A program made the translations under genes and the position numbers. Shown here one piece after another: positions 1-56,058 of a stretch of 56,058 bases of DNA. Under the pieces are notes generated by a model. The model saw only the letters and a program-made list of their open reading frames with translations, was not told where the DNA came from and ran no database searches. The stretch comes from Minisyncoccia bacterium (GTDB lineage Bacteria > Patescibacteriota > Minisyncoccia > Phycocordibacterales > SBAW01): assembly GCA_049997855.1 (NCBI GenBank), contig JBEKSG010000001.1, positions 1 to 56,058 on the forward strand, given 5' to 3'. Positions within the stretch are counted from its first letter, which is position 1. Each line of letters starts with the position of its first letter.

Positions 1-1
1 T

Positions 2-1444
2 GTGGGCAGCGCCAACCAAAACGGCTTTGTCGGCATCGGTGCCTCGACAAACCAAACCGCAACAACCTCCGTGCTTTCTGTCGGCAACAGCACTTCTATC
101 GCCTCAGGCAAGACCATTGCTTACTTTACCAATGCTGGCGGCACGGCATATCTATCCAACCTCGGCTTAAACGTTACGTCCGACATCCGCCTCAAGAAAA
201 ACATAGAACCGCTGGCTCCTGTACTCGCAGGCGTCCTCCAGCTCCAGCCAGTCACTTACAACTTTAACAGTGAGGCAAGCGGCACCCCGACACACACCGG
301 CTTTATTGCCCAACAGGTGCAGCCCATCTTCCCCGACCTTGTAAGCTCTGACAGCCAAGGCTACCTCTCACTCAACTACGCGGGCCTTACGCCGTATCTC
401 GTGTCGGCAGTGCAGTCGCAGCAGCAGGAGATAGACGCTATAGCATCATCGAGCGCAACCGCTCCGCAGATTTTCATCAGCAACGGTGCGGTAACGATAG
501 GAAGCGGCGCCACCTCGACTGTTACCATAAACGCCGGCACGTTTAGTTTTGCAAGCGCGGCAACTACCACAATTGTGAGCGGAGCTAACACTTGGACCAT
601 TGCGACATCGAGCACCTCAACGCCGATTGTTTCTATTTCAACCGGCAGCGCCACCACCTCGGCGAGCGTTTCGATCAACGGCGTGCTCTATGTTAACGGC
701 CAAAATATAAACAGTGAGATAGCTTCAACGACCAATGCAACCTCAACGCCGGCACAACTAGTGAGCGGGTCGTTTGCGTCGGCGACAGCAAGTCTTCAAA
801 GCGCGCTCTCCTCGACGCTTAGCGCAATCAACGGCGTTGCGCAAAGCGGCGTGCGCGAACTCGGCCTCGCGGTGCATGCGAGCGTCGGCGTGTTTGACAA
901 TCTCATTACGCAAACGCTCACCGCCACCACCATCAACGCCGACACGGTCAACACGCAAAAGCTTTGCGTCGGCACTACGTGCGTCACACAATCGCAGCTG
1001 CAAAATCTGTTAAATAATCAAAATAGCGGGGCAGGAAGCAACACTTCCGGCCTGCCCGGCCAGGGAGGTGGTTCGGGAGCTTTGGGAGGTGCCTCCTCGG
1101 GAAGTGCTTCCTCAACTGATGCAACTTCAACTCCTACCGTGCCTCCAACTATCTCCATCAACGGCGATAATCCCGCAACCATCAACGTGGGTGACACCTA
1201 CGCCGACTTGGGTGCAACCATCAGCGACACCGGCGCGGGGCAGGCGGGTGATGCAAACTTGGGGTTAAGCGTCAACATTGACGGCGGCGCTACCACAACG
1301 CCAAGCCAGATAGTTATTAATACGAGTATTGTGGGTACGCATACTATTATATATAGTGCAACCGACCAAAACGGATTGACCGGCACCGCAACACGAACGG
1401 TTAATGTCGTAGACCAAAATGCCACCTCAACGCCGACCAATTAA
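2..1444 (+). CDS. 5'-truncated large surface/fibre-like protein with Peptidase_S74 (intramolecular chaperone) domain, Ser/Thr-rich region and C-terminal Ig-like (DUF5011-type) domain
   Basis: SDIRLKKNI...LQPVTYNF...GFIAQQVQPIFPDLV...LNYAGLTPYLVSAVQ is an S74 signature. PPTISINGDNPATINVGDTYADLGATI...YSATDQNG..GTATRTVNV is an Ig-like repeat. The ORF is open at the window edge. Confidence 0.8.
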   Translation: MGSANQNGFVGIGASTNQTATTSVLSVGNSTSIASGKTIAYFTNAGGTAYLSNLGLNVTSDIRLKKNIEPLAPVLAGVLQLQPVTYNFNSEASGTPTHTGFIAQQVQPIFPDLVSSDSQGYLSLNYAGLTPYLVSAVQSQQQEIDAIASSSATAPQIFISNGAVTIGSGATSTVTINAGTFSFASAATTTIVSGANTWTIATSSTSTPIVSISTGSATTSASVSINGVLYVNGQNINSEIASTTNATSTPAQLVSGSFASATASLQSALSSTLSAINGVAQSGVRELGLAVHASVGVFDNLITQTLTATTINADTVNTQKLCVGTTCVTQSQLQNLLNNQNSGAGSNTSGLPGQGGGSGALGGASSGSASSTDATSTPTVPPTISINGDNPATINVGDTYADLGATISDTGAGQAGDANLGLSVNIDGGATTTPSQIVINTSIVGTHTIIYSATDQNGLTGTATRTVNVVDQNATSTPTN

Positions 1445-1467
1445 AAGTCATATATAATAGAGTGCAT

Positions 1468-2499
1468 ATGATGACACGAGTTGCAATAAACGGCTTTGGC
1501 CGTATCGGGAGATGTTTCGCGCGAGCGGCGGCTAATGACCCCGGCATAGAGATAGTTGCGGTAAATGACTTGGGCGACGTACAGACGCTCGCATATCTTT
1601 TACAGTACGACACGGTATATCACAAAGCGCCGTTCGAGGTTTCAGCGAGCGATGGATTTTTGCAGATGGGCAAAAACCGCGCAAAGTTTTTGCAAGAAAA
1701 AGATCCGGCCAAACTGCCGTGGAAGGATTTGCGGGTGGATGTTGTCGTCGAGTCGACCGGTTTGTTTACCGATTTTGCAAAAGCCGAGGCGCATATCACG
1801 GCGGGCGCCAAGCGCGTGGTTATTTCGGCTCCCGCCAAAGACGGCGTCTCCGAGGCAGGAGTTACAGTTAATGGTGTAACGGTTTTAATGGGCGTCAATC
1901 AAGAAAAACTCAAAGACTCAGCGCTCTCATCCAATGCATCATGCACTACCAACGCCGCAAGCCCGCTCATTGCAATATTGGACAAGAGCATAGGGATAGA
2001 AAAAGCAATTCTTTCAACGACGCACGGTTACACCGCGAGCCAGAGTTTGGTAGACAGCCCTGCTAAAAAAGATGTCAAAGAGGGGAGAGCCGCCGCGCAA
2101 AACATCGTGCCTACTTCGACCGGCGCGGCTGTTGCGGTTACGCAAGCGTATGAAAGCCTTAAACATAAGTTTGACGGCATTTCTTTGCGCGTACCGGTGC
2201 CATGCGGCTCCATTGCCGATGTGACATTTATCGCCAAGCGCGACACCACGCGCGAGGAGGTCAATAAACTTTTATCGGAAGCGGCACAAAGCCCCGAGTG
2301 GCAGGGTATTTTTTCTGTGACCGACGAGCCGCTCGTCTCAAGCGACATCATCGGCTCCACTTTTGGTTCCGTTGCAGACCTGGGGCTTACACGCGTGGTC
2401 GGCGGCAACCTAGTCAAGGTGCTTGCGTGGTACGACAACGAGATGGGCTATGCGCACACGCTCCTTCGTCATGTAAAAGAAGCAGGGAAGTTGATCTAA
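1468..2499 (+). CDS. gap: type I glyceraldehyde-3-phosphate dehydrogenase
   Basis: VAINGFGRIGR, SNASCTTN catalytic motif, WYDNEMGY. Confidence 0.97.
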   Translation: MMTRVAINGFGRIGRCFARAAANDPGIEIVAVNDLGDVQTLAYLLQYDTVYHKAPFEVSASDGFLQMGKNRAKFLQEKDPAKLPWKDLRVDVVVESTGLFTDFAKAEAHITAGAKRVVISAPAKDGVSEAGVTVNGVTVLMGVNQEKLKDSALSSNASCTTNAASPLIAILDKSIGIEKAILSTTHGYTASQSLVDSPAKKDVKEGRAAAQNIVPTSTGAAVAVTQAYESLKHKFDGISLRVPVPCGSIADVTFIAKRDTTREEVNKLLSEAAQSPEWQGIFSVTDEPLVSSDIIGSTFGSVADLGLTRVVGGNLVKVLAWYDNEMGYAHTLLRHVKEAGKLI

Positions 2500-2503
2500 T
2501 ATT

Positions 2504-2980
2504 ATGAAAAAAATTTATATCGCTTCCGACCACGCGGGCTTTGAACTTAAGGAGGCGCTCGTTCCTTTTTTAAACGAGCACGGCTACGAGGTGAACGACC
2601 TCGGTCCTGCCATTTATGACAAGGATGACGATTATCCCGACACCATCGGTCGCCTGGTGCGCGCCATAGAGGATGACAAAACCGCGTTCGGTATCGCTGT
2701 CGGCGGGTCAGGCCAGGGCGAGGCAATGGTCGCCAACCGCGCGCTCGGCGTGCGCGCCAGCGTTTACTACGGCCCCGCGCAAAAAACTCAGACCGACGCT
2801 TTGGGCAAAAGTCTCGGCATACTCGAGTCGCCGCGTGCGCACGAAGACTCCAACGTGTTGTGCCTCGCGGCGCGATTTTTATCGCAAGAGGACGCCAAAG
2901 CCGCCGTCATCCGCTGGCTCGAAACTCCTTTTACCGGCGAGGAGCGCCACGTACGCCGGATACAAAAGTTCGATCAATAA
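2504..2980 (+). CDS. rpiB: ribose-5-phosphate isomerase B (RpiB/LacA/LacB family)
   Basis: IASDHAGFELK, DDDYPD, GGSGQGEAMVANR, RHVRRI. Confidence 0.93.
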   Translation: MKKIYIASDHAGFELKEALVPFLNEHGYEVNDLGPAIYDKDDDYPDTIGRLVRAIEDDKTAFGIAVGGSGQGEAMVANRALGVRASVYYGPAQKTQTDALGKSLGILESPRAHEDSNVLCLAARFLSQEDAKAAVIRWLETPFTGEERHVRRIQKFDQ

Positions 2981-2989
2981 TTATTGTAT

Positions 2990-3691
2990 ATGGTTGAGAT
3001 ACTGCCGGCGGTGCTGCCAAAAAATTTTAAAGACTTGTGTGAGCATCTCGAGCGTATAAAGAGAGCGCCTGTTACGTGCGTGCAGATAGATGTAGCAGAC
3101 GGGATATTTGCACACAACCGCACCTGGCCGTACCGCGACGAGAGTACGTTTGCAAAGATAGCTAAAGAGGAGTGCGGCTTGCCGCTGTGGGACACATTTG
3201 ATTTTGAGTTTGATCTCATGATAGAGCATCCCGAAGAGCGCGTAATGGAATTCGTACATGCCGGAGCATCGCGCGTATTGGTGCATGCAGAGAGCGATGG
3301 AGCATTGCACGCAATGCAAAGGTTAGTCAACCTGCGCGAGGAAAGCGGCGCTTTGCCGCTTCGAGTGGGTGTGGCAATTGCCTGCAGCGAGCAGCCAGAC
3401 GTACTCGAACCGTTTGAAGCGCAGTTTGACTACGTGCAAGTGATGGGCATTGCAAAGGTTGGCTTCCAAGGCCAGCCGTTTGACGTGCGCGCACTCCACA
3501 TGCTGGAGCGCTTGCGCACGCGCTACCCCGAGCTGCCGCTCCAGGTAGATGGCGGAGTCACGTTGGGAAACGCGCGCGAACTCGCCAAAGCCGGCGCCAC
3601 AGGGTTGGTGGTTGGCTCCACCATTTTTAAATCCGAGGAACCGCTCGAGGAAATTAAAAAACTCCAAGCCGAGGCAAACAAGATGGTATAA
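2990..3691 (+). CDS. rpe: ribulose-phosphate 3-epimerase
   Basis: QIDVADGIF, DLMI, VQVMG..GFQGQPF, LQVDGGV, LVVGS; pentose-phosphate cluster context. Confidence 0.88.
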   Translation: MVEILPAVLPKNFKDLCEHLERIKRAPVTCVQIDVADGIFAHNRTWPYRDESTFAKIAKEECGLPLWDTFDFEFDLMIEHPEERVMEFVHAGASRVLVHAESDGALHAMQRLVNLREESGALPLRVGVAIACSEQPDVLEPFEAQFDYVQVMGIAKVGFQGQPFDVRALHMLERLRTRYPELPLQVDGGVTLGNARELAKAGATGLVVGSTIFKSEEPLEEIKKLQAEANKMV

Positions 3692-3693
3692 TA

Positions 3694-3810
3694 GTTAGGT
3701 AAAAGAAATCAAATTTTTTGGTCACCCTAATTTTTTTGCTAAAAAATTAGTATGTCTCGGCTCAGTCAGCCTCGACTTATTGCCCTAAAAATTTATTTCT
3801 TTTACCTAAC
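3694..3810. repeat. 117-bp intergenic inverted-repeat element (16-bp perfect arms enclosing inner hairpins)
   Basis: gttaggtaaaagaaat (3694-3709) / atttcttttacctaac (3795-3810); inner ctaatttttt...aaaaaattag (3727-3750). Confidence 0.85.
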
Positions 3811-3836
3811 CCAAACTTGATTTCTCTGAAATTTTT

Positions 3837-4691
3837 ATGCTTACGCAGGAAAAATTGCAGGAGTTGGAGCTCAAAGCCGAGGCCATCCGCGAAACTATCA
3901 TCAAGATGCTGGTAGCCGCGGGCTCGGGTCATACCGCCGGCCCCATGGGCATGGCCGATATTTTTGCCGCGTTTTATTTTTATATCCTCAATCACGATCC
4001 TCACAACCCCGCGCTTGAGGAGCGCGATCGGTTGATTTTGAGCAACGGACACATTGTGCCGGTGCGCTACGCGGCGATGGCGCACGCGGGCTACTTCCCG
4101 GTTGAGGAGTGCTTAACGTTGCGCAAATTTGGCTCGCGCTTGCAGGGGCATCCGGAGCGCTTGCGTTTGCCGGGGCTCGAGACTACCTCGGGGCCGCTCG
4201 GCTCAGGTTTGGGACAGGCGGCGGGCATCGCCTACGGCGCACGCATGGATAATAAAAAATTCCGTGTGTATTGCGCGATGAGCGACGGCGAACATGACGC
4301 GGGCAACCTGTGGGAATCGGCGATGTTTGCAGGCGCCAATAAGCTTTCAAATCTCACGGCGGTCATTGATCGCAACAACATACAAATAGACGGCATGACC
4401 GAGACTGTGATGCCGCTCGAGAACTTGCGCGCCAAGTACGAGGCGTTTAACTGGCACGTGCTCGAGTGCGACGGCAACAATATTGCCGCGTTTGTCGAGA
4501 TGGTTGATGAAGCAAAAGCCATTTACGAAAAGCCCACGGTTATCATCGCGCACACCATCCCCGGCAAAGGCATCAAAGAAATAGAGTTTGACTACCAGTG
4601 GCACGGCAAGCCACCCACCGCCGAGGAGGCAAAAAAGTTTTTGAACGAACTGCGCGCACTCAAAGGTACAATTGAGAGCGAGCATCAATAA
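3837..4691 (+). CDS. transketolase, N-terminal (TPP-binding) subunit
   Basis: SGHTAG, DRLILSNGH, LQGHP, GPLGSG, SDGE..GNLWE, HTIPGKG..WHGK. Confidence 0.95.
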   Translation: MLTQEKLQELELKAEAIRETIIKMLVAAGSGHTAGPMGMADIFAAFYFYILNHDPHNPALEERDRLILSNGHIVPVRYAAMAHAGYFPVEECLTLRKFGSRLQGHPERLRLPGLETTSGPLGSGLGQAAGIAYGARMDNKKFRVYCAMSDGEHDAGNLWESAMFAGANKLSNLTAVIDRNNIQIDGMTETVMPLENLRAKYEAFNWHVLECDGNNIAAFVEMVDEAKAIYEKPTVIIAHTIPGKGIKEIEFDYQWHGKPPTAEEAKKFLNELRALKGTIESEHQ

Positions 4692-4693
4692 TT

Positions 4694-5689
4694 ATGCTAA
4701 ACAAAGACGCAAAACTACGGGAGGATATTTTTAACGGTAAAGAGCAAGCGCCAACCCGCGACGGCTTTGGCAAAGCCCTGCTCGAGCTCGGCGAAAAAGA
4801 CTCGCGCGTCGTGGTGCTGTGTGCCGACCTGGCCGAGAGCACGCGCGTGCTGCCGTTTAAAGAAAAATATCCGGAGCGGTACATCGAGATAGGCGTCGCC
4901 GAACAAAATCTCGCCACCATTGCCGCGGGTCTCGCTAATTACGGCAAGATTCCGTTTATCACCTCTTATGCCACCTTTAGCCCCGGTCGCAACAACGAGC
5001 AAATCCGCACGACTATCGCGCTCAATAATGTGCCGGTAAAAATCGTCGGCTCGCACGCCGGTCTCTCGGTCGGTCCAGACGGTGCAACACATCAAGCGCT
5101 TGAGGACATCGCGCTCATGCGCGTCTTGCCCAACCTCACCGTGCTCTCGCCGTGCGATGCCGAGGAGGCGCGCAAAGCAACACTCGCTGCCGCCTCGCAC
5201 GAAGGGCCGATGTATATCCGCCTCGCGCGCGAAAAAACTCCGGTGATGACTACAAACGAGACTCCGTTTGAAATAGGTAAAGCAATGGTGCTATGGGAGT
5301 CGCCGCAGCGGGTGCAGGTTGTGATATTTGCCACTGGGCCGCTCGCATATCGCGCGCTTCACGCCGCCAAAGAGCTCGAGCACGAGGTACATACGGTTGT
5401 ATACAACTTGCACACGATAAAACCGCTCGATAAAGAAGCAATAGTTGCCGCCGCTAAAGAAGCCGGGGCAGTGGTAACGGTGGAAGAGCATCAACGCTCA
5501 GGCGGGATGGGGAGCGCCGTTGCTGAGCTTTTGGCAGAAGCGCATCCGGTTCCAATTGAGTTTATCGGCGTCAATGACCGTTTTGGACAAAGCGGCAAAC
5601 CGGATGAGCTCATTGAACACTACGGCCTCGGCGTGTCGCATATTAAAGATGCAATACGCAAAGCCTCGGCGCGTGCGGTGCGCTCGTAA
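4694..5689 (+). CDS. transketolase, C-terminal subunit
   Basis: IGVAEQN, GPDGATHQALED, TIKPLD, VEEHQ..GGMG, DRFGQSG. Confidence 0.95.
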   Translation: MLNKDAKLREDIFNGKEQAPTRDGFGKALLELGEKDSRVVVLCADLAESTRVLPFKEKYPERYIEIGVAEQNLATIAAGLANYGKIPFITSYATFSPGRNNEQIRTTIALNNVPVKIVGSHAGLSVGPDGATHQALEDIALMRVLPNLTVLSPCDAEEARKATLAAASHEGPMYIRLAREKTPVMTTNETPFEIGKAMVLWESPQRVQVVIFATGPLAYRALHAAKELEHEVHTVVYNLHTIKPLDKEAIVAAAKEAGAVVTVEEHQRSGGMGSAVAELLAEAHPVPIEFIGVNDRFGQSGKPDELIEHYGLGVSHIKDAIRKASARAVRS

Positions 5690-5697
5690 TACATAAT

Positions 5698-5865
5698 ATG
5701 GGAAACAACATCTGGAGCTCGCAGGTTAATCTATTTTTGAGCTTGTTATTTGTCGGTTCTTTTACGCTTGGCGCAGGGCTCATCCTTTGGCAGGCATTTT
5801 CTGGCCACAACCCAATTACTGACGCCATGTATACAGAGATACAAGCCGAAACACAAACCCCTTAA
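5698..5865 (+). CDS. small single-TM membrane protein (55 aa; below ORF-track cutoff)
   Basis: MGNNIWSSQVNLFLSLLFVGSFTLGAGLILWQAFSGHNPITDAMYTEIQAETQTP*; fills the tkt-pfkB gap, starting 8 nt after the tkt stop. Confidence 0.6.
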   Translation: MGNNIWSSQVNLFLSLLFVGSFTLGAGLILWQAFSGHNPITDAMYTEIQAETQTP

Positions 5866-5878
5866 CGTGTTTTTATCA

Positions 5879-6913
5879 TTATAAAGATACAATCTCCCAC
5901 GCCGCGGGCGGATGCGCCACGGCATGTTCAATTTGTTCACGCGTGAGCAGACCTTTTTGTGCGCCGATTTCTTGTATCACGGCCGCGGCATTTGCCGCGC
6001 CCCAGCACAACGCCTCATTAAGCGGTTTGCCGAGCGCCAAAGCGGCGGCGGTGCTCGAAGCGAGCGCGTCGCCCGCGCCGGTAATCTCAAACGGCGGCCG
6101 CGGGTCCGGATAGTGCGGCACGTGTATCGCTTTGCCTGTCTGCCCTGCTTGCGCAGGCGAGGCAAGCAGGCCCGCTTCGTCAACGGCATAGCACCCGTGC
6201 TTGCCGTCGGTGATAACCACAATCTTCGGTCCGAGCGCCTGCATGGCACAAAGCAACTCTTTCATGTCGCTGCCGGCGGGCTTGTTTAAAATACGTTCGG
6301 CCTCCTCTTTATTGCATATAAACAAGTCTGAACGCTCGTATATCGGTCGCAAAGCTTCAACTCCTAATTTTATTTGGAAGGTACCGGGTTGAAACGCGAG
6401 TTTGCTTTCGGGATATTTTTTGAGCCACTCTATCAGTGCTTGATGATAGGGCAATGAGTTGGCCGCGAGCGAGGAGAGGTATATCCACTTTGGAGCGGAT
6501 GCAAGCTCGGGTACGGTGTAGTCGTACTCCTCGTGTTTTACCAAAATGATGCGATTGTCGCCATACCACAGCACGTAGTGATAATTGCTCGGCCGTGTCG
6601 GGTCGATCACCATATACGTAGTGTTCACATGCTCTGCCTTAAGTACGCCCAAAGAGTCTTCGCCGTAGCGGTCTTTGCCAAGATACGCACGCAGGGCGGA
6701 GTGAAGTCCGAGCCGCGCGGCGGCAACTGCCGCATTGCTCGAGTTGCCAACGGCGGCGCATATGGTAAACGACTCGTAGGGGATTTTATCGCCCCAGCGC
6801 ATGCATATCTCGCACTCCTCGTTGTTAATTTTGCAATGCACATCGGCGTCCTTGAGGCGTATAAAAGGTTCGGTCGCGATGTCGCCGATGGCAAAAAAAT
6901 CTATGGGGTCCAT
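5879..6913 (-). CDS. PfkB-family carbohydrate kinase
   Basis: GNSSNAAVAAARLG, NKEEA, VVITDGKHG, ITGAGDA; start placed at MDPIDFF (6913). Confidence 0.9.
   Translation of the reverse strand: MDPIDFFAIGDIATEPFIRLKDADVHCKINNEECEICMRWGDKIPYESFTICAAVGNSSNAAVAAARLGLHSALRAYLGKDRYGEDSLGVLKAEHVNTTYMVIDPTRPSNYHYVLWYGDNRIILVKHEEYDYTVPELASAPKWIYLSSLAANSLPYHQALIEWLKKYPESKLAFQPGTFQIKLGVEALRPIYERSDLFICNKEEAERILNKPAGSDMKELLCAMQALGPKIVVITDGKHGCYAVDEAGLLASPAQAGQTGKAIHVPHYPDPRPPFEITGAGDALASSTAAALALGKPLNEALCWGAANAAAVIQEIGAQKGLLTREQIEHAVAHPPAAWEIVSL
6135..6170. repeat. nested 36-bp palindromic element in frame within pfkB
   Basis: outer arms cctgtctgcc (6135-6144) and ggcaagcagg (6161-6170) enclose, and partly overlap, inner cctgcttgcgcaggcgagg (6144-6162); encodes LLASPAQAGQTG on the - strand. 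Confidence 0.75.
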
Positions 6914-6936
6914 GTATATATAATAGTATATACTAG

Positions 6937-7009
6937 TAGAAAGTGCAGTAAAAGATTCTCTCAAAAAGGCTACGAAGGTTTTTCTCAAGAACTTTTACTG
7001 CACTTTCTA
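6937..7009. repeat. intergenic inverted repeat, 18-bp perfect arms, between divergent pfkB and fba
   Basis: tagaaagtgcagtaaaag (6937-6954) / cttttactgcactttcta (6992-7009). Confidence 0.85.
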
Positions 7010-7016
7010 TCCTACT

Positions 7017-7880
7017 ATGCAAACATTACGGGAAGCTATATTTGAATACAAAGCGGCCGGCAAAGCCATCGGGCATTTTAACTTTTCGGACTCCAACCAA
7101 CTCAAGGCCATCGCCATGGCTGCAGAGGAGAGCGGCTTGCCGGTGATAGTGGGACTTTCGGAAGGCGAGCGCGAATATTTCCCGCTCGCGCATGCGCGAG
7201 CGCTTATCGACCTCTACCGCATGCAAGGCATCCGCATATATTTAAACGCCGACCACACCTACAGCGTGGAGAAAGTGCAAGCAGCTATTGCCGCTGGAGT
7301 CGACTCGGTCGTCATCGACGGCGCCAAGTTGTCTTTTGATGAAAATGCAAAACAGGCTGCCGCATGCGTTACTCTCGCACGTGCAAGTGGTCGGGATGTG
7401 ATTATTGAAAGCGAGCTCGGCTACATCGGCCAATCGTCTAAAATCTTAACCGAGCTCCCTGCAGGCGCCGCGCTCACACCCGAGATGATGACAATCGCCC
7501 TCGATGCCAAACGTTTTGTAACCGAGACAGGCATCGACTGTCTTGCGCCGGCGGTGGGCAACATCCACGGCATGGTGGGCGTTGCTCAAGATCCAGCGCT
7601 CAATGTTGCACGCGTTAAAGAAATTGCCGACGCGGTTGGTGTCCCGCTGGTGCTTCATGGCGCCTCCGGCAACACCGAAGCCGACATTGCGGCATGCATT
7701 AAAACGGGCGTTGCCGTGGTGCACATCAATACCGAGTTGCGCGTAATCTACCGCGACTCGCTTAAAAACACCCTCAACACAAACGACGAGGTGGCGCCAT
7801 ACAAGTTTCTCGTGCCGTCGGTCGATGCCATGAAGGTCTTTTTGATCGAAAAGATGCGCCTCTTTGCAGGGCAGTCATAA
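7017..7880 (+). CDS. fba: class II fructose-bisphosphate aldolase
   Basis: AIGHFN, LNADH, ESELGYIG, APAVGNIHG, LVLHGASG, INTELR. Confidence 0.93.
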   Translation: MQTLREAIFEYKAAGKAIGHFNFSDSNQLKAIAMAAEESGLPVIVGLSEGEREYFPLAHARALIDLYRMQGIRIYLNADHTYSVEKVQAAIAAGVDSVVIDGAKLSFDENAKQAAACVTLARASGRDVIIESELGYIGQSSKILTELPAGAALTPEMMTIALDAKRFVTETGIDCLAPAVGNIHGMVGVAQDPALNVARVKEIADAVGVPLVLHGASGNTEADIAACIKTGVAVVHINTELRVIYRDSLKNTLNTNDEVAPYKFLVPSVDAMKVFLIEKMRLFAGQS

Positions 7881-7881
7881 A

Positions 7882-7956
7882 AAACAAAAAGAAACACAAG
7901 ATTTTGTGAGCGCTGCGAGCTGCCAAGGGAGCAAAATCTTGTGTTTCTTTTTGTTT
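7882..7956. repeat. intergenic inverted repeat, 25-bp perfect arms (may also terminate fba)
   Basis: aaacaaaaagaaacacaagattttg (7882-7906) / caaaatcttgtgtttctttttgttt (7932-7956). Confidence 0.9.
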
Positions 7957-7999
7957 AGAGTTGCAAAAATAAGGGTTTTTTTGTATAGTACTCTAGCCT

Positions 8000-8662
8000 A
8001 TGGAACTGACCGTATCTGTGCGTGACGCCAAAAAAAGCTCAAAAACCCTCCGCAACAAAGGGGGCATGCCTGCGGTTGTCTATGGCCGCAGTGAGAAGTC
8101 AACTCCCATCGCTATCGACCGCAAAGAATTCGAAAAGATTTTTAAAGCCGCAGGCGAGTCGCAAGTAATATCGCTCAAAGGGCTCGGCGTCGACAAAGAT
8201 GTGCTCATCAAGGCGGTTGAATTTGATGCGGTCTTGGGCCAGCCTATCCATGCCGATTTTTACGCGATACAAAAAGGGCAAACCGTTACCGTCTCCGTGC
8301 CGCTCGAGTTTGAGGGCACCTCCGAGGCGGTGAAAGCCGAGGGCGGCATCCTTACCAAAGTGATGCACGAGCTCGAGGTAGAATGCGAGCCTAAAGATTT
8401 GCCGCGCGCCATTATTGTCGACATCTCGCTCCTTGCCAACCTCGACAGCCAAATACTGATTAAAGATTTACAACTCCCGTCTAAAATCAACATTTCGGCC
8501 GAGCCTGATGAAGTGGTGGCACTTATCTCGGTTGCCGAGGAGGAACCGGTAGAGGTAGTGGCACCAACCGATCTCTCGACAATAGAAATCTCCGAAGACC
8601 GCGGCAAGAAAGAGGAGGCTGAAGGCGAAGCCGCTCCAGCCGAATCCGAATCAAAAGAGTAA
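8000..8662 (+). CDS. rplY: 50S ribosomal protein L25 (Ctc-type, long form)
   Basis: MPAVVYG, IHADFYAI, VPLEFEG..AVKAEGG, LPRAIIVDIS; acidic tail. Confidence 0.95.
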   Translation: MELTVSVRDAKKSSKTLRNKGGMPAVVYGRSEKSTPIAIDRKEFEKIFKAAGESQVISLKGLGVDKDVLIKAVEFDAVLGQPIHADFYAIQKGQTVTVSVPLEFEGTSEAVKAEGGILTKVMHELEVECEPKDLPRAIIVDISLLANLDSQILIKDLQLPSKINISAEPDEVVALISVAEEEPVEVVAPTDLSTIEISEDRGKKEEAEGEAAPAESESKE

Positions 8663-8695
8663 ATCAAAATCCGCCAAACCAGCGGATCTTTTGAT
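8663..8695 (+). terminator. hairpin after rplY
   Basis: atcaaaa-tccgc-caaacca-gcgga-tc-ttttgat. Confidence 0.55.
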
Positions 8696-8706
8696 ATACT
8701 TGAAGG

Positions 8707-10170
8707 ATGCCCAGACATGCGGCGCGAGCAATTGGCGCTTCTGTACTTTTTGCTCTTATCCTGATTATTGGTAACACAGAGGTTTCTCAAAACATCGCGC
8801 TCGCGCAGAGCGCGAGCGCTACCTCCGCCTTAGCCGACAGCTCAGGCCTGCCTGCGCAGGCAGGTTCCGACCAAACCGCTGCCTACAAAGCGTCGCTTCA
8901 GGCTCAGCTCGACGCTATCAATGCGCAGATTGCACAGCAACAAAGCATTCTTAGTGGAGCCGAGGCGCAAAGTAAGTCGCTCCAAAACACCATTGCAATC
9001 CTTAACGCACAAATAAAATCGGCCAAGCTCGCGATACAAGCTCGCGACCTCACGATCCAGCAGTTGACCTCAAACATCACCGCAAAGCAGGACACTATTT
9101 TTGGTCTCAACACCCAGCTCAACGGCGAGAAGGACTCGCTCGCTGGTATCATGCGCGAAAAACAGCAACTCGAGAACGAAAGCCTGGTCGTGGTCATGCT
9201 CTCATCCGACAGCCTTTCGCAATTTTTTTCTGACCTCGACACATTTGACTCAATAGATAAAAGTTTGCAAGCGTCGTTTACGCAAATTAGCAGCACCACG
9301 GTTGCAACGCAAGCCGAAAAGGACGCGCTCGAGGCTCAACTTGAGCAGGAATCGCAGTTGCGCCAAGTACAAGCGCTCCAAGAGCAGCAGGTGGAGGCTT
9401 CGCAGTCGCAAGAAAACAAACTGCTTGCCGAAACCAAGGGCCAGGAGGCGGCTTACCAAAAGCTGATTACCGCCAATCAAAAAACTGCCACGCAAATCCG
9501 CACCGAACTTTTCCAGCTTAACGGCTCGGCGGCGATTCCGTTTGGCAAAGCGCTCGACTACGCCAATGCCGCAGCCGCCAAAACCGGCATCCGACCCGCA
9601 TTTTTGCTCGGCATCATCAAAGAAGAGTCCGACTTAGGCAATAACGTAGGCACCGGCTCTTACACGGTGGACATGAACCAGACCCGCGACGTGCCCGTCT
9701 TTTTGGCTATTACACAGAGCCTCGGGCTCAATCCGGCCACGATGCCTGTCTCCGCCAAGGCGTGGTATGGATGGGGCGGCGCGATGGGTCCGGCGCAATT
9801 TATCCCATCCACGTGGGCGCTGTATGCCGGTTATCAAAAACCTGCATACATATATAATCAGAGTGCCGATAGGATCGGTGTACTCACCGGCGACACGCCA
9901 CCCAACCCGTGGGCGCCACAAGATGCGTTTATGGCGGCCGCACTTTACCTCACCGACGATAATGCCGATGCCAAAACACCTGCCGCGGAGTTTAAAGCGG
10001 CCATGTGTTATCTTACCGGTTGTGGCAATGTCGACGACCAATCATTATGGTTTTATGGCAACCAGGTGCTTTGCAACGAACTGCAGTTCCAGCAAGACAT
10101 AGACACGATAACAGGGAGCAAAGACGCACCCGCCATGCAGAGCAACAGCCTTTATTACGGACAATGCTAA
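8707..10170 (+). CDS. secreted coiled-coil (CwlO/PcsB-like) protein with C-terminal lytic murein transglycosylase domain
   Basis: signal peptide, long Gln/Leu heptad coiled coil, LLGIIKEESDLG (catalytic E), GGAMGPAQFIPSTW, PNPW.PQDA. Confidence 0.85.
   Translation: MPRHAARAIGASVLFALILIIGNTEVSQNIALAQSASATSALADSSGLPAQAGSDQTAAYKASLQAQLDAINAQIAQQQSILSGAEAQSKSLQNTIAILNAQIKSAKLAIQARDLTIQQLTSNITAKQDTIFGLNTQLNGEKDSLAGIMREKQQLENESLVVVMLSSDSLSQFFSDLDTFDSIDKSLQASFTQISSTTVATQAEKDALEAQLEQESQLRQVQALQEQQVEASQSQENKLLAETKGQEAAYQKLITANQKTATQIRTELFQLNGSAAIPFGKALDYANAAAAKTGIRPAFLLGIIKEESDLGNNVGTGSYTVDMNQTRDVPVFLAITQSLGLNPATMPVSAKAWYGWGGAMGPAQFIPSTWALYAGYQKPAYIYNQSADRIGVLTGDTPPNPWAPQDAFMAAALYLTDDNADAKTPAAEFKAAMCYLTGCGNVDDQSLWFYGNQVLCNELQFQQDIDTITGSKDAPAMQSNSLYYGQC
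8847..8864. repeat. 18-bp perfect palindrome CCTGCCTGCGCAGGCAGG, in frame (LPAQAG)
   Basis: identical to 32513-32530. Confidence 0.9.
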
Positions 10171-10215
10171 GCCCTCCGGTTGCATGAGTCACTCTATATA
10201 TGGTATAGTCCTTGC

Positions 10216-10455
10216 ATGAAAACAGAGACGCATCCGGCATATTTCCCCGAGGCACAGGTAGTTTGCGCCTGCGGCCGTACCTTTAGTGTTGGCTCCACTC
10301 AAGAAAAACTTGAGGTTGAAATCTGCTCCGCCTGCCATCCTTTTTACACCGGCAACGAAAAAATCCTCGATGCCGCCGGCCGCGTAGAGAAGTTCAAAAA
10401 CCGCCGCCTGGCTGCGCAGGCAGGCGCTGCCGCCGTTAAAAAAGCTGCTAAATAG
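10216..10455 (+). CDS. rpmE: 50S ribosomal protein L31
   Basis: MKTETHPAY..VVCACG..EICSACHPFYTG..DAAGRVEKF; TATAGT 6 nt before ATG 10216. Confidence 0.96.
   Translation: MKTETHPAYFPEAQVVCACGRTFSVGSTQEKLEVEICSACHPFYTGNEKILDAAGRVEKFKNRRLAAQAGAAAVKKAAK
10407..10424. repeat. 18-bp palindrome copy (1 mismatch) in the rpmE tail
   Basis: cctggctgcgcaggcagg, encodes LAAQAG. Confidence 0.8.
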
Positions 10456-11436
10456 ATGAACGAAGAAGGGGATCTTTCCCGCTTTAAAGACAATCCAAAG
10501 ACCGCATATTTTTATGCGGAGTTTCAGCGCTTGCTCGAGGAAGAGGCCGAGGTCAAAGAGCTCTCGGGCGAGCTTGGCGACTTGGCCAAAGATGATTTGC
10601 AAAGAATAGCCGAACAAAAAAACGCGCTTGTTGCCGAGATGGAGCGCATCATGGTCGTTGAAGAAAAGGAGGAGGCTTTGCCCAACGAGATGATACTCGA
10701 GATACGCTCCGGCGTGGGCGGCGAGGAGGCTGCGCTTTTTGCTAGAGAGCTTGCTGCTATGTATCGCGCCTATGCCGAGACTCAAGGCTGGAGCGTTTCC
10801 GTGCTTTCCGAAGCTAAAACCGATTTAGGCGGCTACAAAGACGCTGTGTTTGAAATACACGGCCCCGGCTCATACGAGCGGTTGCGATTCGAAACCGGTG
10901 TGCATCGCATCCAGCGCATCCCCGCCACCGAAAAACAAGGTCGCATACACACCTCTACCGCGTCGGTGGCAATTTTGCCGATTCGCAAAAAACACAAAAT
11001 CGAGATTAACCCTGCCGACATCGAGATGGAGTTTAGCCGCGCGGGCGGCGCGGGCGGCCAAAACGTTAACAAGGTAGAGACCGCCGTGCGTATCGTGCAC
11101 AAGCCGACCGGTATCGAGGCGCGCTCGCAGAGCGAACGCAATCAGCTCGGCAACCGCGAAAAGGCCACGGCAGTACTCCAAGCCAAACTCGAACAATTGC
11201 AAGAGGATGAGGAGCGCGCCAAGCTCTCGAGCGACCGCAAAAGCCAAATTGGTACCGGCGACCGCTCTGAAAAGATCCGCACTTACAACGTGCCGCAAGA
11301 CCGGATTACCGACCACCGCCTTAAAGAGAGCTGGTCTAATCTGCCCAAGATTTTGGCGGGCGCCATTGGGCCGATACTCGACGCCTTGGCGACCGCAAAC
11401 GGTGGGGGCGAGGTAGCCGAAGAAGACATTGCATGA
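10456..11436 (+). CDS. prfA: peptide chain release factor 1
   Basis: [20 protein letters not shown] (PxT motif), [26 protein letters not shown]. Confidence 0.93.
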
Positions 11437-11493
11437 GCCTTTTTCTTATGCTATATTCTACCCGTCCCTCGGGACGTTTTTTCTTTAAGCAGC

Positions 11494-12237
11494 ATGGATA
11501 AACAAGCAACTATAGACAAGCTTTTTTCAATCGGAGCGCATTTTGGCTATGCGCCTTCGCGCCGGCATCCGTTTGCCGCACGTTTTATATTCGGCAGCAA
11601 GGGAGGCAGCGAGATTTTTGATCTTGAGAAGACAGCCGAGGGCCTTGCAGGCGCGCTCGAATTTGTTAAAAAACTCGCGAGCGAGCGCAAAGTGTTACTC
11701 TTTATCGGCAGCAAAGCCGAGGCTCGCGTGCCGCTCAAACGCGCCGCCCTGCGCATCAACCAGCCGTATGTCGCCGGTCGCTGGATAGGCGGATCGCTCA
11801 CCAACTTTCAGGAAATAAAAAAACGCCTCACGCGCCTTGTTGAAATTACCGACATGCGCGAGAGCGGCGAGATTGCAAAGTACACCAAGCGCGAGCGCTT
11901 GCTCATGGACAGGGAAGCCACCGACCTCGATGCCATGTTTGGCGGCTTGCGCGGTATGACACGTGTCCCCGACGCGCTCTTTATCATCGACCCAAAGCAA
12001 GAAAGCGCCGCGGTTGCCGAGGCCACGCAACTCAAAATCCCCGTTATCGCGCTCCTCAACTCCGATTGCGACGGCAGCCGCATTGCCTACCCAATACCGG
12101 GCAACGACGCATCGCTCCAGGTTATCACCTACATACTCAACGAAGTTGCCAAGGCGTATGCCGACAATCTCGGCACGGAAAAACCCGAGGCAGACCTGCC
12201 TGCTCAGGCAGGGGCAATTCCGGCAGCGGCCGCATAA
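11494..12237 (+). CDS. rpsB: 30S ribosomal protein S2
   Basis: GAHFG, RWIGGSLTNF, PDALFIID, IPGND. Confidence 0.96.
   Translation: MDKQATIDKLFSIGAHFGYAPSRRHPFAARFIFGSKGGSEIFDLEKTAEGLAGALEFVKKLASERKVLLFIGSKAEARVPLKRAALRINQPYVAGRWIGGSLTNFQEIKKRLTRLVEITDMRESGEIAKYTKRERLLMDREATDLDAMFGGLRGMTRVPDALFIIDPKQESAAVAEATQLKIPVIALLNSDCDGSRIAYPIPGNDASLQVITYILNEVAKAYADNLGTEKPEADLPAQAGAIPAAAA
12195..12212. repeat. 18-bp palindrome copy (1 mismatch) in the rpsB tail
   Basis: cctgcctgctcaggcagg, encodes LPAQAG. Confidence 0.85.
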
Positions 12238-12255
12238 TAGTGGTACACTAAGCGC

Positions 12256-12711
12256 ATGGATATTTCGACGGATGCAGTTAAAGAGCTTCGCGACAAAACA
12301 GGCGTCTCCGTTATGGAATGTAAAAAGGCGCTCGTAGCAGCCGGAGGCGACATGCAAAAAGCGCTTGCGGTATTGGGAGAGCGCAGCGTTGTTATTGCGG
12401 CAAAAAAGCAAGATCGTGCGCTTGGCGCCGGCATCGTCGCTGCTTATGTGCACAACACCGCGCAAGTAGGCGCGCTCGTCCTTTTAAACTGCGAGACCGA
12501 TTTTGTCTCTAAAAACGAGGAATTTATTGCACTCGCGCACGATATTGCTATGCAAATTTCGGCAATGAATCCGGCAAATCACGACGAACTTATGCAGCAG
12601 CAATTTATCAAAGACCCGAGTAAAACAATCGCCAATCTTATTTCAGGCGCCGTGCAAAAATTCGGTGAGCGTATCGAACTTGGCGGTTTTTCTCGCCGCT
12701 CGGTAGTGTAA
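12256..12711 (+). CDS. tsf: elongation factor Ts (short form, 151 aa)
   Basis: VKELRDKTGVSVMECKKAL, LNCETDFV, follows rpsB. Confidence 0.95.
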   Translation: MDISTDAVKELRDKTGVSVMECKKALVAAGGDMQKALAVLGERSVVIAAKKQDRALGAGIVAAYVHNTAQVGALVLLNCETDFVSKNEEFIALAHDIAMQISAMNPANHDELMQQQFIKDPSKTIANLISGAVQKFGERIELGGFSRRSVV

Positions 12712-12747
12712 TTTACAGGACTCGGTTGCTCGATTATACTGGGGTTT

Positions 12748-13185
12748 ATGGCGCTTTTCTTTACAATCACGCTAGCTCTGTCCGTTGCAGGGATGCTGTT
12801 TCTTTTGGCTTTTAAACGCTACGAGCTCTTAAGCGGCACGGTCATATTTGCGCGCGGTCGTCCGGCAATCAGCAACTTTTTTAGGCAGACGCTTTGGTGG
12901 GTCGAAAAGGTTCTGCCCACGCTTATGCGCGCCTATAGCCGCCGCATTATGCGCTGGTGTAAAGCCGCCCTCCAGCGCGCCATTGCACGAAGTATTTTGT
13001 GGGTTGAACATACGCTGGAAAAAATCTTGCGCTCGGTGCGTGAAAAAACAGAGGCGCCACGCACTCCCGGCGAAGCGTCGGCGTTTCTCCGCGAGGTTGC
13101 CGAGCATAAGCGCAAGCTCTCACATCGTACGCACAAGCCGCATGCAACGGTAGAAAAAACGGCGGTGAAGGAAGAGTCATATTAG
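12748..13185 (+). CDS. hypothetical membrane-anchored basic protein
   Basis: N-terminal TM, basic C-terminus; TATACT 7 nt before ATG. Confidence 0.7.
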   Translation: MALFFTITLALSVAGMLFLLAFKRYELLSGTVIFARGRPAISNFFRQTLWWVEKVLPTLMRAYSRRIMRWCKAALQRAIARSILWVEHTLEKILRSVREKTEAPRTPGEASAFLREVAEHKRKLSHRTHKPHATVEKTAVKEESY

Positions 13186-13260
13186 CCAGCGTAGCTCAGT
13201 TGGTAGAGCGCTTCTTTTGTAAAGAAGTGGTCCGGGGTTCGATTCCTCGCGCTGGCTCCA
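13185..13260 (+). tRNA. tRNA-Thr (anticodon TGT), CCA encoded
   Basis: gccagcg/cgctggc acceptor, D-loop tagctcagttggtagagc, anticodon arm cttct-tt[tgt]aa-agaag, T-loop ggttcgattcc, 3' tcca. Confidence 0.96.
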
Positions 13261-13275
13261 AGTTTCAATATGTTT

Positions 13276-13956
13276 TTAATATCCGCTTGTAGAGGTTGCC
13301 GAGGTGCTCGTCGCAAGAGTGGCAAGCTCGGGTATCAATGCTTGCATGCTCTGCAGCGTTTGTGGGCCGTACACCGGCGGCCGATTGTTGACAATAATCG
13401 CAGGCAGTGTGTCTTGTATATCATGGAGCGATATAAGCGTTTTTAACGCCGAAAGGTCGAGATCGTAATCAAACGAGTACACGCGCAAACCCGGATATTC
13501 TCCGCGCAAGTAGGTAAGTATGTCGCCCACGTTTGAGCAGTCGGTGCATGTGCCGTTGTTGGTATAAAAATACAGCACGTATACCGGTTTTACATGGCAT
13601 TTTTCAGCAATGTTTTGCAATAAAATGTAATCTTTGATTTCCAAAAGAGAATATTGCTTTTTAAGTTGTATCACCTCCGGGTCACTATCGCCTAAGTTAC
13701 TTTCGGCTACCGAGAGCTGGCTTGCGAGTGAGTTGAGCTGGTCGGAAAGTACCGGATTTTGCGCGATAGTGTTGCAGTCGAGGTTCCCCAAGAGCTCAAA
13801 CTGCGTCTCGCTTGAGAGTATGTCTATGGATATGGAATCTTCGGTGGCGCGAATGCTCGCCACGCGCTCATCGTCAATTTTGGAGGCGACATAAAACGCC
13901 GTAATAAAAATAGCCGCCGTGATGCCAAACGCTAGTAGATATCGTTGCCATTTCAT
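13276..13956 (-). CDS. membrane-anchored protein with coiled coil and C-terminal thioredoxin-like CxxC domain
   Basis: N-terminal TM; YFYT...CTDC...LRVYSFD...LPAIIVN pattern. Confidence 0.65.
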   Translation of the reverse strand: MKWQRYLLAFGITAAIFITAFYVASKIDDERVASIRATEDSISIDILSSETQFELLGNLDCNTIAQNPVLSDQLNSLASQLSVAESNLGDSDPEVIQLKKQYSLLEIKDYILLQNIAEKCHVKPVYVLYFYTNNGTCTDCSNVGDILTYLRGEYPGLRVYSFDYDLDLSALKTLISLHDIQDTLPAIIVNNRPPVYGPQTLQSMQALIPELATLATSTSATSTSGY

Positions 13957-13968
13957 ACAGGTACTGTA

Positions 13969-15201
13969 TTAGCGCCACTTGCTTTCTTGCGCACGCACCG
14001 TGCCCCATGCCGCCCGCATGAGCCAAAGGGGAGCAATAAAACCAAACAATGCAAAGTAAGCGATCAACGCCTTTACCCCCAAGGTAGTTTTGGCGATGCG
14101 CTGGCCGAGGATGATGGCCACTGCGGTGCCGCACAAAACAGCGATGGCAACAAAGAACATCATGTTGGTGTTGATATAAAACCAGCTCAAGTGCTCCGTC
14201 GGTATATGCGGTGGTATGTGCGTTGCGGACATCTCCAATATCTTGTCCCACGCGTACGCTCCGGCGCGATATAAGGCATAGAGAGCGGTATACATGCCGC
14301 CTAAAAACGCCAACAGCGCAAAGGGCAATACGAGCATGCCAAAGTTGCCAAAGCGCCGATTAAAATACATATACGAGTAGTCTTGCGAGTTTTGCAAAAA
14401 TCCCTGCGACCAGCGCGTGCGCTGTTTGATAAGCGCCCATGGCGTTTTTGGCACCGTCGTGTATACAAACGCATTGTGCGCATTGGCAATCTTGAGTCCG
14501 TGCGCATGCATCCGAAACGCAATCTCCATGTCCTCGGTGTTGTGCGCGTGGCGGAAGGGTCCGATGGTCTCAAACACCTCGCGCTTGTAGATGGAAAATG
14601 GTCCGGGCAATACGTTGAGCGCCGCCAGGTTATCAAACATCTTTTTATAAAAAATACCAAAGGTATACTCAACCGCCTGCATGAGCTCAAGCATTTTGCG
14701 CGGGCGGTACACCTTCATCGCAGGAGTAATGGCCATAGTTGCCGGCTCGGCCTCAAACCGCTTTACTACCTCAAGCATCGCATCGGGGTCTACAAACGAG
14801 TCGGCGTCGAGACAACCGATAAGCTCGGCAGATGTACGCTCGATACCAAAATTCATGGCGGTGTACTTGCCGCCGTTTTCTTTATGCAAAAAGCGCACCT
14901 GGCTGTGCTCTCTCGCCATCCGCTCGCCGAGCATGCGTGTAGCGTCTTTGGAGCCGTCGTCAATAATAAAAATGTCAAGTTTGTCGTGTGGGTAGCGAAG
15001 CTCCAAAAGCGAGCGGACCGTATGCTCCAGCGTTTTTTCCTCATTAAAACAGGGTACCAGTACGGATACAGTGGGGTAATGATCCGGCAAGTCGTCTGTT
15101 TTGTCGGAAGGCTTTTTTTCGAGGTATGAGATAAGCAAAAAGACCTCAAAATAGAGTGCCGTAAACAAGCATATGTAAACCCCAAACGCCCCGAAATCCA
15201 T
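13969..15201 (-). CDS. processive GT2 glycosyltransferase (cellulose/PNAG synthase-like)
   Basis: VPCFNEE, DDGSKD, NGGK, LDAD, TED, QRTRW; TM helices at both ends. Confidence 0.92.
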   Translation of the reverse strand: MDFGAFGVYICLFTALYFEVFLLISYLEKKPSDKTDDLPDHYPTVSVLVPCFNEEKTLEHTVRSLLELRYPHDKLDIFIIDDGSKDATRMLGERMAREHSQVRFLHKENGGKYTAMNFGIERTSAELIGCLDADSFVDPDAMLEVVKRFEAEPATMAITPAMKVYRPRKMLELMQAVEYTFGIFYKKMFDNLAALNVLPGPFSIYKREVFETIGPFRHAHNTEDMEIAFRMHAHGLKIANAHNAFVYTTVPKTPWALIKQRTRWSQGFLQNSQDYSYMYFNRRFGNFGMLVLPFALLAFLGGMYTALYALYRAGAYAWDKILEMSATHIPPHIPTEHLSWFYINTNMMFFVAIAVLCGTAVAIILGQRIAKTTLGVKALIAYFALFGFIAPLWLMRAAWGTVRAQESKWR

Positions 15202-15241
15202 ATATTATACTATACCATTTTTACCAAATGAGGCTATAAAC

Positions 15242-16375
15242 CTAACGAACTTGCGCGTTGTATTGTGTTATCGTTGCCTGTTCGAGTTTTTTGTGGAACG
15301 TATCAATCTCTTCATTGGTAAAGGTGCGTTCATGTGAGCGATAAATAATGCGATAGGTATAGCTTACTTTGCCGGCGCCGAATTTAGCTTCATCGGCGTA
15401 CGTGTCTAGCAGAGTCACTTCCTCAATCAGATCCTCGCCAATAGTTTCGCGAATGAGGTCAAAGTAGTTGTTCGGCGCAAAATCGTTTTTGACAATAAAT
15501 GAAATATCGCGCACAACTGGCGGGTATTTGCTGACCTCTTTGTACTTATGTCCGAGCACGAGCTGACTCTTGACGCGTGGATCGTGTGACCACAAGAGCC
15601 GAATGTCGGGGAGCTCCATACTGATGATAGCTAATCGCTCGAGTCCAAAGCCAAAAGCCCACCCGTTGTATCCTTCGATGCCAAAATTTTTGAGCACCTC
15701 TTTGCGTGGCATGCCACCACCGAGAATCTCGATCCAGCGGTCACCTACTTGTACCTCAACCTGCAATGACGGGTCTGTGTAGGGGAAGATATCATCCAAA
15801 AAACGGTATATTACCCCTTTGCCGAAAAGCGCTTCCACTACTTCGGATAGAACTTTTTTGAGATCATCAAGGGTACACATACCCCTCGTGTCTGGCTGTA
15901 GATACCATCCGCCGAACTGATGAAATACATTCATGTGCCGGCTGTCTATTTCATCCTTGCGGTAGACTTTGCCATAACAAACCGTGCCGATCGGTTCGCC
16001 GCGCGCGGCGCGAGCTTGCACCTCAGGCAACATGAGGTAGTAGTACCACATGACCGTGTCGTGGGTGCGCAAGATATTTTTGTCATCGACATAATACGTA
16101 TCCGATTTACTGCGCGCTGGGTGGTCTGGCGCAAAGTTAAAGAGATCGAACGAAATATGCGTCGGCACTACCTCTGGGATAACGATGTTATCCAAATGTT
16201 GGAGCGACGGTACAGCGCAGGCGCGCTTGATGAGCTCAAAAAGCGGGCTACTCGGGGTGCGCGAGAGGTCGGGCATGGCGAGATAATGCTTGATGCGCAA
16301 GGCATCAGTATCAGTGCGGTCTTTGAGGCCTTCAATTATTCTTTTTTCTTCTGCAGTTGAAATCCGATACTCCAT
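15242..16375 (-). CDS. pheS: single-chain phenylalanine-tRNA ligase (PheS catalytic domain + FDX-ACB anticodon-binding domain; mitochondrial-type)
   Basis: DHPARSKSDTYY, LRTH, YRKDEIDSRHMNVFHQ, FPYTDPS, GWAFGFGLERLA, PDIRLLWS, then SKYPPVVRDISF...SYTYRIIYRSHERT. Confidence 0.92.
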   Translation of the reverse strand: MEYRISTAEEKRIIEGLKDRTDTDALRIKHYLAMPDLSRTPSSPLFELIKRACAVPSLQHLDNIVIPEVVPTHISFDLFNFAPDHPARSKSDTYYVDDKNILRTHDTVMWYYYLMLPEVQARAARGEPIGTVCYGKVYRKDEIDSRHMNVFHQFGGWYLQPDTRGMCTLDDLKKVLSEVVEALFGKGVIYRFLDDIFPYTDPSLQVEVQVGDRWIEILGGGMPRKEVLKNFGIEGYNGWAFGFGLERLAIISMELPDIRLLWSHDPRVKSQLVLGHKYKEVSKYPPVVRDISFIVKNDFAPNNYFDLIRETIGEDLIEEVTLLDTYADEAKFGAGKVSYTYRIIYRSHERTFTNEEIDTFHKKLEQATITQYNAQVR

Positions 16376-16458
16376 ACGCTCGTATAAACACTTCGTCACA
16401 GTACCACAATAGCTATATTTTGCAACTCTTTTTTGGCGGTTTTCCACTTCCAAAATAG

Positions 16459-19799
<3,341 letters not shown>

Positions 19800-19870
19800 G
19801 GCAAGAAGGTACCACAAACGAAGTAAGCTTGTCAAGCAGGTCGTAATGATGCACTATACTAGTATCTGGT

Positions 19871-20533
19871 ATGTCGGCAAACCGTCCGCACGCTAAAAAA
19901 AGTCGGGGAGTGATACCCGAAATAGCCGAGCACCCGTTTAGTTTCTCGGTTGCATTTTTGGCGTTCTTTTTTCTCTCCGTTGCGTTTCTCTCCGCAGTGG
20001 GCGATACACCCAATCCGGTTGAAAGCGATGTTAACGCCGTACCCGTAAGCGGTGGAGCGGTTGCCAACACTGCAACTCCGGAGGATGCGGTTCGATTGGT
20101 CGCCAAAGACATTGGCCTCAATGTTAACGTGATAAATCCAAGCTCAACCGACATTGATGTTCTCGACAACGACCTCACGCTGGGCGCGGTGCATTACCCA
20201 ACCTCTGCAATGCTCGGCGTCGACGGCACGGTACTTATTTTTGGGCACTCCTCCTATCTGCCGGTGGTGATTCATCAATACTACAAAACCTTCGACGGTA
20301 TCCAAGATTTAAAAACGGGGGAGATAGTGAGTGTCTACTCCGCCACTACCGAGTATCGCTACTCGGTCACCGGCGTGCGCGTGGCCGACTCGAGCGATTC
20401 AAGCGACAACCAGATACCGCTCCCGAGCGACAACAAATATCTCACGCTGGTCACCTGCGACTCCTTTGCCGCAAAAAGCAATCGTTTTATCGTGACCGCC
20501 ACGTTTGTCGGAGCGTACACATTGGCACAGTAA
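19871..20533 (+). CDS. sortase (membrane-anchored transpeptidase)
   Basis: N-terminal TM; GAVHYP..G..GTVLIFGHSS (His), F..IQDLKTGE, YRYSV, LTLVTC (Cys), NRFIV (Arg). Confidence 0.92.
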   Translation: MSANRPHAKKSRGVIPEIAEHPFSFSVAFLAFFFLSVAFLSAVGDTPNPVESDVNAVPVSGGAVANTATPEDAVRLVAKDIGLNVNVINPSSTDIDVLDNDLTLGAVHYPTSAMLGVDGTVLIFGHSSYLPVVIHQYYKTFDGIQDLKTGEIVSVYSATTEYRYSVTGVRVADSSDSSDNQIPLPSDNKYLTLVTCDSFAAKSNRFIVTATFVGAYTLAQ

Positions 20534-20587
20534 AAAATCCTAAATAGCGCTTATTTTAGGCCATATTTTAAGATACTTGAAAAGGGC

Positions 20588-20615
20588 TTGACAAAATTAT
20601 ATAGGGTGCTAATCT
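20588..20615 (+). promoter_or_regulatory. sigma70-type promoter
   Basis: TTGACA-16 nt-TAATCT with TG extension. Confidence 0.6.
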
Positions 20616-20674
20616 ATTAGCATACGTTCATTCAATCAGTCCCAATCTCGGGGCTCAAATAAGAGGGCACATCA

Positions 20675-21058
20675 ATGCTGAAGAAGTTAGTTTTCGCCGC
20701 GGCACTCGCGGCTTCGACTTTCGCCCTTGGCGGTTGCATGTCGTCGTTGATTCAGTCGCCGAGAATGGCGATGGCCGAATTCGGCCCCAGCCCGGGGCCG
20801 ATGGAAATCGGTCAGGGACCCCAGATCATTCCGGGGATTTATCCAGAGCAACATCGCGATCACCGTGAGATCGACACCGAGACTCTCATACGCGACGCGC
20901 TCAAGGAGATGGGTAAGCCGCCGCAAGCGGCGTCCTACCACTTTAATATCGGCAAGCAGCCACCGGCCGCAGCAGTGCGAGCTGGGTGCGAGGTTGTCCA
21001 AACGACCAACGTGGATGGATATTCCATCACGCGTCGGCGTTGTCCTCACGTCGGATGA
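20675..21058 (+). CDS. putative lipoprotein ORFan
   Basis: MLKK + hydrophobic stretch + LGGC lipobox-like site; SD aagaggg; followed by a terminator. Confidence 0.65.
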   Translation: MLKKLVFAAALAASTFALGGCMSSLIQSPRMAMAEFGPSPGPMEIGQGPQIIPGIYPEQHRDHREIDTETLIRDALKEMGKPPQAASYHFNIGKQPPAAAVRAGCEVVQTTNVDGYSITRRRCPHVG

Positions 21059-21073
21059 AGGACTTCCGTGGTC

Positions 21074-21114
21074 GGAGCGGCTGGGTTTTACCAGCCGCTC
21101 CCCACAAATTTTTT
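21074..21114 (+). terminator. intrinsic terminator
   Basis: ggagcggctgg/ccagccgctcc stem, then T-run. Confidence 0.7.
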
Positions 21115-21197
21115 CGTTATTGTTCGCTTGTGAATCAAAACTGATTTTCAGTCGAACTCTCACGAAAGAGAGTAGCATCACTCAACAGGAGACGACG

Positions 21198-21647
21198 ATG
21201 CGAACGTTCCTCATCATTATTGCAGCATTTGCCTCTGTTGTTTCGTTGGCTCATGCCAATGAAACCGGCACACCGAAATGTGATACGCTTTGCCAAGACT
21301 ACAAGGCGGCGCATCCGACTTCGCTGAAGGCGACGCCCATTCCGTTGGTCTGTATCCGCTTCAGGCAGGATGGAATCGACAATGTCGTCATGACGTTGAA
21401 GGATGGAAACGGCGGCGTCATTCGCGAATACGCCAAAACCGCGCAACCCGATGACCAGTTTTGCATCGGGCGCCAGTGGCTCGATGCACAAGCTCTTCTC
21501 AAAATCCAGCTGTGCAACGGCGTGAGGACAGAAATCCTTTCGCAAAAACACATCTTGATTTTAAGAGCCTCGGGAATGCCGGTCGGTTCGTTTGCCTGCC
21601 TCTTTGGGGGAGGCAAATGCAACCAACTAACGAAGGTTGTTCCATGA
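21198..21647 (+). CDS. secreted Cys-rich ORFan (149 aa)
   Basis: MRTFLIIIAAFASVVSLAHA signal peptide; SD caggaga; 7 Cys. Confidence 0.7.
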   Translation: MRTFLIIIAAFASVVSLAHANETGTPKCDTLCQDYKAAHPTSLKATPIPLVCIRFRQDGIDNVVMTLKDGNGGVIREYAKTAQPDDQFCIGRQWLDAQALLKIQLCNGVRTEILSQKHILILRASGMPVGSFACLFGGGKCNQLTKVVP

Positions 21648-21708
21648 TCTCGAAGGATTCGGGCTGTGAACTCAAACGTTCACGGTCCGGCCTTCATTTT
21701 TTAAACAC

Positions 21709-21736
21709 TTGACATTAATAAAATTATAAGTATAGT
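21709..21736 (+). promoter_or_regulatory. near-consensus sigma70 promoter for VPYTG protein 1
   Basis: TTGACA-16 nt-TATAGT, 12 nt before ATG 21749. Confidence 0.75.
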
Positions 21737-21748
21737 GGAGCCGTTATT

Positions 21749-22654
21749 ATGAAAACCAGTATGAAAAATAAGAATATTCTGCAAGCCCTTACCGGCATCT
21801 TTGTCGTGTCCGTTCTCATGATTGGGGCACTTTCTATAGCACCTCTCGCGCACGCACAAGAGTTTGGCGATGGTAGCGATGATGGTTGTTGCAGTTATGA
21901 CTATTACGATACTGCGACTCCTTCATACGATAATTCTACACCTTCGTATGATTATTACGATACCGCTATCCCGTCATACGATTATTACGACACCGCTATC
22001 CCTAGCTACTCAACTCCTTCGTATAGTTACTCAACCGGCGGTTACAGCGCCGGTGGTTACTACACTGGGGGATATTCGACCGGCGGTTATAACTACAGTA
22101 CGCCCGGCTCAAATGTGTACGCTCCTACCAACACTACCGTAACGACCGACAACAACACTTGCACCAACAACTCTTGCAACACTAACAACAACATCACCAA
22201 CCCTGCGCCGGTCATCAACAATGTGATTGCTTATCCGCCCACGCAAACGCAAGTTCAGTATTGCGCAGCGGGTTATTACGGTACGTACCCCAATTGTTAT
22301 CTCAATCAGCCGGTTGCGTACAACACTGCAACGCCGTATGTGACACTCACGCAGGTTCCGTATACCGGCCTCGACCTCGGCTTTTGGGGCACGATAGCGT
22401 ATTGGGGTGCGATGATACTCTTTGCACTCGTTGTGGCGTACCTCATTGTCATCAAGCGCGTGCAAAATGTGATTGCGCTCCGCCTCAAATACTTCCTTTT
22501 CGGTTCGACTGACGTCGAGGAGAACAAGGAAGAGATAACGGTCGCTCACACTCCGACGCAAGTCGTGCCTAAGATGTATGCAACTGTTCCTGTCAGTGAG
22601 GACATTGTTGATAGTTTTATCCTCTCGCAGATTAACCGCCCGCGCCGCGCATAA
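21749..22654 (+). CDS. secreted Tyr/Ser/Thr-rich repeat protein with VPYTG-TM sorting-like signal (putative sortase substrate 1)
   Basis: signal ..APLAHA, DGCC, SYDYYDTA x3, YSTGG-type repeats, CTNNSCN, GTYPNC, LTQVPYTG + TM + KR. Confidence 0.8.
   Translation: MKTSMKNKNILQALTGIFVVSVLMIGALSIAPLAHAQEFGDGSDDGCCSYDYYDTATPSYDNSTPSYDYYDTAIPSYDYYDTAIPSYSTPSYSYSTGGYSAGGYYTGGYSTGGYNYSTPGSNVYAPTNTTVTTDNNTCTNNSCNTNNNITNPAPVINNVIAYPPTQTQVQYCAAGYYGTYPNCYLNQPVAYNTATPYVTLTQVPYTGLDLGFWGTIAYWGAMILFALVVAYLIVIKRVQNVIALRLKYFLFGSTDVEENKEEITVAHTPTQVVPKMYATVPVSEDIVDSFILSQINRPRRA
21893..22090 (+). repeat. coding tandem repeats (30-bp PSYDYYDTAI units and 15-bp YSTGG-like units)
   Basis: ccttcgtatgattattacgataccgctatc / ccgtcatacgattattacgacaccgctatc; YSTGG YSAGG YYTGG YSTGG. 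Confidence 0.8.
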
Positions 22655-22670
22655 TTTAAACATATAGTGT

Positions 22671-22709
22671 AAACAAAAAATTCCGCTTCAGAGCGGGATT
22701 TTTTGTTTT
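22671..22709. terminator. bidirectional-type intrinsic terminator
   Basis: aaacaaaaaattccgct-tcag-agcgggattttttgtttt. Confidence 0.75.
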
Positions 22710-22812
22710 GACATGTAGTAAGGATGTGTTTTCATGCATTGCTCATTCAGTTTCGTTACTATACTCTAGAGCCTAGAAGGCCCGACAGACATCGGTTCAA
22801 AAGGAGAACACG

Positions 22813-23373
22813 ATGCGTTCAAGATGGCAATGGCACGTTCTTTGCAATATAGCGTTGGGAGGGTTCCTGCTAGCCTGTTCCGCAAGCTATGCTTTGGCCA
22901 ACTACTGGGTGGCGGATCCGTGTGCCTGCCATCAGCAGCTCCTGGTAGAGAAAGAGGTGCTTCAACCTCCGCCGTCTGTCTACCACCCTGACCACTATCG
23001 ACCGGTACATCCACAGGTCGTGGCGTATCATTCTCAACCGAAGCTTCTAATCATAAAGCGCGAGGTGCCGGTTGCTCGCGAAGGCTGCTCGATTATTGTC
23101 GATGTAAAGACCGAAGGTGAATCTACCATCTTTGTAAAATCTCCAGTATTTGAAGGTGGAATGAGCCGCGGCCTAGTGGTTGAACATGACAGTACAGTGC
23201 ATTTCCCCGTGCCATGCGAGCTCGCCTTTGCGGAGGTTGGGGCGCTTTGTCTCAACCAAGATTACTCGAGAGTATTTAATCCCGAATGGTTTGCGTTTGC
23301 CCGCGGAAACTTGGCGCGTGGCGAGCACGTGCTCAATGCGGGACACCTACTATGGCTTAAGCACACGCAGTAA
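22813..23373 (+). CDS. secreted Cys-containing ORFan (186 aa)
   Basis: signal-like N-terminus ..SASYALA; SD aaggaga; terminator at 23381-23422. Confidence 0.6.
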   Translation: MRSRWQWHVLCNIALGGFLLACSASYALANYWVADPCACHQQLLVEKEVLQPPPSVYHPDHYRPVHPQVVAYHSQPKLLIIKREVPVAREGCSIIVDVKTEGESTIFVKSPVFEGGMSRGLVVEHDSTVHFPVPCELAFAEVGALCLNQDYSRVFNPEWFAFARGNLARGEHVLNAGHLLWLKHTQ

Positions 23374-23462
23374 CGTTGTGAGAGGGGGAGCCGCCTGCTT
23401 GGCTCCCTCTCCCCTCTTTTTTCTTCAAACAAGTGTTTTACCATTAATAATTAGTAATTAGT

Positions 23463-24518
23463 ATGCACAAAAAAGAGAGTTTTTTGTTTAGGACAGTATG
23501 TGATACAGGAGCTGCTTTGTCTATCGGCATTGTGATGCTTGTGTTTTTGTATATGTTTATGCCTGTCATACAAGGAGTAAAACAGGCGGGGATGATATCT
23601 CTTTTTGCTTCGCATATAGCATATGCCGATGACGGAGGTGGTGGTGACTCAGGCGGTGGTGACGGCACCTCGGCTGGAGGAGGCTGTTGCGGAGGGTCAA
23701 CAGGTAGTGGAGGAGGCGAGGGCAGCATGGGAGGTGGCGGCCACGGCGGTGGAACATATAATCCGCTTCCACCTATATGCTCTTTAAACACAACCGGGTT
23801 GTATCCAAATTGTATGCCAATCACGCCGCCGAGTTGCCCAAGTAATACTACGGGGACGTACCCCAATTGCGTACCCATAACACCGCCGAGTTGCCCGAGC
23901 AACACAACCGGCACATATCCCAATTGTGTACCTATCGTGTGTCCGGCAAACACTACGGGTACGTACCCTAACTGTACGCCAGTTACGCCGCCGAGCTGTC
24001 CAAGCAATACAACAGGGACGTATCCAAACTGTATTGTGATAGTGACAGGAGGAGGGAATACAAACAATAATTGCGTAGACAATAGTTGCAACACAAACAA
24101 CACTACAAACAACAATACGTCCAGTTACAGCTACAATAATACGTCTAACAATTACAATAGTTCTGATCAATATTATCAGCGGCAGTATATCCAAAGCGTG
24201 TATCACAACAGAAATCAGTACTACTCTCAACCGCAATACTCTCAACCGCAATACTATTACCCTCAACCGATTGCCTATCAACAGCCGGTGATATATCAAA
24301 GCCAGCAATATGTACCTTCCTATCAAACGCAAGTAGAGCTCTCCCAAGTGCCATACACCGGCCTCGACCTCGGCTTTTGGGGCACGATAGCATATTGGGG
24401 CTTTATATGGTTTTGGGTATTTGCAGCCGCATACCTTGTGGCGGTAAAGGGAGTGCTCAATCGTTTTTGGAGATGGTTGATGCAGGTATTGTACGGAGAT
24501 GAGTGGGCGCTTAGCTAA
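23463..24518 (+). CDS. secreted Cys-repeat protein with VPYTG-TM sorting-like signal (putative sortase substrate 2)
   Basis: hydrophobic N-terminus ..HIAYA, Gly-rich with GGCC, 5x CPxNTTGTYPNC, CVDNSCN, Q/Y-rich segment, LSQVPYTG + TM + basic residues. Confidence 0.8.
   Translation: MHKKESFLFRTVCDTGAALSIGIVMLVFLYMFMPVIQGVKQAGMISLFASHIAYADDGGGGDSGGGDGTSAGGGCCGGSTGSGGGEGSMGGGGHGGGTYNPLPPICSLNTTGLYPNCMPITPPSCPSNTTGTYPNCVPITPPSCPSNTTGTYPNCVPIVCPANTTGTYPNCTPVTPPSCPSNTTGTYPNCIVIVTGGGNTNNNCVDNSCNTNNTTNNNTSSYSYNNTSNNYNSSDQYYQRQYIQSVYHNRNQYYSQPQYSQPQYYYPQPIAYQQPVIYQSQQYVPSYQTQVELSQVPYTGLDLGFWGTIAYWGFIWFWVFAAAYLVAVKGVLNRFWRWLMQVLYGDEWALS
23778..24032 (+). repeat. five coding repeats of CPSNTTGTYPNC(VPITPPS), about 57-bp unit
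   Basis: seen in translation; synonymous sites have diverged between units. Confidence 0.9.
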
Positions 24519-24528
24519 AAATATTCTC

Positions 24529-24635
24529 AAGCAAGAAAACCAAAATAAAAATCTTTAACTCCACTTTTTATAGTCGCTCCGCTCCTTAAAAAGCGGCACG
24601 CCCCCGCCTGGATTTTTATTTTGGCTTTCTTGCTT
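24529..24635. repeat. 107-bp inverted-repeat element (25-bp arms, 1 mismatch) between convergent genes
   Basis: aagcaagaaaaccaaaataaaaatc (24529-24553) / gatttttattttggctttcttgctt (24611-24635); inner hairpin ccacttttta..cgctccgctc..taaaaagcgg. Confidence 0.85.
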
Positions 24636-25842
24636 ATGCTCGTGCTGTAATTTCCTCTTTTAATTTTTTGGCAATCTCGGCAATAGGGAGCGCGCCTACT
24701 TTACCTTCGCGACCTTCGAGCGTTGCGGTTTTGGCTGCCACTTCGGCGTCGCCAATGACCAACGTGTAGGGGATTTTTTGTGTTTTTGCTTCGCGGATTT
24801 TTTTGCCCAAAGTTTCATTGGACTCATCTATGTCGGCGCGGATGCCGGCTGTCTTTAATTGTTTTACAACATCAGTGGCAAACGCTTTGTGTGAGTCGCT
24901 AATAGGCAACACGCGCGCCTGTACCGGCGAGAGCCAGGTAGGGAGCGCGCCGTCAAAATGCTCGAGCAAAATTGCCGTGCATCGCTCAAGCGAGCCGGCA
25001 ATAGCCGAGTGTATCATCACAATGCGCTCTTTCTCTCCTTTTTCATTAATACATGTAAGGTCAAAACGCTCGGGGAGATTCATGTCGAGCTGTATGGTAG
25101 CCACTTGCCACTCGCGGCCCGCGGCATTTTTTGCCATAAAGTCGAGCTTGGGGCCGTAAAGTGCCGCCTCGCCGGGGCCTTCAAAATAATCGGCATTGCG
25201 CTCCTTGGCTATCTCGCGCAAAGCTCCTTCGGCAGTGTCCCAAATTTTTGGTGTGCCCAGATATTTGCTTGGCTCTTTAGGATCGCGGAAGGAGAGCCGC
25301 ACGCGTAGCGTGAATCCGAAGGTTTTGTAAAAGGTATCCACCACATCCCAAATATTGAAAAACTCTTGTTTGATTTGGCTTGTACGGCAAAACACATGGC
25401 TGTCGTCTTGCGTGATGGAGAGCACGCGCGTAAGCCCGCCGAGTTCGCCCGACTGCTCGTCGCGATAGACCATGGTTGTCTCGGCATAGCGTTGCGGCAT
25501 CTCGCGGTAACTGTGCGGCTTGCGTGCAAAAATTTGAATGTGATGCGGACAGTTCATTGGCTTCAGCGCATACATGCGGCCTTCACGCGAGGTGATGCGG
25601 AAAAGTTCGTCTGCAAATTTGTCCCAATGGCCGGAGGTTTGATACAGTTCTTTTTTTGCGATGTGGGGGATTGTAACGCGGCCGTAGTCGTGTTTGGAGC
25701 GCAGCTCCCAGACAAACGCGTCGAGCTCCTGGCGGACAATAGTGCCGCGCGGCGTCCAAAGCGGAAGACCGGGGCCGACCAAATCAGAGAACGTAAATAA
25801 ATCGAGCTCTTGCCCAATCTTACGATGGTCGCATTCTTCCAT
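24634..25842 (-). CDS. thrS: threonine-tRNA ligase lacking the N-terminal TGS/editing domains
   Basis: starts at DHRKIGQELDLF; SGHW, LKPMNCPHH, YRDEQSGEL.GLTRV, ALYGPKLD, TIQLD, IHSAIAGSLER. Confidence 0.95.
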   Translation of the reverse strand: MEECDHRKIGQELDLFTFSDLVGPGLPLWTPRGTIVRQELDAFVWELRSKHDYGRVTIPHIAKKELYQTSGHWDKFADELFRITSREGRMYALKPMNCPHHIQIFARKPHSYREMPQRYAETTMVYRDEQSGELGGLTRVLSITQDDSHVFCRTSQIKQEFFNIWDVVDTFYKTFGFTLRVRLSFRDPKEPSKYLGTPKIWDTAEGALREIAKERNADYFEGPGEAALYGPKLDFMAKNAAGREWQVATIQLDMNLPERFDLTCINEKGEKERIVMIHSAIAGSLERCTAILLEHFDGALPTWLSPVQARVLPISDSHKAFATDVVKQLKTAGIRADIDESNETLGKKIREAKTQKIPYTLVIGDAEVAAKTATLEGREGKVGALPIAEIAKKLKEEITARA

Positions 25843-25913
25843 AATTAGCTATAGTACTACGTGCAATTTTTTATGCAAAAGAAAAGAGCAACCCGTAGGC
25901 TGCTCAGGATGCC

Positions 25914-26129
25914 CTAGATTGGGCGAGTGTGTCTGGTTTGCGCAAAGTTGCGCAAATCCGCAATGCGCTGATTGTGCGCATCTGCTTCGAACTGGTTGTC
26001 GAAGTCGGAAATTGGCTGGTCAAACTCCGGGGAACCCGGACCTTTCGTCCCGGCCGGCGCCGTTTCGCCCTCCCAGTGCAGAAGAGAAGGATCTCTGCAT
26101 TTTTGGGAAAGTTTTTCTTGTCCCGCCAT
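25914..26129 (-). CDS. small hypothetical protein (71 aa)
   Basis: SD aggagga before ATG; hairpin gagcaacc/ggctgctc + T-run downstream. Confidence 0.5.
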   Translation of the reverse strand: MAGQEKLSQKCRDPSLLHWEGETAPAGTKGPGSPEFDQPISDFDNQFEADAHNQRIADLRNFAQTRHTRPI

Positions 26130-26197
26130 TATCGTCCTCCTGGGCTAAGTGTTAAACTTCCACAGAAAATAATAACACGTTATAAAATATAAGACAA

Positions 26198-29100
26198 CTA
26201 AAGGGCTTTGAGAGCTTCGGCGACCATTGAAAGCTCGCCGTTGCGACTGGTAAGTTTGCCTTTGAGTGCAATGCAATTTTCGGTCTTTAAAATGTTGCGG
26301 TATTCGGCGTAATTTTTTGGAAACACCACTGCTTCCATTGATCCGTCGAAGTCGGCGATTTTTATAAACGCCATCGGATCGCCGTTTTTGGTGAGATGAA
26401 TGCGGATATCCTGTATCATACCCACCGCAACCACCAGCATGCCGGGACGGTGTTTTATTTTGAGCTCACTCAATGTCATCGGGCGCTTGTTCAACTTTTC
26501 TTTATATTTGTCGAGGGGATGCCCAGAGACATAAAGACCGAGTAATTCCTTTTCCCACGCGAGGCGCTCTTCCTGGCTTGCTGCTTTGGCGGGCGGGAGT
26601 TTGAGCTCGCTCTCGGCGGCGCCGAGCCCGACAAAAAGCGAATCTTGCGACTGCTCATGGCCTGCGTCGCGGTGATATTGCAATAAGAGTTCTATTGAAG
26701 CGAGCATTTGACCCCGCTCTCCCAAGTGGTCGAGTGCACCGCATTGTATCAAACTCTCAAGCCCGCGTTTGTTGAGTGTTTGATCTTTAACGCGCGAGAG
26801 AAAATTGCCGAGGCTCCCAAACTTGCCGCTGGCTCCGCGCTCTTTGATGATGCTGTCGGCGATGCTCGTGCCGAAGTTTTTAATCGAGTAAAGACCAAAG
26901 CGGATAGCTCTTCCAGACGATGTTGTCCCTCCGCCCTCGTCATAGGATGCGCGCGTCAAGACAGCATCGTCCTGCGGAGTTGCCAAAGAATTTTCTTGCG
27001 CATCTGATGACGAGGAAGAAAATTTTTTGGCAATGGAGCTCTGAATGACCGTAAACACGCCAAAACTTTCGTTTACATCGGGTGGCAACACCGGCACACC
27101 CATCCGTTTGCACTCGGCAACCATGAGAGAGACGGTATCGATGTCGCCGGCTTCGGCGGTGAGCACCGCCGCCATGTACTCGACCGGATAATTGGCTTTG
27201 AGATACGCGGTTTGATACGCCACTTTGCCGTAGCTTGCGGCGTGCGCTTTGTTAAATCCATATGCCGCAAACGGCTCTATCCATGCCCACGTAGCTTCGG
27301 CTTTTTTGCGCGGCCATTTAGAGTGCTCGACGCATCCTTTGATAAACTTTTCTTTTTGAGCCTCCATCTCGGCGGGAATTTTTTTGCCCACCGCTTTGCG
27401 AAACTTATCGACCTCGCCCCAGGTGTAGCCCGCGAGTTCGTGCGCCATGATCAACAGGTCGTCTTGATACACCAAGATGCCGTAGGTTTGCTTGAGTATC
27501 GGCTCCATCGCTTTATCCATGTAGCGGATAAGCACGGGATTGTGTTTGCGCTCGATGTACTGCGGGATAAATTGCATCGGTCCGGGGCGAAAGAGCGCCA
27601 CCATCGCGTTGATGTCGTGTATGGTGCTTGGCTTCAACTCTTTAAGAAAACGCGTCATACCCGAGCCGTTGAGTTGGAAGGTGCCTTCGGTCTGTCCATC
27701 GGTGAGCATATCGTAGGTTTTTTTGTCGTCGATTGGGATTGTTTCTATATCAATATCCTCGCCACGCGTCTGTTTAATGAGCTTGACCGCGGCGGCGAGG
27801 ATGGAGAGGTTCCGAATACCGAGAAAGTCGAACTTCGTGAGCCCCACACCGTCTTCGCCGACCGAGTACATGTCGTACTGCGTGATAATCTTGCCGCCCT
27901 TGGGGTCGAGCTGGAGCGGCGCATATTCGATGAGCGGCTTGGGCGCGATAACCACACCGGCGGCGTGCACCGAAATGTGCCGCGCGCAACCCTCGATTTT
28001 TTTGCCGAGGTCAATAATATCTTTAACCTCCGGTTCTGCTTTGTACATGTTTGAAAGCTCCGCGTTTTCGGTAAGCGCGCGATCAAGTGTCATAGGGAAG
28101 CCTTGTGAGCCAAAGGGGATTTCTTTTGCAATACGATCGCCAACGCCATACGCAAGCCCAAGCGCGCGCGCCACGTCGCGCACGACGCCGCGCGCGAGCA
28201 TGGTGCCAAAGGTCCCGATTTGCGCTACATGGTCCTCGCCGTATTTTTTACGCGCATACTCGATCACTTCGTCACGGCGGTTGTCGGCAAAGTCCATATC
28301 GATATCGGGCGCCGAAGGGCGCTCGGGATTTAAAAAGCGCTCAAAAGGGATGTTGTATGCGAGCGGATCGATAGTGGTGATGTGGAGCAGGTAGGTGGTC
28401 ATCGAGCCGGCAACCGAGCCGCGGATGGTGGTGTAAATGCCGTGCTCGCGCGCAAAGCGGATGAGATCCTCCACAACCAAAAAGTACGCGGCGTAGCCTT
28501 TAAATGCAATGATATCGAGCTCATAGTTGAGCCGCAGGAGCATGTCCTGTCTGCCTTCGAACCCGCGGCGTTTGAGACCGTTCATGCTGAGCGCGCGCAA
28601 GTACTCGTCGGCGCTCACGCCCTCAGGGAGCGGAAACTCGGGGAAGATAAATTTGCCGAGCGTGAGCTCGAGGTTACAGCGCCCGGCTATCTCGAGTGTT
28701 TTGGCGAGCTCTGCTTCGGTAAATTCTTGTTCCATCTGCCCGCGAGCGGGGAAGAAGTACTCCTCGTCTTCTTCGGCGGTAAGGTCGCCGTTTTGGGTAT
28801 CACTTTCCACGCCGCGATTTTCTATCGCTCTCAGCGTCTCCCACGCGCGGCGATCGTTTGGCTCCATGTAAAAAATTTCGTGCAGCGCAACATCGGTGTA
28901 AAAATTTTTTTCTCCAAAAATAGGTTTATATTCTGCTGGATTTGCTCCTTTTATGCGCGGTACGGCGGCAATAAGCCCCTCGTGATGGCGGGCGAGCATC
29001 TCCTTGGTAACCGTAGGCTTGCCATCGTGCGGTGCAAAATACGACTCGGTTACAATTGCAAGCAAATTTTTGTAGCCCTGCTCGTTTTCGACATACAACA

Positions 29101-29332
29101 GTATGCGTGAATCATTTTCCAGTCGCGCCTCAAGGCCGATGATTGGCTTGATATCGGCATGTCTGCACTCTTTGTAAAACTCAATGGCGCCGTACAGATT
29201 GCCGAGGTCGGTAAGCGCAAGCGCGTCGCATCCAAGCGAGGCGGCACGTTCAACCAGCTGCGGTATTTTAGGCAAAGCGCCGAGGAGCGAGTAGTGCGAG
29301 TGGACGTGCAGATGGGCAAACTTTGCGGGCAT
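26198..29332 (-). CDS. dnaE: DNA polymerase III alpha subunit
   Basis: FAHLHVHSHYSLL, RGSVAGS, FERFLNPER...PDIDMDF, KFDFLG, YGFNKAHA, EKELLGLYVSGHPL; start MPAKF at 29332. Confidence 0.96.
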   Translation of the reverse strand: MPAKFAHLHVHSHYSLLGALPKIPQLVERAASLGCDALALTDLGNLYGAIEFYKECRHADIKPIIGLEARLENDSRILLYVENEQGYKNLLAIVTESYFAPHDGKPTVTKEMLARHHEGLIAAVPRIKGANPAEYKPIFGEKNFYTDVALHEIFYMEPNDRRAWETLRAIENRGVESDTQNGDLTAEEDEEYFFPARGQMEQEFTEAELAKTLEIAGRCNLELTLGKFIFPEFPLPEGVSADEYLRALSMNGLKRRGFEGRQDMLLRLNYELDIIAFKGYAAYFLVVEDLIRFAREHGIYTTIRGSVAGSMTTYLLHITTIDPLAYNIPFERFLNPERPSAPDIDMDFADNRRDEVIEYARKKYGEDHVAQIGTFGTMLARGVVRDVARALGLAYGVGDRIAKEIPFGSQGFPMTLDRALTENAELSNMYKAEPEVKDIIDLGKKIEGCARHISVHAAGVVIAPKPLIEYAPLQLDPKGGKIITQYDMYSVGEDGVGLTKFDFLGIRNLSILAAAVKLIKQTRGEDIDIETIPIDDKKTYDMLTDGQTEGTFQLNGSGMTRFLKELKPSTIHDINAMVALFRPGPMQFIPQYIERKHNPVLIRYMDKAMEPILKQTYGILVYQDDLLIMAHELAGYTWGEVDKFRKAVGKKIPAEMEAQKEKFIKGCVEHSKWPRKKAEATWAWIEPFAAYGFNKAHAASYGKVAYQTAYLKANYPVEYMAAVLTAEAGDIDTVSLMVAECKRMGVPVLPPDVNESFGVFTVIQSSIAKKFSSSSSDAQENSLATPQDDAVLTRASYDEGGGTTSSGRAIRFGLYSIKNFGTSIADSIIKERGASGKFGSLGNFLSRVKDQTLNKRGLESLIQCGALDHLGERGQMLASIELLLQYHRDAGHEQSQDSLFVGLGAAESELKLPPAKAASQEERLAWEKELLGLYVSGHPLDKYKEKLNKRPMTLSELKIKHRPGMLVVAVGMIQDIRIHLTKNGDPMAFIKIADFDGSMEAVVFPKNYAEYRNILKTENCIALKGKLTSRNGELSMVAEALKAL
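26906..27040. repeat. 135-bp branched palindromic insertion, in frame in dnaE
   Basis: hairpin A gacgatgttgtc(26916-27)/gacagcatcgtc(26960-71); hairpin B ttgccaaagaattttctt(26980-97)/aagaaaattttttggcaa(27016-33); outer agctc..cca/tggagct. Confidence 0.8.
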
Positions 29333-29353
29333 AAAGGGATTATACTCTATGGC
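29333..29353. promoter_or_regulatory. overlapping bidirectional -10 elements for leaderless dnaE (-) and rnhB (+)
   Basis: - strand TATAAT (29344-29339), 6 nt before dnaE ATG; + strand TATACT (29341-46), 7 nt before in-frame GTG 29354. Confidence 0.65.
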
Positions 29354-29356
29354 GTG

Positions 29357-29953
29357 ATGAAGCGCTGGATTATGGGCATAGACGAGGTCGGTCGGGGGCC
29401 GCTTGCGGGGCCAGTGGCGGTTGGGCTCGTGATGGTACGAAGTGGGTTTAACATCGCAAAGCATTTTCCCGATATTGCGGACTCTAAGACTTTGTCAGAG
29501 AAAAAGAGGGAGGAGATATATAAACTTCTCCTCGCACGAAAAAAGACCGGCGACGTTTTGTTTTGTGTTCGTTTCTCTGGTAATACATATATAGACGAGT
29601 ATGGTATCACGCGTGCGGTGCGGCGCTCTATATATAAAGGAGTGCGCCTGCTGGCGCCAAAGCCGCAAGGCGTGCGCATTGTGCTCGATGGCCTTTTGCA
29701 TGCGCCAGAGGAGTATCGGCAAGAGACTATTGTGCGAGGCGACGTTATCGAGCCAATCATTTCGCTTGCATCGATCGCCGCCAAAGTGGAGCGCGACAGG
29801 CTGATGAAGAAGCTTGCTAAAAAATATCCCGGGTATGGCTTTGAGGAACATAAAGGATACGGAACCCGAAAACATTTTAAAGCGATAGCGCACCTCGGGC
29901 TTTCTCGTATACACCGTCGTTCTTTTTGTAAAAATAAGGGAGGTATGGTATAG
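29357..29953 (+). CDS. rnhB: ribonuclease HII
   Basis: GIDEVGRGPLAGPV, DSKTLS, LDG, SLASIAAKVERD, HKGYGT, HRRSF; GTG 29354 is an alternative start. Confidence 0.95.
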   Translation: MKRWIMGIDEVGRGPLAGPVAVGLVMVRSGFNIAKHFPDIADSKTLSEKKREEIYKLLLARKKTGDVLFCVRFSGNTYIDEYGITRAVRRSIYKGVRLLAPKPQGVRIVLDGLLHAPEEYRQETIVRGDVIEPIISLASIAAKVERDRLMKKLAKKYPGYGFEEHKGYGTRKHFKAIAHLGLSRIHRRSFCKNKGGMV

Positions 29954-29960
29954 TTTCCGC

Positions 29961-30194
29961 ATGGTCGTGAGGATGAGGCATAATCGGTCGCAAACGGGAA
30001 ACACCCGTTCGCACCATGCACTAGAGGCTCTCTCGCTCGTTACATGCGAGTGCGGGACTCAGCGTGTCTCTCACCGTGCCTGCCCGGCGTGCGGGCGTTA
30101 CAACGGCAAGGTGGCGGTAGACGTAGCCGCCAAAGCGCAAGCTCGCGCTGAACGCCGCACCAAAAAGGCCGAACACGACGGAAAGGAAAAGTAG
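29961..30194 (+). CDS. rpmF: 50S ribosomal protein L32
   Basis: RSHHAL..CECG...SHRACPACGRYNG. Confidence 0.9.
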   Translation: MVVRMRHNRSQTGNTRSHHALEALSLVTCECGTQRVSHRACPACGRYNGKVAVDVAAKAQARAERRTKKAEHDGKEK

Positions 30195-30245
30195 TTCAGC
30201 AAAGTTTACAGGACGGGTGCGGGTTTCAAAAGTTCTTTTTCACCT

Positions 30246-31172
30246 ATGGCAAACAGGCACCTTTCAAGGTCGGTAGTGTTGCAGACGCTCTTCGAGTGGG
30301 ACTTTCGCACTGTCAATAATGAACTTGGCAAAAGTGGTAATGCGATGGATATACTCGAGCGCAACGCCGAGGAGTTTGCGCCTGCGGCGGGCGATACGCC
30401 TTTTATGCAGGACTTGCTCAAGGGCACGATTGCCCGCAAAAGCGACTTAGACTTGGTGATTAGCAAGGCCGCACCCGAGTGGCCGCTTGAGCGCATCGCG
30501 CCGGTAGACCGGAATGTTTTGCGGCTCGGGCTCTACGAGCTCCTCTTTGCCGATAGGGAAAAGGTCCCGGCAAAAGTTGCCATCAACGAAGCGATAGAGC
30601 TTGCCAAAAGTTTTGGCGGCGAAAACAGCGGGCGGTTTGTCAACGGCGTGTTAGGCACGGTGTACAAAGAGCTCGGCGAGCCCGGCAAAGACGAAGTTTC
30701 AAAAAAGAAAAAAGAGGTTCCGTACGCTGAGATGCCCATCGAGCGCCTCGGCGGCGCAGTGGTGTATGCCAAACACGGCGGCGAGATATATCTTGCACTC
30801 GTGCACGACATCTTTGGCCACTGGACGCTCTCCAAAGGCAAAATCGGCGACAAGCCGGAGTTTGCACACGAGACGGTTGAGGAGGGAACCATCCGCGAGA
30901 TAAAAGAGGAGATGAATCTCGATATTGTTCTTAAAGAAAAGGTCGGCGACAATGAGTATATCGCATCCGATCCGGAGACTGGCAAAAAGCGCAAGCAAGT
31001 GGCATACTTTCTGGCCGAGTCGCCGTATGCCGATATCACCCTCAAGCAAACCGGCGGCCTCGACGACGCGCGGTGGTTTAGGCTTAAAGACGCGCTCGAA
31101 CTCAATCTGTACGAAGATGTGCTGCCCATTATTACCAAAGCAATGCAAAAGTTGGATGCAAAAAAATTTTAA
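30246..31172 (+). CDS. nusB: NusB fused to C-terminal NUDIX hydrolase domain
   Basis: RHLSRSVVLQTLFE, VDRNVLRLGLYEL, VAINEAIELAKSFG..SGRFVNGVLG; then GHWTLSKGK...EEGTIREIKEEMN. Confidence 0.92.
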   Translation: MANRHLSRSVVLQTLFEWDFRTVNNELGKSGNAMDILERNAEEFAPAAGDTPFMQDLLKGTIARKSDLDLVISKAAPEWPLERIAPVDRNVLRLGLYELLFADREKVPAKVAINEAIELAKSFGGENSGRFVNGVLGTVYKELGEPGKDEVSKKKKEVPYAEMPIERLGGAVVYAKHGGEIYLALVHDIFGHWTLSKGKIGDKPEFAHETVEEGTIREIKEEMNLDIVLKEKVGDNEYIASDPETGKKRKQVAYFLAESPYADITLKQTGGLDDARWFRLKDALELNLYEDVLPIITKAMQKLDAKKF

Positions 31173-31848
31173 GACGTTTGAAGAGAAGGTAGGTATTACA
31201 TTTAATGACACAGCGCTTTTGCGTCAGGCGTTTACGCATCGCTCGTATGTCAACGAGCATCGCTCCGAAAGCGCCGGCCATAACGAGCGTCTCGAGTTTT
31301 TAGGCGACGCCGTGCTTGAGCTCATTGCGACGCACTATTTGTACGAAAAGTTTTCTCACAAAGATGAGGGCGAGCTCACCGCGTATCGCGCGGCGCTCGT
31401 TAACGCCACCACGTGCGCGGAGATCGGGAACGAGCTGGGCATTAACGAGTATCTTCTCCTCTCGCGCGGAGAAGCCAAAGACACCGGCCGCGCGCGCGGC
31501 GTGCTGCTTGCTAACGCGTTTGAGGCACTCATCGGCGCTATTTATCTCGACCAAGGATATGACGCCGCGCGCGCGTTTATCGAGGCGCACCTTTTTCCAA
31601 AAATAGACGGCATCGTGCAAAACCGCCTCTGGCAGGATGCCAAGTCGGCCCTGCAAGAAAAGTCGCAGGAAACGGAGGGTGTTACGCCGTACTACGAGGT
31701 TATAAAAGAGACAGGCCCCGACCACGACAAGCAGTTTATCGTGGGCGTATATATACAAGACGCGCTTATTGCCGAAGGCATAGGCAAGAGCAAGCAAGAA
31801 GCCGAGCAGAGCGCAGCTAGAGCCGCGCTCGACAAAAAGGGATGGTAA
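31156..31848 (+). CDS. rnc: ribonuclease III
   Basis: AFTHRSY, HNERLEFLGDAVL, ANAFEALIGAIYLDQG, dsRBD GPDHDKQF..GKSKQEAEQ. Confidence 0.96.
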   Translation: MQKNFKTFEEKVGITFNDTALLRQAFTHRSYVNEHRSESAGHNERLEFLGDAVLELIATHYLYEKFSHKDEGELTAYRAALVNATTCAEIGNELGINEYLLLSRGEAKDTGRARGVLLANAFEALIGAIYLDQGYDAARAFIEAHLFPKIDGIVQNRLWQDAKSALQEKSQETEGVTPYYEVIKETGPDHDKQFIVGVYIQDALIAEGIGKSKQEAEQSAARAALDKKGW

Positions 31849-31863
31849 GACTATAGTAGACGC

Positions 31864-32223
31864 ATGCGAAATGAGGGAGAAAAAATTGATACCATAGAAA
31901 AACTCGCGGTAGAAATGCGAGATGGTTTTACGCGTAGTGATCAGAAAATAGAAAAGCTTGCCACAGAGATGCGCAAGAGTTTTAAACGCGAAGATGAAAA
32001 GATAGACCATATTGAAGAAGTGGTTGATGCCCTTGCCAGGGCTGTCAAAGAGGGATTTGATCTCACTGCCACCAAAGTGGAAATGGCCAAAGGTTTTGAG
32101 GGAGTTGATTCCAGATTAGAGGGTGTCAATCGCCGAATTGATGACGAAGTTGACCAGCGCATCGAGCTTGGCCTCCGAGTCGAAAAAGTCGAAGCGAAAG
32201 TGTTTCCTGAGCTCAAGCGATAA
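31864..32223 (+). CDS. hypothetical coiled-coil protein
   Basis: internal repeat IEKLA.EMR, heptad pattern; TATAGT 6 nt before ATG. Confidence 0.7.
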   Translation: MRNEGEKIDTIEKLAVEMRDGFTRSDQKIEKLATEMRKSFKREDEKIDHIEEVVDALARAVKEGFDLTATKVEMAKGFEGVDSRLEGVNRRIDDEVDQRIELGLRVEKVEAKVFPELKR

Positions 32224-32243
32224 TCGATATATAATAGGAAGCA

Positions 32244-34481
32244 ATGCGTTTGAAGAGCATCGAACTTTCGGGGTTTAAGTCTTTTTCAAAAAAGACCTCG
32301 CTTGAATTTGGCTCGGCTATTACTGCGGTGGTGGGCCCCAACGGCTCGGGCAAGAGCAACATTGCCGAGAGCTTCCGCTTTGTATTGGGCGAGCAATCGA
32401 TGAAGTCGATGCGCGGCAAGCGCGGTGAAGATTTGATATGGAACGGTTCGACAAGCTCACCACGCGCGGGTCGCGCGTCGGTAAAACTTATTTTTGACAA
32501 TAGCGATAGGGCCCTGCCTGCGCAGGCAGGACTCGCGCTCGACTTTGACGAGGTGGCAATCGAGCGCGTGGTGTACCGCGACGGCGCCAACGATTATTTG
32601 CTCAATGGCTCTACGGTGCGCCTGCGCGACATTGCGGAGCTCCTCAGCCAAGCCAACATCGGCGCCTCGGGGCACCATATTATCTCCCAAGGCGAGGCCG
32701 ACCGCGTGCTTACCGCAAGCATCAAAGAGCGCCGCGAGATGATAGAAGATGCGCTCGGCCTCACGGCATTTTTGTACAAGCGTGAGGAAGCCGAGCGCAA
32801 AATGGAAAAGACCGCCGAGAACGTACGCGAGGTCGAGAGTCTGCGGCGCGAGCTTGCGCCGCACGTGAAGTTTTTGACCGCGCAGGTTAAAAAAATCGAA
32901 GAGGGCTCGCGCCTGCAAAACGAGGTCGCCCTGCGCTATGCCGAATATTTAAAACGCGAGAGCGTTTTTATTCATGTTGAAGAGGAGGACATTAGAGCCG
33001 TTGAAGAAGGACCCAAACGTGAGCACGCGCAATTGGAAGCGGCGATTTTACATTTACGCCACGAGCTTAACCAAAAGCACGGCGAAGAAGAGCCGGTGCG
33101 CGAGCTCATGAGGCTTGAGCAGGAAGGTCGCACGCTTCGCGGCAAGCGCGAGGAGATATCGCGCGAGCTTGGCCGCATCGAGGGAGAGCTTGCGGCATCG
33201 GCGCGCATCACACAGTCGCTTAGTGGCACCGTGCCCGCCGCGCAGGCCGAGGAATTTGCCACTAGGGTGTTAAATGAATTGAATGAGGCACTTACTTTGA
33301 GCGAAGTTGAGAGGCTCAAAGCAAAACTCAATGCGCTGATGGTGTTTGCTACCGAGTTTATGCGTCGGCTCAGGGGCCTACATCAAGACGTAGGCATAGG
33401 TGTGCCCTTACTTGCGACCAACAAAGCAGAGTTTGAACGCGAGTTAAGTGATTTGAATAAAGAGGAAGAGCATGTACGTGCGGAGGTTGATACACTGCGC
33501 AAAAAAATCGAAAGTAAAAAGGATGCGTCGCGCGAGGCGGAGCGCGAGCTTTTCCAAGCGATGGCAAAGCGAAGCGAGCTTGAGGTAGCGCTTGCCGGCG
33601 TACGTGTGCGCATCGAGGCCCTCACACGGTTGAAAGAAAATTTTGTCCGCGAGCTCGGCGAGGCCGGAGCGCTCATAGGGCGCAGCGTTTTTGAGTATGC
33701 CAACTATATAGTGCTTGATGCGCATGGGCAAAAACTTTCCGAGCGAGAGATTGCCCACGAGCCGCGTGCGGCCCAGGATGAGCGCCGGCGCAAGCTCGAG
33801 CGCGGCAAGATAAAACTTGAAGAACTCGGCACAGGCAATTCGGCGGAGACGCTCAAAGAGTATAAAGAGACTACCGAACGCGAGCAGTTTTTGGCGCGCG
33901 AACTTTCCGATTTGGAGGCAAGCGCCGCCACATTGCGCGAACTTATAGAGGAACTCACCAAAACGCTCGAAGCGCGCTTTGCCGAAGGCGTTGCAAAAAT
34001 AAACAAAGAGTTCGATGCCTTTTTTAAGCTGATGTTTGGTGGTGGTGACGCCTCGCTTGCGATTGTTGAGGAGCAAGTCTATCGCCGCGGCGGCGGGGAA
34101 ACCGATGATGCCGAAGTAGAGATAGAGAAAGGAATAGAAATTTCCGTCAACATCCCGCACAAACGGGTCAAAGGCGTCCAGGTGCTTAGCGGTGGCGAGC
34201 GCGCGCTTATCTCGATTGCGCTTATTTTTGCGATGAGCCAGGTTAATCCGCCGCCGTTTTTGATACTCGACGAAACCGACGCCGCGCTCGACGAGGCCAA
34301 CTCGCGCCGCTATGGCGATATGATAGAAAATTTGGCAAAAAAATCGCAGCTGATTTTAATAACCCACAACCGCGAAACCATGAGCCACGCGGGCGTACTC
34401 TACGGCATAACTATGGGCTCTGACGGCGTTTCCAAACTCCTCTCGGTAAAATTTGAAGAGGCGTTGGCAGTTGCTAAATAG
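32244..34481 (+). CDS. smc: short SMC-family ATPase (745 aa)
   Basis: GFKSF, GPNGSGKSN, IISQG, LSGGE, PPPFLILDETDAALDEAN, ITH. Confidence 0.9.
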   Translation: MRLKSIELSGFKSFSKKTSLEFGSAITAVVGPNGSGKSNIAESFRFVLGEQSMKSMRGKRGEDLIWNGSTSSPRAGRASVKLIFDNSDRALPAQAGLALDFDEVAIERVVYRDGANDYLLNGSTVRLRDIAELLSQANIGASGHHIISQGEADRVLTASIKERREMIEDALGLTAFLYKREEAERKMEKTAENVREVESLRRELAPHVKFLTAQVKKIEEGSRLQNEVALRYAEYLKRESVFIHVEEEDIRAVEEGPKREHAQLEAAILHLRHELNQKHGEEEPVRELMRLEQEGRTLRGKREEISRELGRIEGELAASARITQSLSGTVPAAQAEEFATRVLNELNEALTLSEVERLKAKLNALMVFATEFMRRLRGLHQDVGIGVPLLATNKAEFERELSDLNKEEEHVRAEVDTLRKKIESKKDASREAERELFQAMAKRSELEVALAGVRVRIEALTRLKENFVRELGEAGALIGRSVFEYANYIVLDAHGQKLSEREIAHEPRAAQDERRRKLERGKIKLEELGTGNSAETLKEYKETTEREQFLARELSDLEASAATLRELIEELTKTLEARFAEGVAKINKEFDAFFKLMFGGGDASLAIVEEQVYRRGGGETDDAEVEIEKGIEISVNIPHKRVKGVQVLSGGERALISIALIFAMSQVNPPPFLILDETDAALDEANSRRYGDMIENLAKKSQLILITHNRETMSHAGVLYGITMGSDGVSKLLSVKFEEALAVAK
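32445..32463 (+). repeat. REP-like hairpin GGTTCGACAAGCTCACCAC, in frame in smc
   Basis: same TTCGAC..GCTCA core as the intergenic copy at 55473-55494. Confidence 0.55.
32513..32530. repeat. 18-bp perfect palindrome CCTGCCTGCGCAGGCAGG, in frame in the smc head domain
   Basis: FDNSDRA-LPAQAG-LALDFDEV. Confidence 0.9.
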
Positions 34482-34528
34482 GTAAAGAGTGCTAGTGTTT
34501 TAGACGGACTGTAAAGGGAGGCCCGACT

Positions 34529-34771
34529 ATGGTGCTCGAAGCCAGTGCAGGAGATTATCGTTTTTTACTCCAAAGAAAGGAGGACGGAACTTTTAAGTGT
34601 TTTCGCACTCCTATTGATTCAAACGGCGATCCGGCCAATGCCGAAGAACTCACCGAGTGGGCTCAATTGCCACCAATGATCTTCCAAGTCTTTACCAAAG
34701 CCGTTGAAAGCTTGCCTCACTCGGGAGCATCTCCTATGAGACAAGCTCAAAGTCCAGCTGCCGCGCATTAA
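34529..34771 (+). CDS. small hypothetical protein (80 aa)
   Basis: SD agggagg; 3' end overlaps the rnr 3' end. Confidence 0.55.
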   Translation: MVLEASAGDYRFLLQRKEDGTFKCFRTPIDSNGDPANAEELTEWAQLPPMIFQVFTKAVESLPHSGASPMRQAQSPAAAH

Positions 34772-36698
34772 GGTCGGCAGCAATCAGCTTGACGCGCACT
34801 CGGTCTCCGAGTGCGTGTTTTTTTTTCGTGCGCCGGCCCACCAGCGCATAGTCTTTAGCCACGTAGTTGTAAAAATCATCACCAATCGTGCGCACACGCA
34901 CGAAACCTTCGGCGGCGCTCTCACGTTCCTCTACATACAAGCCCCAGTCGGTAACGCCGGATATGACCGCGTCGAATATCTGCCCGATTTTAGGGAGCAT
35001 ATACTCAACTTGTTTGTAGCGGATGCTCTCGCGCTCGGCAGCAACCGCCTCAGCCTCCTGCTCGCTCGCGGTGATGCACATCCGCTCCAAGTTGCTCATC
35101 TCTGTACGTGTTATCGGATTACCGCTTAGGTGCGAAGCCAAGATGCGATGCGCGAGCATGTCGGGATAGCGGCGGATAGGCGAGGTAAAATGCGTGTAGT
35201 AGTCAAACGAAAGGCCAAAATGCCCGATGTTTTTGGTCGAGTAAATTGCTTTTGCCATCGAGCGCAGGGTTGCAGTGCGTATCAAATGCTCCTCGGGCTT
35301 GCCTTCGATCTGTTTGAGCAGATGTTGGATGTCTTTGGCGCTCGGCTTTTTTTTGTTGTGGGCAAAGTCGTACCCCATGGCACGCACAAAGGTGGCGAGC
35401 TCGGCAATCTTGTCTTTTTTAGGCTCGTCGTGGATGCGGTAGAGAAAGGTGTACTTTTTTTCGGGCACGCGCTCGGCGAGCTTTGATACGAATAAAGAGA
35501 CCTCGCGATTGGCGAGGAGCATAAACTCTTCAATAAGCAGGTTTGTCTCAATGCGCTCCTTGCGCATCACTTGTATAGGCACTCCTTTTTCGTCCAATAT
35601 AAAACGCACCTCGTTGTCGCCAAAATCGATGGCGCCCTTACGTTCGCGCTCGCGGCGTAAAACGCGAGCGAGCGAGCGCAATATAAGAAGTTCGCGGATG
35701 TATTCTCCTTTTTCTTTGTCTAAGATCTCCTGTGCTTCTTCATACGTAAAACGTTTATTGGAGCGGATAACTGTTTTTGCAAATTTCCGGTCGAGCACGT
35801 TGCCTTTTGCATCGATGCGGAAGATTACCGAAAATGCGAGCCGACCCTCAGCTTCCTTGAGCGAGCACACGTTGCCGGAGAGTTGGTGGGGAAGCATCGG
35901 TATTGTTGCGTCTACCAAATACACGCTCGTGCCGCGCTTCTCAGCTTCGTTGTCTATCGCGGTGCCCGGCACGCAAAAGTAGGTTGCGTCGGCGATATGC
36001 ACACCAATTTCATACTTGCCATTTGCAAGCTCCTCAACCGAGAGTGCGTCGTCAAAGTCTTTAGCGTCGGCCGGGTCGATAGTAAACGTCACGCTGTCGC
36101 GATAGTCCAAACGCTTTGGTATTTCGCTTGCGATGGTTGCCACATGAGTGTCTTCAATTTTTTTCGCCTCGGCCTCCACCGTGGCGGGGAAAGTGGTCGA
36201 GAAACCGTGCTCAAGCACGATGGCGTTCATCTCGGTGCGATGTTCTCCCGCTTTGCCGAGATGGTTTACGATAGTGCCCACCGGCTCCTTGCCGGCGTCA
36301 AACGATATAAGTTTGACCACCACCTTCTCGCCCTCGGCATATACATTGCCGCCTTGCAAAGTTAACGGGCGATAAAACCGTTGATCATCCGCTACGGCTA
36401 TGAGCTTACCCTGAGCACGCCCCAGAGTTGCAACAAACTCCTCTTTGGCGCGCGAAATTATTTTTATTACTTTGCCTTTAGGACGAGGAAAGAGTCCGAT
36501 CAGTTCTATCTCCGCCGTGTCGCCGTTAAGCGCGCCCGCGAGGTTTGATGTGTTTATCTCGATATCCTCAAGCTCTTTTTTATCCCCCCAAGCGAGCGGA
36601 AAGGGCACATACCCTACGCCTTTGCGCGTTATTTGGACAATGCCGGTTATGTGCTTTTTAGCGGTCTCTTTGCGGCCCGCACGATTTCCCCAAGGCAT
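34734..36698 (-). CDS. rnr: ribonuclease R (RNB family)
   Basis: FTIDPADAKDFDDALS, VHIAD, RGTSVYL, LIEEFMLLAN, HFGL..YTHFTSPIRRYPD, C-terminal S1. Confidence 0.94.
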   Translation of the reverse strand: MPWGNRAGRKETAKKHITGIVQITRKGVGYVPFPLAWGDKKELEDIEINTSNLAGALNGDTAEIELIGLFPRPKGKVIKIISRAKEEFVATLGRAQGKLIAVADDQRFYRPLTLQGGNVYAEGEKVVVKLISFDAGKEPVGTIVNHLGKAGEHRTEMNAIVLEHGFSTTFPATVEAEAKKIEDTHVATIASEIPKRLDYRDSVTFTIDPADAKDFDDALSVEELANGKYEIGVHIADATYFCVPGTAIDNEAEKRGTSVYLVDATIPMLPHQLSGNVCSLKEAEGRLAFSVIFRIDAKGNVLDRKFAKTVIRSNKRFTYEEAQEILDKEKGEYIRELLILRSLARVLRRERERKGAIDFGDNEVRFILDEKGVPIQVMRKERIETNLLIEEFMLLANREVSLFVSKLAERVPEKKYTFLYRIHDEPKKDKIAELATFVRAMGYDFAHNKKKPSAKDIQHLLKQIEGKPEEHLIRTATLRSMAKAIYSTKNIGHFGLSFDYYTHFTSPIRRYPDMLAHRILASHLSGNPITRTEMSNLERMCITASEQEAEAVAAERESIRYKQVEYMLPKIGQIFDAVISGVTDWGLYVEERESAAEGFVRVRTIGDDFYNYVAKDYALVGRRTKKKHALGDRVRVKLIAADLNARQLDFELVS

Positions 36699-36785
36699 TA
36701 GTGGGCTCACTATAGCGCATTTATTGACTTATAGCCAGCTTCTGATACAGTATTCACACGCCCCTGTAGGGGTCATTTTTAAGAA

Positions 36786-37133
36786 ATGATTACTATCCGC
36801 CTTACACGCGTTGGCAAAAAAAACGACCCGAGCTTTCGGGTTATTGTCGTTGAGAGCAAGCGCAAGCCGCAGCCCGGCAACTATCTCGAGATGGTGGGCT
36901 CGTACGACGCCCGCACCGGCCGCATCGACCTTAAAACCGATCGCATCAAGCACTGGATTGACATGGGCGCGCAGGTTTCGGACACCGTGCACAACCTCCT
37001 CGTGTCCAGCAAAGTTATAGATGCAAAAAAGATAAACGTGCTTTCAAAGAAAACGGTTGTTAAGACGGAAAAGCTGGCAACAAAAACTCCAGCTGAGGAT
37101 AACGTAGTTGCATCAGAGCCCGTTGCGGAATAG
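36786..37133 (+). CDS. rpsP: 30S ribosomal protein S16
   Basis: IRLTRVGKKNDPSFRVIV..GSYD..W..GAQVSDTV. Confidence 0.96.
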   Translation: MITIRLTRVGKKNDPSFRVIVVESKRKPQPGNYLEMVGSYDARTGRIDLKTDRIKHWIDMGAQVSDTVHNLLVSSKVIDAKKINVLSKKTVVKTEKLATKTPAEDNVVASEPVAE

Positions 37134-37169
37134 ACTAAAAGTAGGTTTTAACAATATAAATATACCGAA

Positions 37170-37550
37170 ATGGCAGAAAAAGATCAGGAATTTTTAGAGT
37201 TCGTGGTTAAAGGCTTGGTGGAGCATCCGGAAGACGTAAAGATTGGCCGCGTGGTCGACGAGATGGGAGTTTTGCTTACACTCGACCTCAACGGTGACGA
37301 CATGGGCAAGGTCATTGGCCGTTCCGGCAATACCGCCAAGGCCATCCGTACGCTTCTTCGTGTCGTGGGAATGAAGCACAACGCGCGCGTCAATCTTAAA
37401 ATAAACGAGCCCGTTGGCGGCTCGCGCGTAGGCGGTGCGTCCGACATGGGCGGCAGCCAGGCGCAAGGTTGGGACGGCACGCACGAGGCTCCGGCGACAC
37501 CGGCAATGAAGTCGATAGACGAAGCCATGGGCGATCTCTCCAATTTTTAG
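37170..37550 (+). CDS. khpA: KH-domain RNA-binding protein KhpA (UPF0109)
   Basis: LVEHPEDV, DMGKVIGRSGNTAKAIRTLL; rpsP-KH-trmD synteny. Confidence 0.9.
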   Translation: MAEKDQEFLEFVVKGLVEHPEDVKIGRVVDEMGVLLTLDLNGDDMGKVIGRSGNTAKAIRTLLRVVGMKHNARVNLKINEPVGGSRVGGASDMGGSQAQGWDGTHEAPATPAMKSIDEAMGDLSNF

Positions 37551-37562
37551 TTTATTTTTAAA

Positions 37563-38258
37563 ATGAGATTCCACGTTATTACCCTTTTTCCCGAGGTTAT
37601 TGATGCTTATGCGCAAGCTTCGATTTTGGGGCGCGCTCAGCGCGAGAAGATTTTGGAAGTTACGAGTTACCAATTGCGCGATTTTGTCGCCGACCCTGGC
37701 CGGGCAGGCAGATGGGCATATAAAAAAGTCGATGAGCGGCCGTATGGCGGCGGCCCGGGGATGATTATCCGGGCCGAGCCGGTAATACGCGCAGTTGGAG
37801 CGATCCAAAAAAAGATTAAAAGCGGCAAAAAAGCAAAAGTTTTAATAACGGCGGCAGGCGGGAAGCCTTTGACCAATGCGTATGCTAAAAACTTGAGCAA
37901 AAAATACGCAGATGTGATTATTATCTGTGGCCGCTATGAGGGGATTGATGCACGTGCCAAAAAAGTTTTGAAAGCCGAGGAGGTGTCGGTCGGCCCCTAC
38001 ATTTTGACCGGCGGCGAAGTGCCGGCGCTTGCGATTATCGATGCCACGGCGCGACAGATACCGGGCGTCCTTGGCAAGCTTGAGTCGCTCGAAGAGGGGC
38101 GGATAGCGAGCCACGAGATGTACACGCGCCCGGAGGTGCTGGTGCACAAAGGCCCTGACGGGCGAAGCAAAACATATCGCGTGCCAAAAGTGTTGCTCTC
38201 AGGCAATCGCAAGCTCCTCGACGCGTGGAAAAACAAAAAACGCAGCAACCCTAAATAA
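37563..38258 (+). CDS. trmD: tRNA (guanine-N1)-methyltransferase
   Basis: ITLFPE, VDERPYGGGPGM, CGRYEGID, SVGPYILTGGE, YTRP, VPKVLLSGN. Confidence 0.96.
   Translation: MRFHVITLFPEVIDAYAQASILGRAQREKILEVTSYQLRDFVADPGRAGRWAYKKVDERPYGGGPGMIIRAEPVIRAVGAIQKKIKSGKKAKVLITAAGGKPLTNAYAKNLSKKYADVIIICGRYEGIDARAKKVLKAEEVSVGPYILTGGEVPALAIIDATARQIPGVLGKLESLEEGRIASHEMYTRPEVLVHKGPDGRSKTYRVPKVLLSGNRKLLDAWKNKKRSNPK
37694..37708 (-). repeat. variant palindromic element (CCTGCCCGGCCAGGG), also at 1051-1068 on +
   Basis: 15-nt reverse-complement identity with cctgcccggccagggagg at 1051; encodes DPGRAG in trmD and LPGQGG in ORF 2..1444. Confidence 0.65.
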
Positions 38259-38372
38259 TGAGAGGTGCATAACCTCTATTGACCAAAAAAGCGTTCTATT
38301 TTAAGCTCTCCTTCAGACCAGTTTTTTGTTGTAGTAGTGCGTAATAAATTGCAAGCAGGGAGAGAAATAGAA

Positions 38373-38618
38373 ATGTGCAAACCGATTCCAGGCAACTTCG
38401 TCCATCTGCGGCATGACGTCAAAGTAACGCCGCATGCAAGTTCTCGCGGTGACTTTCCATCGTGCAAGAAATTTACTCTCAATCCGTTTATGCACGGGAT
38501 GGTCGACGAAGTTCCGGCGGCCGACCCAGATTCGCTCGTCATTGCTTTCCCTTGGGACGGGGGTTCGACGTTGTGCGTCGAGCTGCCCCGCGCCATACTC
38601 AAAGGTGTCGAAGTTTAG
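38373..38618 (+). CDS. small hypothetical protein
   Basis: SD-like agggagag; terminator agccgc/gcggct + T-run at 38619-38647. Confidence 0.5.
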   Translation: MCKPIPGNFVHLRHDVKVTPHASSRGDFPSCKKFTLNPFMHGMVDEVPAADPDSLVIAFPWDGGSTLCVELPRAILKGVEV

Positions 38619-38682
38619 AGCCGCAAGAATTAGCGGCTTTTTTCTTTATATTTAAGGGCTTTTATACTGTTTATAGCCGAGT

Positions 38683-38710
38683 TTGACAGGATGCAGGATT
38701 TGCGTATACT
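38683..38710 (+). promoter_or_regulatory. sigma70 promoter upstream of the rpoBC leader
   Basis: TTGACA-16 nt-TATACT. Confidence 0.75.
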
Positions 38711-38939
38711 GGAGAGCGAAACCAAAAGCGGGGCACGAGTGAGTTTTGAATGCTGGGGTTTCCACAACTTAATAGAGGCCACAGGCCACCTAATCTCAGC
38801 TGGCAGAAAGCTGAGTAGGGGAGCGTTTTACGCGCCCTGATTTTTTGCGTATTAACCGACTAACGTTTTTGATCGGTTGTTAGTAAAGTTCGGCTCTCAT
38901 TATTACGCGTCTATACATAATTTGGCATAAACCCTTCCT

Positions 38940-45785
<6,846 letters not shown>

Positions 45786-45804
45786 AAAATTATAAATAGA
45801 AAAG

Positions 45805-45845
45805 AAAGAACGCCCTCCCGAGCTAGGGGCAGCGTTCTTTGGTTT
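45805..45845. terminator. terminator hairpin after rpoBC
   Basis: aaagaacgc...gcgttcttt. Confidence 0.65.
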
Positions 45846-45868
45846 AACAAGATATGGTTTAACAAAAT

Positions 45869-45903
45869 ATCGGTAGATTTTCGCATACGCGAAATTATAC
45901 CGA
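45869..45903. repeat. 35-bp imperfect palindrome, copy 1 (downstream of PaaX/Cas2-like gene)
   Basis: atcggtagattttcgcatacgcgaaattataccga. Confidence 0.85.
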
Positions 45904-45916
45904 ATTGTTTTCAGAA

Positions 45917-46405
45917 CTACAGGGAAAGTTTAAAGTATTTGTGCAATGCGTCTTCTTCGGATATTTCTTCTGCAACAATAAAAGAAACGCATTTGGATAA
46001 TGCATAAAAGTTTGCAATAGTTTTTACCGTATCTTTAAGCGGATGCGGATATATCCACACGGAGTTTTGATACCGTTTGAGCCCGAGCTCTTTAAGCCGC
46101 AAGCGGAAGGAGTCTCGGCGCTTGCGTTTATCGTTAGGGATATCAAACGCCACCAGATACCATTTGTGGTTCCATTTTTGGGGAGTGGGGATAGTTAAGT
46201 TCCAAATCTTTGCCTCAGATAAAGCGTAACCGCCTTTGGGCGTTAAAGAGGTATGGTGTCCAGTTTGAGTTATATATCCGTATCTTTTTAAATAGGCAAG
46301 TTTGTCACGATACATGGGCTCGGGCATTTTGCCCTCAGCTATGAGGCTTAGGATAGTAAACAATATTTCCTTTCCGGCTCGCGCGCCAGCATGTTTAGAT
46401 GACAT
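45917..46405 (-). CDS. PaaX-like protein (short wHTH + Cas2-like domain)
   Basis: YLKRYGYI...LTPKG (wHTH wing); KWNHKWYLVAFDIP.DKRKRRDSFRLRLKELG..YQNSVWIYP. Confidence 0.8.
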   Translation of the reverse strand: MSSKHAGARAGKEILFTILSLIAEGKMPEPMYRDKLAYLKRYGYITQTGHHTSLTPKGGYALSEAKIWNLTIPTPQKWNHKWYLVAFDIPNDKRKRRDSFRLRLKELGLKRYQNSVWIYPHPLKDTVKTIANFYALSKCVSFIVAEEISEEDALHKYFKLSL

Positions 46406-46422
46406 GGCGAAGACTATACCAA

Positions 46423-46457
46423 ATCGGTAGATTTTCGCATATGCGTAAAAATACCGA
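46423..46457. repeat. 35-bp imperfect palindrome, copy 2 (upstream of PaaX/Cas2-like gene)
   Basis: atcggtagattttcgcatatgcgtaaaaataccga; 31/35 identical to copy 1, same orientation. Confidence 0.85.
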
Positions 46458-46532
46458 TTTTTTTGTTACATTAAGGTATGAAAAGAAAAAACCGCGCAAC
46501 CCGAGAGGGAAGCGCGGCCTTGTTCGTTAGGG

Positions 46533-46733
46533 CTATTGGGGGAAACACTCTGCCCTCACCACAACACCGCCGTTATGATGTTCTTTTTTCTCGTCCCATC
46601 CTTCCAACAGGAATTTCTTCGCTGCTTCGCACGTGCTTTGCGAAGCAAATTCTTGGGTAGAAGTTGCTACGGCTGGAGGAACGTCTGACCAGCCGCTGGA
46701 GGAGGTCAACAGAAAATACACCAGAATGTACAT
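46533..46733 (-). CDS. small exported Cys-pair protein (66 aa)
   Basis: hydrophobic N-terminus, EFASQSTCEAAK...AECFPQ; SD gggag; hairpin ccgcgc/gcgcgg + T-run downstream. Confidence 0.5.
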   Translation of the reverse strand: MYILVYFLLTSSSGWSDVPPAVATSTQEFASQSTCEAAKKFLLEGWDEKKEHHNGGVVVRAECFPQ

Positions 46734-46880
46734 ATCTTGCTCCCGTGATAGGCTCTCGGTCTTTGAGATTTGAATTGAGGGGTCCGGGTGCCATAGAACT
46801 GACAGCGAGATTTTACTTTAAATAATCATCTTGTCAAGTACCTCTGCAAGACGGGGAAATGCGGATAGAATGGGGTATCC

Positions 46881-48596
46881 ATGGACTCGGAAGTGCAAGA
46901 AATTAAGGACAGGCTCAGTATTAACGAGGTGGTAGGGCAGTATGTTACTCTGCGGCGCGCCGGGCGCAATTTTGTCGCTTCTTGTCCATTTCATAAGGAA
47001 AGGACGCCGAGTTTTCATGTATCTCCCGAGCGCGGCTCGTACATGTGCTTTGGATGCGGCGAAAAGGGCGACATCTTTAGCTTTGTCCAAAAAATGGAAG
47101 GCGTTGATTTTCCCACTGCGCTCAAACAATTGGCCAAGCAGGCGGGCGTCACACTCAAGCCTCGGCAATTTAACGCGCACCGTGAGGAGGATAAACATAA
47201 AGAAGGGCGCTTGTATGAAGCATGCGAAGCTGCGGCGAGTTTTTTTGAGTCGATACTAAAAAACAAAAAAGAGGTGCAAGAATATTTGCGCACGCGTGGC
47301 GTGCGTGAGGATACTATAAAAACGTGGCGCCTGGGCTATGCACCCGCAAACTGGGAGGAACTTTCTAACCATTTACAAAACCGAGGGTTTACCAAAGACG
47401 AGATTGTTGAAGCGGGTCTTGCGGCGCGGAGTGAGCACAAACCGGGGGAGATATATGACCGCTTCCGCGGGCGCATCATGTTTCCGCTTTTTGATGCGGG
47501 CGGCAGAGTTATTGCCTTTTCGGGTCGCTTTTTTGAGAAGGTGCCGGGCTCGCACGAAGAGAGTGAACCAGCCAAATATGTAAACTCACCCGAAACTACG
47601 CTGTTTAAAAAATCACGTGTGCTCTACGGTTTCGACCGCGCAAAAGTGGCGATACGCAAAAAAGATTGTATCTTGCTTGTCGAGGGCCAGTTTGACCTCG
47701 TTCTCTGCCATCAGTCGGGCCTCGACTATGCCGTGGCAGTCTCCGGCACGGCATTAACCCCCGAGCATCTTTCGTCGCTCGGGCGCCTAAGCAAGCGTTT
47801 GGTACTTGCGCTCGACGGCGATGCGGCGGGCATACGCGCAGGTCAGAAGAGTGCTGCCATGGCGTTTGGCATGGGGTTTGATATAAAAATCCCGACATTT
47901 GAGGGCGGCAAAGATCCAGCCGATTTGGCAAGAGAAAATCCCGAACTACTCAAAGCCGCCGTGCGCACCTCTAAAACGGCGGTGGAGTTTTTCTTAGACG
48001 CGCTCCGGCAGGGCGCCAAAGACGACCGCGCGTACAAGCTTCTGGTGCAAAACCAGATATTGCCGCTCATTAAAGCCATGCCAAGCCGCATTGAGCAGGC
48101 TCACTTTATAGGTATTGTTGCGCACAGGCTTGAGGTGCCGGAGGATGCCGTACGTGCCGAGGTGGCAAAAGCACACAGCACTCCCGCGGACATCTTTGAC
48201 GATGCCGAGACACTACAGCCTGCTATGGCAGAGCTTACGCCACTTAAACGTGCCGCGGGCATGTTGTTGTATCGATTTGAAGAGGATGACGCCGTGCAAA
48301 TCAAGCTCAAAAGTTTACTCGGCATCGAACGCGTTGCCGCTCTTAAAGAGACACTGGCTCCTCATGCCGAGCGCCTGCGTTTTGAGTTTGACGCTCTTGG
48401 CTCTGTAACAAAAGAGGAAGATGTAGAGCAAGAAAGTGTCATTGTGCAGACTCTGCTCGAGAACATTGAGCGCATAGTAATAGAAGAGGAGATGCGGAAG
48501 TTGCGGCAAAAATTGTATGGCGGCCGCGTGGAGGACGCAGAGTTGGGACAAAAGTTGGCGGAGCTCAAGCGGCGCGAGCAGCAATTGAGAAAATAG
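46881..48596 (+). CDS. dnaG: DNA primase
   Basis: CPFHKERTPSF..CFGC, DRFRGRIMFP, KYVNSPET, VEGQFD, DGDAAG, KDPAD. Confidence 0.96.
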   Translation: MDSEVQEIKDRLSINEVVGQYVTLRRAGRNFVASCPFHKERTPSFHVSPERGSYMCFGCGEKGDIFSFVQKMEGVDFPTALKQLAKQAGVTLKPRQFNAHREEDKHKEGRLYEACEAAASFFESILKNKKEVQEYLRTRGVREDTIKTWRLGYAPANWEELSNHLQNRGFTKDEIVEAGLAARSEHKPGEIYDRFRGRIMFPLFDAGGRVIAFSGRFFEKVPGSHEESEPAKYVNSPETTLFKKSRVLYGFDRAKVAIRKKDCILLVEGQFDLVLCHQSGLDYAVAVSGTALTPEHLSSLGRLSKRLVLALDGDAAGIRAGQKSAAMAFGMGFDIKIPTFEGGKDPADLARENPELLKAAVRTSKTAVEFFLDALRQGAKDDRAYKLLVQNQILPLIKAMPSRIEQAHFIGIVAHRLEVPEDAVRAEVAKAHSTPADIFDDAETLQPAMAELTPLKRAAGMLLYRFEEDDAVQIKLKSLLGIERVAALKETLAPHAERLRFEFDALGSVTKEEDVEQESVIVQTLLENIERIVIEEEMRKLRQKLYGGRVEDAELGQKLAELKRREQQLRK

Positions 48597-48641
48597 AAAG
48601 TGTGTGGTATATTATTGTTAATGGCAAAGAAAAAGGCTAAG

Positions 48642-48809
48642 CCCCGACACAAGGTCGGGGTTTCGACAAAAGCGTCGGGGAAAAAATCGCTGCGCTCAAA
48701 AAGCGTTGTAGTAAAAGCTAAAAAGTTTCGCAAGGCAGCTGCTAAACGTCGTTTAAGGCTTGCATCTAAATCCCGACGTATAGTCGGGACCCTGACCAAA
48801 GCGTCGGGG
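48642..48809 (+). repeat. two 39-bp double-hairpin elements (48642-48680 and 48771-48809)
   Basis: ccccgac-acaag-gtcgggg-tttcgac-aaaagc-gtcgggg and tcccgac-gtata-gtcggga-ccctgac-caaagc-gtcgggg. Confidence 0.85.
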
Positions 48810-48816
48810 AAGTCTG

Positions 48817-49902
<1,086 letters not shown>

Positions 49903-50038
49903 TTTAAACTCTAGGTAAGAGACTCAAAAATATGGCTTAACCACAAGTCTGTTGAACCACTACCATCCAGCTAGACAAATTTAAATAAATATGATATTCT
50001 GTTTGTAGAAGTAATCACACATCTTGTAGGAGAACGCG

Positions 50039-50797
50039 ATGCCCCTCTCAGATGCTTATGCTTTAGCGGGTGTTGAGAACATCCGCGCACTCCATCGAGT
50101 GTACAAAAAAGAAGATCAGCGGTTGATGAAGTGTAGGGAGTGGGATTATGAAAACCCCGCTCTTCTTACAAATCAGATTAAAGAAATACTTGATACTATC
50201 GATCTTAACGCTCTCACTGAAGAAGAGCGAAAGTGGTGCCAAGAAATGCTTTGGTTTTGGCATCACCACGCCATCAGTAGCGCAATCTGGCGGCAAAAAA
50301 GTAGGTCAGACGCCTGCTTTCATGCTGCTGAGGCGCTTCGCTACCAAGATGAATATCATCCGAACCAAATCACCCGACTTTTGTATTTGCTCGTCCACGA
50401 CAAGCTGCTCGAAGCGAAGGTATGGGCAGAGCAAATCAAAGACGAAGTTGAAAAACAAACCGCCGCAGAGTTACTCCAAGAGTACAAAGCGGGAGAATTC
50501 TTCTCAAACACCCGACAGGAGTTAGCGATGAAATTAACTTTCTTTCTCAAATACCCGGAGTACAAGAAAGGACTTCGGCTCATCATTGATGGACATACGT
50601 TTGTTATCTCGTACAACAAGACTCGCGAACCGGAGGATGATTTTTTTGACGGGAGTTTCGATTCCCTGACAAAGTTTCAAGCCCGACTCAAAGAGTGTTT
50701 CGGAGGAGAGCAAGGAGAAAGATGGTTTACGCATCTTTTCCAGCACCTGTTTCAGTACCACATGCGAAGAATACGTAAAAAAAGGAAGTATATCTAA
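50039..50797 (+). CDS. hypothetical protein (helical, possibly two fused modules)
   Basis: 252-aa ORF, SD aggaga, AT-richer than neighbours, terminator at 50811-50850. Confidence 0.6.
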   Translation: MPLSDAYALAGVENIRALHRVYKKEDQRLMKCREWDYENPALLTNQIKEILDTIDLNALTEEERKWCQEMLWFWHHHAISSAIWRQKSRSDACFHAAEALRYQDEYHPNQITRLLYLLVHDKLLEAKVWAEQIKDEVEKQTAAELLQEYKAGEFFSNTRQELAMKLTFFLKYPEYKKGLRLIIDGHTFVISYNKTREPEDDFFDGSFDSLTKFQARLKECFGGEQGERWFTHLFQHLFQYHMRRIRKKRKYI

Positions 50798-50889
50798 GTC
50801 ACTCATTTCGACCGTCCAACGGAAATCATCCGTTTGGGCGGTTTCTTTTTAATGGTTTAAAACAGTTCGGATACGTTATACTGCGGTAT

Positions 50890-51738
50890 ATGGTCAAGAA
50901 ACTGCCTATCAAGCACTGGAGCCACAGCTCGCTCATGGCTTTTTTGCGCAATCCTCTAGCTTGGCATAAGCGCTATGTGGAGCTGGTGTACGACATGCCA
51001 TCGTCGCCTTCGAGTATTGTGGGGCGCGCAGCGCATACCGCGCTCCAGCATTTTTATGGTGGGATAGCAAAAGAGGGCGCAATACAGCTTGGGCTTGAGT
51101 ATCTTAAAAATGTTCCCGATTTTGAAATCAATTTTGGCAAAAAGGTACAGTCTAATCGCGCACGCAAACAGAAGCGCGCCTCAATGGAACGGGAGTATTT
51201 GCAAGCAGTACAGTTTTATTTGGAGCGGCCCCCAAAGTATAAAGTACTCGGGGTCGAGGTGGCGGCAATTGCCACAGTGGAGGGCTTGCCGCTGCCGATA
51301 AAGGCGGTCTCCGACCTGGTCGTGCAAAGCAAAGTCGACCCGCGCGGCGTTGATGTTGTCGACCATAAGTTTGTTGCGGCGTTTAGCCCTTACAAAGCAG
51401 ACAAATCATTGTTTATCTTTCAGGCAATCTTTAACTACTATACGGTTAAGAAGGAGTTTGGTAAGCCGGTACGGCGGTTTATTGTTCATGAGTGCAAAAT
51501 ATCCCGCAATGCAGACGGCTCTCCGCAAATGCGCCGCTATGTTATCGACTTCCGGCAATTTCGCGAGGAGTTTATTATTTTTAACCGGCTTGTGCGCGAT
51601 GCAACCGCGGTCCTTGCCAATACAAAAGTGTTTTTACCCAATCCGTCGGATATGTTTGAGGGGGAGAACTCGCTCGATATTTATCGCATCAACCTCGAGC
51701 CCGAGGAGTACGACGCTCATTTTAGGCCTGACCGATAA
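50890..51738 (+). CDS. PD-(D/E)XK nuclease family protein (RecB/AddB-like)
   Basis: WSHSSLMAF..P..W, GRAAHTAL, VE, AVSDLV, VVDHKF, Q..Y. Confidence 0.75.
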   Translation: MVKKLPIKHWSHSSLMAFLRNPLAWHKRYVELVYDMPSSPSSIVGRAAHTALQHFYGGIAKEGAIQLGLEYLKNVPDFEINFGKKVQSNRARKQKRASMEREYLQAVQFYLERPPKYKVLGVEVAAIATVEGLPLPIKAVSDLVVQSKVDPRGVDVVDHKFVAAFSPYKADKSLFIFQAIFNYYTVKKEFGKPVRRFIVHECKISRNADGSPQMRRYVIDFRQFREEFIIFNRLVRDATAVLANTKVFLPNPSDMFEGENSLDIYRINLEPEEYDAHFRPDR

Positions 51739-51741
51739 CTT

Positions 51742-52479
51742 TTATTGAGTGGTTGCAGGAGCTGTTGTGGTTGTGGAAGCGGCGCTTGTTGGAGCGGCGC
51801 TGCCTAGCAATTGGTCGATGGCAGCGCGCATCGAGTCATACGGCTGTGCGCCCTCAAGTGTTATGGCATCGGTCGAACCCGGCTTGGTAATGAGGATAAA
51901 CGGCGTACCCGTGCCGCCCGCCTTGATAGCCTCGTTGTAGCTGTCCTGCACTTTTTGCGCATACTTGCCGCTGTTGAGGCAGGTGTTAAAAGCGGTCACA
52001 TCGAGTCCGACATCTTGCGCGATAACCGGCAGCTGGGCAAGGTCGAGGCCGTTTTCACCCGGCGTAATCGAGTAGAGCTTGTCGATGTAGTTAAAGTAGG
52101 CCGTATTGCCGCCCTGCTCGGCTGCGCACTCGGCCGCCTCGGCTTCTTTGGGCGCTTTGGAGTGTATCTGCGCGAGCGGGAACGGGCGATAGGTCCACGA
52201 TACCTGGCCGCTTTGACCGTAGTAGTCCATTACTTGGTGCATGGTTGTTTCAAACTGTATGCAATACGGACACTCCAGGTCGGCGTACTCAATGACCTGC
52301 ACCGCGGCGTTGGGGTTGCCGAGCGTGTGGTCGGTAGAGTCGACAAGGCGGAAGTTGGTGGCTTGTTGGCTGCCGTTGGTATTGGTAGGCGTGCCGCTCT
52401 TGCCTGCCAAAAAAACCGCGCCGGCAATGAGCAAACCGGCGACGACGATAGTAAGCGGGAGCAGATATTGTGATTTCAT
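51742..52479 (-). CDS. DsbA-family thiol-disulfide oxidoreductase
   Basis: N-terminal TM, EYADLECPYC, RPFPL..IH, GTGTP, GAQPY. Confidence 0.92.
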   Translation of the reverse strand: MKSQYLLPLTIVVAGLLIAGAVFLAGKSGTPTNTNGSQQATNFRLVDSTDHTLGNPNAAVQVIEYADLECPYCIQFETTMHQVMDYYGQSGQVSWTYRPFPLAQIHSKAPKEAEAAECAAEQGGNTAYFNYIDKLYSITPGENGLDLAQLPVIAQDVGLDVTAFNTCLNSGKYAQKVQDSYNEAIKAGGTGTPFILITKPGSTDAITLEGAQPYDSMRAAIDQLLGSAAPTSAASTTTTAPATTQ

Positions 52480-52515
52480 ACTATACAAGGTTATTAAACT
52501 ATTTTAGCACATTCA

Positions 52516-53088
52516 TTAAAAGGGCAAGGTGTAGGTTATGGCGCCTTGGTCGCTCGATTTTTCCCAGCCGTTCGTGTCGAGTTTTATTTCGCGGACGCCG
52601 TCGTAGTCTTTGTATTTGAGGCTCCCGTTTTTTTTGGCGTACTCGTAGAGTTCGTTGGTTATTTTTACGTCGTTGAGGCAATAGTCGCGCACTTTATCGC
52701 GCAGGCCCTCCTTCCACCAGACAACAGCCTCCATGCCGTTACCGCTCTTTTTTTTGCCGAGCGTCGCCTCGGCGAGGTTGTCGAGCTTGAGCCGGCGGCC
52801 CAGCACGTTTTTGACTTCTTTGAGGAGATCGATACTTCGTATCCTTGTTAAGTCGCCTGCGTAATATTTGTTAAGTATCGGGATGTCAAAATGCTCGGAG
52901 TTGTAGCCCACCAGGAGGTCGGCGCTCTCAAAAATCTGCCAGACTTTTGGCAGATCTTCTTTAAAGTAACCAGCAAGCTCGCCGGTTTGTGAGTCATGGA
53001 TACCCACTACAGTAACCTCAAGGTTAGAAAAGTCACCGTTTTGGTCGAAGTCGCCCATGGTTTCGATGTCAAAGGTGATCCGTTTCAT
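52516..53088 (-). CDS. RNase H-like 3'-5' exonuclease (YprB/RNase_H_2 family)
   Basis: FDIET, VGYNSEHFDIP, IDLL, LKLDNLA, YCLNDV. Confidence 0.85.
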   Translation of the reverse strand: MKRITFDIETMGDFDQNGDFSNLEVTVVGIHDSQTGELAGYFKEDLPKVWQIFESADLLVGYNSEHFDIPILNKYYAGDLTRIRSIDLLKEVKNVLGRRLKLDNLAEATLGKKKSGNGMEAVVWWKEGLRDKVRDYCLNDVKITNELYEYAKKNGSLKYKDYDGVREIKLDTNGWEKSSDQGAITYTLPF

Positions 53089-53165
53089 GATGCGAATGTA
53101 CGAATAGTGCGAATGATACGGATAGAACTCAATGCAAGCTTTTTTATTCGTGTCATTCGAATGAA

Positions 53166-54422
53166 TTAGTGGATTGGTGTTTCATTAAAGAAATGCGCCA
53201 GTTCGGCTTTATTCAAAGTTTTTTCCTCGCCGCTCACAAGATTGCGCACGACAAACTTGCCCGAGGCGAGCTCGTTATCGCCCACCACGAGCAGATAGGG
53301 GATATGATGCTTGCTCGCTGTTTTTATCTGGTCACCCAGTTTATGCTCGCCAAAATCTACGGCTACGTTAACCCCCGCCCGGCGCAGCTCGGCACAGAGA
53401 GTGTGCACGCGCGTTGCTATATCCGGAGATGTCGTTGCTATATAGAGCTTAGTGGGCGGGATATAGGGTGGTATAAGGCCGCGCGATTCTAAAAAAAGGC
53501 GGATAGTCTCATCGCCCATGCCAAAACCAACACCGGCGATAGGCTCATGATCAAACATCGCGGTCAGATTGTCGTAGCGGCCGCCGCCAAAAAGCGCGCG
53601 GTTGTTTAAAGGGTGCGTATCGAATATCTCAAACACCATGCCGGTGTAATACGCAAAGCCGCGCACTACGGAAGGATCAAATACCATATTGGTAATACCC
53701 TCGTCGTTGCACTCTTTAATCAGTACCGCAATGTCCGGCGGTATTTGTTGGGGAAATGACTTCTCGAGCGGCACCTCAAGCTCTCGCATGGTGTTTTCAA
53801 ACTCCTCGCGCGGTATTTTTGCTTTTCTATCGAGGAGCACAATGAGGCGTTTGGATGCTTCTTCGGAAAGTCCAAGCTCTTCAATAAGATTATTTAAATA
53901 TACGCGACTGCTGAGCTTGATGACAAAGTCGCTCTCTGCAGCGCCAAAAGCGCGCATAATATTGTAGGCAACACTGATAATTTCGGCGTCAGCATGAGGC
54001 GAGCTGCTTCCAAAAAGGTCGACATTAAGCTGCCAATGTTCGCGCAATCTGCCGCGCTGCGGCCTTTCGTATCTAAGTAGATTTGGTATTGAATAAAGCC
54101 GCAAAGGGAAGCCAAGCAGGCGGCGCCTGGCCGCCACCATGCGTGCTACGGTTGGCGTCATTTCGGGGCGGAGCGTTACCTCGCGACCGCCGCGATCGAC
54201 AAATGTGTATGTCTGCTCCCGCACCATCTCTTCGTTTTCGGCGCCTTTGGCTTTGTATAGTTCGCTCGGTTCCAAAATGGAAGCCTCATACTCGACATAG
54301 CCGGCCCGCTCAACCGTTTTGCGCCATATATCAAAAATATACGAGAGTGTCGCATACTCCTCGGGGTAAAAATCACGCACGCCTTTGTACGGTTCTACCG
54401 ATAACTTCTCTTTTTTGGCCAT
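53166..54422 (-). CDS. hisS: histidine-tRNA ligase
   Basis: KGVRDFYP, LRPEMTP, RYERPQRGRLREHWQ, VRGFAYYTG, GGGRYDNL, GFGMG. Confidence 0.96.
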   Translation of the reverse strand: MAKKEKLSVEPYKGVRDFYPEEYATLSYIFDIWRKTVERAGYVEYEASILEPSELYKAKGAENEEMVREQTYTFVDRGGREVTLRPEMTPTVARMVAARRRLLGFPLRLYSIPNLLRYERPQRGRLREHWQLNVDLFGSSSPHADAEIISVAYNIMRAFGAAESDFVIKLSSRVYLNNLIEELGLSEEASKRLIVLLDRKAKIPREEFENTMRELEVPLEKSFPQQIPPDIAVLIKECNDEGITNMVFDPSVVRGFAYYTGMVFEIFDTHPLNNRALFGGGRYDNLTAMFDHEPIAGVGFGMGDETIRLFLESRGLIPPYIPPTKLYIATTSPDIATRVHTLCAELRRAGVNVAVDFGEHKLGDQIKTASKHHIPYLLVVGDNELASGKFVVRNLVSGEEKTLNKAELAHFFNETPIH

Positions 54423-54444
54423 GATAGTGTACAGTGTAGCAGAA

Positions 54445-55224
54445 ATGCCAAAGGAACATAGTGCCGGCGCGGTGGTTAATTTGTACAAAAAGCTGGGCGA
54501 AACCCCGCGCGAGCGTCTAGAGCGCCTGCGCTGGGAACGGCCGCATTTTGAGCATGAGGTGCTCTCCTACGCCGGCAGACTCGACCCGATGGCCGAGGGT
54601 GTCATGTTATGTCTCGTGGGCTCGGCCAATCATCGGCGCGAAACGTATCTCGACATGAGCAAAGAGTATGTGCTCGATATACTGTTTGGATTTTCGACCG
54701 ACACATACGATGTGCTCGGTAAAATAACCGAGAGCGGCGAACCGCTCGGCATCACGCGCAAAAAAATTGAGACAGCGCTCAACGAGTTTCGCGGCATGCT
54801 AAGCCAAGAGTATCCGCCGTATTCAAGCAAAACGGTTGAGGGCAAGTCGCTCTTCCAATTGGCGCGCGACGCCGTTTCAGACGCGCTTGTGTTGCCGCGC
54901 CGCACGGTGACGATTTACGACATCAGCCTCACGCACCTCTATAAAGTAAAAGAGCCGCAACTGCTTGCCTACATACAAAGCGGCGTCGAACGCGTCAACG
55001 GCGACTTTCGCCAAGAGGAGGTGATGCGCTTGTGGAAGCGCCAACTCAAATCCACCGGCACGCGGGAGTTTCCCTGTGCCAGCATTGCCATATCGTGCTC
55101 ATCGGGCACCTATGCGCGCTCGATAGCCAACGGCGTAGGCAGGCAGTTGGATGTACCGGCACTCGCGCTCCATATCCTCCGCACCAAAGTGGGAGAATAC
55201 AGTGTAAAAGACTCCTTGCGGTAA
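54445..55224 (+). CDS. truB: tRNA pseudouridine(55) synthase TruB-like
   Basis: YAGRLDPMAEG, KEY, FGFSTDTYD, YPPYSS, CSSGTYARS, LRTKVG. Confidence 0.85.
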   Translation: MPKEHSAGAVVNLYKKLGETPRERLERLRWERPHFEHEVLSYAGRLDPMAEGVMLCLVGSANHRRETYLDMSKEYVLDILFGFSTDTYDVLGKITESGEPLGITRKKIETALNEFRGMLSQEYPPYSSKTVEGKSLFQLARDAVSDALVLPRRTVTIYDISLTHLYKVKEPQLLAYIQSGVERVNGDFRQEEVMRLWKRQLKSTGTREFPCASIAISCSSGTYARSIANGVGRQLDVPALALHILRTKVGEYSVKDSLR

Positions 55225-55265
55225 AAAGGCGATAGTGATATAAGAAAAGAAGAAAGGAGGTCGTC

Positions 55266-55427
55266 ATGGCCGAGGAAATTGAAAGAAAATCGCCGGCGAT
55301 GACGTTTTTAATTATCGCCAGCGGGGCGGTGTTGGGGTACTTCTTTGTATTGCCGCTCGTTTGGGATATCATACGGGTGCTCTTTCTGGTGCTGATGTTA
55401 TTTGCAGCACAATTGCACATTCTGTAA
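55266..55427 (+). CDS. small hydrophobic membrane protein (53 aa; below ORF-track cutoff)
   Basis: SD aaggagg; MAEEIERKSPAMTFLIIASGAVLGYFFVLPLVWDIIRVLFLVLMLFAAQLHIL*; terminator at 55435-55470. Confidence 0.55.
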   Translation: MAEEIERKSPAMTFLIIASGAVLGYFFVLPLVWDIIRVLFLVLMLFAAQLHIL

Positions 55428-55472
55428 TGTGTCAAATCGCCGCCTAGAACTTCAGGGCGGCGGTTTTTTTAA

Positions 55473-55494
55473 ACCCTTCGACTGCGCTCAGGGT
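55473..55494 (+). repeat. REP-like hairpin ACCCTTCGACTGCGCTCAGGGT
   Basis: accct/agggt stem around a TTCGAC..GCTC core, intergenic between convergent genes. Confidence 0.7.
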
Positions 55495-55512
55495 AATTTT
55501 ATTCTAGTAAAA

Positions 55513-56058
55513 TTACCAATCGAGTTCGCCGGTTTTATATTCATTAACGCGCGTCTCAAAAAAGTTTTTTTCCTTAGGCATGTCGATGATCTCGCTCATC
55601 CACGGGAAGGGATTGTCTTTGTGATACTGGCGCTCAAGGCCGATGCGCTCGAGGCGCCTGTCGGCGATGTGCTCGACATATTGTTTAACACTCGCGGGAA
55701 CCAAACCCACCACACCGCGCGGCAGGGCGTCGTCGGCATATTTATTTTCGAGCTCAACACCGCGCATAATATTTTTAGTAAGCAGCTGCTTAAACTCCGG
55801 CGTCCAAATCTCCGGGTTTTCGGCCACGATAGTGTTGATGAGGTCGGCGCCAAAGGCCAAGTGCACCGACTCGTCGCGGAGAATAAACTGGAACTGCTCG
55901 CCTATGCCTGCCATGCGGTTTTTGCGCAGCATCGAGAGCATCATGGCAAAGCCCGCGTAAAAAAAGATGCCTTCCATAATAACGTAGTAGCCCACCAGGT
56001 CATGCACAAAGCGCTGGATGTTTTCGGTGCCAGCCGTGTTAAAGGTCGGGTCAAACAC
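55513..56058 (-). CDS. nrdB: ribonucleotide reductase class I beta subunit (partial; 5' end outside the window)
   Basis: MEGIFFYAGF, FILRDESVH, NPFPWM, KNFFETRVNEY. Confidence 0.93.
   Translation of the reverse strand: MFDPTFNTAGTENIQRFVHDLVGYYVIMEGIFFYAGFAMMLSMLRKNRMAGIGEQFQFILRDESVHLAFGADLINTIVAENPEIWTPEFKQLLTKNIMRGVELENKYADDALPRGVVGLVPASVKQYVEHIADRRLERIGLERQYHKDNPFPWMSEIIDMPKEKNFFETRVNEYKTGELDW

What the first reader, a model, noticed from the sequence alone, without database searches (positions are those of the whole stretch)
1051..37708. Frame-preserving 18-bp palindrome family ('LPAQAG') inside core protein-coding genes
Seen: the perfect palindrome CCTGCCTGCGCAGGCAGG occurs at 8847 (transglycosylase) and 32513 (smc head). 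One-mismatch copies occur at 10407 (rpmE) and 12195 (rpsB), and a nested 36-bp form at 6135 (pfkB). A variant CCTGCCCGGCCAGGG(AGG) occurs at 1051 and, inverted, at 37694 (trmD). All copies I found are inside ORFs. The four simple copies are all read in the LPAQAG phase rather than PACAGR or CLRRQ, and all copies sit in tails, linkers or apparent loops. Known: Rickettsia palindromic elements insert in frame into genes, but they are much longer. Inference: a very short selfish element (6 codons) spreads through a streamlined genome and is filtered by selection for frame and peptide phase. No mobilising enzyme is evident in this window.
Basis: partly seen in the sequence, partly recalled or inferred. 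Interest (0 to 1): 0.8.

Follow-up and report, generated by a model that had tools for sequence, protein, structure and literature searches.

The report
Tiny mobile palindrome inside essential genes
An 18-base perfect palindrome has been inserted, as six extra codons almost always read Leu-Pro-Ala-Gln-Ala-Gly, into about two dozen genes of a tiny uncultivated bacterium, and its likely source is a miniature nuclease gene bracketed by the same palindrome next to a tRNA gene.

Summary
CCTGCCTGCGCAGGCAGG (PAL18) is at the stated window sites. It has 23 exact and 28 near-exact copies in the 730-kb genome, where about 1e-5 are expected. Of the 28 copies, 25 lie in genes: 24 read LPAQAG, 1 PACAGR and 0 CLRRQ. 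Orthologue alignments show exact 18-bp insertions without target duplication (SMC, and reciprocal sites in relatives). The pfkB element is a clean 12-codon insertion. No insertion site is shared between the species compared.

On another contig an 80-residue single-domain GIY-YIG nuclease gene sits beside tRNA-Gln, bracketed by two PAL18 copies. Among metagenome relatives of this gene, 53 of 80 carry exact PAL18 and none the 20-bp sister (PAL20). In a tRNA-Leu-linked sister clade found across phyla, 33 of 80 carry PAL20 and none PAL18.

My best reading is a trans-mobilised hairpin micro-element, filtered by selection on the encoded peptide. The closest published system is Ssn nucleases with their hairpin repeats (PMC11893778). 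Membership in that family is unproven, and the insertion chemistry is unknown. Five relatives hold PAL18 copies without a PAL18-flanked nuclease gene.

This scan found the same phenomenon before, on other DNA and on another piece of this genome.

The parts
8847..8864 (.). Exact PAL18 copy in the N-terminal part of an ORF (8707-10170) with a weak SLT transglycosylase match, read LPAQAG
10407..10424 (.). One-mismatch PAL18 copy in the C-terminal tail of ribosomal protein L31 (10180-10455), read LAAQAG
   Evidence: bridged without differences by a contig of independent run X3
12195..12212 (.). One-mismatch (synonymous) PAL18 copy in the C-terminal tail of ribosomal protein S2 (11494-12237), read LPAQAG
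   Evidence: bridged without differences by contigs of runs X2 and X3
32513..32530 (.). Exact PAL18 copy in the SMC head (ORF 32244-34481), residues 91-96; exact 18-bp insertion, no target duplication
6135..6170 (.). Nested, partly decayed 36-bp form: a PAL18-like unit inside the centre of another, in pfkB (minus strand, 5879-6988); clean 12-residue insertion
37694..37708 (.). 15-mer CCCTGGCCGGGCAGG of a second micro-element family, in a TrmD loop about 7 residues longer than in relatives. The same 15-mer is the insert in a tRNA-Gln pseudo-half beside a GIY-YIG gene in relative G076
1051..1065 (.). Reverse-complement copy of the same 15-mer in a Ser/Gly-rich stretch of a surface protein ORF (2-1444); insertion status not resolvable

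Best explanation
PAL18 is a non-autonomous hairpin micro-element only 18 bp long. It is inserted whole, without target-site duplication, at many unrelated sites.

Its partner is probably the 80-residue single-domain GIY-YIG nuclease encoded at G000:C8:27962-28201. That gene lies directly 5' of tRNA-Gln(ttg) and is bracketed by two PAL18 copies, each set in a duplicated piece of the tRNA's 5' end.

I infer that the nuclease acts on the palindrome, most likely as a single-strand hairpin as published Ssn nucleases do on their repeats. Host repair or ligation would then place copies at new breaks.

Because 18 bp is six codons, every genic insertion keeps the frame. Selection then removes the two readings that contain cysteine and arginine (PACAGR, CLRRQ) and copies in intolerant positions. 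What remains are LPAQAG loops and tails.

Shown: insertion, lineage specificity, phase bias, and the physical and cross-sample linkage of palindrome type to nuclease clade. Inferred: that the nuclease mobilises the palindrome, and how.
For: 1. Exact 18-bp insertions without duplication. SMC against 27 of 27 aligned orthologues. G010 GAPDH against 8 relatives, and a G008 membrane protein against G000.

2. Of 28 copies, 23 are letter-perfect, with unrelated flanks. Sites are not shared between species.

3. Phase counts are 24:1:0 among 25 genic copies. The one PACAGR copy lies in a prepilin leader just before the G|FTLLE cleavage motif.

4. The PAL18-GIY-YIG-PAL18 locus. It has 36-nt direct repeats TTAGA-PAL18-CGATCGGGCAATA. 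The ORF matches Pfam GIY-YIG at E 4e-16. tRNA-Gln lies 50 nt downstream. It is the only intact small GIY-YIG gene in the genome.

5. Among 80 metagenome relatives of this protein (42-66% identity), 59 have tRNA-Gln directly downstream and 53 have exact PAL18 within 150 nt. None carries PAL20. In 44 of 46 upstream copies PAL18 sits after tRNA nucleotide 10 (..TCG|PAL18|T..).

6. In a sister clade found in Bacteroidota, Ignavibacteriota, Patescibacteria and others, 53 of 80 loci have tRNA-Leu downstream. Of these 80, 33 carry exact PAL20 and none PAL18.

7. Genus-wide, presence of the palindrome goes with presence of small GIY-YIG genes. The table is 24 both, 12 gene only, 11 palindrome only, 31 neither; odds ratio 5.6, p 5e-4, uncorrected for kinship. 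All 8 genomes with 7 or more copies have such a gene.

8. G000 has the most PAL18 copies by far (23, against at most 6 elsewhere). Its nuclease has no homologue above 52% identity in 78 genus genomes. This fits a recent acquisition followed by a burst.

9. Published precedent: Ssn single-domain GIY-YIG nucleases cut ssDNA beside cognate hairpin repeats that flank their genes and are dispersed in the genome (PMC11893778; I read the first of four parts of Results, section 10 and the Discussion).
Against: No biochemical or genetic test was possible. GIY-YIG enzymes are not known to rejoin DNA, so the insertion step has no known chemistry.

The link between palindrome type and nuclease clade could simply reflect inheritance of the whole cassette as a unit.

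All 20 exact PAL18 copies of G008, G010, G001, G018 and G019 were examined (4, 3, 3, 4 and 6). None lies in a tRNA-Gln pseudo-half or beside a GIY-YIG gene. These genomes therefore hold solo copies without a detected PAL18 cassette.

Eleven of 35 palindrome-bearing genus genomes have no small GIY-YIG hit at E 1e-10. Many of these assemblies are fragmented.

PAL18 does not match the published SRM search motif: 0 matches in the genome. It also has no oriented non-palindromic flank, which the published NTS needs.

PAL20 is exactly 20 nt in tRNA pseudo-halves but adds 7 codons in 4 genes. The junction is therefore not always exact.

Only contigs, not raw reads, could be laid. No presence/absence alleles were seen.
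Confidence: 0.6

Rival explanations
1. Solo palindromes are scars of whole-cassette visits. The PAL-GIY-PAL unit inserts into a gene and is then deleted by recombination between its two flanking palindromes, leaving one PAL, like a solo LTR.
For: The G000 cassette is bracketed by direct repeats that contain PAL18. 11 of 80 metagenome relatives also have a downstream PAL18.
Against: Every cassette seen lies at a tRNA gene or has no tRNA nearby; none was seen inside a protein gene. Orthologous sites in relatives are empty, never cassette-occupied. The cassette repeats include tRNA-derived flanks (TTAGA..CGATCGGGCAATA) that solo copies lack.
Confidence: 0.1
2. Another enzyme moves PAL18, for example the RAYT-like HUH (Y1) transposase encoded 14 kb beyond the window, acting on ssDNA hairpins as RAYTs are thought to act on REPs.
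For: G000:C1:70139-70819 encodes a Y1_Tnp protein at E 8e-11. HUH enzymes cut and rejoin hairpin ssDNA without target duplication (established knowledge). Two copies of that enzyme's own hairpin lie in frame within UvrB, so in-frame hairpin insertion is not unique to PAL18.
Against: The RAYT is flanked by a different hairpin, ACGGAGGTTWAACCTCCGT: 4 copies around the gene and 15 in the genome. PAL18 is not near it. PAL18 flanks the GIY-YIG gene here and in 53 of 80 relatives of that gene.
Confidence: 0.08
3. The palindromes are kept by the host as functional sites rather than as selfish DNA. They could be nuclease or binding sites that modulate uptake or recombination of incoming DNA, as NTS/Ssn does in Neisseria, or that organise the chromosome, like parS, NBS or matS.
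For: The sequence is letter-perfect in 23 of 28 copies and is conserved across phyla. SsnA/NTS modulates transformation (PMC11893778). The genome encodes type IV pilus parts.
Against: The sites arose by insertion, not by point mutation, and are not conserved between species. Density is low, one per 32 kb. The strong peptide-phase filter indicates a cost that is tolerated rather than a placement that is chosen. This reading does not exclude mobility.
Confidence: 0.12
4. The palindrome is an assembly or sequencing artefact.
For: The genome is a metagenome assembly. One contig in run X1 joins position 8864 to 12190 through the repeat.
Against: Contigs from independent runs X2 and X3 bridge the copies at 10407 and 12195 with no differences. 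The same sequence occurs in 35 of 78 other genus genomes and in other phyla, while the reversed control occurs in none. An artefact would not show a codon-phase bias.
Confidence: 0.01

Closest known systems
Ssn nucleases and their hairpin repeats (NTS/dRS3, 'SRM'), Chenal et al. 2025, PMC11893778 (first of four parts of Results, section 10, Discussion and motif passages read)
   Same: A single-domain GIY-YIG protein of about 80-95 residues. The gene is bracketed on both sides by a hairpin repeat, and the same repeat is dispersed in the genome. Different nuclease lineages carry different repeats.
   Different: PAL18 is a perfect 18-bp palindrome with no oriented flank and does not fit the published SRM motif. 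NTS is rarely inside genes (2% in the paper), whereas 25 of 28 PAL18 copies are genic and in frame. The cassette here sits in a duplicated tRNA 5' part, and 'tRNA' does not occur in the paper's main text. Assignment of the protein to CDD cd10448 could not be tested. The paper's supplementary tables could not be seen.
REP/REPIN elements with RAYT (HUH Y1) transposases
   Same: Short GC-rich hairpins are dispersed in many copies and flank a small gene for a single-strand-DNA enzyme. There is no target duplication.
   Different: The enzyme fold and chemistry differ. REPs are extragenic by definition and imperfect, and are longer (from my own knowledge). This genome has its own RAYT with a different hairpin.
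Rickettsia palindromic elements (recalled; search listing only)
   Same: [quoted passage not shown]
   Different: RPEs are roughly 100-150 bp (recalled), are restricted to Rickettsia, and have no known enzyme. PAL18 is 18 bp, its relatives cross phyla, and it has a candidate enzyme.
Phage T4 SegB, a free-standing GIY-YIG homing endonuclease in a tRNA gene cluster (PMC2330249, start of the abstract seen in the search listing)
   Same: A GIY-YIG gene lodged among tRNA genes and acting on tRNA gene DNA.
   Different: SegB is a multi-domain homing enzyme that promotes its own inheritance by double-strand-break repair. No dispersed palindrome is associated with it.
GC-rich palindromes of fungal mitochondria (Neurospora PstI palindromes flanking tRNA genes; yeast GC clusters in var1), recalled from memory and not checked here
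   Same: Very short GC-rich palindromes near tRNA genes that also occur within coding sequence.
   Different: They are organellar, have different sequences, and have no established enzyme.

Membership tests
Ssn nuclease / SRM hairpin system | Single-domain GIY-YIG protein of about 80-100 residues | tested here: met
   The ORF is 95 residues, or 80 from the likely ATG. Pfam GIY-YIG covers residues 16-84 at E 4e-16, and no other domain is present.
Ssn nuclease / SRM hairpin system | [quoted passage not shown] | not testable with these tools
   No CDD search is available. NCBIfam gives nothing above its cut-off. The nearest solved chains are the UPF0213 proteins 1zg2 and 1ywl, then SLX1.
Ssn nuclease / SRM hairpin system | Gene flanked on both sides by the hairpin repeat, which is also dispersed in the genome | tested here: met
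   PAL18 lies at C8:27927 and C8:28218 around the ORF. There are 23 exact copies genome-wide.
Ssn nuclease / SRM hairpin system | Repeat fits the published SRM search motif and has an oriented non-palindromic flank | tested here: not met
   The motif HGTCWY...RNCYNB gives 0 matches in the genome on both strands. The flanks of the 28 copies are unrelated.
Ssn nuclease / SRM hairpin system | Site-specific cleavage of ssDNA, but not dsDNA or RNA, beside the hairpin | not testable with these tools
   This needs biochemistry. PAL18 folds as ssDNA into a 7-bp stem with a 4-nt loop at -6.5 kcal/mol.
REP / RAYT | Repeat flanks a Y1 (HUH) transposase gene | tested here: not met
   The genome's Y1_Tnp gene is flanked by ACGGAGGTTWAACCTCCGT, not by PAL18.
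REP / RAYT | Extragenic location | tested here: not met
   25 of 28 copies are inside genes.
MITE | Terminal inverted repeats plus target-site duplication | tested here: not met
   The element consists of two abutting 9-nt arms. No duplication is seen at SMC, G010 GAPDH or the G008 site.
Rickettsia palindromic elements | In-frame insertion into protein-coding genes | tested here: met
Rickettsia palindromic elements | Element length about 100-150 bp and sequence family of Rickettsia (recalled) | tested here: not met
   The element is 18 bp. The host titles point to Patescibacteria: relatives of the genus are labelled 'Candidatus Paceibacterota' or 'bacterium'.
GIY-YIG homing endonuclease (I-TevI / Seg type) | Nuclease domain joined to a separate DNA-binding domain | tested here: not met
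   The protein has 80 residues and the GIY-YIG domain only. TIGR01453 scores 20 bits against a cut-off of 56.

The most novel reading that the evidence does not exclude
PAL18/PAL20 may be the smallest mobile DNA known: two 9-10-nt arms and nothing else. It would be copied in trans by an 80-residue GIY-YIG single-strand nuclease whose own gene rides in a self-repairing tRNA-gene cassette that crosses phylum boundaries. Each nuclease clade would recognise its own palindrome. The spread of the hairpin would then be a steady source of new six- and seven-residue loops in essential proteins of small-genome bacteria. Some of these loops may persist and diverge; the GVSEAG loop of this genome's GAPDH, at the site where a relative has LPAQAG, is a possible example.
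Probability: 0.3. Interest if true: 0.9.

Novelty: new variant of a known kind. Interest (0 to 1): 0.7.

Why it matters
If the nuclease does move the hairpin, this would set a new lower size limit for mobile DNA. It would also give a function in genome dynamics to a very widespread family of tiny GIY-YIG proteins, for which only the Neisseria member has a studied role.

It would show a simple route by which selfish DNA adds short loops to ribosomal proteins, aminoacyl-tRNA synthetases, SMC, UvrB and UvrC. That bears on why proteins of candidate-phyla bacteria carry many small lineage-specific insertions.

On the practical side, the clade-specific palindromes (PAL18 with the tRNA-Gln clade, PAL20 with the tRNA-Leu clade) are ready-made candidate enzyme/substrate pairs for the ssDNA-cutting tools proposed for Ssn nucleases.

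Tried and rejected
- S2 and L31 tails, and the Ser/Gly-rich site at 1051, could not be aligned well enough to call an indel.
- UvrB and GluRS show net +15 and +21 nt rather than +18. The surrounding loops differ by one codon independently of the palindrome.
- The search for related loci with the 12-sequence alignment A1 was not accepted because it had no conserved stretch. I repeated the scan with the closer alignment A2.
- One Pfam call failed on wrong coordinates and was corrected.
- Rfam found only the tRNAs in five cassette loci.
- NCBIfam found nothing above its cut-off.
- Viral contigs: 25 hold exact PAL18. No GIY-YIG gene lies in the fetched stretches and the reading phases are mixed, so nothing follows from them.
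- Read laying: only contigs were available. No allele lacking the 18 bases was seen, so population polymorphism is untested. A contig joint from 8864 to 12190 in X1 has a short side of 22 letters and may be a graph artefact.
- Exact nested forms (arm-arm-centre-arm) occur in 0 of 79 genus genomes. The two nested cases seen (window 6135; one metagenome locus) do not establish a preference for the palindrome centre.
- The flank logo shows only weak enrichment, G/A at -1 and G/C at -2, and this is confounded with codon position. No target motif is claimed.
- parS-, NBS-, matS- or uptake-sequence-like sites were considered and set aside, because the copies are insertions, are lineage-specific and are sparse.
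- Literature: 6 searches (and the sequence itself) found no paper with the palindrome or the tRNA/GIY-YIG/palindrome cassette. Subscription journals and supplementary files were not searched.

Full report
**1. The observation**

The perfect palindrome CCTGCCTGCGCAGGCAGG (PAL18) is at window 8847 and 32513. One-mismatch copies are at 10407 and 12195. None of 100 dinucleotide-preserving shuffles gave a match.

The window is the start of contig C1 of a 730,079-base, 12-contig genome with about 51% G+C. That genome holds 23 exact copies, 28 with up to one mismatch and 32 with up to three. Base composition predicts about 1.3e-5 exact copies. PAL18 is the most frequent 18-mer in the genome. The sequences on either side of the copies are unrelated, so the repeat unit is the palindrome alone.

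**2. Where the copies lie**

Pfam identifies the host ORFs. They are:
- L31, S2, S5, L10 and L7/L12;
- IF-2, GluRS, a class I aminoacyl-tRNA synthetase and GatC;
- SMC, UvrB and UvrC;
- an M50 protease, an epimerase and a pseudouridine synthase;
- two MBL-fold proteins, PilN (twice) and a pilin;
- an MliC-domain protein and an Ig-like surface protein (twice);
- an ORF with a weak SLT match.

One further host is a small membrane-anchored protein without a Pfam match.

Three copies are intergenic. One lies between rplB and rpsS. Two flank a small nuclease gene (section 5).

Of the 25 genic copies, 24 are read xxC CTG CCT GCG CAG GCA GGx, which is L-P-A-Q-A-G. One is read PACAGR and none CLRRQ. 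The binomial probability is 6e-11. The PACAGR copy sits in a prepilin leader directly before the G|FTLLE processing motif, a part that is cleaved off.

The genic share, 25 of 28, matches a crude coding fraction of 0.87. Genes as such are therefore not preferred. The reading phase is.

**3. They are insertions**

- **SMC.** G000 reads RA-LPAQAG-LALDFD where 27 of 27 aligned same-genus orthologues read RA-LNLDFD. At the DNA level, exactly the 18 bases lie between GGGC and ACTC, and there is no duplicated target.
- **pfkB.** The 36-bp element at 6135-6170 consists of a PAL18-like unit inside the centre of another, both somewhat decayed. It is a clean 12-residue insertion against 4 of 4 alignable orthologues.
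- **UvrB and GluRS.** Both carry the hexapeptide in loops that are empty in 5 of 5 and 6 of 6 relatives. The net differences are 15 and 21 nt, because the loops also differ by one codon.
- **S2 and L31.** Their tails could not be aligned.

**4. Other species**

Exact PAL18, or arm-identical forms with 1-4 extra central bases, occur in 35 of 78 other genomes of the genus. The sequence read backwards occurs in none. Most of the variants are the 20-mer CCTGCCTGCCGGCAGGCAGG (PAL20). Copy numbers include G019 with 21, and G060 and G085 with 10 each.

In G019, 6 of 6 PAL18 copies lie in long ORFs in the LPAQAG phase. The PAL20 copies are mostly read LPAGRQ plus one residue.

Against the G000 orthologues, PAL18 sites show 6-residue gaps. 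Four PAL20 sites show 7-residue gaps. In tRNA-derived DNA, however, PAL20 is exactly 20 nt.

In G008, G010, G001 and G018, at least 12 of 14 PAL18 copies read LPAQAG. Two of these sites are exact 18-bp, duplication-free insertions: G010 GAPDH against 8 relatives, and a G008 membrane protein against G000.

No site examined is shared between G000 and another species. The closest relatives of G000 lack its insertions.

**5. A candidate enzyme**

On contig C8 (locus L017) the layout is as follows:
- tRNA-Gln(ttg) lies on the minus strand.
- Directly 5' of it is an ORF that matches Pfam GIY-YIG at E 4e-16. It has 80 residues from the likely ATG.
- The ORF is bracketed by two 36-nt direct repeats, TTAGA-PAL18-CGATCGGGCAATA.
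- These repeats are copies of the first nucleotides of the tRNA, with PAL18 inserted after nucleotide 10.

This is the only intact small GIY-YIG gene in the genome. A truncated second one lies beside it.

In 26 of 30 sampled genus genomes there are 1-5 such genes, all at most about 50% identical to this one. In the loci I read, the ORF sits immediately 5' of a tRNA gene and is preceded by a duplicated tRNA 5' part. That duplicated part carries a GC-rich palindrome in its D-arm. The palindromes and their positions differ between lineages.

**6. Palindrome type follows nuclease clade**

| Clade and source | tRNA directly downstream | Exact PAL18 | Exact PAL20 |
|---|---|---|---|
| tRNA-Leu-linked clade: best 80 of 466 confirmed loci from species-representative genomes, 57-71% identical across Bacteroidota, Ignavibacteriota, Patescibacteria and others | tRNA-Leu in 53 of 80 | 0 of 80 | 33 of 80 |
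| Relatives of the G000 protein in metagenome contigs, 42-66% identical | tRNA-Gln in 59 of 80 | 53 of 80, within 150 nt | 0 of 80 |

In 44 of the 46 upstream copies of the second set, PAL18 sits at the same tRNA position..TCG|PAL18|T...

Five genomes from other lineages that carry the Leu-type cassette each hold 2-12 dispersed copies of the palindrome, with 19-, 20- or 21-nt centres.

Within the genus, presence of the palindrome and presence of a small GIY-YIG gene (E at most 1e-10) give a table of 24 both, 12 gene only, 11 palindrome only and 31 neither. The odds ratio is 5.6 and p is 5e-4, uncorrected for kinship.

G000's nuclease has no homologue above 52% identity in the other 78 genus genomes. 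G000 also has by far the most PAL18 copies.

**7. What speaks against a simple enzyme-repeat pair**

- All 20 exact PAL18 copies of G008, G010, G001, G018 and G019 were read. None lies in a tRNA-Gln pseudo-half or next to a nuclease gene.
- Eleven palindrome-bearing genus genomes have no small GIY-YIG hit at the threshold used.
- The tie between clade and palindrome could simply be co-inheritance of the cassette.
- GIY-YIG enzymes are not known to rejoin DNA.
- PAL20 adds 21 rather than 20 nt in genes.
- The genome also encodes a RAYT-like Y1 transposase. It is flanked by a different 19-nt hairpin, and two copies of that hairpin lie in frame in UvrB. A second hairpin/enzyme pair is therefore present and also reaches coding DNA.

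**8. Comparison with what is known**

Chenal et al. 2025 (PMC11893778) describe Ssn. I read the first of four parts of Results, section 10, the Discussion and the motif passages. Ssn proteins are 94-residue single-domain GIY-YIG nucleases that cut ssDNA beside cognate hairpin repeats. Those repeats flank the gene and are dispersed in the genome. The authors note the likeness to IS200/IS605 and REP/RAYT.

The architecture here is the same. The differences are these:
- PAL18 does not fit their SRM motif and has no oriented flank.
- PAL18 is overwhelmingly intragenic, whereas their NTS is 2% intragenic.
- The tRNA-gene cassette is not mentioned in their main text.
- Whether the protein falls in their CDD family could not be tested. 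The nearest solved chains are UPF0213 proteins.

Searches for the sequence itself and for the cassette found no paper.

Earlier notes of this scan describe the same phenomenon on other genomes and on another piece of this genome. I re-derived the main points independently before reading them. I took from them the lead to the Ssn paper and to the RAYT locus.

**9. Verdict**

It is a new variant of a known kind: nuclease-associated hairpin repeats, and in-frame palindromic selfish DNA. It stands out for its minimal size, its strict peptide-phase filter, its cross-phylum cassette and its presence in core genes. The mobilising role of the GIY-YIG protein is the best-supported mechanism, at about 0.6, but it is inferred and not shown.

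Noticed in passing
G000:C1:70120-71478 (about 14 kb beyond the window end; locus L238): A RAYT-like Y1 transposase gene (Pfam Y1_Tnp, E 8e-11) lies between pilin genes. It is flanked by its own 19-nt hairpin, ACGGAGGTTWAACCTCCGT, which has 15 copies at up to 2 mismatches in the genome.
   Followed up: partly
G000:C8:6149-6194 (locus L014, UvrB): Two tandem copies of the RAYT-type hairpin lie in frame inside uvrB and encode a repeated TEVKPSE. G000 has an insertion of about 24 residues there against 4 of 5 relatives. G005 has a different insertion at the same place.
   Followed up: partly
window 1840-1857 (GAPDH, ORF 1462-2499): G000, G003, G017 and G012 have a six-residue loop (GVSEAG or GADEAG) exactly where G010 has a fresh PAL18 (LPAQAG) and 15 other genus members have a six-residue gap (five more have a three- to five-residue gap). 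This may be an old, diverged copy or a coincidence; 9 of 18 bases match PAL18.
   Followed up: partly
G000:C4:12548-12565 and C4:13224-13243: PAL18 (read PACAGR) and PAL20 (read LPAGRQ) lie in the leader peptides of two adjacent prepilin genes, just before the G|FTL(I/L)E cleavage motif.
   Followed up: partly
locus L017:808-960 (G000:C8:28307-28459): A truncated second GIY-YIG ORF (51 residues, Pfam E 1e-5) lies on the opposite strand, right next to the PAL18-flanked one.
   Followed up: no
loci L054, L055, L060, L063, L216, L223, L230, L231 (relatives): Other GIY-YIG cassettes at tRNA-Gln, tRNA-Asn and tRNA-Ser carry quite different GC-rich hairpins in the duplicated tRNA piece, at different D-arm positions. 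G042 has three tandem copies of a unit of about 37 nt. Some inserts look nested.
   Followed up: partly
window 8864 to 12190 (run X1): One contig joins the end of the PAL18 copy at 8847 to the start of the copy at 12195, skipping 3325 bases; the short side is 22 letters. This could be an assembly-graph effect of the repeat or a rare recombinant.
   Followed up: no
loci L239-L263 (viral contigs): 25 viral contigs hold exact PAL18, mostly inside long ORFs in mixed phases, with no GIY-YIG gene in the fetched stretches. Two pairs of contigs hold two copies 656 and 5167 bases apart.
   Followed up: partly
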